Source: Lepidodermella squamata (lineage: Eukaryota > Animalia > Gastrotricha). Taken from it: a DNA stretch of 64,000 bases. Every line of letters starts with the position of its first letter. Positions within the stretch are counted from its first letter, which is position 1. Positions 1 through 64,000 of the stretch are shown piece by piece. Made by a program: the position numbers and the translations under genes. The notes beneath the pieces were generated by a model. The model searched no databases. It had not been told where the DNA came from and saw nothing but the letters and a program-made list of their open reading frames with translations. The DNA lies in assembly GCA_047495785.1 (NCBI GenBank), contig JBLDXI010000055.1, positions 1,426,001-1,490,000 on the forward strand. The letters are read 5' to 3'.

Positions 1-234
1 ACAATAATAATCGCTGGAAAGCCCTTTTCCAAAAATGGCAATTAATGCTCTTAAGCTCGAGACGTTCCGTTTTTTGGTCGGCGGAAATCCATACGTCCTT
101 TGGCAAGAGGAGATCGTAAACAGCATGAGATGAATGATTGCTATGTTTTTCCAGTTGAAGTAAGTATATAACAGCGTCGATTTCGAACGGACACCATACA
201 AGATTGTCCCAATCTGGTCGAGTCGCTGGAAATG
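1..234 (-). CDS. Probable internal coding exon of an unidentified gene continuing past the left edge
   Basis: Acceptor-like ctattctcacag on the minus strand near 235, followed by a stop-free frame to position 1 (FPATRPDWDNLVWCPFEIDAVIYLLQLEK...); a second frame is also open; no family recognised. Confidence 0.3.
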
Positions 235-748
235 CTGTGAGAATAGATTGGTTGTGGAAAGAATTGCAATAAAAAAATGAAAGCGCTTGCAAACTTTAAA
301 AAATTTATAGCAAAGCCGAGATGAAAAATCAACATTTCAAAATCATCAACACTATATAAAATTATACTTCGATAAAATAATCCACCAGCGTCACAGGAAA
401 TTGTTCCAGCTTATGTTGCTATCGCTTTTACGGCGAAGTTCACAGATAAGACATTATTCATAGTCTTCACACTCTTGTTGTTAACAGCGACAACTTTCAT
501 GTCTCACAGCGGGAATGCGGTTGCCCAACTTTTATCAGCATTATACAAAATGCATAGCTGTTTTGAGAAACCACATCTCTGCTATAGCAAGAGAATTAAT
601 TCTCGTGCTTCATCACTATTTTCTGAGAATTTTACGCTCGTGCGATTCATAAATCATTTTTTAACAATAAATTTCAGAAATGCTCCATCGTTTGAACTTG
701 AAACAAGCTTATGCCTTTCTTTTCCTTAACAGTAGAAGAATAACGTCA

Positions 749-1819
749 ATGGCTGACTCCAGTAAATCCACTGGTACAAAGGCTATGCGGAGTGACTACA
801 ACGACAATTCGCAGGTTCAAAATGCCATGGTGGGTATAGCGAAGCGTTTCATCGATTCAGGCATTCAAGCCCACGCCGTTAAGATGGCTGATGACCCGAA
901 TTCTTCGATTACCATCGCCGATTTCGGCTCATCAACAGGTGCGAATAGTAGTGCAGCAATGTCGCTGATTATTGATGGGCTGCGGCGAAAATACGGACCG
1001 GACGCAACCAAATCGGTCACGGTAGTCCACAGTGATTTGGCGAGCAATGACTGGACTGTTACCTTCAATTATCTTCACACGAACCCACAGTCTTATATTA
1101 AAAACTTCCCTGGCACCTACGCGATGGCCTCTGGCGTGAGCTTCTGCCAGCAAATTATGGCGCCGAGATCTCTTCATTTTGGGTTCAGTAACTACGCGCT
1201 GCATTGGTTATCAAAAATACCGGCCAAACTGAAAAATCACGTTTTCTATCCGTTCGGCTCCGAGCAAGAACAAGAAGCATTTAGGAAGCAAGCAGCTGAA
1301 GATTGGAATAATTTCCTTTCGGCTCGGTCACTTGAACTCGTTCCAGGTGGAGTTTTAGTCCTTCATATTTTCAACATGAGGACGGCGAAACCGATCTCAA
1401 ACGACGGTGTTTATCTATCGGCTCTGAAACTAAAAGAACGTGGCTATATTACTGATGAAGAGCTGGAGAACTTTAACGTGCCGGTTTATTACCGCACTAA
1501 GCAGGAGGTCACTGATTTGGCTCAGATGGAGAAATTCGGCCTCGAAATTGTCACTTGCGAGCAACTTCCCCCGACGCCTAATCCCCATTTCGAGGCTTAC
1601 AAAGTGCACAACGATTTGGACGAGTATGCCAAGAAGTTTTCCGAATACCTAGCGGCGGTAACTGATCCTTTATTACATGCTGCACTATTACCTTCGCGGG
1701 ATAAAAAATGGGTTTCCGAAATGCTATGGAATGAATATCGAGCCCTGGTCAAAACGAGACCAGCTGAATTTGGCAGCACAAGCAGCCACATGTTTCTTGT
1801 AATTAGGAAAAAATATTGA
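749..1819 (+). CDS. SABATH-family SAM-dependent carboxyl methyltransferase (Methyltransf_7), intronless
   Basis: Motifs IADFGSSTGANS, HSDLASNDW, SLHFGFSNYALHWLS, DWNNFLSARSLELVPGG and FNVPVYYRT match the SABATH consensus. ATG 749 follows an acceptor-like ttttccttaacag, so it is preferred over 680. Confidence 0.9.
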   Translation: MADSSKSTGTKAMRSDYNDNSQVQNAMVGIAKRFIDSGIQAHAVKMADDPNSSITIADFGSSTGANSSAAMSLIIDGLRRKYGPDATKSVTVVHSDLASNDWTVTFNYLHTNPQSYIKNFPGTYAMASGVSFCQQIMAPRSLHFGFSNYALHWLSKIPAKLKNHVFYPFGSEQEQEAFRKQAAEDWNNFLSARSLELVPGGVLVLHIFNMRTAKPISNDGVYLSALKLKERGYITDEELENFNVPVYYRTKQEVTDLAQMEKFGLEIVTCEQLPPTPNPHFEAYKVHNDLDEYAKKFSEYLAAVTDPLLHAALLPSRDKKWVSEMLWNEYRALVKTRPAEFGSTSSHMFLVIRKKY

Positions 1820-2357
1820 CTAAATAATGTTGACTTTCAATAAACTTAATAAGCTCATAAATTAGTTATTGTTGGCCAGAAAAATCTGCGAAACCTACCA
1901 GTCTATTTTTTCAGCTTCGAATTAAATGATGAGCAATAAACGGCGTATTATCCAGGCGAATCCTCATTTTTTGTCTTGCAGATGAAGGTGTCAGCAGAAG
2001 GTGTCGGTAAGGTAGCCAACATTCGCCTAATGCAATTTGTTACTCTCAGTGATATACAAGAGTTGAATACAATCTTAAGCCGCCACGGCTGTCAAGGCTC
2101 TAAGTGTCGATAGTAAATTGAACGCGCATGACATTATCCTAAGTCTAATTCATCGCTGATAATCCAACAAGGCTGGTCTATCGCCTGTCTTGGCTGAACT
2201 TTTTCCACGACGACGTAATAGCTGTTGTAAGTTGGAAACAAAAGCACGTTTTCCACCGCAACACTCATCCGTCTCATTGTTGCCAACATTTATTCATCGC
2301 GCTCGAGTCTTTTTATACAGAACTTGTTGCGCTATATACACAAACGTTTTTTGGCAG

Positions 2358-4688
2358 ATGACAACCGTGTCCTGGCGACAATATGTCGCGGTGATTATTT
2401 GCGTGCTATCAGTAGCGATACAGGCAGCAGTTGATATCAAGTGCCCTGCCAAGGTCAACGTTAATCGCAATGCTTCAACTGTCAATCTTCAATGTAACAT
2501 TATATACCGATCCGAGAAGCAGGCCAACAATTCGATCGTTAAACTTCAAATAACGTTAGACAGCTCATCATTAAACGCCTCGATTGTTCGGAATGATTCG
2601 CAACGTACGACATTTTATCCCGACGATTCCGATGGCCGGGTTCAGTTTACTGTTGCTAAGCACGAATCGCAATCAAATATTTTGATTGCCACGGTTTCTT
2701 TCGCAAAATTCGATGCCGATATCGACTATGGGTCCTACAGCTTGACTGTTAGTGATCCTGAACCCGAAGCAGGCGTGGAATCGTACCAGGCAACTATTGT
2801 CGTAGCTGAGGGGCATCCTAAGAAGATTCTGATGTTCGAATGGTGGGATTACGTAATATTATTCGGATCTCTAGCGCTTTACGCCGCAATCGGAGCCTAC
2901 TACACCTGCATCAAATGGCAACGTGTTCCAGAAGGTGGTGACTATATTCTGGGTGATCGGCAAACAAACTGGTTCAACTCAACATTTTCGCTTTACGGAA
3001 CTTTTCTATCCGCATTACCTGTCTTGGGCGGTGCGACTGAAATTTACGTGTATGGAACGCAATATTTGACGGTCTGTTTAGCCTACCCGATCTCGTGCTT
3101 CCTCGCTGTCAACGTAATGCTGCCGATATTTTACAAGCTTAAATTGACTAGCATTCACGAATACTTGGAAGCTCGCTTTTCACGGCTGGTGCGAATGTGC
3201 TGTTCAGGAATTTTCATCATTCAGATGGTTATCTATATGGCCATGGTCATTTACGCCCCGAGTATGGCTTTGGAGCAAGTGATTGGGCTAAACTTTTGGG
3301 TATTCGCGGTACCTGCCTCAATTTGCTGCCTCTTCTATACTTCAATCGCCGGATTAGCTGCAAACAACTGGGTATCAGAAACTCCCAACTGAACCTTGGC
3401 CATGAATATATAATGGTCTAATTATTTTTAGATTGACGTTATCCAAGGTGTGGGTATGTTTGCTGGAATGTTTACAGTGCTTGGAGTGGCATCTTACAAA
3501 GAGGGCGGTTTCAACAATGCCTGGTACAAAGCCCAGTCTGAGAAGCGAATCAGCTTTTTCGAATTCGACCCGGATCCAAGGTATCGAAACTCGTTTTGGA
3601 CAACTGTCATTGGCATGAGTGTGACTTACTTGTATACATATGGAGTGTCGCAAACTCAAGTCGAAGTCGGTCTGATGGCCAAGACCCTGAGAGATGCTCG
3701 AATTGCTGGTTGGCTCAATGTTATTCTTAACATTCTGCTTGTCCTAGTACCCGGGCTGATTGGACTTCTAGCCTCGGCTCGTTATTTGGACTGCGAGCCA
3801 GTAACTGCTGGTCTCCTCAACTCCCCGGCGAAAATTTTAGTTTATTACGTAATGGACGTAGTCGCTGTAGATATTCCTGGTTTAGCTGGATTCTTCGTCG
3901 CATCCCTGTGCTGTTGTGCTCTCAGCGGTCTGTCTTGCGGACTAACCGCTCTTGTTGCAACTACGACGAAAGATTTCGGCATTCATGCTCTGATGAAACG
4001 GAAAAAACTCTCCGCAAATCGAATGGGCCACGTCACTAAATTCATCTCCTCTTTTTACATGATTATTTGTCTAATATTGGTCCTGCCGATTCAAAACTTT
4101 CAGACGACAGTCGAGGCGGTTAACACGCTGTTCGGTGCTCTCGGCGGGCCTGTTTTGGGCGTTTTCATTTGCGGAATGTTCATTCCTTACATCAACGACA
4201 TAGGAGCATTTTCTGGGCTAGTGATTGCTGTTGTTATCACAATCTGGAACGGCATTGGACCTAACGTTGACCCTCTGATTTACGCTGTTCAACCTATGCC
4301 AGCGATTTCTACGTTAGGATGTGACTGGCCTGCGGCCTCTGGAAATTCTACCATTCCAACGCCGACTTTTATTCCGGCGAAATCGGCTGAATTTGACAAG
4401 CTATCAGATCTGCAAAGCTTCTACGCCGTTTCCTATCTGTACCTGTCGATCGTCGGTGTCATAGTTGTTATCATCGTTGGCTTTTTCGTGACAGCCTGCA
4501 CTTCTTGGGGACAGGGTCGAATCTATCGATTTGAGGACCGAAGACTGCTACATTACAGTGTAGCGCGGTTCATGAAAGTCAGAAAGCATCAGTCACAACG
4601 AACAACGCGGGCGCAGGGCGAAGAGGTTTTCAGCATTCATCTATACAAAAGGAAGAAACCCGCTGTTATAAAAGGCGTCAAGTGGTAG
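2358..4688 (+). CDS. Sodium:solute symporter (SLC5, SMVT/SMCT/NIS-like) with N-terminal signal peptide and Ig-like domain; 2 exons, intron 3372-3431
   Basis: WDYVILF, EIYVYGTQY, LKLTSIHEYLEARFS, IYAPSMALEQV, spliced W|IDVIQ, FDPDPRYRNSFWT, GVSQTQV, PGLAGFFVA and GPVLGVF are SLC5 hallmarks; a 60-nt GT-AG intron restores the frame. Confidence 0.92.
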
Positions 4689-5144
4689 GTGCATTACATT
4701 TTCTTACGACCTTTGGTTACACATCTTTTTCATAGGCAACATACCGAGAAAGTTATTCATGCTCACCGTAAAAAAGCGAACATATCGGCTATCAAAGCTT
4801 CAACGCTTAACCGATCATTCACCGATCTGGCAAATTAATTTCGAAGTTCGAATAACTGAACAAGAATGAACTATTTATCTGTTATTCAGCAATAAGGTTT
4901 TCACATCCGCGATGAATTTTTATTTTGATTGATATTAGGTCGAAATAAATGAAAAATCCAGTAATTTTCCTATAGGTATCTGACCATATAGCGAATCGGC
5001 TGATGTGAAGAAAGTCCTAGAGTTGGCATGCCACCATGACGTAAAGCAAGTAAAAACCTGAAATCACAGACACTGTCAAGTTGGATTTAACGAAACAGGA
5101 CCTTAAATTAAAAGGAAACTAAAGCCTTCGAAAGTGCAGTTATA

Positions 5145-5260
5145 CAGGGCGTTCGCGTAATAATACTCTGCTAAAAATAGCTTTGCTACTTTTTGCATTC
5201 ATTTTAGATTTTTTGTAGCTATTTTTAGCTCACCCAGAGTATTATTACGCGAACGCCCTG
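5145..5260. mobile_element. 116-bp MITE of Tc1/mariner type (TA target duplication, 26-bp perfect TIRs)
   Basis: TA|cagggcgttcgcgtaataatactctg (5145-5170) is the exact reverse complement of cagagtattattacgcgaacgccctg|TA (5235-5260); there is also an internal inverted pair ctaaaaatagct/agctatttttag. Confidence 0.85.
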
Positions 5261-5281
5261 TAATTATTTGTAGTCAATCTT

Positions 5282-5791
5282 TCAATTGTGATCGTGGCTC
5301 GCGTGAGAAGTATAGATTACAAAACCAAATAGTCCGATGATGACGAGACCGAAAATCATGGCGATAACTGAAACAATTATAGCGATTTCGAATAGTTGCG
5401 AGGAAGCTCCAGACCGTTTCGACCGTCGTGTTGTTGCCAGGGCTATCGCGGGTAGCGACAAGCACCACATGCCACAAAGCAGGGACAGAATTGACATGAC
5501 GATGGCAATCCATCTAGTTCTTTCCATTTTGGCCTTCTCCTCCTCAGGCAGCACGACATCTTTCATGTGGATTACTAAGGGAGGCTGCCGTATTAATGGC
5601 GGATTATTATTTGGTGATTTGATAATGAGTGGATATTTTGGCAAGTCTTCAATGCTGCCTTGTTCGTCGGCGGATGTTGTGGTCACCTGACTCGAAGCGG
5701 AGCTGTTTTCACCAACTGGACTGAAGCTGTCACTGGCTACGTCATTCAGAAGCTGGGCAGATGAATCTTGCTTCTCTAAAACGTTCAACAT
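5282..5791 (-). CDS. CD225/dispanin (IFITM/PRRT-like) membrane protein A
   Basis: S/P-rich N-terminus with LPKY, hydrophobic segment IVMSILSLLCGMWCLSLPAIALA, basic loop, then a C-terminal TM helix. Confidence 0.7.
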   Translation of the reverse strand: MLNVLEKQDSSAQLLNDVASDSFSPVGENSSASSQVTTTSADEQGSIEDLPKYPLIIKSPNNNPPLIRQPPLVIHMKDVVLPEEEKAKMERTRWIAIVMSILSLLCGMWCLSLPAIALATTRRSKRSGASSQLFEIAIIVSVIAMIFGLVIIGLFGFVIYTSHASHDHN

Positions 5792-6479
5792 TATTACGGA
5801 CAAAATGTCTCTGACTCGATATTATAATAATATCTGAACCACATTTTGTTAGAACTTGCATGAAACCCAAGGCCGATAGTGATTAATTATTTATCTGAAA
5901 ATACCCACTGGAGACGACTTGGCCTAACGTTTATATTGGCAAATGTTGCACGCGCCTCGTCCGCTTGCGAACCCCGCCAGTCAATTTAGCGTGCAGGTAC
6001 TGCCGCTTCGGGCCAAGTCTGGTTTTAGGAAATCGATACAGCAAAAAAATCGATTTAATGACGTGCGCGTAATCTTCGATTCGATTTATATAAATCCAAT
6101 CCTCTTGAATTGAAGATGATGCCGTCAAAAAACGTGTAGGATAATCTTGTACACTCTGATTGAGAGAAGATGAATTTTCATGAATTGCGTAGCAGTAAAA
6201 TGCCACTTCCTGCTAGAGGTAAGCAAGATACTAGCCGTGTCTGAGCGAACGTGATGTTTTTTGATAATTGTTCGCTCTTAGAATTTAGAAAAACAACCAT
6301 TTAGCCATAAAGTGCGAATAAACACAACCTTAATGCTATATAGACTTTTTACTGCAGTTAAAAACCACTCAATTTGTAAAAATTATGTTAAATATGCATT
6401 TTTATTTATACCTATCATGTTTGCCTATTTAAAGTTTAAAGCGATAAAGTTATTCCTTCATTAAAAAATTAGCCCAGCA

Positions 6480-7361
6480 ATGGATACGTTCCAGTCCAGT
6501 AAATCCTTGTCATTAAGGTTTCTCGTTTGATTTCAAGAATTTGTTGTCCTAATCATTGGTTATTCACGCAGAACCGAGTCGCCGCCGGCTTATGATAGCT
6601 CGAGTTTTCATGATTCAACGAAAGCTGTCGATCTCACGTCACCGGTTTCTCCCGGGTACCCGGCTAGTTACCTGTCAGTTAACACCAGCAGGGCCCAATA
6701 TTTATTTCACGCTGCGACGTGGAATCCTTTCGATTCCTCATTCAACGGCCGGTCAACCGTGTTAATGCGGCATCCTTACTCAAACAACATCTTCATAGCA
6801 CCGCCTCTTTTCAATAGCCACAGCGGTCTTAGCCTACCGAGCATTGCATCACTGATAGCAAATCGGCCTCCAAGCGCAATATCACCATCGATGATGTATG
6901 AAACAGACGTAGTCAACAGGGCGAACGAGAGGAGGGATCAAAATTTCGTCGTCGTGGAACAGCCGTCGCCTCACACATCCATCGGGCAATCTTTGCATGG
7001 AATTCGATCAGTGGCACTAGGGGCGTCATTGGTATCCCTCATCTTTGGCCCAATATGCCTATCGATTCCAGCTATTTTGTGCGCCTATCGTCGACCACCA
7101 GCGGCTAAGTACTCTACGTACCGAGCTTCTATTATTTTGTCTCTTCTTTCAATAATTTTCGGCGTCATTTGGATAACGGCATTGTCTGTCAAAACAGCGG
7201 CTGGTGTCAATTCCGAGTTGATGGCTTTTAATAACTGCAGTATGTTTGGCTTCGATAACTCAACCACTACAGTGCCGAGCAACTGTACTGAAACAACGAA
7301 TTCGAATGCCACTACAGTGCCGAGCAACTCTATTGAAACTACTACTTCGAATGCATCATAG
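6480..7361 (+). CDS. CD225/dispanin-like protein B with S/T/N-rich C-terminal tail; intron 6518-6571
   Basis: Spliced MDTFQSSKSLSLR|TESPPAYDSS stays in frame into ORF 6759-7361; SLIFGPICLSIPAILCAYRRPP plus a TM helix. Confidence 0.7.
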
Positions 7362-7384
7362 TCCTATGTCAATTTTTCTAAAAC

Positions 7385-7981
7385 TCAAATCTTGTTGAAG
7401 AATTTCAGAACAATAATAACGACGGTTGCATTTGTTAGGATTGAAAGGATTGCTAATGCGATAGCTAAAATATAAGTATTTCGGCTGGCGAGAGGTGGCT
7501 TTCGGCATGCAAAGATCACTGAAGGTATGGCGCAAAAAATCGTTCCCAAGACAACGGAAATAGCAGACAGGGCTATAGCAATATCGCGGCAACGGCTGAA
7601 TTCATGTTGAAAATTATCGCAAGGATTTGTTGCTTTGACTGCCGTAGTTACAATGACATTTTCAGCAGCTAGAATTTGCGAGGTCCCAGGCGAGATGCTA
7701 ACGCCAGTTTCTGGGTGGCAGACCTCTTCACTGAAGTTTAGCTCGGCTCGAAGTGGCTGATGTACGGTCAGGCGGCGAACTGGTAGCACTAGTATTGGTT
7801 CTTCGGCACTCAGAAGGTGCGGTTCATAACGGGATTGCTGGTGATTACTGAAAATGGGGAAAATCTGGAAATACAGATCGATAAGCTCATGAAAGCTGGC
7901 TAACCTTGGATTCGTGACAATTTCTTTTGAGTCGTCGTCCTTATTGCTAATAATCACGGCTGTGTCCGATGTGTCCCCCAT
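7385..7981 (-). CDS. CD225/dispanin-like protein C; probable 57-nt intron 7848-7904
   Basis: AISVVLGTIFCAIPSVIFACRKPPLASRNTYILAIAL is clearly paralogous to A, B, D and E. Confidence 0.68.
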   Translation of the reverse strand: MGDTSDTAVIISNKDDDSKEIVTNPRLASFHELIDLYFQIFPIFSNHQQSRYEPHLLSAEEPILVLPVRRLTVHQPLRAELNFSEEVCHPETGVSISPGTSQILAAENVIVTTAVKATNPCDNFQHEFSRCRDIAIALSAISVVLGTIFCAIPSVIFACRKPPLASRNTYILAIALAILSILTNATVVIIVLKFFNKI

Positions 7982-8281
7982 GATAAAAGAGAGAAATACA
8001 GGAAAAAAAGTAAAAGCTGTAAGGTTGGGTTTATAGCTGTAATATACCTCACTTCGATAAAAACGAGTGTTCTTTATCCATGCTTTACCAAAAGACGGAA
8101 TTCTAAACATATGGTGTGCTAATAAAGTTCCATTTGCGAGATTTGAACAGCTTAGCGACCCATTTTACCAAGTTCTTCATTATTCAGACGGTGCATATGG
8201 TTTTCCTAACTTCCTGCGAATTTTCCTTACAAGGTGATCACTAACTTTAAATTTATAAATATTGAAATCCAACATTGCGCT

Positions 8282-11200
8282 TTATTCGAGAAATTCAAGA
8301 ACCAGAAGGCCTATAAAGCGCCTCCACAAAGGGTATTGATGGCCTAACATGAAAGCAATGTCGAGACAGCCATAGTCAAGTGCAATATCACGTAATGATT
8401 TACCAAAGAAGTCACGCAGGTCAGTTCTAGCGCCGAGAGCGATCAACATTTTCGCAGTTTTAGTTTTACCGTATTCAACTGCCAGCATCACCGGTGTGCA
8501 GCCGAATCTATCTGCGAGATCAAGAAGGGTTCGACCGACCGGCTGCTCGAGGAGAAGCGATATAACCTGTTTTCTACCCTTAGGAACAGCAAACATGAGT
8601 GGAGACTTGCCCTCAATATCGCAAGCATCTATCTGGGCTGCATGTTGAATAAGGCAACCAGCCGTTTCTTCACGGCCGTAAAAGCAAGCATACATAAGCG
8701 GCGTCGCCATCGTAAGATCGCACAAATCAACCTCTGCTCCATGTTCGAGCAGCAATCGAGCGATTTCAGCATTTTCAGACTCACAAAGCTCAGTGTTCTT
8801 AGCGGTAAGAAGAAGGGCGCTTTCGAACTGCGCGTTCTGCGCGTTAACTTCGCAGCCGTTTTCCAACAATAGACGTACCACTGCGACATGGCCATGGCTA
8901 GCAGCGTGCATTAAGGCGGTACAGCAGTCGAAATCTCTAGCATTGATATCAGCACCATTTTCCAACAAAATCTCAACCAAATTATCATAGCCATATCTCG
9001 CTGCATCGATGAGGGGTTTTTGACCAGAAATTCCTCTAATCTCTGTGAAGGCATCTTGCTGTAAGAGGGGCTTAGCAGCTAAACTCCCGATGCGACTCGC
9101 AAGTAGTAGACCGAAAGATATATCGCGAATATTCAATTTCGAATGAATATCAAGTTCGTTGTAGTGATTGAAATTGTAAACTTGCTTCATCAGATCTCTG
9201 GCAATTTCTGATAGGTTTGTAACGGATTCATCGCCAAATACAAGTCGAAGCAGCGGCTCGTTGATTTGGTCGCAAGGTTCAAGTATCGAAGCTTCACCAT
9301 CTTCGATTTTCGATTTGATTTCCTCCATGCACTCCAACTCATCGGCTGTTAAAACTGTCTTGGGCGATAACTCTTCAGGAAAATAGTAATCGTAGTCCCG
9401 TTTTGCAATCCACATGCAATGTTGGATCACAGTCTTATCGCGGTTCGTTTTCAAAGTCAAGTCGCATTTACCTGATTGTAGCATCCAGCTGGCTCTTATT
9501 GTCTCGCCTCGCTCCATCGCTAGCATCATCGCAGTCTGGCCATTATTATTAAACTGATTGAATATAACAGCAGGTACTTTAGGATTCGAGCATAAAGCCC
9601 TTATCACGTAATAACCGTTTGAGACAGCTTTCATTAAAACATTCTCCCCGCAATCATCCGAAACATCGATTCGGCTGAGAAATTCACGGTCGTCTAGGAA
9701 ACATTGCATCAGCTCACTGAGGCCTCCAGCTGCAGCGGCTAATAAAACATTCTCGCAACTAGGTCGACCGGTTTCAACAGACTCGAGGAGCTCCGACCAT
9801 AGCCCTGATGCTTTACAGCGTTTCAGGACAATATCTCTCAGTTTTACGGGGCTTTCCATCAAGTTGTCATCTCCAAACATCAGAGATGCCGCAATGCCCC
9901 GAGCTACTCCTACGACCCCCTCGGTCTCGCCATAATCATCACCATCTTCCAAAAGTTTCTCGAGAATTCGGGCGATAGTCGGAATAGCAATATTCACCCC
10001 CTGCTTGAGTATTAATTTTGATGCAACAAGAGCAGTCAAGGGTGAATAGTGATCATTGGGAAGGAAGAATTCGAGAATCGAGCTTCGAACGCTGATGCAA
10101 TAGCATTCATCGCTGAGAATGTAGTCGATAAAAGTTTTGAAAAGTTGCGTTTTCTGAGTTTTCACAATTTTTTCAAAGCATTCTCGCCCGTATAGCCTCA
10201 AAATCAGTGAGCGACGAATGTCTATTGTTGCAGCGTAATGCGAGAGATTGAAATATTTCCTTGCAAATGGCAGGGCCGTGGCGAAAAATAACTGATGAAT
10301 AGATACATGGCGGCCATTTGTCACTTGAACAAAATTCTTCCTCTCATAATCGTTAACGTGGCCACGTACCTCGGATAAATCGCTGTATCCCCATAGAATC
10401 GCGAGATCTTCGAATTCGACGGTGTTGCCTGGTTCGAAGAGGAGAAAGCCGTAAAATCGCAACTTGGAGAATTCCGATTCATCCCTGAAAACACCTGTCA
10501 ATAGATGCAATATTTTGCGTTCGCCGTCTGACCATTTCGAATTTGACAGATCAACTGCTTCTTCTTCAGAAATAGGGCTCAACAACGTGGCAATAGCATT
10601 ACTGTCGTTTTCTATTTTCGATTTGATGGCCATCGCAGCTAAAGGGGAGCCAGAACACATCCTCGCAAGAGTATCTGTTTTGAGCTCTGATGAAGGGTTC
10701 AAGGTTATTAAATTAAGAATATCTCGGTTTGGTAGAGGAGATATTTTCAACCTCCGGCAGCTATTTGCCAGTTTTAAATCTAGATTTCTACAGATAGCAA
10801 TCACGTGGACGTTCTTACTGAGATGCAACGCTTGGCGCATAATGCAGTCAGAGGTCAAGTTGTCAAGAACCAGTAGAATCTTCGAATTCACCGAGGAAAG
10901 ATCCGAGAGAAATCGCCGAATGTATTTTGCCGAGGAACGTTCTCTATTCAGTTCCTCTACTTTGAGACTGAAGAGTTTACCCAGGCAGGCGTAGAATGAT
11001 AACCTGGATTCAGAGTAGGATCCATGATTGAAATTTGCAGCATTGAGATAAATGACTGTCGCTATGGCACATGATTTCAAAAACTGTTCGTCGAAGACAA
11101 TGGCGTTCAGAACCGTCGAGGTTTTTCCCAAGCCAGAATCACCGTAGAAAACAAGGCACTGCTTAGTTTCACTGGAAGAGCATAACTCTCTGACTTCATC

Positions 11201-11680
11201 TTGCAACTTTGACCAATCCTCCCGCCACGGCAAATCACCGATCTTCGAAAAAGGATAATCACTTTTGATTATAGGACAATCAGCCATTAGCAATGACGAC
11301 TTCTTCATCCATGAAAACTGCCTCGCATCGCAGTATTTAATTTGAACAATGGCCCTTAGAAATAGACCTGGACGAGTGGGGAGGAAATTCTTGCCTAAGA
11401 GATAATCGAGAAGATCTTTCTCCAGACATAAAAGGAATATGAAAAAAGCGTCTTGGGATGGATTTTCAAGTATGGCATCGCATAGGACGTTGACAGACAT
11501 GCTGTTATCGGCGCAATTCTGTTTTAGTCTGTCGAGGAAATCCAAGCCGAAAACATTGATTGCAAGGTCCGTGTCCTCGCGGGTGATTTCGCGTAACATC
11601 GTGCGAGCAACATGCGCGGCGTTGAAACCGTAGGCTCGGCAAGCGATGATGCCCTCCTTAATTTCAACGTTTTCGACCAT
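8282..11680 (-). CDS. STAND/NB-ARC NTPase with CARD-like N-terminus and C-terminal ankyrin repeats (NLR/APAF1-like), intronless, 1132 aa
   Basis: Walker A GDSGLGKTS, Walker B ILLVLDNL, sensor-1-like VIAICRN, GxP motif CSGSPLAA, winged-helix LAILWG...IHQLF; multiple ankyrin repeats such as TALMHAASHGHVAVVRLLLENGCEVN; helical N-terminal ~95 aa with LCDAILENPSQDAFFIFLLCLEK. Confidence 0.85.
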   Translation of the reverse strand: MVENVEIKEGIIACRAYGFNAAHVARTMLREITREDTDLAINVFGLDFLDRLKQNCADNSMSVNVLCDAILENPSQDAFFIFLLCLEKDLLDYLLGKNFLPTRPGLFLRAIVQIKYCDARQFSWMKKSSLLMADCPIIKSDYPFSKIGDLPWREDWSKLQDEVRELCSSSETKQCLVFYGDSGLGKTSTVLNAIVFDEQFLKSCAIATVIYLNAANFNHGSYSESRLSFYACLGKLFSLKVEELNRERSSAKYIRRFLSDLSSVNSKILLVLDNLTSDCIMRQALHLSKNVHVIAICRNLDLKLANSCRRLKISPLPNRDILNLITLNPSSELKTDTLARMCSGSPLAAMAIKSKIENDSNAIATLLSPISEEEAVDLSNSKWSDGERKILHLLTGVFRDESEFSKLRFYGFLLFEPGNTVEFEDLAILWGYSDLSEVRGHVNDYERKNFVQVTNGRHVSIHQLFFATALPFARKYFNLSHYAATIDIRRSLILRLYGRECFEKIVKTQKTQLFKTFIDYILSDECYCISVRSSILEFFLPNDHYSPLTALVASKLILKQGVNIAIPTIARILEKLLEDGDDYGETEGVVGVARGIAASLMFGDDNLMESPVKLRDIVLKRCKASGLWSELLESVETGRPSCENVLLAAAAGGLSELMQCFLDDREFLSRIDVSDDCGENVLMKAVSNGYYVIRALCSNPKVPAVIFNQFNNNGQTAMMLAMERGETIRASWMLQSGKCDLTLKTNRDKTVIQHCMWIAKRDYDYYFPEELSPKTVLTADELECMEEIKSKIEDGEASILEPCDQINEPLLRLVFGDESVTNLSEIARDLMKQVYNFNHYNELDIHSKLNIRDISFGLLLASRIGSLAAKPLLQQDAFTEIRGISGQKPLIDAARYGYDNLVEILLENGADINARDFDCCTALMHAASHGHVAVVRLLLENGCEVNAQNAQFESALLLTAKNTELCESENAEIARLLLEHGAEVDLCDLTMATPLMYACFYGREETAGCLIQHAAQIDACDIEGKSPLMFAVPKGRKQVISLLLEQPVGRTLLDLADRFGCTPVMLAVEYGKTKTAKMLIALGARTDLRDFFGKSLRDIALDYGCLDIAFMLGHQYPLWRRFIGLLVLEFLE

Positions 11681-11926
11681 AGGCGATGCTGTTTTGTAGG
11701 TATGACTGTGCGTATGTGACTCAAATAAAGAGCGTGCAAAAACACGCTGCGAATTATTGGGAAATCGAATTTACGCTTTCGCATTCATGCATATATCTTG
11801 TTTTGCCCGAAAAATCGATCGTAATTTCTCCCAACCACTGGTTTTTCTCGCAACTTGCGAGCTGAATTTATTTTACACTATATAAATTCGAACCTGATCA
11901 ACTTCAACAAATTCGGTTTGGCCAAC

Positions 11927-13001
11927 TTAACTATGTGGAGAATCCTTTTGACATACAGGTCTCATCAGCTCACTGTGGTCAAACCGAGCTGTCGTGAAAA
12001 TCTGTACAGCTGACTTTCTAAAAGCTGGATTCGAAACGAAATAGACAATAAAATTTCCGAAATGTTCGACGAGGCGAAATGATACGGGAATCAGCGAAAG
12101 CTTGTACAATGCCTGATTACTAAGTGTTGATCCCCATATATAACCGGACGTTATAGGGTTGAATAGAACTGTGGGAATCTCCCCAATTAGCGCGCAGAAA
12201 ACGCCAGCTATCAAAGCTATTGTCAGCTTTCGGTCGTGGCGAGGCCGACCGGGCAATTTCTGCGGGTCAAGGTGGCAAATCATTCGAATAAGAAAACAGT
12301 TGAGTGCCAACAGCAAGGCGACTGCGCCTATATAAAACCTAAATATAAGGTGGATTTTGGATTGAAATTTCTTAATCACCAGCATGAAAGACGACTAGCC
12401 GCCCAATCGAGTAGACTTGGAACCAACGGCTCTTCCACCGCGGAACTCGGCATCCGCGTTCGTCGAAGGTCCAAGCGAAGAGGCGAGGGATGCTTAGCAG
12501 TGTAAATATTAGGCAGATCCCGATCGCGACAATTACGGCAATTTTGCGGGCAGCGTTTGTATCAACGAAACCTCGCAGCCTCCTGACAAACAAAACCCGG
12601 TGCATGCTCATCGCAATGACCAGTTGTGTTGACAGCGCCGTGGTGCCGTTGTAGAGTGGCCACAACAGGAAAGTATTTAGCCATCGGCCCCGCTCAGTCG
12701 CCGAATATTCAACCACGGAGAAAAATAGTACGCCTTGTGACGACATGAGTAAAAGCTGAACGAACGCAAGGGCTGATAGGTAGATGTAAGTTGGCGATTT
12801 TAAGGTTGGCGACTTCATCGACTGATCGAACAGCAGCACGACAAAGGTGAGTAAATGCAAAAAGGTGCCGATAGTGCAAAGAAAAGGGATAACACCACCG
12901 TAATACAGTTTTTCTTCACTTGAAAGTCCTCTGGCAAACACTTCGATGCAAGGTGGCCCAGTTGATGACGATACATTGGCTAGCGGCTGCGACATTGCCA
13001 T
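11927..13001 (-). CDS. Rhodopsin-like (class A) GPCR, peptide-receptor-like orphan; 2 exons, intron approx. 12330-12380
   Basis: Seven hydrophobic segments; SPTYIYLSALA (TM2), MSMHR at the DRY position, LSIPRLF (TM4), GEIP (TM6), NFIVYFVSNPAFRK (TM7/helix 8); splice FHAG|AVALL joins the two ORFs. Confidence 0.85.
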
Positions 13002-13303
13002 GACACCAAGCTAGTTCAAATGTACAATTGTGAAGTCCGAATCCTTCATGTAAGCGCTTCAGCTACTTGTGAGTTTTATCGTGGGTGACCTCTTTTCAGA
13101 AAATAATTGAATAATCAATCTCACCAGAAAAAGCGTAATAGATACCTGCTGACATAGTGCGTATATGAAAAAAATCGATAGTCTCTTCCTTTTTTTTACA
13201 CAACTCCTGAAATCTTTAGGTGAGCTTAACTTGAGATGAAAATAGTACGGAATATAGCTTAAGGCTTTATTTTTATGAGCAATGCATCAGTCGATTTCAA
13301 ATT

Positions 13304-14053
13304 TTATTCTGCACGTCGTCTCAATCGAGAAGAGATAGCTTTGATCAATCCAAAAGATGGAGGGTTCAAATTGAAATAATTACGATATCCAGGGAAATAG
13401 CGAAGAGTTGCATCAACAAAATGAAGGCAATAGATAAAACACAGTGAATACGTAGCATAGTAAAGCGATGCCCCAGGATAAGCTATGACATATATCACAC
13501 TTTTAGTTAAATACTGCAAAGCTATAATTATGAAGTTCCACAGGAATGTTTCGAACAATGAAAAAGTATAGCTAGCAAAGGCAACAGCGATAACGACGCA
13601 AAGGGAAGCGTTGAGAACTTTTGTCGGGAAAACGATCGCGTTGTACAATCGGTTCGGCAGTTTATCCAGAATGGCAGTCAAGACTCGCTGACTGACAGCC
13701 ATTATCAGAAGGGTGACTATGCTCAGGTAGAGCAAATGCATAGTGAAAGCCGAAAATGTGTTCCAAATAATGACAGGATAGTAGATGATAGCGTCGACTA
13801 ACGGCCTGAGGTAATCGATCAGCATGACGATCATTGAGAAGATAAAGTTGGCTAACATCTCGACCAAAACAAATGTTGAACAGGTTGTAGCACCAAGGCA
13901 TATAGCAAAATGCATAGCGTTCTGTTTCATCGTTGGCGCAGCTTCGGTTTCATTCGGAAGCAAGCAGTTCGCTGGCAGGTAGGTTTCTTCCTCATCTTCG
14001 CCAATAATTGTCACCCGCCTGTTGTTGTTGCTTAGCCTTCTGAGCATCGGCAT
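13304..14053 (-). CDS. Orphan multi-pass membrane protein with a two-fold internal repeat
   Basis: ~250-aa ORF from MPMLRR with about 5-6 hydrophobic segments; a 50-nt GT-AG intron lies just upstream of the ATG; no family recognised. Confidence 0.65.
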   Translation of the reverse strand: MPMLRRLSNNNRRVTIIGEDEEETYLPANCLLPNETEAAPTMKQNAMHFAICLGATTCSTFVLVEMLANFIFSMIVMLIDYLRPLVDAIIYYPVIIWNTFSAFTMHLLYLSIVTLLIMAVSQRVLTAILDKLPNRLYNAIVFPTKVLNASLCVVIAVAFASYTFSLFETFLWNFIIIALQYLTKSVIYVIAYPGASLYYATYSLCFIYCLHFVDATLRYFPGYRNYFNLNPPSFGLIKAISSRLRRRAE

Positions 14054-14282
14054 TTTCGAAACTCTGGGTGTGGGGATAAATAAAAGTAACAATAATGTCG
14101 AGCTGCCTAATACCTCACACGGGACACACGACAAGTCATAAAAATTATGCATGATTTATGTCCTCATTTTTTCCGTTCCCTGATGATATATTTATTTCGC
14201 ATATACAACAGCACGTCGGTGACATGGTAATAAAAAACAGCACGAAGCACGTGTCTCGATTGATTATACTCAGTCAGTCGAG

Positions 14283-15681
14283 TTAAACGATGGAATGCCT
14301 GTGGCCGAATCTCGGCATTATTGACGGCGTACTCAAATTGTTGACCGGTTGAACAGAGATCATGGCAGCGAGCGGCGGCAATGGGGATCGCGTTGTTGGA
14401 GGGTTGTATTGCGATGTCCCTATTGTCAGAGGCAGGTCCAGCTTTAAATTCGGCAGCCATGGTATCCTCAACCCAATCTGCAAATTAAATACTTAGGTTC
14501 GATCATTCGCAAATTTTTTACGCTATTTCTACTCGACTGAGTGCTGGTTACTTCAGAGATCTATCATCAGCCGAAGTAACATGTGTTCTACTACGCTATG
14601 GGAAAGAAGTGAAAGGTGCACTAAGACCTGTATGAAGTAGCTGACTTCTATTATTTCGCAACACAGAGATGGTATGTCAAGCGTAGGCAACCGAAATCGC
14701 ATGCCTTTCCACTGAGTGTAGCCATTTTCGCCAATCAGTGCCGTCAACGCTGCTTCATCTTCTGAGTCGCCCAGGGGCAGCAGCTCCCATTCGTTGACAT
14801 AGATGTCTGTTTCACCTAGAATAAACGCTAAGCTACGAAAAAACTATCGATCTTCGTACTCACCAAAGCATCGATGTGTCACTTCCCTCATCAATTTAAT
14901 GAATGGCCTCGCGGACCTTGCTGATCGATTGAAAAATTTAGCACTGATTCCTATCACGTCACCTGAAAGAAATGTCCCTTTTAAGTCTGATGCATTAAGT
15001 AATTTACTGATTTACCTGAAATGTAACCTGATCTGTCTGTTTGAGCTTCGACCGACAGAGGTCCAGACTCGCAGCAAAAACAACACGAAGTTTTGGTTTT
15101 GCTTGATTTGACGATGGCTCGAAAAAGCGGTTGGTTTATGTCGACAATCTGCTCGACGTAGATGCGCCTTTTCGCCGATTTTCGCTGCGCAGGTAACAAC
15201 CCTTCGTCAGGTCCAAACAGTTTGAGGGTGTATCGGATCGAACCGTTTTTTGTCGGGTGCTCGCTTTCATACGATGGTAAGATGCTGTTTCACGAAGGTG
15301 AGCACTAGATCAGGGCTAGAGAAAACAACTCACTTCATAGGCAGTTTGAATGAGAAAGGAAGCTGGTGAATTCCAGGTGGAATAGAGTCTATTGAGCATA
15401 AAAATTCATCGATTAACGATACTGAAGAAGAAATACTGACTTTGTGGCGTAGTGAGATTTTGCACCATCTCAGCATTTGGCTTCAACGAGCTGAAGAAAG
15501 TTTTCGAGTGGCAGCCAGTCCTTCGCCGAATTCGAACTTTAGCCAGAGATTTGAGAGTCAGCTCGACGTAGAAAATGTGTTGCCCGCCTTCGACAACGTA
15601 GACCTCGCAATAGCCGGTAACAACTTCGCCGATAAAGTACGTGATCTTTGGCAATTTAATGTCCATCGCCTGGATGACCAT
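14283..15681 (-). CDS. Alpha-arrestin (ARRDC family) 1; 6 exons; no PPxY
   Basis: Spliced: YFIGEVVTGYCEV, PGIHQLPFSFKLP, LPSYE..NGSIRY, SCCFCCESGPLSVEAQTDRSGY, EVSYFIQ|IGLRIPW..LPLTIGT. Confidence 0.88.
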
Positions 15682-15825
15682 TTCCCCTCAGCAGAAAGAC
15701 TTAAAAATCCTAAAATAAAATTACCGAGAGACGAATCACTAAACAATAATTATTCAAGACATAAACAATGATATTCTGCAATTTTACAATGTTAAAACTG
15801 CAGTATTAGGAAACAGCAGGAGCCG

Positions 15826-17141
15826 TCACTTTGAATTGTGAGTGGCTGAGTAAGGAGGAGGCTCCGCTGTCGTACCATTTGATGTCGAAGCCCCGTTTGC
15901 AGGTGTGCCCGGCTGCACCATCACGGTTGGCGGCTTTCCCTGAGGGCCACTTGTAAAATGCGGGATGGTTGCAATAGTGACTGGGAGGCTGATTTCAGCA
16001 TTATTCGACCAAGCCACCTCGAGGCCAATCTGAAGTTAAATCAGCTGATCAAATTCGAAAATCAAATGAAAAATCACCTTGACAGTGTAGGTAACCTCGA
16101 TAAGTTCGTAGTAAATTGATGGAGATTGAAGGTCCCCTGGTAGCTCGAACTTCAGACTGTTCCATTCGATACTTCCACCTTGCCCGATGGAACCCAGATC
16201 TTCACCTCCAACGACTTGTAATTTCCAAAAATTTGTAAACGAATCCGATTGTGCTTATGATAAACGCTTAAAATTCGGGCCTTTCTAAAGTTTTTCTGCA
16301 TTTCATACCTTTTGCTCTGTAATGGACCTTTCTAAACAGTTTTACGTAAGGGTGAACAACTTTAGAAGAACCGTTGAAAAATTTAGCAGTTATCAGCAGT
16401 CGCTCCTCTGTGAAAGGCAAAAACAGAGGTTAGTGAGATTAATTGACCTAGTTTAATTGCCACTTACTTATAGCAAAAGCAGCTCGATCCAATTTTGCCT
16501 CCACGCTGATGGGTTGCCCCGCCCCGCAGCACGTTGAAACGGGGGTTTCAGCGAAACCGGGTACCTCAGCTTGGTATGCTGGTAGGTTAGCGTCAATTAG
16601 TTCCCATAACTGAAACTGTTTCTCATGAGGATGATCCCTATCATAAGGATTGACAGCGACTAAGGAGTAGCGTATACTACCGTGCTCGCTTTCAGGCGGA
16701 GGCTCGTAAGATGAAGGTAACCTAAAAGGTCAAATAGATCCAATCTATATGTTGATTGTCATAGAGATATTTTTTTACACGATTGGTAGTTGGAATGCAA
16801 ACGGCAATTGATTCATGCCAAGCTCAAGGACCCCGTCGGGTGTTGACAGGCGCTGGGTAGCTGCTGGAAAAATGAGTCGACTTTCAGTGACCGAAGTCCG
16901 CTCGTCTTCTTCATGATTCTGATTGCCATCGCGGTAACACACAACCTGAAATGTTGATGAGAATGAGGTTAAGATTCTAGGATGAAAATTCACTGACCAT
17001 TGTCTGAGACATGCCCTTCATCGTCAGCTCGATGTGAGGTGGGAGAGGCCGCCCGGGCAGGACTTCAATTTCGCAAATACCGGTAAGCAACTCGCCAGCG
17101 AGAAAGCGCCTCTTTGATAATTTGATTTCGCAATGAGCCAT
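15826..17141 (-). CDS. Alpha-arrestin 2; 6 exons; C-terminal PPPY
   Basis: MAHCEIKLSKRRFLAGELLTGICEIEV, LPFAFQLP, LPSSYE..HGSIRY, EVTYTVK|IGLEVAW..LPVTIATIP; all introns GT-AG. Confidence 0.85.
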
Positions 17142-18592
17142 CGCTATTATGGCGCTTTGCTGCTTCTGATGCTTGAAGCTTCAAGACGCGCAGTTAGTCA
17201 TAAAAGATTGCACCGGAAAGCGCTGAGCTTGAGTGTACGCAAAATTAATCGATAGTCACCCTGAGAGTGTAAAATGATAGGTTAGTCATGGGCGTTGTAA
17301 GCCATTTTCTTCATCATCAGAGAGCCTTGATTCGATCTCCTTCCGCGGAGAGAAGCTTTTGTTCGCCTTCCGATGGATTTTTTGTATGTTGGGCATCGAC
17401 GCTTTTAAATTCTGTAAATAGCTCACCGGTATTGCCGGTTGCTAAAAATGTCAAGTCTGCGTGTTACAACATCTGACCTGAGTTGATTGCTCCAAGGTTC
17501 CGCATTAACACACCGGCCTTTTCAGTTCATTCAATTGTTGTATTTATAGCTCGCAGGAAACTTGGTGACACCGAGATTGAAACTAGGGCAAAAGAAATAA
17601 CAATGGAACCACCTGCAAGAAAAACATTGAATAAAATTGAATCAGCAATCATTATTTCGAAAGTGAGGACCACTTGCAAAAATGACGATTTGACCTTATC
17701 TTAGTAACAGTATGGTTCTGTTGTTACAAAACATGTGTTCAATCAGGAAAATTTTTGTTAAAGCCGGAAAATTAAACTTAATTATTTGGGCAACATTGTT
17801 CGCCAGTGAATTCTTTGAAAATTCTATACATCTGTCTGATCTGTCTGATTGCTGGCTGACCTTTGATTTCAAACCTGTAGTCGAAGTCACGACTTCGTCC
17901 GAGTATTTGCTTCGGATTAGATAATATCACGAGCCAATCATCGTATAGGGGACGAAGTGCGTGAAATTATTGCGCGTGTTTACATGTTTGGTCAACCGCC
18001 AATGAAATTGACTAGCCTAATTATCGGAATTTATCTAAAACATGTCTCAAATATGACGGTGAAATTATTTTATAATATGATCACCATAATGGCAGGGGTT
18101 CATCGATCTAATATTCGATGCATGTCTGTGCTAATGATTATTTCGGATTTGTTCGGCGAGGTAGGTCTGACTCGTACTACCTCAAGTGACAATATTTAAT
18201 CGGCAAATTGATCATCAGGAAGTTCGATATGCGCCTGGGCAGCCACGTGCATCTTCATTGTCGCAGACGTTTACCTTAAATGCTTTGCGTCAGAAATTGG
18301 ATACCAAGCAGTGCATTATATTTTTTGCTCATCTTCCTGTGTATAGGGAAAAATCGTCTCATAAACAGGTCAATTTTTTTTATTATTCTTACGGAAAAGC
18401 GAAATGTTCAAAATTGGACGAAAAAAGAGTACATAATACTTCCTTAAGGATTCTTGAAAGATGACCACAATTAGCTCACATTTTAGTGATACAAACACGA
18501 ATACTGAACAGGTTGCACATGTGCGTTAGAATCAAAGTGACACAAAATCGGAAGGCTCTCGATCATTATAGTACGAGCCGACGGATAATCTG

Positions 18593-19800
18593 TTAAATGT
18601 GTTGAATATCTTCCTGGCCAGGTTGCGAAGTGATGACCGCCCAGTCAGCTGTTCCTTTCTTGACCTTGAACGGCACCGTGCCGATAGTGACGGGGAACGT
18701 GATTTGCAAGCTGTGCGCCCATCGAACTTCGACGCCGATTTCGACGCTGTACTTCACCGTGATGAGATCGTGCGTGATCGACGGGGCGCTGATAGCCTGC
18801 GGCAGCCTGAAGCGTGTTCGATTCCACTGAATGGTGCCGCCGCATCCGACCCAACTGTTGACGCGATCGCCTTCTTTCCTAGGTCGAAGCTTCCACAGTT
18901 TAGCGTCAACTTCAACCTCATCCTTTGCGTGATGCTCAATCGTTCGTCCGAACTTCACGAATGGCCGCATCGCCTTCGAGCTGTTATTTGTGAATTTCGC
19001 TGTGATGACCAGTGGCTCCTCTAAAATGCCATTGGTTATAACTTCAATGAGAATCTGGGAATTTAATTTACCAAGGTAATAGGAACTTCGCTCCAGCTGG
19101 GCTTCGATTGTAATAGATCCATCTTCAGCCCCGCAACCCCTACGTCCACATGACCTACTTTAAATTTGAGCATTTCGCAATCATTGAATTTCTCACCAAA
19201 ATGGATAAATCGTTTCCACTTTCTTTTCAGCCAATGGCGCGCAGTAAATCGGCAAATTTGTGTCGATAACTTGCTGAACGCGAACAAACTTTTCAATGCA
19301 CCGCTTCGGATCTGTCGGGTCGCTGACAACTAGCGAATATCGAATCCAGCCGTAATCTCCTTTTCTTATCAACTCAGACTCGTAAGATGACGGAATGCTA
19401 GGGAATGAAATTCGAAATATAGAAAAGATCCCCATCTCCAGAAGTAAGCTTACTCAGGAGGCAAATAAGCGCTGAACGGGATTTGGTAGCTTCCGGGCAC
19501 TAGCATTCCTGAAACAGGAAAAAATGAAACCATCTGAAATTCGAAAAAGCTGAACATCCAACCTTGAGGAACCGTCAAATGTTGGGTTTTCTCCGGGAAA
19601 AGATCAGCGTTGTCCTGGACAAGGTCGCGGGCCTTACGGCTGCCAATAACTATAGCTTGAATGCGGCCTTTCAGGGTCATATCCACATGCGGGATGCCCT
19701 GGCGATCAGCGCCGATTTCAACCTTGCAAATGCCAGTTATCGACTCGCCAGCGTAAAACTTTGGCTTGGTCAGCTCGAGAGACAGCTTCGAAACAGCCAT
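18593..19800 (-). CDS. Alpha-arrestin 3; 5 exons; short tail without PPxY
   Basis: FYAGESITGICKV, PGSYQIPFSAYLP, PSSYE..GWIRY, ITVKYSVEIGV, FPVTIGTVP. Confidence 0.88.
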
Positions 19801-20249
19801 TACTTTTATGCGATATGAAATGAAGAGACCTGTGAAGTCTAATTTCCAGTCTGCGTTTTTTTGCGCGATGATATGTGTGCTGCGGCGATGAATTGTTGAT
19901 GGCGCATCGTCTTCAAAACATTTCCTCAGCTAGATCGATAAGTCGCAGGCATTCGAGCCTTTTATCGAAATTTGATACAGCTGGCGTGATTAAAAAGTGC
20001 AGTAACTGCACTCATAGCCAGTTGGTTTATCGATTTCGCGACGTGTTTCGGCACTAGTTGTTGCTGGAAAGAAGTGCGCGTTTAACGCGGTAACACGACA
20101 TCACTAGGGCCCGTATTGGGTGACAGCTCTTTGAATTCGAGAAAAAGATGCAGTGTTCCATTCATATTTTATTTTCAAGCATGGCCGCAAATCGGAAATC
20201 TCAATTTTCATAATTTTTTCTTTATACCTACGATAATTATTGTCAACGT

Positions 20250-21729
20250 TCAAAGTTTAACTTCAGTCAGCGGGGGTGGTTGCGCTGAATAAGAGACAGC
20301 GGCCACGCCAGGGTTCATTGAAACTTGACTAGGCTGCGGCGGCATTGCGGTGTTATTATTGTTATTATTGTCGTCTGGATACGGCAAAATGGCACGTTCG
20401 TTGGCGAACATTGCAGCAAAGTAACTGGGCGGAGGAACGCTGTAATTTATGACGTCATTAGATGGCGCTGGCAGAGGTGGCGCCGAGGCGATGGAGTCGC
20501 CCGATTGCTTGCCAGATCCACCCCACGGGTAGGCGCCACCTGACGGTTGGTAACCCGGGGGCAGGCTGGATCCGCTCGGCATGGGAGGCATGCCGGCAGG
20601 TTGTTGTGCCATCACAACCGGCTCATCGCGGAAAGGGACAGTTCCGATGACAACTGGCAGATAAACCTCTAAATCAAACGCCCACGGGATGTCGAGTCCG
20701 ACCTGTATAGAGATAGAGGAAAGTAGGTGTCTGATGTTTAAAAAAAGCCGTTTAGGAGAGGAAACTCACTTCCACGTGGTAGGTAACCTCGATATTTCCG
20801 CAGCTTATTGATGGCAAAAGCGCGTCAGGTAGGCGAAATTGCACGCCTTTCCATTCAGCGCTTCCGCCTTCGGCTATTTCGGTCCGAATTTCGGCGCTAT
20901 TAACCAGGGGCGCCAGTTTCCACGACTCAATCGTCGACCGTGTCTTGCCCTGGGCGTGAAACCTGCGAGTTTGAACAAGTTTCGCGTAAGGCTTGACTGT
21001 CTTTGATGACTCATTTTTAAAAGTAGCAGTCACCGTCACGACATCATCTATAAATAAAGCAATAAAAATAAGGATTTTTACGTAAATTATCCTAATAATT
21101 ACTTGGACAGTAAGCTGCGCGATCAGTTTTTGCGTCGATAAACAGCGGACCCGATGCGCAACACCAGCAACAGTTCGTCTTAGTGTCAGTTCCAGCGACA
21201 GAGAATCGGTACTGCGGTAAATTAGGGTCGATCCACTGGATGACCTTGATGTCTTTGACCGCCTTTGGTTTGAACAGCGAAACGAACCAATTTGCAGGCG
21301 CTTGAGCCGTCAATCTATACCGAACATATCCATAACTTCCTTCCATGGCTGTCGGCAATCTGTGAATAGAATGTGTTACTAAGCTAAGATCAAATCCCCG
21401 TCCTATTACCCAGCAGGCAGTTGGAAGGCAAATGGAATCTGATGAATTCCGCTCGGAATTTTGCCAGCCGTTGTTGAGAGGTTCTGCTCCGTGCAGAAGA
21501 AGTCTACGTTGGAAGTGTATGATACGGTTGTAGTGTGGCGATGTTTCCCGCTGCCGTGGCTTCGCGACTCTGTCCAGTGAACATGAGCGGCGCCATGAAA
21601 TTGAACAACAATGCAAGGAACTTCAGAGCCTTCGGTAATTTCTACCGAACAGACACCCGAGACAACCTCGCCGGCGTAGAACAACTCGCGCCCGCCATCT
21701 AAGAGAAGAAGAATGCTCTTGATTCCCAT
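20250..21729 (-). CDS. Alpha-arrestin 4; P-rich tail with PPGY and PPSY
   Basis: FYAGEVVSGVCSV, FHGAAHVHW, GIHQIPFAFQLP, LPTAMEGSYGYVRY, CCWCCASGP, VGLDIPWAFDLEVYLPVVIGTVP. Confidence 0.92.
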
Positions 21730-22104
21730 AAAAACTGGTTCGAGTCTAGTTCTATATAGTATGGACTCCTAATCTGAAATATACACTTGAGGTGTTGTTG
21801 ATAGAGAGGCCTGGTCTGCCTTATAAGCAACGCCGTAGTGAATCACTTGGACCCACGATATGTTTCATAACCTACGTCAGTATTTTATCGCTTGGAAAAA
21901 TACTAACTCAATGCAAATATTATATTGTGTAAATACGCGTAGTAATAATATCGTAGAGGCGGCGCTTAGTCTGTGTACTGATAAGAAGGCGCTAATTTCG
22001 GAATATATGATATGTGAGAGTCCAATCACTTTTTTCTCACGAGCGATTCTTTCATGCGTGCCTGGAAAATCGGTGTACACTGATTCAAAGTGAAAATTTT
22101 ATTC

Positions 22105-23683
22105 TCATAATCTCGTCTCAGGAGGTCTAGCCTGCAAATGAGAGGGCTTCTCTGGAAGAGGAGGAGGTATTAAGCCATAAGTTGGGGTTTGATGAACAGT
22201 CTGTTGAGGATGTGATGAATTGTCTTGAAAGTGAGGATGCATATTGAGGTTCTGAGTTGGCGCGACCGGTTGATAGGACTGTTGCCGTTGTTGTTGCTGA
22301 TGACGATGATTAGCTGCCGCCGCATTCTCAGCATCAGCATCAACTTTGTTAGGGTTATCCTCAGCTTCATCCGCCTCTGTTAATACTGCAGTGTCTTTCG
22401 CGAAAACTGCGTTAAAATAGTTGGGTGGCTGATACATAGGTTGAGCCTGAACTTGGCCGAAATCTTGAGGTAACGGCGGTGGAGACGCAAAACGCACGCT
22501 CTGACTCGATTGTGGACCCGACCCAGTCCATTGGTGAGGAGGCGCCCCAGAGTTGGGCTGTTGCTGAACAGCGACCATCTCGCCGCGGAAAGGTATCGTG
22601 CCCATCACAACAGGCAAATGCACTGCAAGATCCAGCGCCCACGGAATATCGAGCCCAACCTCAAGTTCATACGACAGTGTGATGTTCTGGCAGTTGACGG
22701 AAGGTAGCGCATCGTTGGGTAATCGGAACGCGATTCCATTCCAAACCGTGCATCCACCTTGACCTATCATTTCGCATGCGCCATCATCGCAAACCGGTTG
22801 CAGCTTCCATTCGTCGTCACTGTCACGCTCGTGAGTTTCGCCGTCACGCTCAGCCCGATACACTCGTTTTTGGTTGAGTTTAACATACGGTCTAACTTCC
22901 TTGTTCGAGTCGTTGCGAAATTTTGCGGTTATAATCACGGTTTCGTCTAAATATTCAATATAAATTTTCCACGACCTTTTGCTATAAATGTTCCCTACTT
23001 GGGCAATAAGCTGCTCTATCACTTTTGGCCTCAATGGAGAGAGGCCCCGATGCACAGCAACAACAGCAAGTTGTTTTCGTATCACTCCCAGCGACGGGGA
23101 ATCGATATTGAGGCAAGTTTGTATCGATGATTTGCAGAACTTTGATATCTTCGATAGCTTTTGGGGCGTACAGTTGCTGAAACCAGGTACCCTCCGGCAC
23201 TTCGGCTTCGAACCGATACCTTACGTAGCCGTAGACTCCTTCCATTGAAGTTGGCAACCTGAATAACACCATTTACCCATGTTCATTAACATGCTTCATC
23301 GTAATTACGAGTTTGGTAATTGAAAGGAAAACGGGAGCTGGTGAAATCCGGCTGGCAGATAACCTGTGTTAAATTATAAGTTATATTCAGTATTTTTTGT
23401 TAATTGATATCATACCATATTTTCCGACAAAACTTTCTTCGAATCGAAAAAAGTTGACATGTGATTTGTAGGTCACGAGATACGTCACGCGGGTCCCAGC
23501 AATATGGCTTCGGCGCTGCTCTTTCCATGTTGCATGGGCGCTGCCATGAAACGATAGTTGAATGCCCGGTACGTCATGGTTGTCGTCGATAATTTCCACC
23601 TCGACCGCTCCGCTCACCGATTCGCCGGCGTAATACACTGTTCGGTTGCTTGCTAAACGTATTCCGACGTGCTTTAAGCCCAT
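22105..23683 (-). CDS. Alpha-arrestin 5; P/Q-rich tail with PPNY
   Basis: YYAGESVSGAV, LPTSMEGVYGYVRY, CCCCCASGP, VGLDIPWALDLAVHLPVVMGTIP; closest paralogue of arrestin 4. Confidence 0.92.
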
Positions 23684-24905
23684 TTAACCTATACGAATGA
23701 GAGATTTGTCGACAAATGAATTAAATAAATAAATCAAAATAATGAATCACGCTGCGCTTTTTGTGAAACGCCATTCATGTTAATTTTTCAAGCGTAATTC
23801 ATTTTGGTGAGCTACTACGGCAGATAGTGCTGTGTCCAGTGAAATATATTCTTCATTACCACAACTCCGCATGAAAAGGGCGCAATATATTATGGTACAT
23901 TTCTGAAAGACGGTCATAGAAATTTATCGATTTTGCATATGGCGAAAAATCGATAGAAAAAAGTGTATTGGGTAGAACTAGGAGCATGAAACTAAATTAG
24001 ATATTTGGCCTGCGAGCTGACTACTACAAGCGTTGCGCAACAAAAATAGCCGACTCAAGGGTTTCGACGAAGCTACGAAAATACGAAAATTGTTAAAATA
24101 CGACCTTTTCAACGGCGCAAACGATGTACTGGACATACTCCAATCGGTCATATCGGGTGCTTATTAGAATAAGTATATCCTCTCTAATATATTTCTATAT
24201 TTTTCGCTACCGATTACCATTTTAGTGCTGCAATGTTTAAGGCTGCAAAAACAAAAAATAATATGCGTGTGTGAGAATATCTGGGCTTTCAGCCCGATGA
24301 GGAAAAAAAACCATTGGATTCCATATGGGATCCATACTTATTTGATATTGCGCATATCCCACCAAAACATAGAGAGAGTGAAAAATGCCCATATCTTATA
24401 AAAAAGATAGTATAATCTGTTTCCGTCAGGCGCTAGGAAGTAGCTCCGCTGCGCCTTCTCCAGCGCATCGAACTGAGCAATGAGTAATAATCATGGGAAA
24501 AAAAAAACGTTATTCCACCATCGCTATAGTACGGAGAACCATGTGCTTGTAATAATATATAAAAAAGATATTATTTTCCATGTTTATTTTATCCACTTAC
24601 ACCGCACTTTGTAATTTTCCGTTTGTAGTATTCTCGCTTAGCCGCGTCAAAACCGCACACACTGCCGTAATACGACATTCATTCGAGTTTTTACTATATT
24701 AGCTATTTTCATGAAATTATCTGATGGAAAATAGTTAACATCGATTCGATATTTTATTAGTTTTATTTCTGTTGCAGGCCACTAACCTAAGGCATACAAC
24801 TGAAGCCGGAGGGATAACAAATCACTCTGCGCTAAGTTAAAGAATTAAAGACATTACTGGTTGATGCGACTTATATATACTTATATGTGAATATTGTAAT
24901 ATAAA

Positions 24906-25598
24906 TCAGCAGACGTAATAGCTGGCTCGATAGCCATACTGAACCTGAACGCAATTAGCTTGCAAATGGCGTTTAGCCGCAATTTCGAGGCCGATGATAA
25001 GACAGAAGAAAAGAATGCCGAAAATCATGGCAATTGATGCCAATATGTACGCGCCACGATACGTTGACCTGGTCGCATCTGGCGGCTTTCGCAGCGCCAT
25101 TATAAGCGCTGGTATGCCGCAGCACCAAGCGCCGAGAAATAGCGAAAATATCGAACAGATCAAAGCCCCGGTTCTGTAATGCTCGAGTTCCGGTTCCAGC
25201 GGTTCTTCAACTTCGTGCTGGTACATCAGCATGACGGGTGGTTGAAGGGGCGGGGCGTTGTAGATGGTTTGCCCAGGTGCAGCTGGAGGAGGGGCGTCCC
25301 TAAATTTAGCTGAGTCATAGCCGACTTGCATAGGGCCCCCTACCATCAGAGGCTGGGTGGCTGAACTTGAGCCATTGATGACGTAGGGCGGTGGTGGTCC
25401 GACTGTCACCGTGCCATCAGGGTACTGGTACTGTACCGGAACAGCTCCTGGTGGCGGGGCGTGGTAGTAAGCCTGTGGGCTTGGAACCCCGACCCTGATG
25501 TGATAGGAGAAATCAAGTTTTCATGGCTCAAATGGGGCTACTATAGAAGCTTACGGATCGTTTGGTATTGGACTTTTCTCGTTGCCCGACGAAGCCAT
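24906..25598 (-). CDS. CD225/dispanin-like protein D (proline-rich, PPPY); 2 exons
   Basis: MASSGNEKSPIPNDP|VGVPSPQAYYHAPPPG...GPPPPY; CSIFSLFLGAWCCGIPALIMA plus a TM helix. Confidence 0.78.
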
Positions 25599-25791
25599 TA
25601 TTCAAAAAGATGAATCTACTCGATTCTAATGCCTCTAATTATTTGTTCGCATCACCTGGCTCTTTTAGTTGGCAAATTTGCGTGATAGTAATACATTTAT
25701 AGTGCTTTATTTATTTCAGAGAAAGTTCGCGCATAGAACAGTTATTTTACTCGAACAGCACTTTCAGCACTTTCAGTATTTGGCAACAATT

Positions 25792-26382
25792 TCAGCCAGA
25801 AATTGGGGATGTAGTGTTGTTCATGGGCGGATTGCTGTTGGCAGCGTTCATTTGAGCCGTAACAGCATTTCCCAGTAATTTTGTCATCTGTAACGTGACA
25901 AGGACATTGGCGACAACAATGATGACCACTGCAGCGAGGCCGATGAGCAAGCCAATTGATGACAAGATTATCGAAGTGCGATATTGCCGCGTTCTTCGAT
26001 CTCCATGCGTAGCTGACGGCTTTTTTATTGCCAGGACGATTGCAGGTATTGCGCAGCACCAAGCGCCGCAGAACAGCGACAGGAGAGATAACACCAAAGC
26101 ACTGTGGCGACACTTTTCTTGCTCGGGATCGAATACGTAATTGCTATCAATTTGTGCGACAGGATCATGATATACGAGGATAACAGCCGGTTTAGGATGA
26201 CGCGGCTCATCTTGAATCGGAGGTGAATTTGTGAATACCGTGCTGTATGATGGTGGCGGAAAATCTAGCTGGCTGATTCTGTATACGAGAAAATATCAAG
26301 CTAATTTTAATTGAGGTTAAAGCCCTAATCCTTACTGTATGCCATTAATATCGGCAATTTGTCGCTGGTCTCTCCCGATCAT
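25792..26382 (-). CDS. CD225/dispanin-like protein E (PPSY); 2 exons
   Basis: MIGRDQRQIADINGIQ|ISQLDFPPPSY; LSLLSLFCGAWCCAIPAIVLAIKKP plus a TM helix. Confidence 0.78.
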
Positions 26383-27035
26383 TTGCAAATATCGAACTAG
26401 CAAGGTGTTTAGTTGATTTCAGGTTGCTTCAATTTAACACGTTTTTTCAGCGAAATTTTTTCAGGATGACGCCTTGGTTGTTCCAGCACGCGGAAAAATC
26501 GATCGCCCCTCACTTTTATTATGCCGTGTGCGTGCAGTAAATAATTCAACACGCGATTGTGATGCCTTTTCGTGCGCGCTGATCATGATGATTCATCCAT
26601 CATCGTTTGCCCTCCGCACATTCTTCGCTGAATATTCATTTGATATATCGCGTTCACATTTCCTCCAAGTATTTGACACTGCGCTAAAGACGAGACGAAG
26701 TGGGGAAAATTATGAAGAACACGTCAATGAAATAATATGATCAACTTTGATCCGCACGCTTCAAATGTCCAATTTTAGCGTTCTTTGCTATTTTTCTGAT
26801 CGCCTCGAGCTCCAGAAATTCGTCCCACTTTTCCGAGGCTCATCTGTTTTCTAGTTTAAAAGCTAGTAAAATTGAAGTCTGATTAATCAACAACCAAGTT
26901 GAGCTTTATTAAAATCTGGTGTTTATAATGTTCAAATTGCCGTTGTATTAGAGTGATACAATAATAATGATAAAAGGCGATGAAACAGTAAAAGAAAGCC
27001 CCGAGCTTCGTATATAATCGTACATAGCAGTATTC

Positions 27036-27954
27036 CTATATGTTCAAACCATTCTGCGGCAGCTTCTGAGGAACTCTAAACGTTGAAAAGATGAAAAAAC
27101 ATTTTTGACAGACTAATTGGAATCCGTTTATATATTATTTTGAATTAAAACTGTAAAATGAATGAATAATGGCTAAAAATACTAACCGTTTGGCAACCGA
27201 AGGAATTGACATCGGGCATTTCTTTGATTCTGCCATTTCAGCCCGCAAACTAGGCGATAGAGCCACGACAATCGACGCCGGTAATACCTCAGACGTAATT
27301 CGAACTTTCCACGCCATATTCATCTGGAATATATAACAATTTAAGATGGATGGACGGAAAATTGCGACTGACTTCGAGGAAACGAGTCGTGAATGTACCG
27401 ACAGCACGGCGCCAGGCGAGCAGCGAGAAAAACAGGAACAAAATGTTCATGGCCGACAGGTAAACAGCGGCGCTGGGTACCTTGTCGTTGTGTATAATTT
27501 TCGAGTAGTTGCGCACGATCAAACTGACTGAGTAAGCGACTAGCATTGAGCATGTGGCGAATACGGACAAGTAGAGAGGGTCGATAAGGCTGAAACTGGG
27601 CAGTTGCCATTTGCCTAGCGGCTTCAACGCCTTGCCAACGCCCTTGAAATCATCGTGGCAGATCTCACATTGCACGAAGCTGCCGAAGCCGTGCTCGACG
27701 TCGGCCGGCCCGCTCAGGCCCGATTGCTTCTCGGCGTTGATGCGAATCCAGCGTTGTAGGCATTTACGGTGGAAAAAACCGATCGTGCCCTTGCACTGGC
27801 AAAATGCGTACAACTCGCCGTTCGCGGCGTAGCAAATTCGGCAAACGGGCGTTGGCGATGAGGAGCATCGTGAATCGTCCGGGGAATGTGATTGCGACTG
27901 CTCGCCGGTCAACAGCATCGCCTCTACGCTTCTCGGTGTCGACCTGCCACTCAT
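27036..27954 (-). CDS. MARCH-family RING-CH membrane E3 ubiquitin ligase 1 (last exon uncertain: stop at 27135 or 27036)
   Basis: CRIC...FCQCKGTIGFFHRKCLQRWI...CEIC (C4HC3), two TM helices, WRR...MNMAWKV after splicing. Confidence 0.88.
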
Positions 27955-28284
27955 TTTTCAACTAAAAATCCTAAATTAAAAAGGTAAATTTGACAGAATA
28001 AGTAATTTTAATCATAAAATTTGCTGCGTCTGGGTTTAAAAATTCTGAAAGTTTGGCAACAAATTCAAACGTGGTGGTGAGTGATTTTACAGGTGTTTCA
28101 ATGTAATCGACTCAAACAGCTGGGAATGTTAAAGAATATAGTTATACTCGATTGATTTGCGACATCAAAAATCTTTGTTTCTTTAATAAAGTTTGAATCA
28201 CATTAATAAATCGCTTGATATACTGCTAACAAATTTTAAAATAATATAATAAACCGGGAATGAATGAAGAAATGACGGTTCAAA

Positions 28285-29623
28285 TTAGACTTCAGTCGTA
28301 AGGCCGAGTGATCTGAAACGAGACGATGCGTTATCCATCGAGCTGTTGAGCGCGGCATTGTCGGTGTTTGATGATCGGCCGGGGATCAACATTGTAGTAG
28401 AGTCGCCACTAGTTTCGCCGGCTAACATGGCCGCCCCTTCCTCAGGCATAGGTGAAACCTGCTTCTTGGCAGGCTTCAGAATCGGACGGCGGTGAGGAGA
28501 TGGCGCCAAGCTGGAAATTTTGAAAAATAAAATTAATTTGTTCAACCTGGTCCTAATACGAGTCGTTTCACAGTGGAATCACGACACCTTAACCAAACAG
28601 CACCCAGAAGCGAGGAATTTCATTTAATTTAAAAACTGAATTTCAAGAAAAAAAGTTCGATCATTTGCTATATCTGCCAGTAGATCAGTACGATCGACAA
28701 AAGATTATCTAGTACCGTTTTATCGGCGTCATAGGATCAGCGTCTGCCAATAAGTCATCATCCTTATCGTCCATCATCGACTTGTTTGTGCTGTTAATCG
28801 CATTTATCAACTTGGTTTCTAGAACATCGTCAGTGACCCGCACACGCCAAGTTTTGTTCGTCTATAAGCGTTGGAAAATTCCGTTAATAAATTGAATAAT
28901 TTGCCAACTTCCTTACATCGAAAAATCGTCTGCAAACTCCTGAGACAGCTCGGCGCCACAGAACGACGAGTGATGCGATGCAGGAGATGTTCAGCGGGAT
29001 GTAAATGGCAATGACAATGAGAGCAAAAACTCGCTCTGAGTTGACAGGCCCGTCTCCGAAAATTACTTCGCGCGAACGCCACGCTTTATAAGTAATCCAA
29101 GGAATCGAGTACATGACGATGATCGAACAGCACACGAACAGCGCCAGGTAGAGCTTGTCGAGAACGCCCATCCTCGGACAGCGCCACTAAAAAATAATTT
29201 CATAGTGAGGTTCGAACTTGACAATAACGAGATTTCTACCTTTCGCACGGGCTTGAACGACCAGTCGGTGCCGCCAAACGGCGACTGGCAAATTTCGCAC
29301 TTGTTAGCCTTCAACTTGGAGTCGATCCATCGCTTCAGGCACTCTTTGTGCACGTATCCAACGCTGCCTTTGCACTTGCAAAACGCGTACAACACCCCGC
29401 ACGTCGAGTAACAGATACGGCAGACGATAGGGCTGACGCTGATTTGATGAGCGGCAGTTCCGCCAGCCGTCAGCGACGACATGCTACAGTCAAGGCTCGA
29501 ATCGCGACTATGTGGACAGGTGCCACTGGCGTCGTGGTCAGGCGACGCAATCGGAGGCAGGTTTTGGCTCTTCGTCTGGCTGTCCGATGCCGTTTCGCTG
29601 ACAACTTCAGTTTCGAACGGCAT
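28285..29623 (-). CDS. MARCH-family RING-CH membrane E3 ligase 2; 4 exons; C-terminal PDZ-type motif TTEV
   Basis: CRIC..FCKCKGSVGYVHKECLKRWI..CEIC, KPVRK|W, two TM helices, WRR..TNKTWRV. Confidence 0.9.
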
Positions 29624-30612
29624 GGTTTAAAATGGGTAGAAAATTAATTACGGTGATTTCAACAAAATCGGCTGTTTAGTTAGCTGGCTTCAGACCTTCT
29701 AGTATTCAATTCTGCTATTAAATTTTAATTTTTTTCCAGCCGGATGTTGCATTTTCCTCATTTTAAGTCGCGTGCGCAATAACCAACAGCGCGTGCCTTT
29801 AATTTACGCCTTGACCAAATGATGCAACATCAAGCCATATGAGAATCTTGACAATATCTAAATCGGGATTTACTTCGTAAGGATGAATAATCGGCGAACA
29901 GGCGAGAAGCATTGAAGACATTGGCCGAAGTTTCAATCTAGATTTTATTTATTTTCCTTTTATTAATAATTCGAGGACATTGATTACCCATAACATTCCA
30001 ACACCACTCATAATGGAAGCACTCATGTCGATGATGGAAACAATTTTTTATTATTTTCGTAAAAATTAGATGGTAGTTCGTTGAACGTGGCGACCATGCT
30101 GTGTCGATCGGATATTTACCTCGATCAGTGGCGAAAAACTGAGCGCACAGCAGCAGCGTCGTCAAGGTGACTTGCGTCCACCTGCTGGGCGATTCGCGCG
30201 AAATTTGTTGTAAATAGCCTAACAAATATCCAGCGCGCTTGACGTGGGTGGTGTGCGTTGCGAGCAGCAAAAAAGCGCACCGCAAAACAAACACACACTA
30301 CGCATCGCGCATTTTAGGAAGCAGTAATAAAGTAAGCTAGTGGCGCGCCCCTATTCGCGCACCGAGCCTTTGTTTTGTAAATATCACCCATGTGCCGGTA
30401 CTTAATAGGCTACAAATGCCTTAGCGACACACACACAACAATAGCAGTACATTTTACACGAGGAGCCAATGTGATTAAACACTTGCAAAGTTTCGAATAT
30501 GCCTTTTACTTTGTCAAATAGATTGTTTCACTTCGCAAAAGATTGTCCAAATTGCAGTAAATATCAAACCAATTTACTCATGTATAGGCCATGTAATTAT
30601 TCAAATGAATAA

Positions 30613-33600
30613 ATGACGCTCAACGAAGATCCAAATAGCGCCCCGAGTGCGCCGCAAACTGCTGAAAAGTCCCCAAGCTCAAGTGGAGACGGCAGCAGCA
30701 TTGGCGAAGCAACTTCGTTGTTCTCTTTCAGCGAAATTAACGCAGCCGCCAATCCGACCGGGGTCGGCGATGACGACTACTACAGCGCCATTCGTAGCTT
30801 CGACAACGGGTCAAGCCTTGCCGACGATTTGTCTGTCATCGGCAGTGTTAGCGATAGCTCGACATTCCGCCGTCGACTTAACTCGACCCCAGCTGCCGTT
30901 TCCACGAGGGAAGGTTCCGCTGATCATGCCGATGAGCATCGATCTTTGCGTCGACACGCTCAACAAAGTGCACCTTTGCAAGTCACCCGGCCGAGGGCGG
31001 CTAGGGTGCGCAATCGGAACCGCGGTGAGCTGACCGATGTCCTTAACGACGCCCAGAACCGTGAAGATATCAGACAGCAATTCATAATGGCTTCAAGATT
31101 GGCTAACAAATCGCCGTCTTTCGCATCAACCGCTAGTATGTCATTAGTTCTGGAAAACGACCCGGATACTGACAGACCTGTTATAAGAAACGATGCTGAA
31201 TGGCGGAATGCGAACGAAGCGTCTCGATTGTCAATGCACTCAAGTAAGTGAATTTCGCTTTTTTGAATATAATAACTTTCCTGACAAAGCCCGGATGCTA
31301 GACTCCCTAAAGACTCGGATCACGCGTTGTGGGATTTTCAGTTTGAAGTCTGAAAGAGGAATTCGTTGAATATATTTAGCGCTTAGATTGCATTTTTGTA
31401 ACAAAATGTTACCATGCTGCTATCTCAATTTAGCGCTAATCATCGTTACGGTGATGTTTTCATTTGTTTATTGCGATCAATTTACGTTCTCACTTCGCGT
31501 GCAATTTTGGGGTCGCTTGTACGCACCCTTGACCCGAAATGAAAAATTTGCCGAGCCAAGCGGCGGTGAATAGGTGTAATTATCTTCGCTCACCATCAGG
31601 TGCGGCGATTGATTATTGAAAGCGCGCCGGCTAATAGAGCTTTTTGCGCTTCGAACATGCGAGAGTTTTTTGTAATAAATTATTAGGTACGCAGATGATA
31701 TGTGTGTGTATATAGTCGCGCTAATAATATAAAAACAAAGGAGCGCCGCGATATGTTTTACACTGAGCGCGCGCAGCATCGGTGGGAGCGGCATCATCGC
31801 TCGGGCTATGGCAACGCTGCGCCCAGAGACGGGACGATGCCACGCTGCGTGGCCAGTGCAGGCGCCGAACCAGATACGCCCCATGTGTGTGTCGAAAGCT
31901 CTCTGACCCACCTTTTTCAATATTTTTGCATACCTTTTATTGCTATTCATACACTTGTGACGTGGGGCAACTCTGCGCTGTCATTAATATACGAATCGAG
32001 CGTTCAACTTTCATTGGCAGCGTTCCTAAGAAGCAGTGACGTGGTTCACTGCGCATCACGATAATATAACACTTATAAAGCCCTGGCGTTGTTTCGCTCG
32101 TGTGCGATTTATTATTTACCCCGCCACAGCATATAATAGCCCGCTCCATAGGCGATAAAAAGCTAGACTGTAAATCAAGGCTGTTCAATGATTTGTCGCT
32201 CTTGATCTAGGTTCAACGCCTGTCGTCAGGGGTGCTATTTGTCAAAGTAAATTGAATTACTACCTGATGGACGAGCCCGACGACTTGTCGTCGGATTTAT
32301 TCGTGCCGGGCGTGGCCGAGCGGCTGCGAAATATGTCGTCGACCATCGCCGGCCACGCCGAGGCCGAACTTCAGCGGCATGGCGGTGAAGACAGCGAGCA
32401 GCGGCTGTTCGCGACGCGCGATTCGTCTGGGCTGGAGCGCGACCTCGGCGCCGTCAAAACACTCATGTCACGATACGGCCAGGCGTCGTCAAGAATGACG
32501 TCTGAAGTTGGGGTGCTGCTAAACAAATTGAACAAGCTCAACGAAACGATGGCTGATCGCATCATCAACGACAAAAACCACGCCGAAGCTCTGGTAGCCA
32601 AGGCGAAGTACATAAAACAATCACACGGTATAATTTAGAGTTTCTCTGCCCTGGAGCAATAATATTTATATTTAATTTATTTTAGATTCAGCCCGCGAAA
32701 GAGCGGCGCAGTTAACAGCGCTCGCATCTGAGTCCGAGTCTACAATTAATGCTGCCGAACTGAACGCAAAAACAGCCGAAAACGTAGCCAAGGCGATGGA
32801 GCTGGTTTCCAGTTTGATGACGAACCTCGACGAAATTCGGCTGGTCGCGCATCAAGCTCAGGCCGAGGCTGATCTCGCCAAGGAGCAAGCTGAAGCCGAA
32901 AGGCGCGAGGAGCTGGCGAGAATCAAACGTGAGGATGAGGCAAGACAGCGCGCTGAGCAGCAGGCGAAGCTACGCGAGGAGGAAGAGCGAAAGCGAGCGG
33001 TTGAGCGTGAGCGAATCGCCGCCGAAATGGCGCTAGCTGCTGCTGCGGCGAGTGGAGAAGCTGGAACAGACATTACGGCGTTAGAGGTGGCGCGAAACCC
33101 GAAATATTGGCCGCCACTTGTATTCGACAAAAGCCCGAGTTACTTTGACAGCGGCATCGGTGTCGTCATTCGTGCTTTCCCTAATGACATTGATCGATCA
33201 GACGTCCAAGTTGAGGTAATTTTAATACAGATTTTTTTATCGATTTAATTTAACTGATTTTGATCAATTATTAGGTTCTCGAGCAAGAAGACAGCGGTGT
33301 TGAGCTGCGCGATGGCGAAGAACTTTTATCGCATGTCATTCGCTTGGAGTACTCGTCCGAAGACAAAGCCGACCGACTGTCGGCACCCCTTTCCATTTTG
33401 ATACCTCACTGCGGCCAGAAACTGGCCAGCTATCGCGAGCCGGTCATCAAATTTCTCGGCAAGAGCGGCCGGTGGCGCGAGGTCACCACTACCGAGATGT
33501 TGCTCGACGAATTTAAAGACGTACGCTTCGCCGAGTGCCGTCTGAAACCGCTGGGAACCTTCATCGTAGTTTCGCGCATTCGTCATGACAATCACACGAT

Positions 33601-35616
33601 GACGCCCGCCGGTTGCCTGCTCACCTCCATTGTAGACCAACGTGTCGCCATCGAAGTGCAACCGGGCACCGTGCGCATTCAGACGCGACTCACACTGCGG
33701 CTACAACCGGTCGAGTCGTCACTGCTCGCCGAGTTCAGGAGTCACTTATCGCCTGAAGATGGTGAGTGGCTATCTGGCACCAGCCATTTCGTCTTCCTGT
33801 CGATGCTGAACCCCAGCGTAAAGCATCCACTGCTGCTTCACATTCCTGCACCGTCATCGCTGCTTTCTAAACAAAAGCAACTGCCTATTAAAAAGCCTGA
33901 AGCCCCTAAAGAAGAGGAACCAGCGTTGCCTCCACCGCCAATGACTCGCGAACAGAAGCAAGCGGCGGCTAAAAAGCAAGTCGTCAGCTTACAAGAAGCT
34001 ATTGATGCTGCATTGGCGGCAGAAAGAGCGGCGGAGAGGGAAAAGGATGGGCCAGTTGAAGAAGACTACATGAACAAGCCATTGACGGGCATTTTAGGCA
34101 AAGGTAATTTTCAATCAAAAATGAAAGAGGAAATGAAAGTTATTAAATTTATAATTTCCAACATATCCTTATTTTATTCTTTTCTTCAGAAAAAGAAGAA
34201 GAAATAATACTGGTTGCCTGGGATCCTGACTTGGGTCCGGTTATTGTCGAAGACTGTCAAATCACTGAAGGCAAGAAGGACAACCTCATTGTAACCGTGA
34301 AGTCGGCTTATTCCAAGTAATATTCTTGCTTTCCCCGCGTCTCTTCATTAACAACAAATTTCCTTTTATCACAGGCTCATCTTATTGCGAGTGGTTAAAA
34401 CGAGCAATTTTCATTCTAACGCCGTTATCAAAACTATTCTAAAATTGGAAGAGTATATAAACAAGCGTCAAGTCGTATTCCTGCTCCGGCAACGCCCGGC
34501 ATCCCCGCAAGAATGTGTGTTTTGCGTCACGCCGACGAACCGGCTCGAGCGCGTCGTTCGGCTGTTCAACGAAGACGGTTTCACGTCGAACAACAACGCC
34601 AGCCAGCGCGAGTTGATTGTGAGCGAAGGCCAACCTTTGGAGATATGCATTTCAGGGAATCTTCAAACACGGGCTGGCATTCTTCCGACAAAGTTCTGCT
34701 TCAATTCGCAATTTAAAAATCAACTCCGGTTCGAAGTTTATCCGCTAGATAAATTCGCTCAGAAAAGTTTCGAGCAGTTTCTTGGCAGCGTAGAAGTTTA
34801 CACGACAATGATAGTCGAGCACAAAATCCAAGACAAAGAAACGCATAGAATACGCGTTGAGAAGGCGGTTGAGCGTGTGAAAATTGCCGACCTTGTCGTC
34901 AAAATCCCGAAATCGGACGATGACATTGCGCTGGACGCGTTCGAAATGCGTCGAGAAGAAATCGCGATTCGGACAGAAGACATTATCGATGAGAAACTGC
35001 TGCGCCAGATCGCCGACGAAGTCGGATCTGAGTGGCGTTCGCTTGCGAAGCACCTCGGTCTTCGACGCTCGCGGATTAATGCAATATTCGAGATGCACGA
35101 GTCGAAGGGCCCGGAAACGTGTTGCTTCGAAGCCATGTTGACGTGGTTCAAACAGACGGCAAAAAGCGTCAACAAGGCCGAGGCGTTGACGCGTGCTCTC
35201 AGCGTCATCGGTCGTCCTGATCTGTCTGAAAATTTGGGCGATATGTACAAGGACTTCAAGCGCGAAAAGGCGGACAAAACAGCCGATGAGAAGATGAAGA
35301 TCGCATTTGTGCGAATTTCCCAGGACGAGCAGATCTTACGCTCGTGGCAGCACCTCGCGAAGGCTCTTCAAGTCAACGAAAGTGCTGCCGAATCTATAAA
35401 GAAACTCAACCTTTCAACTAGGGAAAAATGTATGCACATGCTGAGCGAATGGCGATCTCAACCCGGAAGCACTCTTCAGGTGTTGCAGCAACGGCTCAAA
35501 CAGGGCGGGTTTACAAATGCCTCAAGTAAGTTTTGTACTATGCTCTTTCGTGATTCTTCTAATAAAAACTCGGGTTTTCAGGACTGGTACGTCGCATCGA
35601 CGCGGAAGGTCTTTAA
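30613..35616 (+). CDS. DTHD1: Death-domain-containing protein 1-like (coiled coil, ZU5/UPA-like region, two death domains); multi-exon
   Basis: ELLSHVIRL, PLSILIPH, YREPVIK, LLTSIVDQRV (ZU5-like); LRQIADEVGSEWRSLAKHLGL..LTW..IGRPDLSENL and a second WQHLAKALQV..MLSEWR domain; the junctions checked (exon 1/2, 34.1-34.4 kb, terminal exon) are GT-AG and in frame. Confidence 0.75.
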
Positions 35617-36162
35617 ATCGTCACAAATCGTTGTGATCATAAGATACTGTTTTTTATTGAGAAACAATTACAGCTTTAGCAAAATTAACCAATATTGCAA
35701 AATTTGTTATATTTTCATGTTCGATTATGATATTTATTATCGATTGGCAAGATGACCAAGTTTGGCCACGAATGACCTGCAACACTAGAGCGCTTATCAA
35801 ATATTTAATTCTTTTTACTAGCGATGAAGTGGTCTCGTTCGAACAAATTGTTCCTCTATTCAAAGCTGGCGGCTTTTAGTGATCATAAAGCTGAGGAGAT
35901 TCTCATAGATTTTATACGCACCTTCCGATTATTTTCTCTCATGACGAAACAAAATAAAACGTGCAAATGCATCAAAAAAACTTCGGTAATTTGAGCAACG
36001 TTTGATCAGCACAATGAAAGATGAAGAGGGCAACAAGAGAGTACAAACGGAAAGATAGATTCGTAAATATAAGCTGGTGTTGACAGCCATAGATTCTGCA
36101 TTTTTCGATGTACCGGTGAATGTTACAACAGGAGATTGCCACGAGGTTGCGCTGACCTTGCA

Positions 36163-38181
36163 TCATGAGTCTACGTTAACAAAATTTCCGCGAATTTCCA
36201 TTGCTCGGCCTACGACTTCCAGTAGAGACGCCCAAATAGCCAGCTTTCTCTCGCCCGCCGGTTCAATTTCGATCTCCAACTGGGCAGGTAATGGTAGCTC
36301 TTGAGGGAGGGTTTGCGATGTCAAAACTTCCATTGTGTTGTCGGCCTTCAGCTCGACGACCTGATATACAACGCCCGGATCAAAATACAAGTGCTGCGGC
36401 ATATCTACAGACTGTCGGCGATCTTCAACAGTGAACTGGATACTCAATTCTGAAATAAACAAAAAATTACATCTCACTGTTTCGGTAAAATTGAAGTGTT
36501 TACTTTTTATTTCGCTCGCTGAGCGCCTTGTTTCAATTATCTAAAACCATCGAGATTAAATTCGCCAAGCGGAGATGAATAAAATGTCATACCTTCACCG
36601 TCGGGTCCCTCAATTCCAGGACGTTGCATCGGGCTTGAAAAGCAACCAGTTGCTGCGGGGCGACTTGCTGAAGACCAGCTTGCTGTTGATATTGTACAAG
36701 TTGTTGATAATTGTTCTGCATCGCTTGTTGGAACGGATTTAGTGCGTTCGGGTGAGGCGCATTCCGACCTGAAGAAGCCATCTGCCGTTGAGCTTGCTGA
36801 TACATAGCCATCTGTTGTGCTTGCTGCTGCATTTGCGCTTGTTGTTGCATGGCTAGTTGTTGCTGCATGTTGGGACGCGGTGCAGCATGAGCAGCGCCAA
36901 GTTGTCCCAGCGGATACATGCCGACAGGTATTGCGCCGTGTTGGGTCTGTGGCGGCGGTGGCTGCTGCTGCTGCTGCTGCCTATTGCCAACAAGAGGCAA
37001 AGAATTTCGCGAGGAGGCATGCATTTGCCTCGCTTGAATGCCCTGTACAATGGCGACTGGATTCACGACCTGAGGCATAACAGCTGGTTGATTGAGAAGC
37101 ATTTGTTGTTGCAATTGTTGTTGTTGGTTGCGTGAGAGTATATGCTGAGTAGGCTGTCCATGGGGCATCTGAATGTGCTGGTTGGATGGTTCAGTTCTGG
37201 CGATGAAAGATGGTCGCCCTGCGATCATTTCACGAACTTGAGTCAAGGCAGCTGGAGCGGTAGATGGACCACGATTCCTTATATTTATAACTTCCTCTTG
37301 GGTCAACAAGTGATTGGCCGCAGCGTTTCCGTTCAGGGGCAACGAATTGCCCATAACTGTCAATGGTCTCGTCTCGCTCATTACCATCACATCTGCGAGA
37401 GAATCTCTTCTGGCATTTGCCAAATTCGCAGGAATTGCTGGCGATACACTGCTAAATCAGGCAATTAGATAGCTGAATAGTTATAAAAGATTATATTGAT
37501 ACTTACCTCGGCTGTACGGGCGGATTTGAATGGTGGATGATTGAATTAGCCTGGCTGACGGATACACTGGAAGAAATAGGGCAATAAGAAAACCGATTCG
37601 AGATACTATAGAACAAACTTCAAACGGGATGGGGCTTCGTCGTCACTTATCGAAATAACAGATGCACCATTTGACTTGTTGGCAGAGCCATTTACGGGGC
37701 CCGGGTTATCTCCAGCTTCCGCTTTAAGATTAACGGGCGTAGTTGATCTTGGAACAACAGCATTAGCATCGTTGGGTTTTTCGCCGGATTTTTCAGCGGT
37801 TTCGCTTTGCTTTTCGTTCTCCTTGGCGAATTGGGATAACTAAACTATTCGCAGCAGAAATAGACATTTGTTTACCTACCTTCCGCGAGTTTCTTCGATA
37901 CAGCTCGAGTTTGCTTTTGACGTCACTATTCTTAGTAGCTACCCGGCTGAGACACTCGTCGAAGGTTTTTTTGAAATTGGCAGCGGTCAGATCTTTCACA
38001 GTCTCACATACGAACTGAAAATAAAGCGTTACAGCGAAATTCTAGAGAGCCACGTAAAACTTACATTCAATTGAATGTAAGGTACATCCATCTGGTTACT
38101 AGGTTCAAAACATATATAGTAAATACCCTGAAATAAATTGTATTATTAGCAATACGTAATAAGTACCTTTTCGTTGAGCAT
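36163..38181 (-). CDS. Q/P-rich putative nuclear protein with SIM-like motif and C-terminal beta-rich domain (possible divergent ATF7IP/MCAF1/Windei); 5' end uncertain
   Basis: Multi-exon GT-AG model: helical N-terminus, VISISDDE, poly-Q low-complexity core, C-terminal ...ELPLPAQLEIE..KLAIWA..VGR...GNF. Confidence 0.6.
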
Positions 38182-38319
38182 GCACTGAAAATATTATGAA
38201 GTTGCAGAAGAAAGATTCATCAATCTACTCAAGTGTGAGATCCACGGTCAACGAACAAACGAACGAAAGTAAACCTATGTTTTCTATTTACAGCAATAAT
38301 GCAGCCCTTCAGACAGAGT

Positions 38320-38820
38320 CATGGCATATAGACAAAGAACTGCGAAGACTGGGGAGGAAGCACTCTGCCTATTGTCTATTGTCTATTTTCCCCACGACGA
38401 ATTGCAAAGATCCTTGCAAGACCTCGACCTTGAGATTCGGGATGATAGTTGAAAAGGCCGATCTTATCAAAGAAACCATAGCGACTAAGCTAGCGCTGGA
38501 CAGCTTACTAGTCAACAAAAGTAAAACTGGCAAGTTTAAAGTAGTACGCAGCAACGAAGACTTGGCAGTCTGCTTGGTGATAAAGAAGATGATGTTCAAA
38601 GTCGCATCAGAAGTTCGTCAATCGCCATCTGTCAAATAGAGAAGAAGGTTGTCAAAATGAGGAGGTGGCGGTATTTTGGTCATGCGCTACGCAAGCCTTG
38701 GCATGCCCCCTTGCAACGAGCGATGGGAACAGCTCGGCAGAGCGCGCGCCACGCTGCCGAAAATGCTGACAAAGGAGTCGAAGAAAATGAAGGAACTGAC
38801 CGACGGCTGGAACAATAATC
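38320..38820 (+). mobile_element. Degenerate 3' fragment of an RTE-like non-LTR retrotransposon
   Basis: Across shifting frames: LLVNKSKT, EDDVQSRI, RRWRYFGHALRKP, GRARATL, resembling the post-RT C-terminus of RTE-clade LINEs (GLxINxxKT, RRWRWxGHxLR, GRPRxTW). Confidence 0.6.
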
Positions 38821-39228
38821 ACGTCTATAGTAGATCTCCTGTCTATCAACGATGCACCGTCAACGCTGCACGGTATCTGGCAGAAACGAGCAAGTTCCCA
38901 AGTTCCCCATGGCCTCAGCCGGCTTCAGGCCTCATCCTCAAGCCCGTTACCCCGCGTCGCCGGTAACGCCGGATCGCGGATATTTCGATGATGACAGTCA
39001 TAAATTCAAAATTGATTCCGACTTTTATTTTAATGCTTTTACAAATTTTGTATCTCTCTATGTATGACACTATTCTCTTGATTATTAATTTCCTTAACAA
39101 CGAGATTTGGCGCTAAAAATCATAAAAATGCCCCTTGTTTTCCAGGAAGACCTTAATACAAACCCTGGCTTCGTGGAGTAACTAGTCCCCTTAGCATTTG
39201 AGGTCATTGGAGGCTAAAGAGAAACAAT

Positions 39229-43640
<4,412 letters not shown>

Positions 43641-44539
43641 AAACTGAGTGATAAATCATGACTATTACCTTTTACTGTGATATTTCCACCACATTTCATT
43701 TTCTCGACATTTAATGTGATAGAATTTTAATTTTGTAACAATACTTTACAGCACTAAATAACGATATTATCGAGTAATAAAATTAGTATATTTTCAATCC
43801 TGTAGTGTACTTATAGTACGTTATATTAATTGATACGGCATGATCCTGTGAGAGTGTGTGTATAGCTGCTGGCGGGTGACGGCTTTGGTCACGATGGGAC
43901 TCGGCGCCCTCATCTTGAACTGGTATCTCCGACTGGTATAGGCCGATTTGTCGTGTTATTTGTTAGCGCCGTCGAATTACAGCGGCATAGAGATAATACA
44001 TCTCACAACTGACCCACAATTTTGAGATGAGGCGGTGGCGGCGCTTCGCTTTCTGGCAGCTTGCGTACGACCGGAAGCTACGCGACGACAACGCGCAATC
44101 GATGCGGTGATACACGCTTGTCTACTAATAGCATCTACGATGCTCGCCCGTCTCAAATCATTGTTTTATTTACACATCGAAAGTAATGAATACCAGCCAC
44201 TGCATTACAAATCGGAATGCAATTTTCTGAATAATAGAACAACTCCGCCTTAAAATAAAAACCTCACTTGTCAGATATTTCTACATAAATTTCGTCCAAC
44301 CATAAAAAGGAAAATAAGCAGAAATATTACCTGAGATGCAAACTTTTTTATAGACCATCATAGAGTACTTATTTATTATGAGATATCAAGTCCATATGCG
44401 GCGTATTGAGGTGTTGACTTTTGCTGAATAACCTTTTCATCGCGCTAAAAATTAAATGATATGTTATTTCTCAAGTTTTTTAGTTCATTTTAAATGAAGT
44501 TGTTAGATCCTACTAGTTCAACGACTTGATTCGGCTATT

Positions 44540-46778
44540 ATGGCTGTTCGTTTTTTGTCGTCGTGTTTCCGCTCGCGGTTGTTAGCAGCATCGCGCCTTC
44601 GCCGTGCGCTCTTCATCGCCGTGCTATTCACCCTAGTCACATTCGCTATTTATTTCTCATTGACAAATAAATTCGACGTGAACCAGCTGAGCAAGTCGAG
44701 CCTTGGGCTAGCCAACTCGCCGTCTGATGGCGAAAATAGCAACGCAATTGTTGTCAATATCGATAACAGTAATAGAAAGCAATGGGTTCTATCAGACGCT
44801 GTTGGGACATTTCGCCAGGTCGCAGCTCGATTCGACGATAGCGTGAAACGAGAGATGCATATATTTTACTACGCGTGGTGGGGTAATACAACGTTCGACG
44901 ACGAGTGGATCCACTGGAATCACCCGTATCTACCGCAGCCGTCGAATAACGAAGACGCGGCGAAGCCACCGATGCGTTACCACGAGCCGCCGGACGACAT
45001 TGGCGCTAATTTCTACCCACTCCTCGGCGCTTATTCGTCGCAAGACTCGCGGCTAATGGCGAAACACATGGAGTGGATGAAGCTGAGTGGCGCTGATGTG
45101 GTAGTGCTGAGCTGGTACCCGTCGGGCATGGCCGACGATAACGGCAAACCCGTTGACCCCCTGGTACCTGTCCTACTGGAAAGTGCGGATCACTACGGTT
45201 TAAAAGTTGCATTTCACATTGAGCCATTCAAACATCGCGATGCTGACTCCATGCACCGAGCTATAGTTTATTTGATATCGAAATACGGCAATCATTCGGC
45301 CATGTACAAGTACAAGAAAACGGCTGAAGCCACGCCGCTGCCTTTAATTTACGTCTACGATTCTTACCTTGTTCCTAACGCCGAGTGGGATGCGCTGTTG
45401 ATGCCGTCAGGCCAGGGTGGCGATGCGTACCTGAGCATTCGCAACACGAAATACGATGCTCATATTATAGGTAAATTTCGATTTTCGGGTTTGTACTGGG
45501 TCATCTTTGTACCGGAACCAAATTTTAGAATTTTCTATTAGCCTGAAATCACATTTCGGACATTTCTTGCGGGTCAAGATTGACCACAATAATTCAAAAA
45601 ATTGACCATTAAATTCAACATAACATTCTTTCATCAATTTAGAAGGGTGTGCGCACCTTAAATTTAGGGTTCCAGCACTAATTTTGAGACTCTAGCACTA
45701 GATTTCCACTAAATAAGGTTTTTCGAGTTTCATGTCTTCACTAGAATCTAAACTTTTGTGCTATCATGCCTAACCATTAGATCTTCATATTACGCGTAGA
45801 TTGCGCTATAAGCGGTCAGTTTACGAGTTATACTTCAGCCTGCAGAGTCGATATCGATTACAAGTATCGATTTTACAAATCAGTGATTTTTCCGATATCA
45901 GCCGTTTTGGAACCCAACAGCGATAATTTTTCTACGTAGCTTAAGGCGCCAGGTAGCTAAAATAAAAAATCGTAGGATCTGGGAGGGCATCAGTATCGAT
46001 CAAAAACGAAAACACCGAAATCGCAGAGAAAATGTTAAGAATACAAGAATTTCAAGATTTTTAGTAGGGCAAATATTTGAACCCAATTTAGAACTAATTA
46101 ATGCTTCCCCTAAAATTCGTAGAATTATTCAAAAAATGACTCTTGGCATATTTCGACTTCAGTTCCGCAAAACCCAAATTTGATTGCGCTACAGCAAATT
46201 AGGTTCCGCCAGAAGAATTATAATTATTATCCTTAATAGGATTGTGCCTAACCGCCGGCGACCTTCCGAGGCTGAAATCGAACGGATTCGATGGTGCTTA
46301 TACTTATTTTGCTGCGAATGGCATGACAGAATGCTCAACTCAGGCAAACTGGGGCCGGTTAGCTGAAAGAGCCGCCGAGCTGGGTTTGATATTCATTCCC
46401 AGTTCTGGGCCTGGCTACGACGATTTGGCTGTCCGCGAGTGGAACAAAGTGACGACGCGAGGCCGTGGCGAACACGGCGATACGCTGTCAACCTCCTTAA
46501 AAGCTGCTATCAAGGCGGTAATGCCACATGCGAATTCGCACAACAACCAGGCGATCATCAGTTTGACGTCGTTCAACGAGTGGCACGAAGGCACGCAAAT
46601 CGAACCAGCGCGGCCGTTTGCCACCGCCTCTCGCGAGTACCAAAACTACCTGCCGCATGATCCGTTTTTCTACTTGAAACTGACGCGTGAAATTATTGAG
46701 AACACGTGGAAACATAACGGCGCCGATCAGCGCCGCAAAGCGCCTCTTTCAGCTCGCCACCAGGCGGCACCTTATTGA
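44540..46778 (+). CDS. MANEA: Glycoprotein endo-alpha-1,2-mannosidase (GH99); intron 45471-46239
   Basis: Type II anchor, HIFYYAWWGN, WIHWNH, DIGANFYPLLGAYSS, AFHIEP, GFDGAYTYFA, ITSFNEWHEG-type catalytic motif (SLTSFNEWHEGTQIEP). Confidence 0.95.
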
Positions 46779-46988
46779 TTTTTTTTCGATGAAATAATCG
46801 CTCATTTTTTTGTATACTTGGAGTTACACTTTATTCTGGTAATTGTTATATCAATGAAAAGCTTCAAATGATTGTTCGAGTAACAAAATAAAGCGGTGTT
46901 TTATAACAACGATGTTGAAACTTGTACTACGATTAGCCTTGCCGAGTGAGGTTCAAACTGATAGAAAAATAGCGAGAGATTCTCTCAT

Positions 46989-48170
46989 CTAGGCGAGTTC
47001 TCTAGCAATAGCCTTCTCAATCCAGCCGAGGTGTTTCACAACGGAGGTGTAGATGCCGGGTATACCAGCCTGGCCGCAACCGGCGCCGAAACTGACGATG
47101 CCAACGTAGTTCCATGTGCCGTCCTTGGCGCGGCAAATCAACGGACCCCCTGAGTCGTACTTGCACGAATCTTTACCTCCCTCAGCGTGACCCCCAGCGC
47201 AAATCATATCCGGCGCGATTGTCACCTCGTAGCGCGCGTATATAGACTTGCACTTGGTGCGGTTGTAGTACGGAAGTTCGACGTGATGTGGAACAAAAGA
47301 ATGAACCAAGTCGCTTTCTGTTTCCAGACCCCAGCCAGCCGTCATGCAGGGCGAACCTGGCGTGGTTTCTGGAAAATTTGCTGCTGGTAGACACACAGGC
47401 TTAACAAAGCGACCTAGTTCAACAGGCCGTGAAAGTTTTAGCAGCAGAACGTCATCGCCGTTCAATTGATTCTATAAGAATAAAAGATGAAAATAACTTG
47501 GAACATTTCTCAATTTTTTTACCTCTCGGCGCTTCGAAAGGTGGGATATTATCTTTGCTACTGGAATAAAAGCTTCTTCGTCGTCTTCAACCAGCAAATG
47601 GTGCTCGCCAACTTTAACAGCCCAATCTTCTGGGTTCATGGTGAGGTAAGGATAGGCCTCGGAAGATTCAAAGCAGTGCAACGCTGTCAGCACAAATTGG
47701 GGGTGGATCAAAGTGCCTCCACATAGGTGATCAAATTCAGGATCTGCAGCATCGCCTGACTTGTCCTTATCTGTATCTGGTGGCACTTTGAATCTAAGAC
47801 TGACTAGGAATGGCCACTGGCCTGCAGTGATTTCTTTCCCGCCAACGATTCGTTTCTGCTTTGACTTTTCAGCGACAGGTAGCACCTGAATCGTAGACTG
47901 TTGTTGTTCAAGGCGGCTTTTCTTTTGCTGTTTCATGACGGCTAGCTCGTCTGCTAGCGATATCGTCGGGTAGGCGCAAGATTCTCGGGAAGAAAACTTG
48001 GCTGAATTGCGATTCGCAATAACAGACCCTGGCGATGCGACTGATTTGTGCTGCTGTCCTATTGATTTGGTATTCACCCTGTTCGGCGATTCAGCCTCGG
48101 CTACTCTCGCCAGGCAGCCTGCTGCTACGACAACCTGAGACAGCGCAAAAATACAAATAGTCATGAGCAT
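46989..48170 (-). CDS. Secreted trypsin-like (S1A) serine protease 1; 2 exons
   Basis: Signal peptide, KQKR|IVGG, LTALHC, DDVLLLKL, GKDSCKYDSGGP; a ~50-nt GT-AG intron near 47472-47522. Confidence 0.93.
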
Positions 48171-50034
48171 CGCATTGATTTGATGTGTAATGGCTTCGAA
48201 AGCAGCACCGTGCGCAGCGAGACGATGTGATTAATTAGGCCGTATACATTTTGTTATTTATAATACAATCAAAGAAAAACGAACCATAAATAACACAGTA
48301 GTGACCATAGCTTCCATAGCCGCTGTTGCGCTGCCGCTCACGCGTTGACGATCGCTAATAGCCGATCATGCAATGAACGCAGTAAAACTGCGCGATGTGA
48401 GTAGGAGGAGGCGTGGATAATGAATTAAAATTTATTGCTACAAATTATTATTTCGTTAATATGGAATGTTACTATCCTTGGTGCGAAGTAAAATTTTCGA
48501 TACTTGACGACGCCCGGCGGCATGCAATGTGACAGCCTCATTTTTTATCCAATGATTTTGATTTCATCGATGTCATATGTTTAGTAATGAGTAACGCTAT
48601 TAGCTCCTGCGAATTGGGAATTAACCCAGCAGCCGCAAATAGTACGTGTAATGTCGACTCGCTTATAACTTGATGCCACGCGAAAAATAATCACTCAATT
48701 GTGTAGCCGGTCATAAGTGACAAGGCGCCCTCAAGGGACTTGAACTTGGCCAGCGCAGGAAAATCGAAAAACAACAATAAGAATCTCATGTGAATTGCAT
48801 TATCACGATAATGGGTGTATAATGAATTTGTGAGTTAATGAGCCAAGAAATTAAAAATCAGGTGCCATCATCATCATCGCACTCGCACTTGGCAATATCG
48901 ATTTGTCGTTCATAACTTTCATATCGTAATTTTATACCAAATCAAGCATGCAGCCAAGACCCGCCCTCTAATATAATATTATGAGAGGGCGTGTTGATAA
49001 GCTCTCGCGCGATTTAGGCCATATCTTGCTTTTTTTACATTCAGACCTACTCATCTGCGCTTTCATTCTTACGCGTTCGGAATTCATTAACTCATAGAAA
49101 AATCACAGCTTATATCGATCCGCGCATTTTTTTGCAGATTACAAGCGCTAAACCTGGTTGGTTGAGAATTAGCTGAAGTGCTGGGTCGGTTTTTTATTTG
49201 CGCTCATGATTATCCGCCGACTCCTCCGTCGCTAAAAAAATCATCCTTTCAAAATTCATGGAAAAATGACAAGGGACGCCGCCGAGGGGGCAGATAATAC
49301 AGCTTCATTAGCGGGTACAGGTTTAACCGCGGATGTGGGGCCATGTCGCGAGGTATTACATCAAGGCATGTAGTGACGAAATCGGTTCATCTTTTATTTT
49401 CGTTTTTATGTGATGATTGTACTGATGATTTTAAAAAAAGCGGCTAAAATTAAAAGTTTTCAACACGATGACGATGTTGCTATCAGTCTTTCAATCTACT
49501 ACGATTCTTCGCTTGAACACAACAAAATATTACTTCACTTCAAGTTTATCAAGTCGTTTTTTTTTACAAATAATGGAGTGAAAAAAAATTATCATCGTTC
49601 CAAATAATATTGCAAAGATTTTTGTATAAAAATTATAACGGAAATTAAATGGTTAATCAGTCGCGAACTGAGTCGCTAACGTGACTGGTTTCATTGTTTA
49701 TTTTCGTACAAGACTAGGTTTTTCGTCTTCGAAAGAGTAAAAGAACTTGACGCGCACCGAAAAAAATAATACAGAACCAGTCTTAGATGAAAAATTGTGT
49801 TATCGCAAAAGTATCAGAAAGATTTGCTTAACATAATAATTGTAAAATACTACTCCTATTCGTGTCAGAACCTTCAGTTTTTATGATACACAGGTATTTA
49901 TTGTTTATATGGCTAAAATTAAGGTAGAAAAAACTGCTGATGAGAGAAATAACACATTAATTTAGAAGGATGATGATGATGATGATGTCAGTCATTAATT
50001 ATATAGCTTGCCATGATGTGTTCCGATTGTCAGT

Positions 50035-51188
50035 TTAGTCATTGAGGGCGTCGATACGTTTGCAGTTGGCGCGGCACGTCCGCTTGTCGACGGTGGACGC
50101 GCGGCACTTGGCGCACATGTCCTTGCGGATGAGGCTGCGCACCCAGCCGACGAATTCGCGCACGTCCGTGTAGATACCGGGCATTTTCGGCTGCGCGCAG
50201 TCGAAGCCAAACGACACGAGCCCAGCCAGCGTCCAACCGCGCGAGCCCTTGCAAATCAACGGACCACCGGAGTCGTACTGGCAAGCGTCCTTGCCGCCGT
50301 TCTCATGGCCGGCGCAGATCATTTCGTGCGAGATGCGCAGTTGCATGTCGAACTCGCGGTTCACCTCGGCGAACAGCTCCTTGTAGCTTTCTTCGCAGTT
50401 CTTCTTATCGTAAATTGGAACATCGACGTGGTGAGGCACGATGGCAATAGACGATGCGTTCGACTGCAAGTGGCCCCAGCCGGCTGCCAAGCAATGCGAG
50501 TCTTTCGTCCAGCCGTCCGTCTTCGGGTCGGGTAGACAGATGTGGCGGACGTGTTTGCCGAGCTTGGCCGGGCGTTTCAACTTGATGAAAGCAATGTCGT
50601 TTTGGAACTCTCCGAATCGACGGCCCTTGTAGCGGATGATCGATTTCACTTCAATGTCATCCTCGCTGTCAGTGTTCTCCGCCATGTTGTGCTCACCGAC
50701 GCGGACCATCCAATAGTCGGGATCTTCCGTCAGCTCGGCCTTCCAGAATTTTTCGAAGCAGTGCGCCGCTGACAGAACGTAATAACGGTGGATGAGAACA
50801 CCACCGCACAAATGCTCGAAGGTTCCGTTCAGCTTGAGTCGCATGCTGACGAGGAACGGCCATTCGCCGCGGTTCAGCTCGAGACCGCCAACGATACGCT
50901 TCGATCGCTGCTGTCCTCCCATTTGGTGCAACTGGCCGCTAAGCATCAGCAACTTGTCGTAGGTTGAGATGGGTGGGTGGATGCAGCGCATTTCGGACGC
51001 TGGCGAGGACGCGTCGCTCAGCTGGTCGTCGAGTTCGGAAGTGAAATCGCGCTCATCGATTCTTAGCAGTTTATTCGCTTCACAAACCTGTTCAAGTTCA
51101 AAATTTGAAAGAGAGTCTTTAACTTTTCCAGAAAGCTTACCGTTACAGACAACGCGACAATGACGAAAGATATACTTGCTATCGTCAT
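50035..51188 (-). CDS. Secreted trypsin-like (S1A) serine protease 2 with Cys-rich C-terminal tail; 2 exons
   Basis: MTIASISFVIVALSVT|VCEA signal, RSKR|IVGG, LSAAHC, NDIAFIKL, GKDACQYDSGGP. Confidence 0.93.
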
Positions 51189-53895
51189 TTTGTAAAAAAA
51201 ACTAGAATATGAATGGACAAAATTGGTAAGAAGCCATCAATTAAGACATGGAAATTTTAATTATAGAACTTGTTTATTTACCCAAGTTCATCAGACTCTA
51301 AGTCATTATTTGATTATTTGCAGAATTTCGGAAGAAATCAGTAGGTTGGCAAAGGCTGATTGTTTGCACCGGTAATATTTTGCGAAGACCCGCTAATTGT
51401 GTGCGCGAGCGTTTTTTGCGACTCATTTTTTTGCGCATGCGGTTTATAATCCAAGCGGGTCGAAAAGTAATGCAGTCAAGTGCACCTAGAATCTCGGTAA
51501 ACATTCAGCGGCTTTCGCAAATCGCAAGTGACATATGATCGAAAGACCCACAGCAAAAGCGTAGAGCTCTTGAAGTCAGCGAAATGGGATTTTGATAATT
51601 TATTATTGCTCTGTTTTTTTATATTTATAGCCGAATAAATAGCTGGGACGATGATGGCGGCGGGAATGAAATAACGAAAAGAATCGTATTTAACCTAACA
51701 TATCAGCGTAGGTGTTGGCGGAGTAAAATGCGATTTTTTTAATTATTTATTTTTGTCTCGCGACTGGATTGATTTCACTTGAAGCGCGAGATTTCGCTCA
51801 CGCTGCCTAGGCGCGCACCGAGGGCGCGCAAAAAACGCGCGCGACTTGTCGTCACGCTCGACTTGTGGCCGCGCTGGCCGCAATATTTGCACAAGGACCA
51901 CTCTGATTTCAGACCTGTGGCTGAGTAACTTCGATGGCCGCCCGTGATACAATATCGAAGAAAAAAAACGAGCGCAATATTTTTTCACGATTGACAGCAT
52001 TTTGCGTGAGCGTGATGTGATGAGCGAAAAAATAATAAAATAAATATTGCCTCGCGCTGTGAACTTGGGCAAGAAAAAATTGCCGCGCCCGAGACATGCA
52101 CATCCGCTGTGGCAAGGAGGTACGGCCGGAAGAGATCCGTGCGTGTCGCTTAATTAAAACATATGCTGTCTTAGGAAGAAACCGGTAATGACTAAGCTCG
52201 ATATAAAGAAGCGAGGCAAGGTGAATCAATTCGCCAGGTTCACACACCAGCGATGTCAATATTTACGTTCTGATTTCAGGAAATTTAGGTGTAAAAAAAG
52301 AAATGACGGCGAAGCATAAAACAAAATTAGTAGGACCCTGATTTAATATTGCCTATAAACTTAGCTGGCATCCTAAATCTTCGCGATGATTAATAAAATA
52401 TTTTCACGTGCTACTTTCTTGTTAAGTCTTATTACTATGCAAGCCTACTCAGAAATGATCTCGAGATACACTGCCATACTTATGCACCTAGGGTGCACCT
52501 TGGCGCTGGACAGTTATACTTCACGGCTGAGTGGAGCGAGGTGCAAAAAGGGCTTTGAAGGCTCATTTTCGCGCGCTCGCAAAAGGACAGCAATAAAGAG
52601 AGTTTTATCGCCCATCCTCCATCGTTGGATTATGATAATCGTTTGAAATAGTGCCACATTAGTTTTTTGCCAGATTAATGATTCCGCATATGTTTTGCCA
52701 AAAATCATGCGGGGTGTGACGATATCCCAGAGGAAGCTGGTGCTAGACACAATGACTGGCTGGTGACATACTTTCTGCGATCATTCATGCGTAAAAAATT
52801 ATGTTTACGATGTAAGTCGAGCGAAAGGACAACTTTGCAGAAATTAATTACCATTAAAATCCGGAGAGCGGTTTGGCTAAACGTTATTTTGTTTCGGGAA
52901 AAACAAATCGAACGGGAAAAGGGCTGCTCGCCTAGATAAGCTGCTACGTGGGAGTGTATGGGAAATTCAAGTGAAACGTACAAAAGCTCCGCGCAATTTA
53001 GCTCGAGGAGCTCGATGAGCAGTGGGGGAAAAGGGCAAGATGCACTTTATGGCGGCAATATTTTTCTATCGATCGCACCAAGCATGAATGGGAACGGATT
53101 GGTTGTTAGTTCCAACTTATTGCAAGTAATTTGATTAGCTTTGACGTGCATATTCTGTCTAAGTGCGCGCTATTGCGTAAAGGGTTCGGAAAACTGGTTT
53201 TAACAGCAAAACTCATAAGGATGCGATTTTTTCTCCTCAAACCAACTACAAAACAGCATAAGGCGCGATGCTCATTAAGTAAGAAATAGCTATGCTATTG
53301 CGCATGAAGTATGTACTTGTTAATTCTTTGGAAAATGGGTTTACAATATCGCCACTCCCAGGAGATGGTGAAACAAGACTAATGACTCAGACGACAGGCA
53401 CATTTGGGAAATTTCGGCGTCAAATATCGAGCTTTAATAAATCATTTCGGCAAAAACACGAGGCTCTTTATGGGCGAAATGTGTTACGCGAATGACACAA
53501 ATTTTTTTATTACTACCGCAATTTGTCTTTTCGATCCATGATACGGTTAAGTTGCGTTATTACCCGGTCGCCTACTCGCCGCGGCGTTCCCTTCCGAGGG
53601 GATAATTAAAACGCCCCTGCGTGAGTGTGATCGTGGCGAGGTGAGGAGTAGATCCGCCCTGGATCAATATTCAACGGGTAATGAGTTAGATGGCATCCTT
53701 CCGAGCGAGGTCATGTCATGTCCTCATCAATAACTATCGCGGTTTTTCACGGTTAATTATCAACCTGACGTCGTAAAGCAAAAACGCAAATTGTGTAACA
53801 AAACTTTTATTTATTGAAAAACGAGCGTAGGCTGAAGAAAGGAATGAACGCGTCATCCGATTTGCTATAATCACCGATGATATCACGTGTTAAAT

Positions 53896-56440
53896 TCAGT
53901 CCACCGACTCGATGGCTTCCGCTCCAGGTGGAGCGACATCCCCTGACGATGAATCAGCAGCAACTTTTTTCTGCAACAGCGAATCGCGCTCGAATATCAA
54001 CTGGTCGTAGCGCTCTTGCAGCTTCCGTTCACGCTGCTCCTGCCGCTCGACCTCCTCGCGTAATGCACCGACCCGGCGCGGGATTGCCGCGACTTCGTGC
54101 TGGCGCAGAAGTCGGAATGTAGACAACTCAATGCGAGCCTGTTCCAGCTGGTCATGAACCTCGCTCAACTGCTTCACCTCGCTTTGATATTTGGTTTGGT
54201 AGCCGCCATGTAACACTCGCAGCTTTTTCTCCAACTTACCGGCGCGCTTCGCCTCTTCAGACATGTGTTGCCGGTGGGTATCGAGACGGCGTTCAAACGA
54301 CTCGATTCTCTCTTTTTTCGACGCCATATTCATGCGAGTGAAATGCTGCTGGGAAGGCACGTATAACACCTGGGCGTAGCATTCCTCCCACACGCGGGAA
54401 TACGCGTCTAAACCCAAATCACCATGACCAACCATAGCTTTGACATTAGCCATTTCACGCTGCAGAATCAGCTTCGCTTGCTCAAGGTCTTCCTGTTGAA
54501 CAGGCTGGAAAGGGTGGGAGCGAAGAAATTCCGAGTGGCGGGCTGTTTCAGACGCGGTCGATTTTCCGGCGCCCCTCGGCAACGGCGCCGGGTTGTTTAC
54601 CGCATCGTAGTGGAGCATGACCAGCATCTCTGCCTTAATCAACTCTTCGGCTCGCTGCATTTCCGACAAATTTTGCAGCTGCTCCGGTGGGCGCATGATA
54701 TTGTCGTTGACGGTGACAGGGCGCGGCAGACCGCGCTGAACAGCCTGAGATTGGCGCCGAAATTCAGCCTGGCGAGCCGCCTCTTCCTCGTCCCTGATTT
54801 GCTTCTCGACCTCCGACATATCCTCCTCTCGAGTCGAGTCCGTCACCTCCATTTCTTCGGATTCTTTCGCGTCTTCGTCATCGTCAGGTAGCACGATTTC
54901 GAAGTCGTTGCGCGGCGTTGGGAGGGAACGAAGTTTTTCCCGCAAATCTTCGGCTTGTTGCCGCCGTTGGCCACGCTCTGAACCAGACGGCGTCGGAGCT
55001 TCAAATCCGTCGGATGAATTGATGTTCAAGCGATCTCGAAGAGGTGTTTTACCCGCTGCCATCAATTCAGAGCGCTGACTAGGCGTCATTCCGCCCGCAG
55101 CCGATGTGCCAGGCGCTGCCGGGGTTCGGAAAGGTAGAGCAATGACGGTATTCGGGGTCTGGACGACGGTGCGACCACCACCCGCCGGGGTCGATATTTC
55201 AGTTTCAAACAACGGTTCGTTCGAACCGCCTTTCAGTGGCGTTTCAGCAGTAGACATTATGAAAAGATTATGAGCTTCTTTGAGCAAGGTGTCTTCAACA
55301 GCAGGCGTCCGAGCGGGAGGTAACATCGCTCCACCACCAAGGCCAGTAATAGCCGGAGTAACAGTATAATCTCCGATCAACTCGTGAGTGGCCGAGTCCG
55401 GAATGCCGCTGGCTTCGGCTTCACGTCTCGCAGCCTCGGAGGCCATTCCGATTTTCACAACTTGTTCCAGCTCCTCGTCGGTGATTTGAGGGGCAGGTAG
55501 CACCAATTTCGACCTCTTCTTCGCCGGCTCAGAGCTAGTACCAGTTTGACTAAAAATAACAGCCGGCATGTCGCTTTCTTTGCGCTTCGCCAGCTTCTCT
55601 GAATCTTTTGCCCGATCCCGCTTTTCGCGTTCTTTTGCGTTCAGGTTCTCCATCTTGTCGGTATTCAAAGTCTTCCAGTTGACATCAAGCGCTTTGGCTG
55701 TTTCTTCCGAGGTATCATAGAAACCTGCAGGAACACGCTTTTCGAAGGGAATCTCCTCATTGTAATCGATGCCCCACTTCTGGCGACGACGCTTTCGCAT
55801 TAAAATTCCAGCCGCGCGCAATTCTCGTCGCTTTTGAAGCGAAGCCAGCCGGCGGGCTTCGTCCATTTGTCGTTCACGGGCCTTTCGCTTCGCTTTTTTA
55901 CCCTGAGTATTAGCAAGACGAGCACGAGCTTCAGCAAGCATTTCCAACTCATCCTCGTCCATGTCAACGGGATCCGGCCGAGCAGGTTTTGTTTCAGGAT
56001 TAGGATCTATTTCGCCAGGACGAAGACGGCGAGGATCATCCTGGCCAAGATCGCTGTCTTTCTGCTGAGCCCGATCTAGAAGGTACTCGTAGTGCTCAAT
56101 GCATTGGGCAGCAGTTCGCCCAACTAGAGGAGCTATGGTACGCCATTGCGTTGGAAAGAGGCGTGCAAGGTGCAAAAGCTTCTCCTCTTCTTCGCGAGAC
56201 CACTCAGTCTTCTTGACTGAGGGATCTAACCATTCGTACCAGCGGGATTTGCATTGTTTTGCTGACTTTCGATGGAGCAGTGAAGCAATTCGAGCCCATT
56301 GGTTTTTGCCATATTTCATGACGGCTGCTTTGAGGATTTCATCCTGAATAAGAATAAATTGAGGAGACATATAAACAGAGCGAAGAATAACTCACCTCAG
56401 TGTTGCGCCAAATACCGCCCTTTATCAAAAGTCGAGGCAT
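53896..56440 (-). CDS. CDC5L: Pre-mRNA splicing factor CDC5L/Cef1; intron 56344-56395
   Basis: MPRLLIKGGIWRNTE|DEILKAAVMKYGKNQWARIASLLHRKSAKQCKSRWYEWLDPS tandem Myb repeats, GEIDPNPETKPARPDP, C-terminal coiled coil. Confidence 0.98.
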
Positions 56441-56649
56441 GATTGTAAAAACCTAATAGAAAAGATATTTTTGTAGGCGCTTCTTGATTAAGATAGCAGA
56501 GACTTCGAGCTGAGAAAATAAAAGATTTTGAACGGCGCATCTCAAAGATAGATCTAGAGTGGCATATTATAGATTCCGAACTCAATTCAGCCCAGGTAGC
56601 CAATTACCATCGTGATTCAATCGATTTATTACGTTGCGAAAGTGAGATT

Positions 56650-56850
56650 TTTTGGCTGCACGATCATCATCAAGTTTCAAGCCAATGATATACAATGATA
56701 TGATACAGGAATTGAGCGACATGTACACGAACAACATAGCGATCGTTTTCTTGAACGGACAACAATCTTCGACATTTCATGTAAATAATGGGGTCAAGCA
56801 GGCGATCCTCTTTCGCCTTTGCTATTTGCAATCTACATGGACCAACTAAA
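56650..56850 (+). mobile_element. Frameshifted LINE reverse-transcriptase fragment
   Basis: VFLNGQQSSTFHVNNGVKQ, then a 1-nt deletion, then (G)DPLSPLLFAIYMDQL: the RT QG-LSP motif. Confidence 0.8.
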
Positions 56851-57883
56851 CAGCTGTGTACAGTTTGATCAAACCCTAACTAATCCTTTGTCTTTTTTAC
56901 AGCTGAGCTTCCAACTTTTTCTAAAAACAGAAGACTGGCTCTTAAATAAATAAATAAAACAACCACTTGGAGAAGGTTATAGGCAAGGAACAACGAAACT
57001 CATGAAAGTTACTTACTTCTGATCTGTAGCCCTTCAAAACCTCACAGACAGCAAATTCAGACAAATCGAATATTTCATCTTCAGAAAAGACCGTGTTACA
57101 TGCATTTAATGTCACCACATCGTTCAACCCACTTCTTCAACTTTTCACCTCTTGCGCTAACTTTATTAGCCGAGATCCCATAGTGACAATTCTAACTTAG
57201 CACTTAGCTAAGTCATTATAATTTTCTTGAAAAACCTTAGACGCCAATTTAAAACAACTATGTACTTGAACTGATGTCCAAGGATTGGCGAATTGCCTTC
57301 GGCATTGGGGCTCCAGATGTCCCGATGTTTGAATTTGCTTCAGTCGGTATGAGATGAATGATACGAGGGCAGCGCAACGAAGACACTATGGCTATATTTA
57401 TCCTTTGGGAGGAGAGGCGCTTGTAAGAGATGAGAGGTAGCTTCTCCAGGTTAAAGAGTCATTATTCGAATACTGTAATCCTCTTCTCGTCGGTATTTAA
57501 CGAATTCAATTGTTCGGCAGCAGAATAAAAAAGTCGACTTATTCAACCCAGCCCCGCTCGTCTCATTCTATGCGACTTGATAAAGCTATCAAAAAATATG
57601 CAACGTGTCTAATGACTAATTACAACGGCTTCGGTATAGTTAATATTGTTTTGTGACGTGACAGCATATCAGCTATTAGAAAGTTTTAGATATGATTTGA
57701 AAATTCGAAAAACGCGCCCTTTTGCACTTTTAGCGGAAAATCTTCCGCTATCTCGCGATGGGCTCGCGATGGACGGCCTTCTAGGTAGGCGCGAAACCAA
57801 GCTATTGCAGCGTCGTCGAAGCCGGCTGAGTGAAGAGCAGATATTAGGCCTTCAATAGGGCCGCCTCGTATTTCGTGATCCGA

Positions 57884-58160
57884 GAGCTACTCTAAGAGTA
57901 GCCTACTCCGCGAGTAGCTACTCTCGGAGTAGGTATTATATATAGCAACTGCTCTCAGAGTAATACAGTTTTACACTGAGAGGATCTACTCTGAGAGGAA
58001 TTTACTCTCGGAGTAGCTACTCTAAGAGTAGATACTCTCAGAGCTCAGAGGTAGCTTTAACTGGGAATCTACTCTCAGAGGAGTCACTGTTACATGGGCT
58101 ACCGGCTACCAAGGATTAACTTCATTCAAAAATTCGATGACGTACTCTTAGAGTACCTCT
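57884..58160. repeat. Cluster of short palindromic repeats, consensus CTACTCTNNGAGTAG
   Basis: ctactctaagagtag, ctactccgcgagtag, ctactctcggagtag and related variants, about 10 variably degenerate copies. Confidence 0.8.
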
Positions 58161-58189
58161 CGGATCACGAAATACCATTCGGCTCAATA

Positions 58190-58520
58190 GGCAGGGAGTC
58201 GAACGCTTTGCTTAGGTCGATGCATACCATTCCGACGCATTCACTATGTTGTCCAGTGCCTTTTGGCAAACGTCGAGAATTTTAAGTAAGCATGACTCGC
58301 AGCTGTGGCCAGCTCGAAACCCGAACTGATTTGCTTTGAGAAAACATATTCGTTTGAGGTAGGTTTTCAATTGACCGCTGAGACAGCGCTCCAGCAACTT
58401 CAGCAGACACGATGAGATGGAAATCGGTCGATAGTTTGAAGGAATCGTGTGATCACCAGATTTATTGATCGGAGTGACCGTCGACTCACGCCAAGTGGTA
58501 GGTAGTTTTCCAGTCTTGAT
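58190..58520 (-). mobile_element. Frameshifted CR1/L2/Jockey-like LINE RT fragment
   Basis: GKLPTTWRESTVTPINKSGD..SNYRPISISSCLLKLLER..NQFGFRAGHSC, frameshift, then CIDLSKAFDS. Confidence 0.9.
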
Positions 58521-59811
58521 GGTTGGGTTATTTTTTTTTAAATGCGACCTTTTACCTGTTTTTTGTTTTTGACATTAATTATTTTTTAATTCAAAACCAT
58601 TCGCAATAATTTATTTTAATACTGTTTTAATTACTAAAATTTTATTTTATGCAAACATGTTGCCGCAGGAATCCGCGCGCGAAACTTGACAAGTTTCTCT
58701 AGTTTTGAATCTCGACTGCACTGAAGTTAGCAGAAGTTTTCCAGCAGAATAGACTTCCACTTATGTTATATACCCCATTTTTTGTTATCCGGTGTTATGG
58801 ACCATGCCTAGCCGATAGAAAAAAAACCGCACCTCGATAACACGATTGTGACCCAGCTGCTTCGCCTCCGCCCATTCCTAGCGCTATGGCAGCTAGGAAA
58901 CGCATTCAAAACGCACGCCTCTCGATTGCCGTCGGTCAGTCGTGACAAATTTTCGGCCGATCACTCGCGTCTCAGCGGCGAATTATTACGCCGCAAATGC
59001 CCAGTGCGCGTGAATCCGCACGTTTTACCGGCGATCTACTTTCAGTTTGCCTCAAAAGTCCAAACGTAGGTAAGTCCAAAAGTAGGTTAAACGCTACGAG
59101 GGAAAAGCAGGTAACGCTATTTTTCCACGTTGAAGCTTATTCAATTTCCTATTGGAACAGTTGCTCTAATTTGCAGAACTTTTCTCCGTCGTTTCACCAG
59201 TGATCTTCTCGCAGTTTACCTTAAAACTGCCAGATATGGAGGAAATCGCACACTTAAACCTACTCCAAAGCTAAAAGGAAGAATGCGCGGCAATAATTTT
59301 GACGGCATTAATCTTTATCCTCGAGGATAATTTTGGGTTAAATATCACAGTAATTGACCGCCGGTTAACCGTGAATTCACCGTAAACATACCGTAAGATG
59401 CTACGTTTTCACCGCAGAAATGCCGTTTTTCTCCCCGCGACACAGCAAAAAATAACATGGCGCAAGAAAAATCGATAACGGCAGTACTTTTCCTATATTA
59501 TCTAAGCATGCTAATATAAGAGTAAACTGATCGTAGCCGCATCGTACACACATCGTAGTTTTTTTTCGGTGAACTACGATGTTGCTACGGTGTTGTTTTA
59601 GCGCATCGTAGCGTTTTAAAAATCGAAAATGTGCGCAAAACTTTATTATTTCATGCTTTGATTGCTGCTAATAGTCAACCACATTGATAAGAATGTCCTC
59701 ACCAAAAAGCATTACGATATATCACGTGATCATTTTCTGATAAATGGCTGATTTCAGCTTCGAGGTTTTTAATCGAATGGGTTAACTTTTTCGTTTGTCC
59801 GAATCATCTGA

Positions 59812-62800
59812 TGACCTCATCTTTGGTACAAATGATGTCCCGGGAGTGGGCTATCCAGCAAAACTAACCTCGTCCAGTTTGGATTCTCCGTCGGGGCGCG
59901 CCGGGTGCCGGAAAATGCGTTCAAAACCGCACTTAATATCAATTTTCCGAGATTTGGGGTCACCTGGGCGCCCATAGGAGTCTCCTCCTGACCTCATCTT
60001 TGGTACAAATGATGTCCCGGGAGTGGGCTATCCAGCAAAACTAACCTCGTCCAGTTTGGATTCTCCGTCGGGGCGCGCCGGGTGCCGGAAAATGCGTTCA
60101 AAATCGCACTTAATATCAATTTTCCGAGATTTGGGGTCACCTGGGCGCCCATAGGAGTCTCCTCCTGACCTCATCTTTGGTACAAATGATGTCCCGGGAG
60201 TGGGCTATCCAGCAAAACTAACCTCGTCCAGTTTGGATTCTCCGTCGGGGCGCGCCGGGTGCCGGAAAATGCGTTCAAAATCGCACTTAATATCAATTTT
60301 CCGAGATTTGGGGTCACCTGGGCGCCCATAGGAGTCTCCTCCTGACCTCATCTTTGGTACAAATGATGTCCCGGGAGTGGGCTATCCAGCAAAACTAACC
60401 TCGTCCAGTTTGGATTCTCCGTCGGGGCGCGCCGGGTGCCGGAAAATGCGTACAAAATCGCACTTAATATCAATTTTCCGAGATTTGGGGTCACCTGGGC
60501 GCCCATAGGAGTCTCCTCCTGACCTCATCTTTGGTACAAATGATGTCCCGGGAGTGGGCTATCCAGCAAAACTAACCTCGTCCAGTTTGGATTCTCCGTC
60601 GGGGCGCGCCGGGTGCCGGAAAATGCGTTCAAAATCGCACTTAATATCAATTTTCCGAGATTTGGGGTCACCTGGGCGCCCATAGGAGTCTCCTCCTGAC
60701 CTCATCTTTGGTACAAATGATGTCCCGGGAGTGGGCTATCCAGCAAAACTAACCTCGTCCAGTTTGGATTCTCCGTCGGGGCGCGCCGGGTGCCGGAAAA
60801 TGCGTTCAAAACCGCACTTAATATCAATTTTCCGAGATTTGGGGTCACCTGGGCGCCCATAGGAGTCTCCTCCTGACCTCATCTTTGGTACAAATGATGT
60901 CCCGGGAGTGGGCTATCCAGCAAAACTAACCTCGTCCAGTTTGGATTCTCCGTCGGGGCGCGCCGGGTGCCGGAAAATGCGTACAAAATCGCACTTAATA
61001 TCAATTTTCCGAGATTTGGGGTCACCTGGGCGCCCATAGGAGTCTCCTCCTGACCTCATCTTTGGTACAAATGATGTCCCGGGAGTGGGCTATCCAGCAA
61101 AACTAACCTCGTCCAGTTTGGATTCTCCGTCGGGGCGCGCCGGGTGCCGGAAAATGCGTACAAAATCGCACTTAATATCAATTTTCCGAGATTTGGGGTC
61201 ACCTGGGCGCCCATAGGAGTCTCCTCCTGACCTCATCTTTGGTACAAATGATGTCCCGGGAGTGGGCTATCCAGCAAAACTAACCTCGTCCAGTTTGGAT
61301 TCTCCGTCGGGGCGCGCCGGGTGCCGGAAAATGCGTTCAAAACCGCACTTAATATCAATTTTCCGAGATTTGGGGTCACCTGGGCGCCCATAGGAGTCTC
61401 CTCCTGACCTCATCTTTGGTACAAATGATGTCCCGGGAGTGGGCTATCCAGCAAAACTAACCTCGTCCAGTTTGGATTCTCCGTCGGGGCGCGCCGGGTG
61501 CCGGAAAATGCGTACAAAATCGCACTTAATATCAATTTTCCGAGATTTGGGGTCACCTGGGCGCCCATAGGAGTCTCCTCCTGACCTCATCTTTGGTACA
61601 AATGATGTCCCGGGAGTGGGCTATCCAGCAAAACTAACCTCGTCCAGTTTGGATTCTCCGTCGGGGCGCGCCGGGTGCCGGAAAATGCGTTCAAAACCGC
61701 ACTTAATATCAATTTTCCGAGATTTGGGGTCACCTGGGCGCCCATAGGAGTCTCCTCCTGACCTCATCTTTGGTACAAATGATGTCCCGGGAGTGGGCTA
61801 TCCAGCAAAACTAACCTCGTCCAGTTTGGATTCTCCGTCGGGGCGCGCCGGGTGCCGGAAAATGCGTACAAAATCGCACTTAATATCAATTTTCCGAGAT
61901 TTGGGGTCACCTGGGCGCCCATAGGAGTCTCCTCCTGACCTCATCTTTGGTACAAATGATGTCCCGGGAGTGGGCTATCCGGCATAACTAACCTCGTCCA
62001 GTTTGGATTCTCCGTCGGGGCGCGCCGGGTGCCGGAAAATGCGTTCAAAATCGCACTTAATATCAATTTTCCGAGATTTGGGGTCACCTGGGCGCCCATA
62101 GGAGTCTCCTCCTGACCTCATCTTTGGTACAAATGATGTCCCGGGAGTGGGCTATCCAGCAAAACTAACCTCGTCCAGTTTGGATTCTCCGTCGGGGCGC
62201 GCCGGGTGCCGGAAAATGCGTTCAAAATCGCACTTAATATCAATTTTCCGAGATTTGGGGTCACCTGGGCGCCCATAGGAGTCTCCTCCTGACCTCATCT
62301 TTGGTACAAATGATGTCCCGGGAGTGGGCTATCCAGCAAAACTAACCTCGTCCAGTTTGGATTCTCCGTCGGGGCGCGCCGGGTGCCGGAAAATGCGTAC
62401 AAAATCGCACTTAATATCAATTTTCCGAGATTTGGGGTCACCTGGGCGCCCATAGGAGTCTCCTCCTGACCTCATCTTTGGTACAAATGATGTCCCGGGA
62501 GTGGGCTATCCAGCAAAACTAACCTCGTCCAGTTTGGATTCTCCGTCGGGGCGCGCCGGGTGCCGGAAAATGCGTACAAAATCGCACTTAATATCAATTT
62601 TCCGAGATTTGGGGTCACCTGGGCGCCCATAGGAGTCTCCTCCTGACCTCATCTTTGGTACAAATGATGTCCCGGGAGTGGGCTATCCAGCAAAACTAAC
62701 CTCGTCCAGTTTGGATTCTCCGTCGGGGCGCGCCGGGTGCCGGAAAATGCGTTCAAAATCGCACTTAATATCAATTTTCCGAGATTTGGGGTCACCTGGG

Positions 62801-63843
62801 CGCCCATAGGAGTCTCCTCCTGACCTCATCTTTGGTACAAATGATGTCCCGGGAGTGGGCTATCCAGCAAAACTAACCTCGTCCAGTTTGGATTCTCCGT
62901 CGGGGCGCGCCGGGTGCCGGAAAATGCGTTCAAAACCGCACTTAATATCAATTTTCCGAGATTTGGGGTCACCTGGGCGCCCATAGGAGTCTCCTCCTGA
63001 CCTCATCTTTGGTACAAATGATGTCCCGGGAGTGGGCTATCCAGCAAAACTAACCTCGTCCAGTTTGGATTCTCCGTCGGGGCGCGCCGGGTGCCGGAAA
63101 ATGCGTACAAAATCGCACTTAATATCAATTTTCCGAGATTTGGGGTCACCTGGGCGCCCATAGGAGTCTCCTCCTGACCTCATCTTTGGTACAAATGATG
63201 TCCCGGGAGTGGGCTATCCAGCAAAACTAACCTCGTCCAGTTTGGATTCTCCGTCGGGGCGCGCCGGGTGCCGGAAAATGCGTTCAAAACCGCACTTAAT
63301 ATCAATTTTCCGAGATTTGGGGTCACCTGGGCGCCCATAGGAGTCTCCTCCTGACCTCATCTTTGGTACAAATGATGTCCCGGGAGTGGGCTATCCAGCA
63401 AAACTAACCTCGTCCAGTTTGGATTCTCCGTCGGGGCGCGCCGGGTGCCGGAAAATGCGTACAAAATCGCACTTAATATCAATTTTCCGAGATTTGGGGT
63501 CACCTGGGCGCCCATAGGAGTCTCCTCCTGACCTCATCTTTGGTACAAATGATGTCCCGGGAGTGGGCTATCCAGCAAAACTAACCTCGTCCAGTTTGGA
63601 TTCTCCGTCGGGGCGCGCCGGGTGCCGGAAAATGCGTTCAAAACCGCACTTAATATCAATTTTCCGAGATTTGGGGTCACCTGGGCGCCCATAGGAGTCT
63701 CCTCCTGACCTCATCTTTGGTACAAATGATGTCCCGGGAGTGGGCTATCCGGCATAACTAACCTCGTCCAGTTTGGATTCTCCGTCGGGGCGCGCCGGGT
63801 GCCGGAAAATGCGTACAAAATCGCACTTAATATCAATTTTCCG
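59812..63843. repeat. Tandem satellite, 177-bp unit, ~22.8 near-identical copies
   Basis: acctcatctttgg recurs at 59814, 59991, 60168 and onward (period 177); only a few variable positions; both array ends lie inside the window. Confidence 0.98.
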
Positions 63844-64000
63844 GCTGATTCTATATTTTTTCGAATTTTACTCTCCACAATTCCAAAATTTGAAAAAACG
63901 CGATTCCCCGTATAAGGAAGGTTTCTAGATGGTTTTCTATAAATTTTGGTTCAAATATACCCTTTTTCGAAATTTTCAAAAACGCATCGTAGCACCGTAG

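Follow-up and report, generated by a model that had tools for sequence, protein, structure and literature searches.

A tandemly expanded neighborhood of alpha-arrestin, MARCH-type ligase and dispanin-like genes in the gastrotrich Lepidodermella squamata

Results

Gene content of the locus

The window (the whole 64-kb stretch of DNA analyzed here) harbors, within 24 kb, five alpha-arrestin genes, two MARCH-type RING-CH ligase genes and five paralogous dispanin-like genes with two transmembrane (TM) helices. The same 24 kb also encodes one rhodopsin-type GPCR and one protein that combines a P-loop with ankyrin repeats. An orphan multi-TM gene, missing from the list in an earlier note on this DNA, lies among them, and genes unrelated to the three families follow on the opposite strand. 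The clustering of families described in that note is real in part, but some of its labels were too strong.

5282-5821 (5' exon provisional), minus strand: dispanin-like A; SIPA-type core; LPKY, no strict PPxY; local HMM 103 bits
6531-7361 (start codon provisional), plus strand: dispanin-like B; paralog alignment and local HMM; PPAY encoded in open frame ahead of the first ATG
7385-8110, minus strand: dispanin-like C; paralog alignment and local HMM; no PPxY
8282-11680, minus strand: P-loop NTPase and ankyrin-repeat gene; single exon, 1132 aa; Ank_2 155 bits; STAND-like by architecture
11927-13001, minus strand: rhodopsin-type GPCR; two exons; 7TM_GPCR_Srw 25.3 bits (cut-off 22.2) and 7tm_1 18 bits on exon 1
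13304-14152, minus strand: orphan multi-TM gene; 282 aa; directly downstream of alpha-arrestin 1
14283-15681, minus strand: alpha-arrestin 1 (arr1); 350 aa, 6 exons; CCFCC, no PPxY; manual model, local HMM on all exons
15826-17141, minus strand: alpha-arrestin 2 (arr2); 347 aa, 6 exons; PPPY tail; manual model, local HMM
18593-19800, minus strand: alpha-arrestin 3 (arr3); 369 aa, 3 exons; no PPxY or Cys cluster; Arrestin_C 41.9 bits
20250-21729, minus strand: alpha-arrestin 4 (arr4); 435 aa, 4 exons; CCWCC, PPGY and PPSY; Arrestin_N 58.4, Arrestin_C 47 bits
22105-23683, minus strand: alpha-arrestin 5 (arr5); 474 aa, 4 exons; CCCCC, PPNY; Arrestin_N 42.7, Arrestin_C 46.4 bits
24906-25598, minus strand: dispanin-like D; mini exon 1 25598-25555, exon 2 25494-24906; PPPY; WCC
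25792-26345 (exact 5' exon uncertain), minus strand: dispanin-like E; PPSY; WCC; local HMM
27289-27954, minus strand: MARCH-type RING-CH ligase 1; 221 aa; C4HC3 spanning residues 38-99, with CLQRW; a pair of hydrophobic helices; RINGv 42.6 bits
28884-29623, minus strand: MARCH-type RING-CH ligase 2; encoded in two exons; C4HC3 spanning residues 68-112, then two TM helices; RINGv 43 bits
30613-35755, plus strand: collinear unrelated neighbors; a low-complexity gene, orphan gene X (32192-34317) and a Death-domain gene (34385-35755)

The five arrestins form a tandem array on the minus strand (14283-23683). Each is an intact spliced gene model with GT-AG introns of 42-144 nt and each matches a local arrestin HMM, in agreement with the number first claimed; for arr3, arr4 and arr5, exons score above the Pfam threshold for Arrestin_N and/or Arrestin_C. 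The local HMM recovered no further arrestin copy or fragment elsewhere in the 64-kb window. Because the paralogs are 32-51% identical, lie on one strand and have intron positions in common, a local tandem origin is indicated. Searched against the PDB, profiles of the arrestin exons match alpha-arrestins alone (TXNIP, ARRDC3 and C. elegans ARRD), with beta and visual arrestins absent from the hits, and assignment of the predicted proteins to the alpha (ARRDC/TXNIP) type is supported. Likewise, the two genes previously called MARCH ligases both pass Pfam RINGv at about 43 bits (cut-off 21.6).

The term dispanin is less secure. A local HMM finds exactly five such genes in the window, and these are paralogs (25-36% identical overall, 30-38% in the core) that share the motif R-x2-A-x3-S-x2-S-x3-G-x-W-C-x-S-I-P-A. 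Five paralogous 2-TM genes are therefore present as reported, but none reaches the Pfam threshold for CD225 (27.1 bits): D scores 21.5 bits, and A, B, C and E have no match. The nearest Atlas (language-model) clusters of D are CD225, at 0.85. Among 1.84 billion representatives, the family has 54 relatives at E<=1e-3, and Pfam detects CD225 in 3 and DUF4190 in 7 of 49 relatives. The five genes make up their own divergent "SIPA-motif" dispanin-like family; membership in CD225 is not established, and the analogy with IFITM3 is correspondingly weak.

The GPCR call holds on the strength of its 7TM_GPCR_Srw score. TM5-7 and an NPxxF-like motif can be read in the second ORF, while the DRY motif is missing, with MHR at that place. 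The neighboring gene had been labeled an NLR-like receptor, a description that its domains do not bear out: Pfam detects ankyrin repeats and sub-threshold generic P-loop matches (AAA_22, ATPase_2, AAA_16 and NPHP3_N), but no NACHT, NB-ARC or LRR. Its Walker A (GDSGLGKT) lies at residue 180, Walker B (LLVLDN) at 269 and a GSPLA motif at 344, and it has no match in the PDB or PADLOC. The orphan multi-TM protein belongs to no Pfam or Atlas family and has no known fold.

PPxY and Cys motifs

PPxY/LPxY motifs had been ascribed to dispanins A, B, D and E and to arrestins 2, 4 and 5. Six of these genes carry strict PPxY (arr2, arr4 twice, arr5, B, D and E), whereas A has only LPKY. Of the 10 tails, 6 have the motif where composition-preserving shuffles predict 0.89, a roughly seven-fold excess; the count includes the PPAY of B, which precedes the first in-frame ATG and rests on a predicted 5' exon. 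E and its counterpart in a relative (P0127) are 33% identical, and PPSY of the former aligns with PPTY of the latter; the PPxY-less arr1 and C have counterparts on contig L008 of the relative that likewise lack the motif. Since PPxY is real, above chance and kept at an aligned position in an ortholog, docking of NEDD4-type ligases may reasonably be inferred from these sequences.

The Cys clusters had been read as common to the families. They are indeed present (CCxCC in arr1, arr4 and arr5; WCC in D and E) but are intrinsic to each family. C. elegans ARRD (PDB 7usy) has CCWCC of the same form at the start of its C-domain, so CCxCC is an ordinary alpha-arrestin feature.

Gene order in a relative

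Metagenomic contigs from the relative repeat both ends of the cluster, an observation new to this analysis. One contig (L013) is collinear with window positions 35752-22105 along its whole 8.2 kb, in the order MARCH-MARCH-dispanin-arrestin, and includes orthologs of ligase 1 (L013:4746-5327, 38% identical) and ligase 2 (L013:3265-4044, with 61% identity across the RING exon and 82% across the TM exon). On a second contig (L008), an arrestin, an orphan TM gene and a dispanin come in that order on a single strand, as they do in the window. Its orphan protein (L008:8110-8862) is 31% identical to that of the window (E 5e-35), is the only relative found, and is also encoded directly downstream of the arrestin, with a gap of 340 nt in L008 and 130 nt in the window. 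The dispanin of this contig (P0126) has C as its best window match (49 bits). Synonymous sites between window and relative are saturated and every pair has a pN much lower than its pS; the compared genes are under purifying selection.

The conservation of gene order is partial. Both cluster ends are ordered alike in the relative, but the first block also holds orphan gene X and the Death-domain gene, so the three families are not alone in keeping their order. Neither the GPCR nor the P-loop/ankyrin gene occurs in the relative's matching interval; both lie outside the conserved core, having been either gained later in this lineage or lost from the relative. The L008 arrestin is preceded, over at least 16 kb, by lectin, Sushi and C2 genes, not arrestins or MARCH genes. 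The best relative of A (P0123, 47% identity over 79 aa) resides at a locus (L004) that is not collinear with the window, and gene order is therefore not kept everywhere. Across the relative's dispanin loci, an arrestin lies within 2.5 kb in 2/7, far above a random gene pair, and the other five have no arrestin or RINGv genes nearby. Given these two loci and the 130-340 nt gap between arrestin and orphan gene, some selective or regulatory coupling in the neighborhood is conceivable. No cluster-specific promoter word was found, as AAATCGAT is a window-wide element.

Discussion

We regard the locus, with modest confidence, as an old neighborhood for ubiquitin-dependent membrane-protein turnover that has grown by local tandem duplication, with no demonstrated need for its genes to be co-located. 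The five ARRDC/TXNIP-type arrestins would act as cargo adaptors, with the C-terminal PPxY of arr2, arr4 and arr5 docking WW domains of NEDD4-family HECT ligases. Dispanin-like B, D and E, given their N-terminal cytosolic PPxY, are probably NEDD4 clients or adaptors, like IFITM3 and NDFIP proteins, and membrane proteins would be direct substrates of the two MARCH RING-CH ligases. All three families would take part in membrane trafficking, working in parallel within a single pathway and not acting upon one another. The earlier interpretation of the cluster is partly supported; that it forms a functional unit is unproven.

A stronger version, in which selection maintains a co-regulated module of arrestins, PPxY-bearing dispanin-like proteins and MARCH ligases that remodels endolysosomal or surface membranes, perhaps against viruses and with the P-loop/ankyrin protein as sensor, seems unlikely. 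Order and strand at both ends persist in a relative with saturated synonymous sites, PPxY is conserved, arrestins adjoin two of seven dispanin loci, and a Death-domain gene sits beside the block in both species. However, a dedicated unit is disfavored by the unrelated orphan genes inside the conserved block, the five unlinked dispanin loci and the want of a common promoter word specific to the cluster; the relative's interval contains neither the GPCR nor the supposed sensor, and the L008 arrestin follows lectin, Sushi and C2 genes. As for the proposed antiviral or innate-immune role, no test run ties any family here to immunity.

More doubtful still is pure coincidence, whereby arrays of three abundant families happen to lie side by side, PPxY is a by-product of proline- and tyrosine-rich tails, and no pathway is held in common. 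Tandem duplication does explain each local expansion, but the motif far exceeds its composition-matched expectation and aligns between orthologs, and the arrangement is no recent assembly but dates back to an ancestor shared with a deeply diverged species. Finally, we consider it improbable that arr1 and the downstream orphan gene alone form a dedicated, possibly co-transcribed adaptor-partner pair to which the rest is incidental, as their close head-to-tail spacing, the PPxY-less arrestin and the similarity of the orphan proteins in both species stand against a single external example, a partner of no known fold or family, and an L008 arrestin whose best BLAST match is arr4 and whose orthology to arr1 the tree does not settle.

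Comparison with known systems

The genes of the neighborhood have counterparts in several known systems. Window arrestins resemble mammalian ARRDC1-4/TXNIP and C. elegans ARRD in their Arrestin_N and Arrestin_C fold domains and, in three of five, a C-terminal PPxY; they differ in occurring as five copies in one tandem array and in the short, PPxY-less tails of arr1 and arr3. The P-loop/ankyrin protein has the layout of STAND NTPases (APAF-1/CED-4, NLRs), i.e., a helical region at the N-terminus, then a P-loop NTPase carrying Walker A/B and a GxPLA-like motif, and repeats at the C-terminus. Its repeats, however, are ankyrin rather than LRR or WD40, its NB-ARC/NACHT is undetectable by Pfam, and the relative's matching interval lacks the gene.

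Like CD225/dispanin proteins (IFITM, PRRT2, TRARG1), the dispanin-like proteins are small, with two hydrophobic helices separated by a short basic loop and, in D and E, a Cys pair in helix 1. The loop intron present in almost every metazoan dispanin (PMC3282796) is missing from the window genes. Besides falling below the CD225 threshold, the window copies differ in that only E has the G-D loop motif. Their proline-rich N-terminus with PPxY recalls IFITM3. NDFIP1/2, adaptors of NEDD4-family ligases, are small multi-pass membrane proteins with PPxY in the cytosolic N-terminus; the dispanin-like proteins are likewise small membrane proteins with a PPxY-bearing N-terminus, but they are unrelated in sequence to NDFIPs, which span the membrane with three TM helices and contain several PPxY motifs. 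Finally, both ligases share with MARCH and viral K3-type E3 enzymes an N-terminal C4HC3 RING-CH domain with the CLxxW tryptophan followed by two TM helices, and ligase 1 is distinguished by 24 residues inserted ahead of the final Cys pair.

Gene content and genomic setting

On balance, we read the region from 5282 to 29623, which the earlier note had presented as a membrane-ubiquitination and innate-immune gene cluster, as an old neighborhood of membrane-protein-turnover genes that has been enlarged by tandem duplication. The window has the character of a compact animal genome (GC about 44%, close to the 43% given for the published Lepidodermella squamata assembly in PMC11660948; GT-AG introns near 50 nt in length; and numerous single-exon genes), and it contains no tRNA or Rfam matches.

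Features of the window (window positions, with strand where assigned)
5282..5821, dispanin-like gene A
6531..7361, dispanin-like gene B
7385..8110, dispanin-like gene C
8282..11680 (-), P-loop/ankyrin gene
11927..13001 (-), GPCR gene
13304-14152 (-), orphan transmembrane (TM) gene
14283-23683 (-), five tandem alpha-arrestin genes, arr1 to arr5
24906..25598, dispanin-like gene D
25555-25598 (-), mini first exon of D, 44 nt, starting MASSGNEKSPIPND and followed by a 60-nt intron
25792..26345, dispanin-like gene E
27289-27954, MARCH1
28884-29623, MARCH2
44540-45541 (+), GH99 endo-mannosidase-like gene
50035-50991 (-), trypsin-like protease gene
53896-56370 (-), CDC5L, single-exon, 824 aa

CDC5L and the GH99-like and trypsin-like genes are ordinary genes, and the cluster is therefore surrounded by a normal gene-dense region. 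The best matches of CDC5L in a word-index protein search were vertebrate proteins only about 57% identical, indicating that a close relative is absent from that database, and an exact-sequence look-up returned no record. An intronless gene for a SAM-dependent carboxyl methyltransferase (Methyltransf_7/SABATH, 160 bits) lies at 680-1819 (+) in this animal genome, and a Death-domain protein gene with two Death stretches (34385-35755 (+), 60 bits) adjoins the cluster. Within the cluster, the gaps at 17200-18590 and 23700-24900 (1.2-1.4 kb) are devoid of any convincing ORF and of arrestin or dispanin remnants; they may be regulatory or the site of non-coding transcripts.

The alpha-arrestin array

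Stop-to-stop segments of the minus strand revealed five arrestin-like exon sets from 14.3 to 23.7 kb. Splice junctions were read by hand, as automatic enumeration of splice models was unreliable, and the complete models of arr1 to arr5 (350, 347, 369, 435, and 474 aa) are free of frameshifts and internal stops. All introns are GT-AG and mostly 42-67 nt long, with one of 144 nt. Database searches were performed by single exon, the spliced arrestin, MARCH2, and GPCR proteins being joined in scripts only, and for the arrestins this exon-by-exon Pfam search lowered the scores. Single exons nonetheless exceeded the Pfam threshold for Arrestin_N in arr4 (58.4 bits) and arr5 (42.7) and for Arrestin_C in arr4 (47), arr5 (46.4), and arr3 (41.9 bits). 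While arr1 and arr2 were recognized through a paralogue HMM only, that model matches every exon of arr1 to arr5 and has no other match anywhere in the 64 kb; the previously reported count of five alpha-arrestins therefore stands.

Searched against the PDB, exon-set profiles A3 and A4 matched TXNIP, ARRDC3, and C. elegans ARRD only; the PDB includes many beta-arrestin chains, and not one of them was hit. The last exon of arr5 had no match in the word-index protein search, phmmer of an arr5 exon against the PDB returned nothing useful, and arrestin exon profile A6 had no match among JGI metagenome contigs. Identity among the paralogues is 32-51%, from which it follows that the duplications are old.

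A divergent dispanin-like family

Genes A to E are true paralogues. Alignments A1 and A2 show a common core, R..A...S..SL..G.WC.(S)IPA...A.RKPP.A...TYR..I.LS, and, in all five, a 2-TM topology whose intracellular loop is short and basic. The earlier note called them dispanins, and the five paralogous 2-TM genes are indeed present, but none reaches the Pfam threshold for CD225 (PF04505): D scores 21.5 bits against a gathering threshold of 27.1, and A, B, C, and E have no CD225 match. The Atlas language-model clusters nearest to D are CD225 (0.83-0.85), a lead only by the tool's own rating; D had no match in the word-index protein search, and the family profile returned only noise from the PDB. 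An exhaustive profile search of 1.84 billion representatives recovered just 54 relatives at E<=1e-3, and those looked up come mostly from ENA metagenome assemblies. CD225 was matched by none of the ten best relatives and by 3 of 49 relatives overall (best E 4.7e-8), and DUF4190 by 7 of the 49.

Dispanins are described as 2-TM proteins marked by a double Cys in helix 1 and by two loop motifs, G-D and A-x6-A, and nearly all metazoan members have a conserved intron in that loop, which joins the two helices (PMC3282796). Relative to that description, only D and E have the double Cys, only E has the G-D motif, and B, C, and D have A-x6-A; the loop intron is absent from all five, with helix 1, loop, and helix 2 forming one uninterrupted ORF. 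Because CD225 stays below threshold, the dispanin features are partial, and the loop intron is absent, we treat A to E as a divergent dispanin-like family, here termed "SIPA-motif," and as candidate members of CD225 only.

Members of the family were also found in a deeply diverged compact animal represented by metagenome contigs (hereafter, the relative). One of its proteins, P0121 (L014:781-2742, 653 aa), has about 580 residues without a Pfam match, followed at the very C-terminus by the SIPA core, and is a fused or long-N-terminus family member. On another contig, L001, an 8-kb stretch among housekeeping genes holds three dispanin-like genes (2344-2976 (-), 6833-7060 (+), and 9998-10540 (+)), so the relative, too, has both scattered and locally duplicated members.

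PPxY motifs and MARCH ligases

Strict PPxY motifs are present in 6 of 10 regions, versus 0.89 expected from composition-keeping shuffles: the C-terminal tails of arr2, arr5, and arr4 (which has two) and the N-terminal regions of B, D, and E. There is none in arr1 or arr3. The earlier list of PPxY/LPxY carriers holds, with PPxY in these six genes and LPKY in A, which has no strict PPxY. In D, recognition of the 44-nt first exon places the PPPY within the protein; an ORF-based reading misses this mini-exon and would leave the motif outside. In B, it is inside the protein only given a putative 5' exon. The PPSY of E aligns with the PPTY of P0127, a dispanin-like protein of the relative, and the PPxY-less arr1 and C have counterparts on the relative's contig L008 that are likewise PPxY-less. 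This alignment despite the divergence, together with the matching PPxY-less counterparts, argues that the motif is functional.

Both genes called MARCH ligases earlier were borne out as RING-CH genes. RINGv scores 42.6 bits in ORF 27289-27954 and 43.0 bits in ORF 29063-29623 (cut-off 21.6), MARCH2 running on into ORF 28884-29171. Each protein has the full C4HC3 Cys/His pattern with the CLxxW tryptophan and, as read from the translations, two long hydrophobic stretches after the RING. In the relative, the MARCH2 TM exon is conserved at 82% identity. Neither MARCH protein contains a PPxY.

Genes embedded between the families

The P-loop/ankyrin gene is a single exon encoding 1132 aa, with Ank_2 at 155 bits and with the Walker A and B motifs as well as GSPLA. 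It had been taken for an NLR-like receptor, a label that does not hold in the strict sense: Pfam found no NACHT, NB-ARC, or LRR, the only matches to P-loop families (AAA_22, ATPase_2, AAA_16, and NPHP3_N) were below threshold, and the C-terminal repeats are ankyrin, whereas those of NLRs are LRR. The P-loop half returned nothing from the PDB (phmmer) or PADLOC, and its single-sequence AlphaFold2 model (pLDDT 34) was too poor for a fold search. The protein may be described as STAND-like by architecture only. The adjacent GPCR is confirmed, its first exon passing 7TM_GPCR_Srw (25.3 bits; cut-off 22.2); the second exon has no Pfam match, and TM5-7 were read in its translation.

The orphan TM gene, overlooked in the earlier note, encodes a multi-TM protein of 282 aa and begins 130 nt downstream of arr1. 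The protein belongs to no Pfam or Atlas family, its AlphaFold2 model (pTM 0.33) was too poor for a fold search, and its profile A7 had no match among JGI metagenome contigs. The family here consists of two sequences, the window gene and L008:8110-8862 (+) of the relative, which are 31% identical (E 5e-35).

Partly conserved gene order in a deeply diverged relative

Contigs encoding dispanin-like relatives were drawn from the compact animal in ENA metagenome assemblies, and seven distinct loci were inspected. Neighbors are unrelated at five of these; the other two, L013 and L008/L009, resemble the window. L013, 8.2 kb and complete as assembled, encodes RINGv, RINGv, P0127, and an arrestin on one strand, matching the window order MARCH2, MARCH1, E/D, and arr5. 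By exon-level BLAST, the entire contig is collinear with window positions 35752-22105, and the collinear block takes in the Death-domain gene (matched at L013:2-160 (-)), orphan gene X (32192-34317), and a low-complexity gene, none of them related to the three families. Attempts to extend L013 past its arrestin yielded short contigs only.

At L008/L009, a complete alpha-arrestin is followed by the 250-aa relative of the orphan TM protein, a small tail-anchored ORF, and the dispanin-like P0126. In both species, the orphan TM gene thus comes next downstream of an alpha-arrestin gene that lacks PPxY, at a distance of 130-340 nt. Arrestin, orphan TM gene, and dispanin are the only genes common to this 20-kb stretch and the window. 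Neither a GPCR nor a P-loop gene is present in the 1.1 kb separating orphan gene and dispanin, and the arrestin is preceded upstream by a stretch of 16 kb or more with lectin, Sushi, and C2 genes and no further arrestins. The locus of the best relative of A is not collinear with the window.

Across orthologous pairs, pS is 0.78-0.96 and pN is 0.12-0.47. Synonymous differences are saturated in every pair, hence the species are deeply diverged, and the much lower pN indicates purifying selection on the genes. The gene order is inherited and old, which answers the synteny test suggested earlier partly in its favor: both ends of the cluster keep their order in a deeply diverged relative, but unrelated neighbors are collinear as well, and the GPCR and the supposed sensor are not part of the conserved block.

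An upstream sequence word

Among upstream words, a k-mer search identified AAATCGAT as the only shared one, with 16 sites in the window versus 5.7 expected (for example, at 6030, 11812, 13172, 20029, 23926, 26496, 33239, and 56620). It contains ATCGAT, the core of the DRE (TATCGATA), and is often located no more than 300 nt upstream of a start codon. As the word is distributed window-wide and also precedes CDC5L, we rejected it as a cluster-specific promoter word; it is a DRE-like element and probably a general core-promoter element of the L. squamata genome. No cluster-specific upstream k-mer was found.

Interpretation of the cluster

Under the reading that we favor, an inherited neighborhood enlarged by tandem duplication, the arrestins and the PPxY-tailed 2-TM proteins would probably each dock NEDD4-type ligases, as suggested by the PPxY motif and by established knowledge of ARRDC proteins and IFITM3, and the MARCH ligases would act in parallel. 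Alternatively, the cluster could be a selected, co-regulated functional module. The age and inheritance of the gene order are in keeping with such a module, but the conserved block extends beyond the three families and excludes the GPCR and the supposed sensor, most dispanin relatives are located elsewhere, the locus of the best relative of A is not collinear, and no cluster-specific upstream word was found; we consider this alternative unlikely. Less probable still is that selection keeps an arrestin, dispanin-like, and MARCH module for membrane remodeling across deeply diverged meiofauna, with the arr1-type arrestin and the orphan TM protein forming a dedicated adaptor-partner pair. Nothing was found in support of an antiviral or innate-immune role.

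At present, the value of the locus is descriptive. It offers an array of alpha-arrestins in clean tandem and a divergent dispanin-like family with conserved PPxY. It also shows, as a worked example, tandem duplication within an inherited syntenic block largely accounting for apparent "functional clustering." If the linkage were functional, candidate arrestin partners would be named directly, namely the 2-TM proteins with PPxY tails, the orphan multi-TM protein, and the two MARCH ligases, within a compact system of about 15 small genes.

Among the sub-leads, the tight pair of arrestin and orphan TM gene is the most interesting. To our knowledge, few cargoes of animal alpha-arrestins have been identified, and we know of no hard-wired alpha-arrestin/cargo gene pair described in animals, which this would be if the two were dedicated partners. 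Finally, the CCxCC cluster of the window arrestins, which the earlier note had offered as a link across families, aligns with the CCWCC of a C. elegans ARRD protein; it is thus a trait of the alpha-arrestin family itself, with no tie to the other families of the locus.

Follow-up and report, generated by a model that had tools for sequence, protein, structure and literature searches.

A probable Apaf-1-like NB-ARC switch with ankyrin repeats and a predicted CARD-shaped head encoded by an intron-free invertebrate gene

What kind of protein is encoded by the long minus-strand frame at 8282-11680, which the initial annotation had described as an APAF1/CED-4-type receptor with an ankyrin sensor, and does it belong to an apoptosome? 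Within the window (the whole stretch of 64,000 nt that was analysed, in which an Rfam scan gave 0 matches) the listing of open reading frames (ORFs) showed a single stop-free frame of 1132 aa plus a stop codon. The depth of read run X1, a run only guessed to be RNA, spans 8268-11617 with zero depth on both flanks and no skip joint, so that its coverage is transcript-like and restricted to the ORF. Each sister gene carries one intron at the position of query aa ~757, and the query carries none. This invertebrate gene is intact and free of introns, and it codes for an Apaf-1-like switch with ankyrin repeats and a head that is probably CARD-shaped. More specifically, we consider it reasonably probable that the product is a STAND switch receptor in three parts, belonging to the Apaf-1/NB-ARC class and composed of a CARD-like six-helix head, an NB-ARC core and a two-block ankyrin sensor. 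The following features were assigned:

8282..11680, minus strand: whole gene, 1132 aa (ORF, absence of an intron, coverage, comparison with sister genes)
11366..11680, minus strand: N-terminal helical module, aa 1 to ~105 (AF2 model; predicted death fold nearest to CARD; sequence orphan)
11234..11365, minus strand: linker, aa 106-149 (low model confidence, poor conservation)
10736..11233, minus strand: nucleotide-binding domain, aa 150-315 (motifs, family alignment, model, family profile)
11117-11143, minus strand: Walker A, aa 180-187 (nucleotides given for aa 180-188), motif G180-DSGLGK186-T187
10859-10879, minus strand: Walker B, aa 268-274, motif I268-LLVLD273-N274 (LLVLDN)
10787-10789, minus strand: sensor-I Arg R298 (family alignment)
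10535..10735, minus strand: helical domain 1 (ARC1), aa 316-382, with GSPLA at aa 344-348, nt 10637-10651 (motif, alignment, profile, model)
10241..10534, minus strand: winged-helix domain (ARC2), aa 383-480, with EDLAILWG and, at the MHD position, IHQL at aa 461-464, nt 10289-10300
9761..10240, minus strand: helical region, aa 481-640, possibly the HD2 equivalent (poorly modelled beyond aa ~525)
9446..9760, minus strand: ankyrin block 1, aa 641-745 (Ank_2 and repeat HMM)
9032..9445, minus strand: inter-block segment, aa 746-883 (no known domain; homology to exon 2 of the sister cluster C19)
8321..9031, minus strand: ankyrin block 2, aa 884-1120 (Ank_2, Ank and repeat HMM)

All NB-ARC motifs are present in the query when it is aligned over 30 family members, and the Walker A and B, GxP and IHQL variant of the MHD motif that had been reported as intact were all located in their expected places, with Asn in the place of the second acidic residue of Walker B. 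The Walker A pattern GxxxxGK[ST] is present, its G, G and K being invariant across 30 paralogues. In Walker B, D273 is kept; the Asn that follows it is shared by the query, its four sisters and the paralogues L009 and L029, while most paralogues have DD in the family comparison. R298, GSPLA (G344) and H462 of IHQL fall in family-conserved columns that match the GSPL and LHD motifs of APAF-1, and the family profile alignment places the IHQL His on the His of LHD. The winged-helix domain, with W and H conserved in the family alignment, is modelled as a beta-hairpin followed by a helix.

The core is undetectable from the query protein alone: Pfam PF00931 (NB-ARC) gave no match at E<=1, phmmer with aa 1-640 found no relevant match in PDB, and a core profile built from the query's own clade gave no NB-ARC match in PDB. 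The connection is made through paralogues. The query matches L006 (E 8e-32) and L007 (E 1e-27), both of which are recognised by Pfam NB-ARC (2e-12 and 1e-9, respectively); paralogues also showed weak APAF-1-like_WHD matches, and NACHT only at E ~0.05. A family profile recovered APAF-1 residues 131-442 at E 3.9e-30, plant NRC at ~1e-19 and CED-4 at 3e-14. Confidence in the core model is high from aa 150 to aa 525 (pLDDT mostly 85-96), and its best Foldseek matches are Apaf-1 in the closed form with bound ADP (E 6.5e-11 and 1.4e-10) and NRC2 in the resting state. This model is not fully independent evidence, since canonical paralogues stood in its alignment. On the basis of the Pfam-positive paralogues, the family profile and the predicted fold we consider the NB-ARC assignment right though indirect, and the APAF1-type core claimed for this gene is borne out by transitive homology. 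The helical region that follows (aa 481-640) has no Pfam match, is modelled at pLDDT 40-60 after model residue ~385, and is conserved only in the clade of the query and C19, where its dN/dS in the sister clade is 0.19.

The two ankyrin blocks are the most readily recognised part of the protein. Over the whole protein Ank_2 scores 154.7 bits against a cut-off of 27.3, and the repeat count comes to eight strong repeats and one weak cap. Block 1, scanned alone as a sub-sequence, matches Ank_2 at E 1e-12, and the iterated repeat HMM resolves a weak cap at 641-661 and strong repeats at 676-707 and 712-744. For block 2 a sub-sequence scan gave Ank_2 at E 8.8e-38 and Ank at E 9.2e-38, the repeat HMM found six strong repeats over 884-1089, with a probable C-terminal cap at the end, and matches to DARPins and ankyrin-1 reach E 1e-60 or better. 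Ank_2 matches on aa 621-860 all fall inside block 1, their best stretch being aa 647-741, and the inter-block segment is matched by no family. Its homologue is exon 2 in the sister genes of C19, with a common stretch '...LEPCD..N..LL...'. Partial NCBIfam matches to Legionella Ank effectors and MzaA lie far under their cut-offs, are driven by the ankyrin repeats and were discarded as repeat similarity. A C-terminal tail anchor was also considered and rejected, the hydrophobic run FIGLLVLEFL being judged by eye too short at ~10 residues, one of them Glu.

The N-terminal module (aa 1 to ~105) is the most difficult part to assign. Its AF2 model (pLDDT 70.6, pTM 0.60, from an alignment of 8 sequences) is all-helical and shows the six-helix antiparallel Greek-key bundle of ~90 aa expected of a CARD. 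When this model was compared by VIA-align with 48,161 PDB representatives, CARDs, including those of APAF-1, Dark and CED-4, made up 28 of the 29 top rows, with 78-100 residues aligned at an rmsd of 2.5-3.8 A and a Z of 6.1-7.5; PYD, DED and DD domains came next. A Z of 7.5 lies inside the tool's own caution range for helical bundles. A Foldseek search had been suggested for both head and core, and whereas it succeeded for the core it returned no significant match to PDB for the head, CARDs having the best TM-scores among its weak rows. Searches by sequence returned no death-fold family: Pfam showed no CARD, Death, DED or PYD family in any of the 8 head homologues at E<=10, and a head profile gave no relevant match among PDB sequences. 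ESM Atlas feature and shape searches with the head returned nothing usable. Among 1.84 billion proteins the head has a single relative. The residues C14, R15, F19, A21, R26, F44, F48, C67 and L94 are invariant in the 8 head homologues, and a dN/dS of 0.25 in the sister clade indicates purifying selection. Solely from a model of moderate confidence, the head is predicted to adopt a death fold, with the CARD as its closest type, in agreement with the resemblance noted initially. The linker behind it has pLDDT 37-59 in the model blocks over aa 101-135 and is poorly conserved in alignments A1/A2.

In this short-intron invertebrate the NB-ARC/ankyrin genes form a lineage-specific family with at least 50 members, of which the query is one. 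The paralogue count that had been called for gave at least 47 Pfam-positive NB-ARC loci in the genome. Word-based protein searches with query aa 1-640 and with aa 60-480 of the most canonical paralogue found no relatives, a blank of a kind that does not prove absence. A lineage-specific origin by domain shuffling, as originally proposed, fits these results. Within the family a tandem cluster of four genes (C19) is the sister group of the query, which differs from it in having no intron; query and cluster form a 100/100 clade on a long stem branch, with DN in Walker B throughout.

Could such a gene be a decaying or inert member, whose NTPase no longer cycles and which serves at most as a passive ankyrin scaffold? 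The divergence of its clade beyond Pfam NB-ARC detection on a long stem, the Asp-Asn in place of Asp-Asp, a clear pseudogene within the C19 cluster, and a second haplotype of the gene that differs by 24 nonsynonymous versus 15 synonymous changes among the SNPs listed would all suit this idea. However, the 3.4-kb frame is free of stops and covered in a transcript-like manner, and it has lost neither the Lys of the P-loop, the Walker B Asp and the sensor-I Arg nor GxP and the His at the MHD position. In the sister clade each of the domains tested shows purifying selection, with dN/dS of 0.18-0.32. We regard inertness as very improbable. Doubt about the head weighs more heavily. It is unlikely, in our judgement, that this module is instead a lineage-specific helical domain other than a death fold, which might for instance bind another effector or regulate the ATPase and would make the protein an NB-ARC/ankyrin STAND protein with an orphan head; the empty sequence and Atlas searches, the non-significant Foldseek result, the moderate pLDDT, the small alignment and the cautionary Z range speak for such an orphan. 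Against it, the top 50 VIA-align rows of 48,161 chains are nearly all CARD or other death-fold domains, which is hard to obtain by chance, the matches cover the full domain of 85-100 residues at an rmsd of ~2.5-3 A, and the module is placed ahead of an Apaf-1-like NB-ARC, where Apaf-1 carries its CARD.

A true apoptosome scaffold, i.e. a substitute for Apaf-1 that activates an initiator caspase through its head and in which ankyrin repeats replace the WD40 cytochrome-c sensor, appears improbable to us. APAF-1 is indeed the best match of the core in both sequence and fold, and the head is CARD-like, with the CARDs of APAF-1, Dark and CED-4 among its matches. No CARD-bearing partner was nevertheless found in the genome: Pfam CARD or DED matched nowhere, there are only two or three caspase genes, the caspase on C32 has a short, low-complexity prodomain and that on C17 no recognisable CARD, and the head-module profile matched none of the caspase loci. 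A caspase-recruiting apoptosome is therefore unsupported, because CARD and DED are lacking and no caspase has a recognisable CARD prodomain. The protein also has no WD40 tail, and more than 50 paralogues with at least four sisters are unlike a housekeeping scaffold; the label "apoptosome-like" given to the gene at first is not supported. The head does occur in the genome outside the receptors, as stand-alone ORFs of 127-155 aa. These four small head-only genes are the sole visible candidate partners. It may even be that the head represents a previously unrecognised, sequence-orphan death-fold branch with a homotypic network of its own, leading from six NB-ARC/ankyrin receptors via the four head-only adaptors or decoys to a non-caspase output, an idea that we put forward as doubtful. 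Small ORFs downstream of the module copy on C48 looked death-fold-like by eye and were set aside when Pfam gave nothing.

If the protein is a three-part switch receptor, its mode of action may be sketched from its family. At rest it would be in the closed, ADP-bound form, held shut by the IHQL His and the ankyrin arm. A ligand, protein or danger signal at the ankyrin surface would cause opening, ATP would take the place of ADP, and the NB-ARC cores would form a ring in which the clustered heads could engage a downstream partner via like-with-like contacts. The head-only proteins would be the candidates for this partner, no CARD-caspase being visible. Most relatives have Asp-Asp in Walker B; the Asp-Asn of the query may make ATP hydrolysis slower and prolong the 'on' state. 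The protein would most likely serve in surveillance, for innate immunity or cell death, rather than as a housekeeping apoptosome.

Among known systems APAF-1 (human and mouse; PDB 1z6t, 3sfz, 3shf) shares with the query the order of CARD-shaped head, NBD, HD1, WHD, helices and repeat sensor, and its P-loop, Walker B, GxP and LHD/MHD His all align. In contrast to the two ankyrin blocks of the query, its sensor consists of two WD40 propellers; the query head has no sequence similarity to CARDs, the Walker B of the query reads DN, and the query is one of more than 50 paralogues with no visible CARD-caspase partner, whereas APAF-1 is single-copy. The query is not an APAF-1 orthologue. Plant NB-ARC NLRs (e.g. 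NRC2; PDB 8rfh, 8xuq), which gave the second-best matches, and fungal or bacterial STAND-ankyrin proteins have the NB-ARC switch fold and its series of motifs in common with the query. The plant sensors are LRRs, and the profile score to plant NLRs is ~10 orders of magnitude weaker than that to APAF-1. Unlike the query, plant NLRs and fungal or bacterial STAND-ankyrin proteins carry heads of the CC, TIR, HET, HeLo and other types. Ankyrin tails are frequent in fungal NLRs. The query protein matches neither NACHT nor LRR, the two domains of a canonical animal NLR.

Further parallels are found in invertebrate repertoires. Zmasek et al. 2007 (PMC2246300) described expanded Apaf-1/CED-4 homologues in amphioxus, sea urchin and Nematostella and established shuffling among the Apaf-1 homologues of invertebrates, and in an NB-ARC expansion of placozoans 'death-like domains' proved hard to detect by sequence (PMC6321704). 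As in the family studied here, these sets comprise many NB-ARC paralogues in which the N-terminal interaction domain (CARD, DD, DED, TIR) has been exchanged and the C-terminal repeats are either exchanged or absent, but the tails reported there are WD40 or TPR, not ankyrin (PMC2246300, PMC6321704). In Acropora and other cnidarians, according to the summary of Hamada et al. 2013 in PMC4083563, NACHT/NB-ARC proteins combine CARD, DED or Death heads with ankyrin, TPR, WD40 or LRR tails. The coral repertoires resemble ours in being lineage-specific, tandemly duplicated NLR-like genes with a death-fold head, a NACHT/NB-ARC core and a repeat tail that may be ankyrin. They differ in that the query head is a sequence orphan; word searches showed no close relationship, the comparison being one of repertoires. 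The gene is a real yet fairly ordinary example of a kind of receptor that has been catalogued before in animals, e.g. corals. This counts in part against the initial reading, which was to fall if the architecture proved common and catalogued in invertebrates: the death-fold/NB-ARC/ankyrin kind appears in PMC4083563.

Current views are not overturned by this gene. It provides a well-dissected example of how invertebrates recombine death-fold heads, NB-ARC cores and repeat sensors into large lineage-specific repertoires, and such NLR-like repertoires are undercounted because standard domain scans miss the head and core of the query's clade. Moreover, in a genome otherwise lacking recognisable CARDs, the small head-only genes that accompany the receptors offer a directly testable candidate signalling partner.

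Our analysis placed the receptor gene in a single frame of 1132 codons without internal stop. All NTPase motifs named by the initial annotation were found, and the two ankyrin blocks were borne out by separate Pfam scans and by an iterated HMM from the receptor's own repeats, which resolved two strong repeats plus a weak cap in block 1 and six strong repeats in block 2. Over the whole protein the repeats scored well over the Pfam threshold (Ank_2, 154.7 bits) and matched DARPins and ankyrin-1 at E 1e-60 or better in a PDB sequence search.

Features of the receptor gene (window and amino acid positions)
window 8282-11680, minus strand: receptor ORF
aa 180-187, minus strand: P-loop (Walker A), GDSGLGKT
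aa 268-274, minus strand: Walker B, ILLVLDN
aa 344-348, minus strand: GSPLA motif
aa 461-464, minus strand: IHQL, at the MHD position
about aa 641-745, minus strand: ankyrin block 1, Ank_2 E 1e-12 when scanned separately
about aa 884-1120, minus strand: ankyrin block 2, E 8.8e-38 when scanned separately

Two public sequencing runs cover the locus. Run X1, which is only guessed to be RNA, covers window 8268-11617 with zero depth in both flanks and no skip joint, which fits an unspliced transcript but falls short of proof. Run X2 resembles DNA, with an even depth of about 100x over window 8000-12000, and reveals a further haplotype at roughly half that depth, with 59 differences in these 4 kb. 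The 39 listed differences within the ORF comprise 24 nonsynonymous and 15 synonymous changes. This second haplotype suggests that the locus is highly heterozygous, or else that a very recent duplicate was collapsed.

The NB-ARC core is not detectable from the receptor sequence alone. Pfam PF00931 gave no match at E<=1, with only AAA_22, ATPase_2 and AAA_16 appearing below threshold, a phmmer search of aa 1-640 against PDB returned nothing relevant, and a profile of the receptor and its four closest paralogues reached no NB-ARC protein in PDB. The claim of such a core is instead carried by paralogues, family profile and predicted fold. Segment aa 1-640 has at least 53 matches in the genome (121 Mb, 151 contigs), among them two paralogues, L006 and L007 (E 8e-32 and 1e-27), that pass Pfam NB-ARC (2e-12 and 1e-9) and weakly match APAF-1-like_WHD. 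An alignment of 30 members shows the full motif series (P-loop, vxWLNC, LxVLDD, sensor-I Arg, GLPLxAS, EDLAILWG and the MHD-position His), and its profile matched human APAF-1 residues 131-442 at E 3.9e-30, followed by plant NRC-type NLRs (about 1e-19) and CED-4 (3e-14). An AlphaFold model of aa 140-640, confident across aa 150-525, gave closed ADP-bound Apaf-1 as best Foldseek matches (E 6.5e-11 and 1.4e-10), with resting NRC2 and CED-4 next; it was built with the family alignment and is not fully independent of the sequence evidence. Together, these data make the assignment as an Apaf-1-type NB-ARC secure at family level.

Within this family the receptor belongs to a divergent branch, and it is this divergence that keeps standard domain searches from recognising either its head or its core. 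A maximum-likelihood tree of the 30 members groups the receptor with four tandem genes on contig C19 at 100/100 on a long stem. At the second Walker B position, the receptor, its four sisters, L009 and L029 have Asn; L040 has Asn following Glu, L032 and L048 have Ser, and the remaining 20 members sampled have Asp, Asp-Asp being the majority form.

C19:2,897,000-2,943,000 (genes at 2.897-2.942 Mb; L002-L005, L016/L023): sister cluster, four intact genes and one broken copy
C19:2917182-2917653: fifth copy, with several stop codons

The four intact genes are 34-37% identical to the receptor and are not truncated: the first ORF runs up to a canonical donor (CAG|GTAGGC), and the reading frame continues past a pyrimidine tract and CAG acceptor, giving each gene one short intron at the position of receptor aa ~757; the receptor gene has none. 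Their dN/dS values (NB-ARC core 0.18, helical region 0.19, head 0.25, ankyrin block 1 0.32) indicate purifying selection in all domains tested, slightly weaker in head and sensor. Genome-wide, at least 47 loci, mostly open frames of 900-1100 aa, exceed the Pfam NB-ARC cut-off, and the death-fold and caspase toolkit is very small beside them.

The N-terminal head (aa 1 to about 105) is an orphan as judged by sequence. Eight head homologues showed no Pfam family match at E<=10, their profile had no match in PDB, and HMMER, run in full against 1.84 billion representative proteins, yielded a single relative, P0001 (146 aa, E 1.4e-18), which lies on a 1.2-kb contig assembled from run SRR23086389. 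Nine residues besides the start Met are invariant across the eight homologues, and these, with the dN/dS among the four recent sister genes, mark the head as a real, constrained coding domain. An AlphaFold model from the eight-sequence alignment (pLDDT 70.6, pTM 0.60) is all-helical over aa 1-96. Foldseek returned nothing significant for it, with CARDs as the rows of highest TM-score. In an exhaustive VIA-align comparison with 48,161 PDB representatives, CARDs made up 28 of the 29 top rows, including those of NLRC4, APAF-1, MDA5, RIG-I, RIP2, caspase-1, caspase-9, Dark and CED-4, and PYD, DED and DD domains ranked beneath them; the CARD rows had Z 6.1-7.5 (helical bundles can reach values under 8 by chance) and rmsd 2.5-3.8 Å over 78-100 residues. 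Because the list is nearly exclusive to death folds and the head precedes an Apaf-1-like core, the head is probably a death fold; the CARD subtype is only somewhat favoured. The CARD-like N-terminus of the initial annotation is upheld by a predicted fold of moderate confidence, but not by sequence (Pfam, PDB profile) or Foldseek significance.

Six NB-ARC genes carry the head module (the receptor, the C19 quartet of sisters and a single gene on C54). The module also exists as complete stand-alone ORFs of 127-155 aa, two of them in tandem on C9.

Head-only ORFs, each encoding the head module alone
C9:140005-140394 (L055:6005-6394), plus strand
C9 ~144415-144756 (L027)
C34:244970-245353 (L056:6970-7353), minus strand
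C48:690478-690945 (L057:6478-6945), minus strand

Three of the four share the C-terminal end '...RNQC.TV*', and P0001, the sole relative beyond this genome, is likewise of the head-only type. Such proteins could possibly serve as adaptors or decoys for the head-bearing receptors, and they are the only visible candidate partners of the receptor head.

In Apaf-1, plant NLRs and other STAND proteins, a sensor triggers ADP/ATP exchange and then oligomerisation. By analogy, the ankyrin arm would sense a ligand, the core would swap ADP for ATP and oligomerise, and the clustered heads would bring in a partner through homotypic contact. The initial annotation had proposed an apoptosome-like receptor, which the gene content of this genome does not support. 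A six-frame search, in which intron-split small domains could be missed, gave no Pfam CARD or DED match, six Death-domain loci were found, and there are only 2-3 caspase genes (C32:3773524-3774401; C17:2345976-2346808; a fragment on C87). One caspase has a short low-complexity prodomain, neither of the two loci examined has a recognisable CARD, and the head profile matches no caspase locus in the genome. Since Pfam CARD and DED matches are lacking and the few caspases are without recognisable CARD, a literal apoptosome role is unlikely. That the heads form an orphan death-fold branch with its own receptor-adaptor network, in an animal without recognisable CARDs, appears rather doubtful.

Amphioxus, sea urchin and Nematostella each have several Apaf-1 homologues, with heads swapped among CARD, DD, DED and TIR and tails of WD40, TPR or none (Zmasek et al. 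2007, PMC2246300). In placozoans the NB-ARC genes number 39, and some of them encode "death-like domains" that are hard to detect (PMC6321704). The summary of Hamada et al. 2013 in PMC4083563 puts the NACHT/NB-ARC loci of the coral Acropora at about 500, arranged as tandem pairs or triplets, with heads including CARD, DED and Death and tails including LRR, TPR, ankyrin and WD40. Death-fold/NB-ARC/ankyrin proteins are therefore a kind already catalogued in animals, as these sources describe them; the observation itself is confirmed and its interpretation partly supported. Specific to the present case are the orphan head family, its module-only paralogues and how far head and core have diverged, enough to escape standard domain searches.

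The ORFs flanking the receptor gene are membrane-protein-like. One lies at window 11927-13001 (minus strand), with a match to the Srw-type serpentine GPCR family over 12372-13001 (E 1.2e-5); those beside the gene's 3' end, at 7385-8110 (minus) and 6759-7361 (plus), have membrane-span-like hydrophobic stretches and no Pfam match. About 23 kb from the receptor gene, one of the six Death-domain loci has an ORF of 456 aa that includes two stretches of Death domain (PF00531, E 1.7e-16). Other genes in the window are listed with it.

window 22105-23085, minus strand: arrestin C-domain exon
window 34385-35755, plus strand: Death-domain ORF
window 44540-45541, plus strand: GH99 endo-mannosidase-like protein
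window 50035-50991, minus strand: trypsin-like serine protease
window 53896-56370, minus strand: CDC5L/Cef1-type Myb splicing factor
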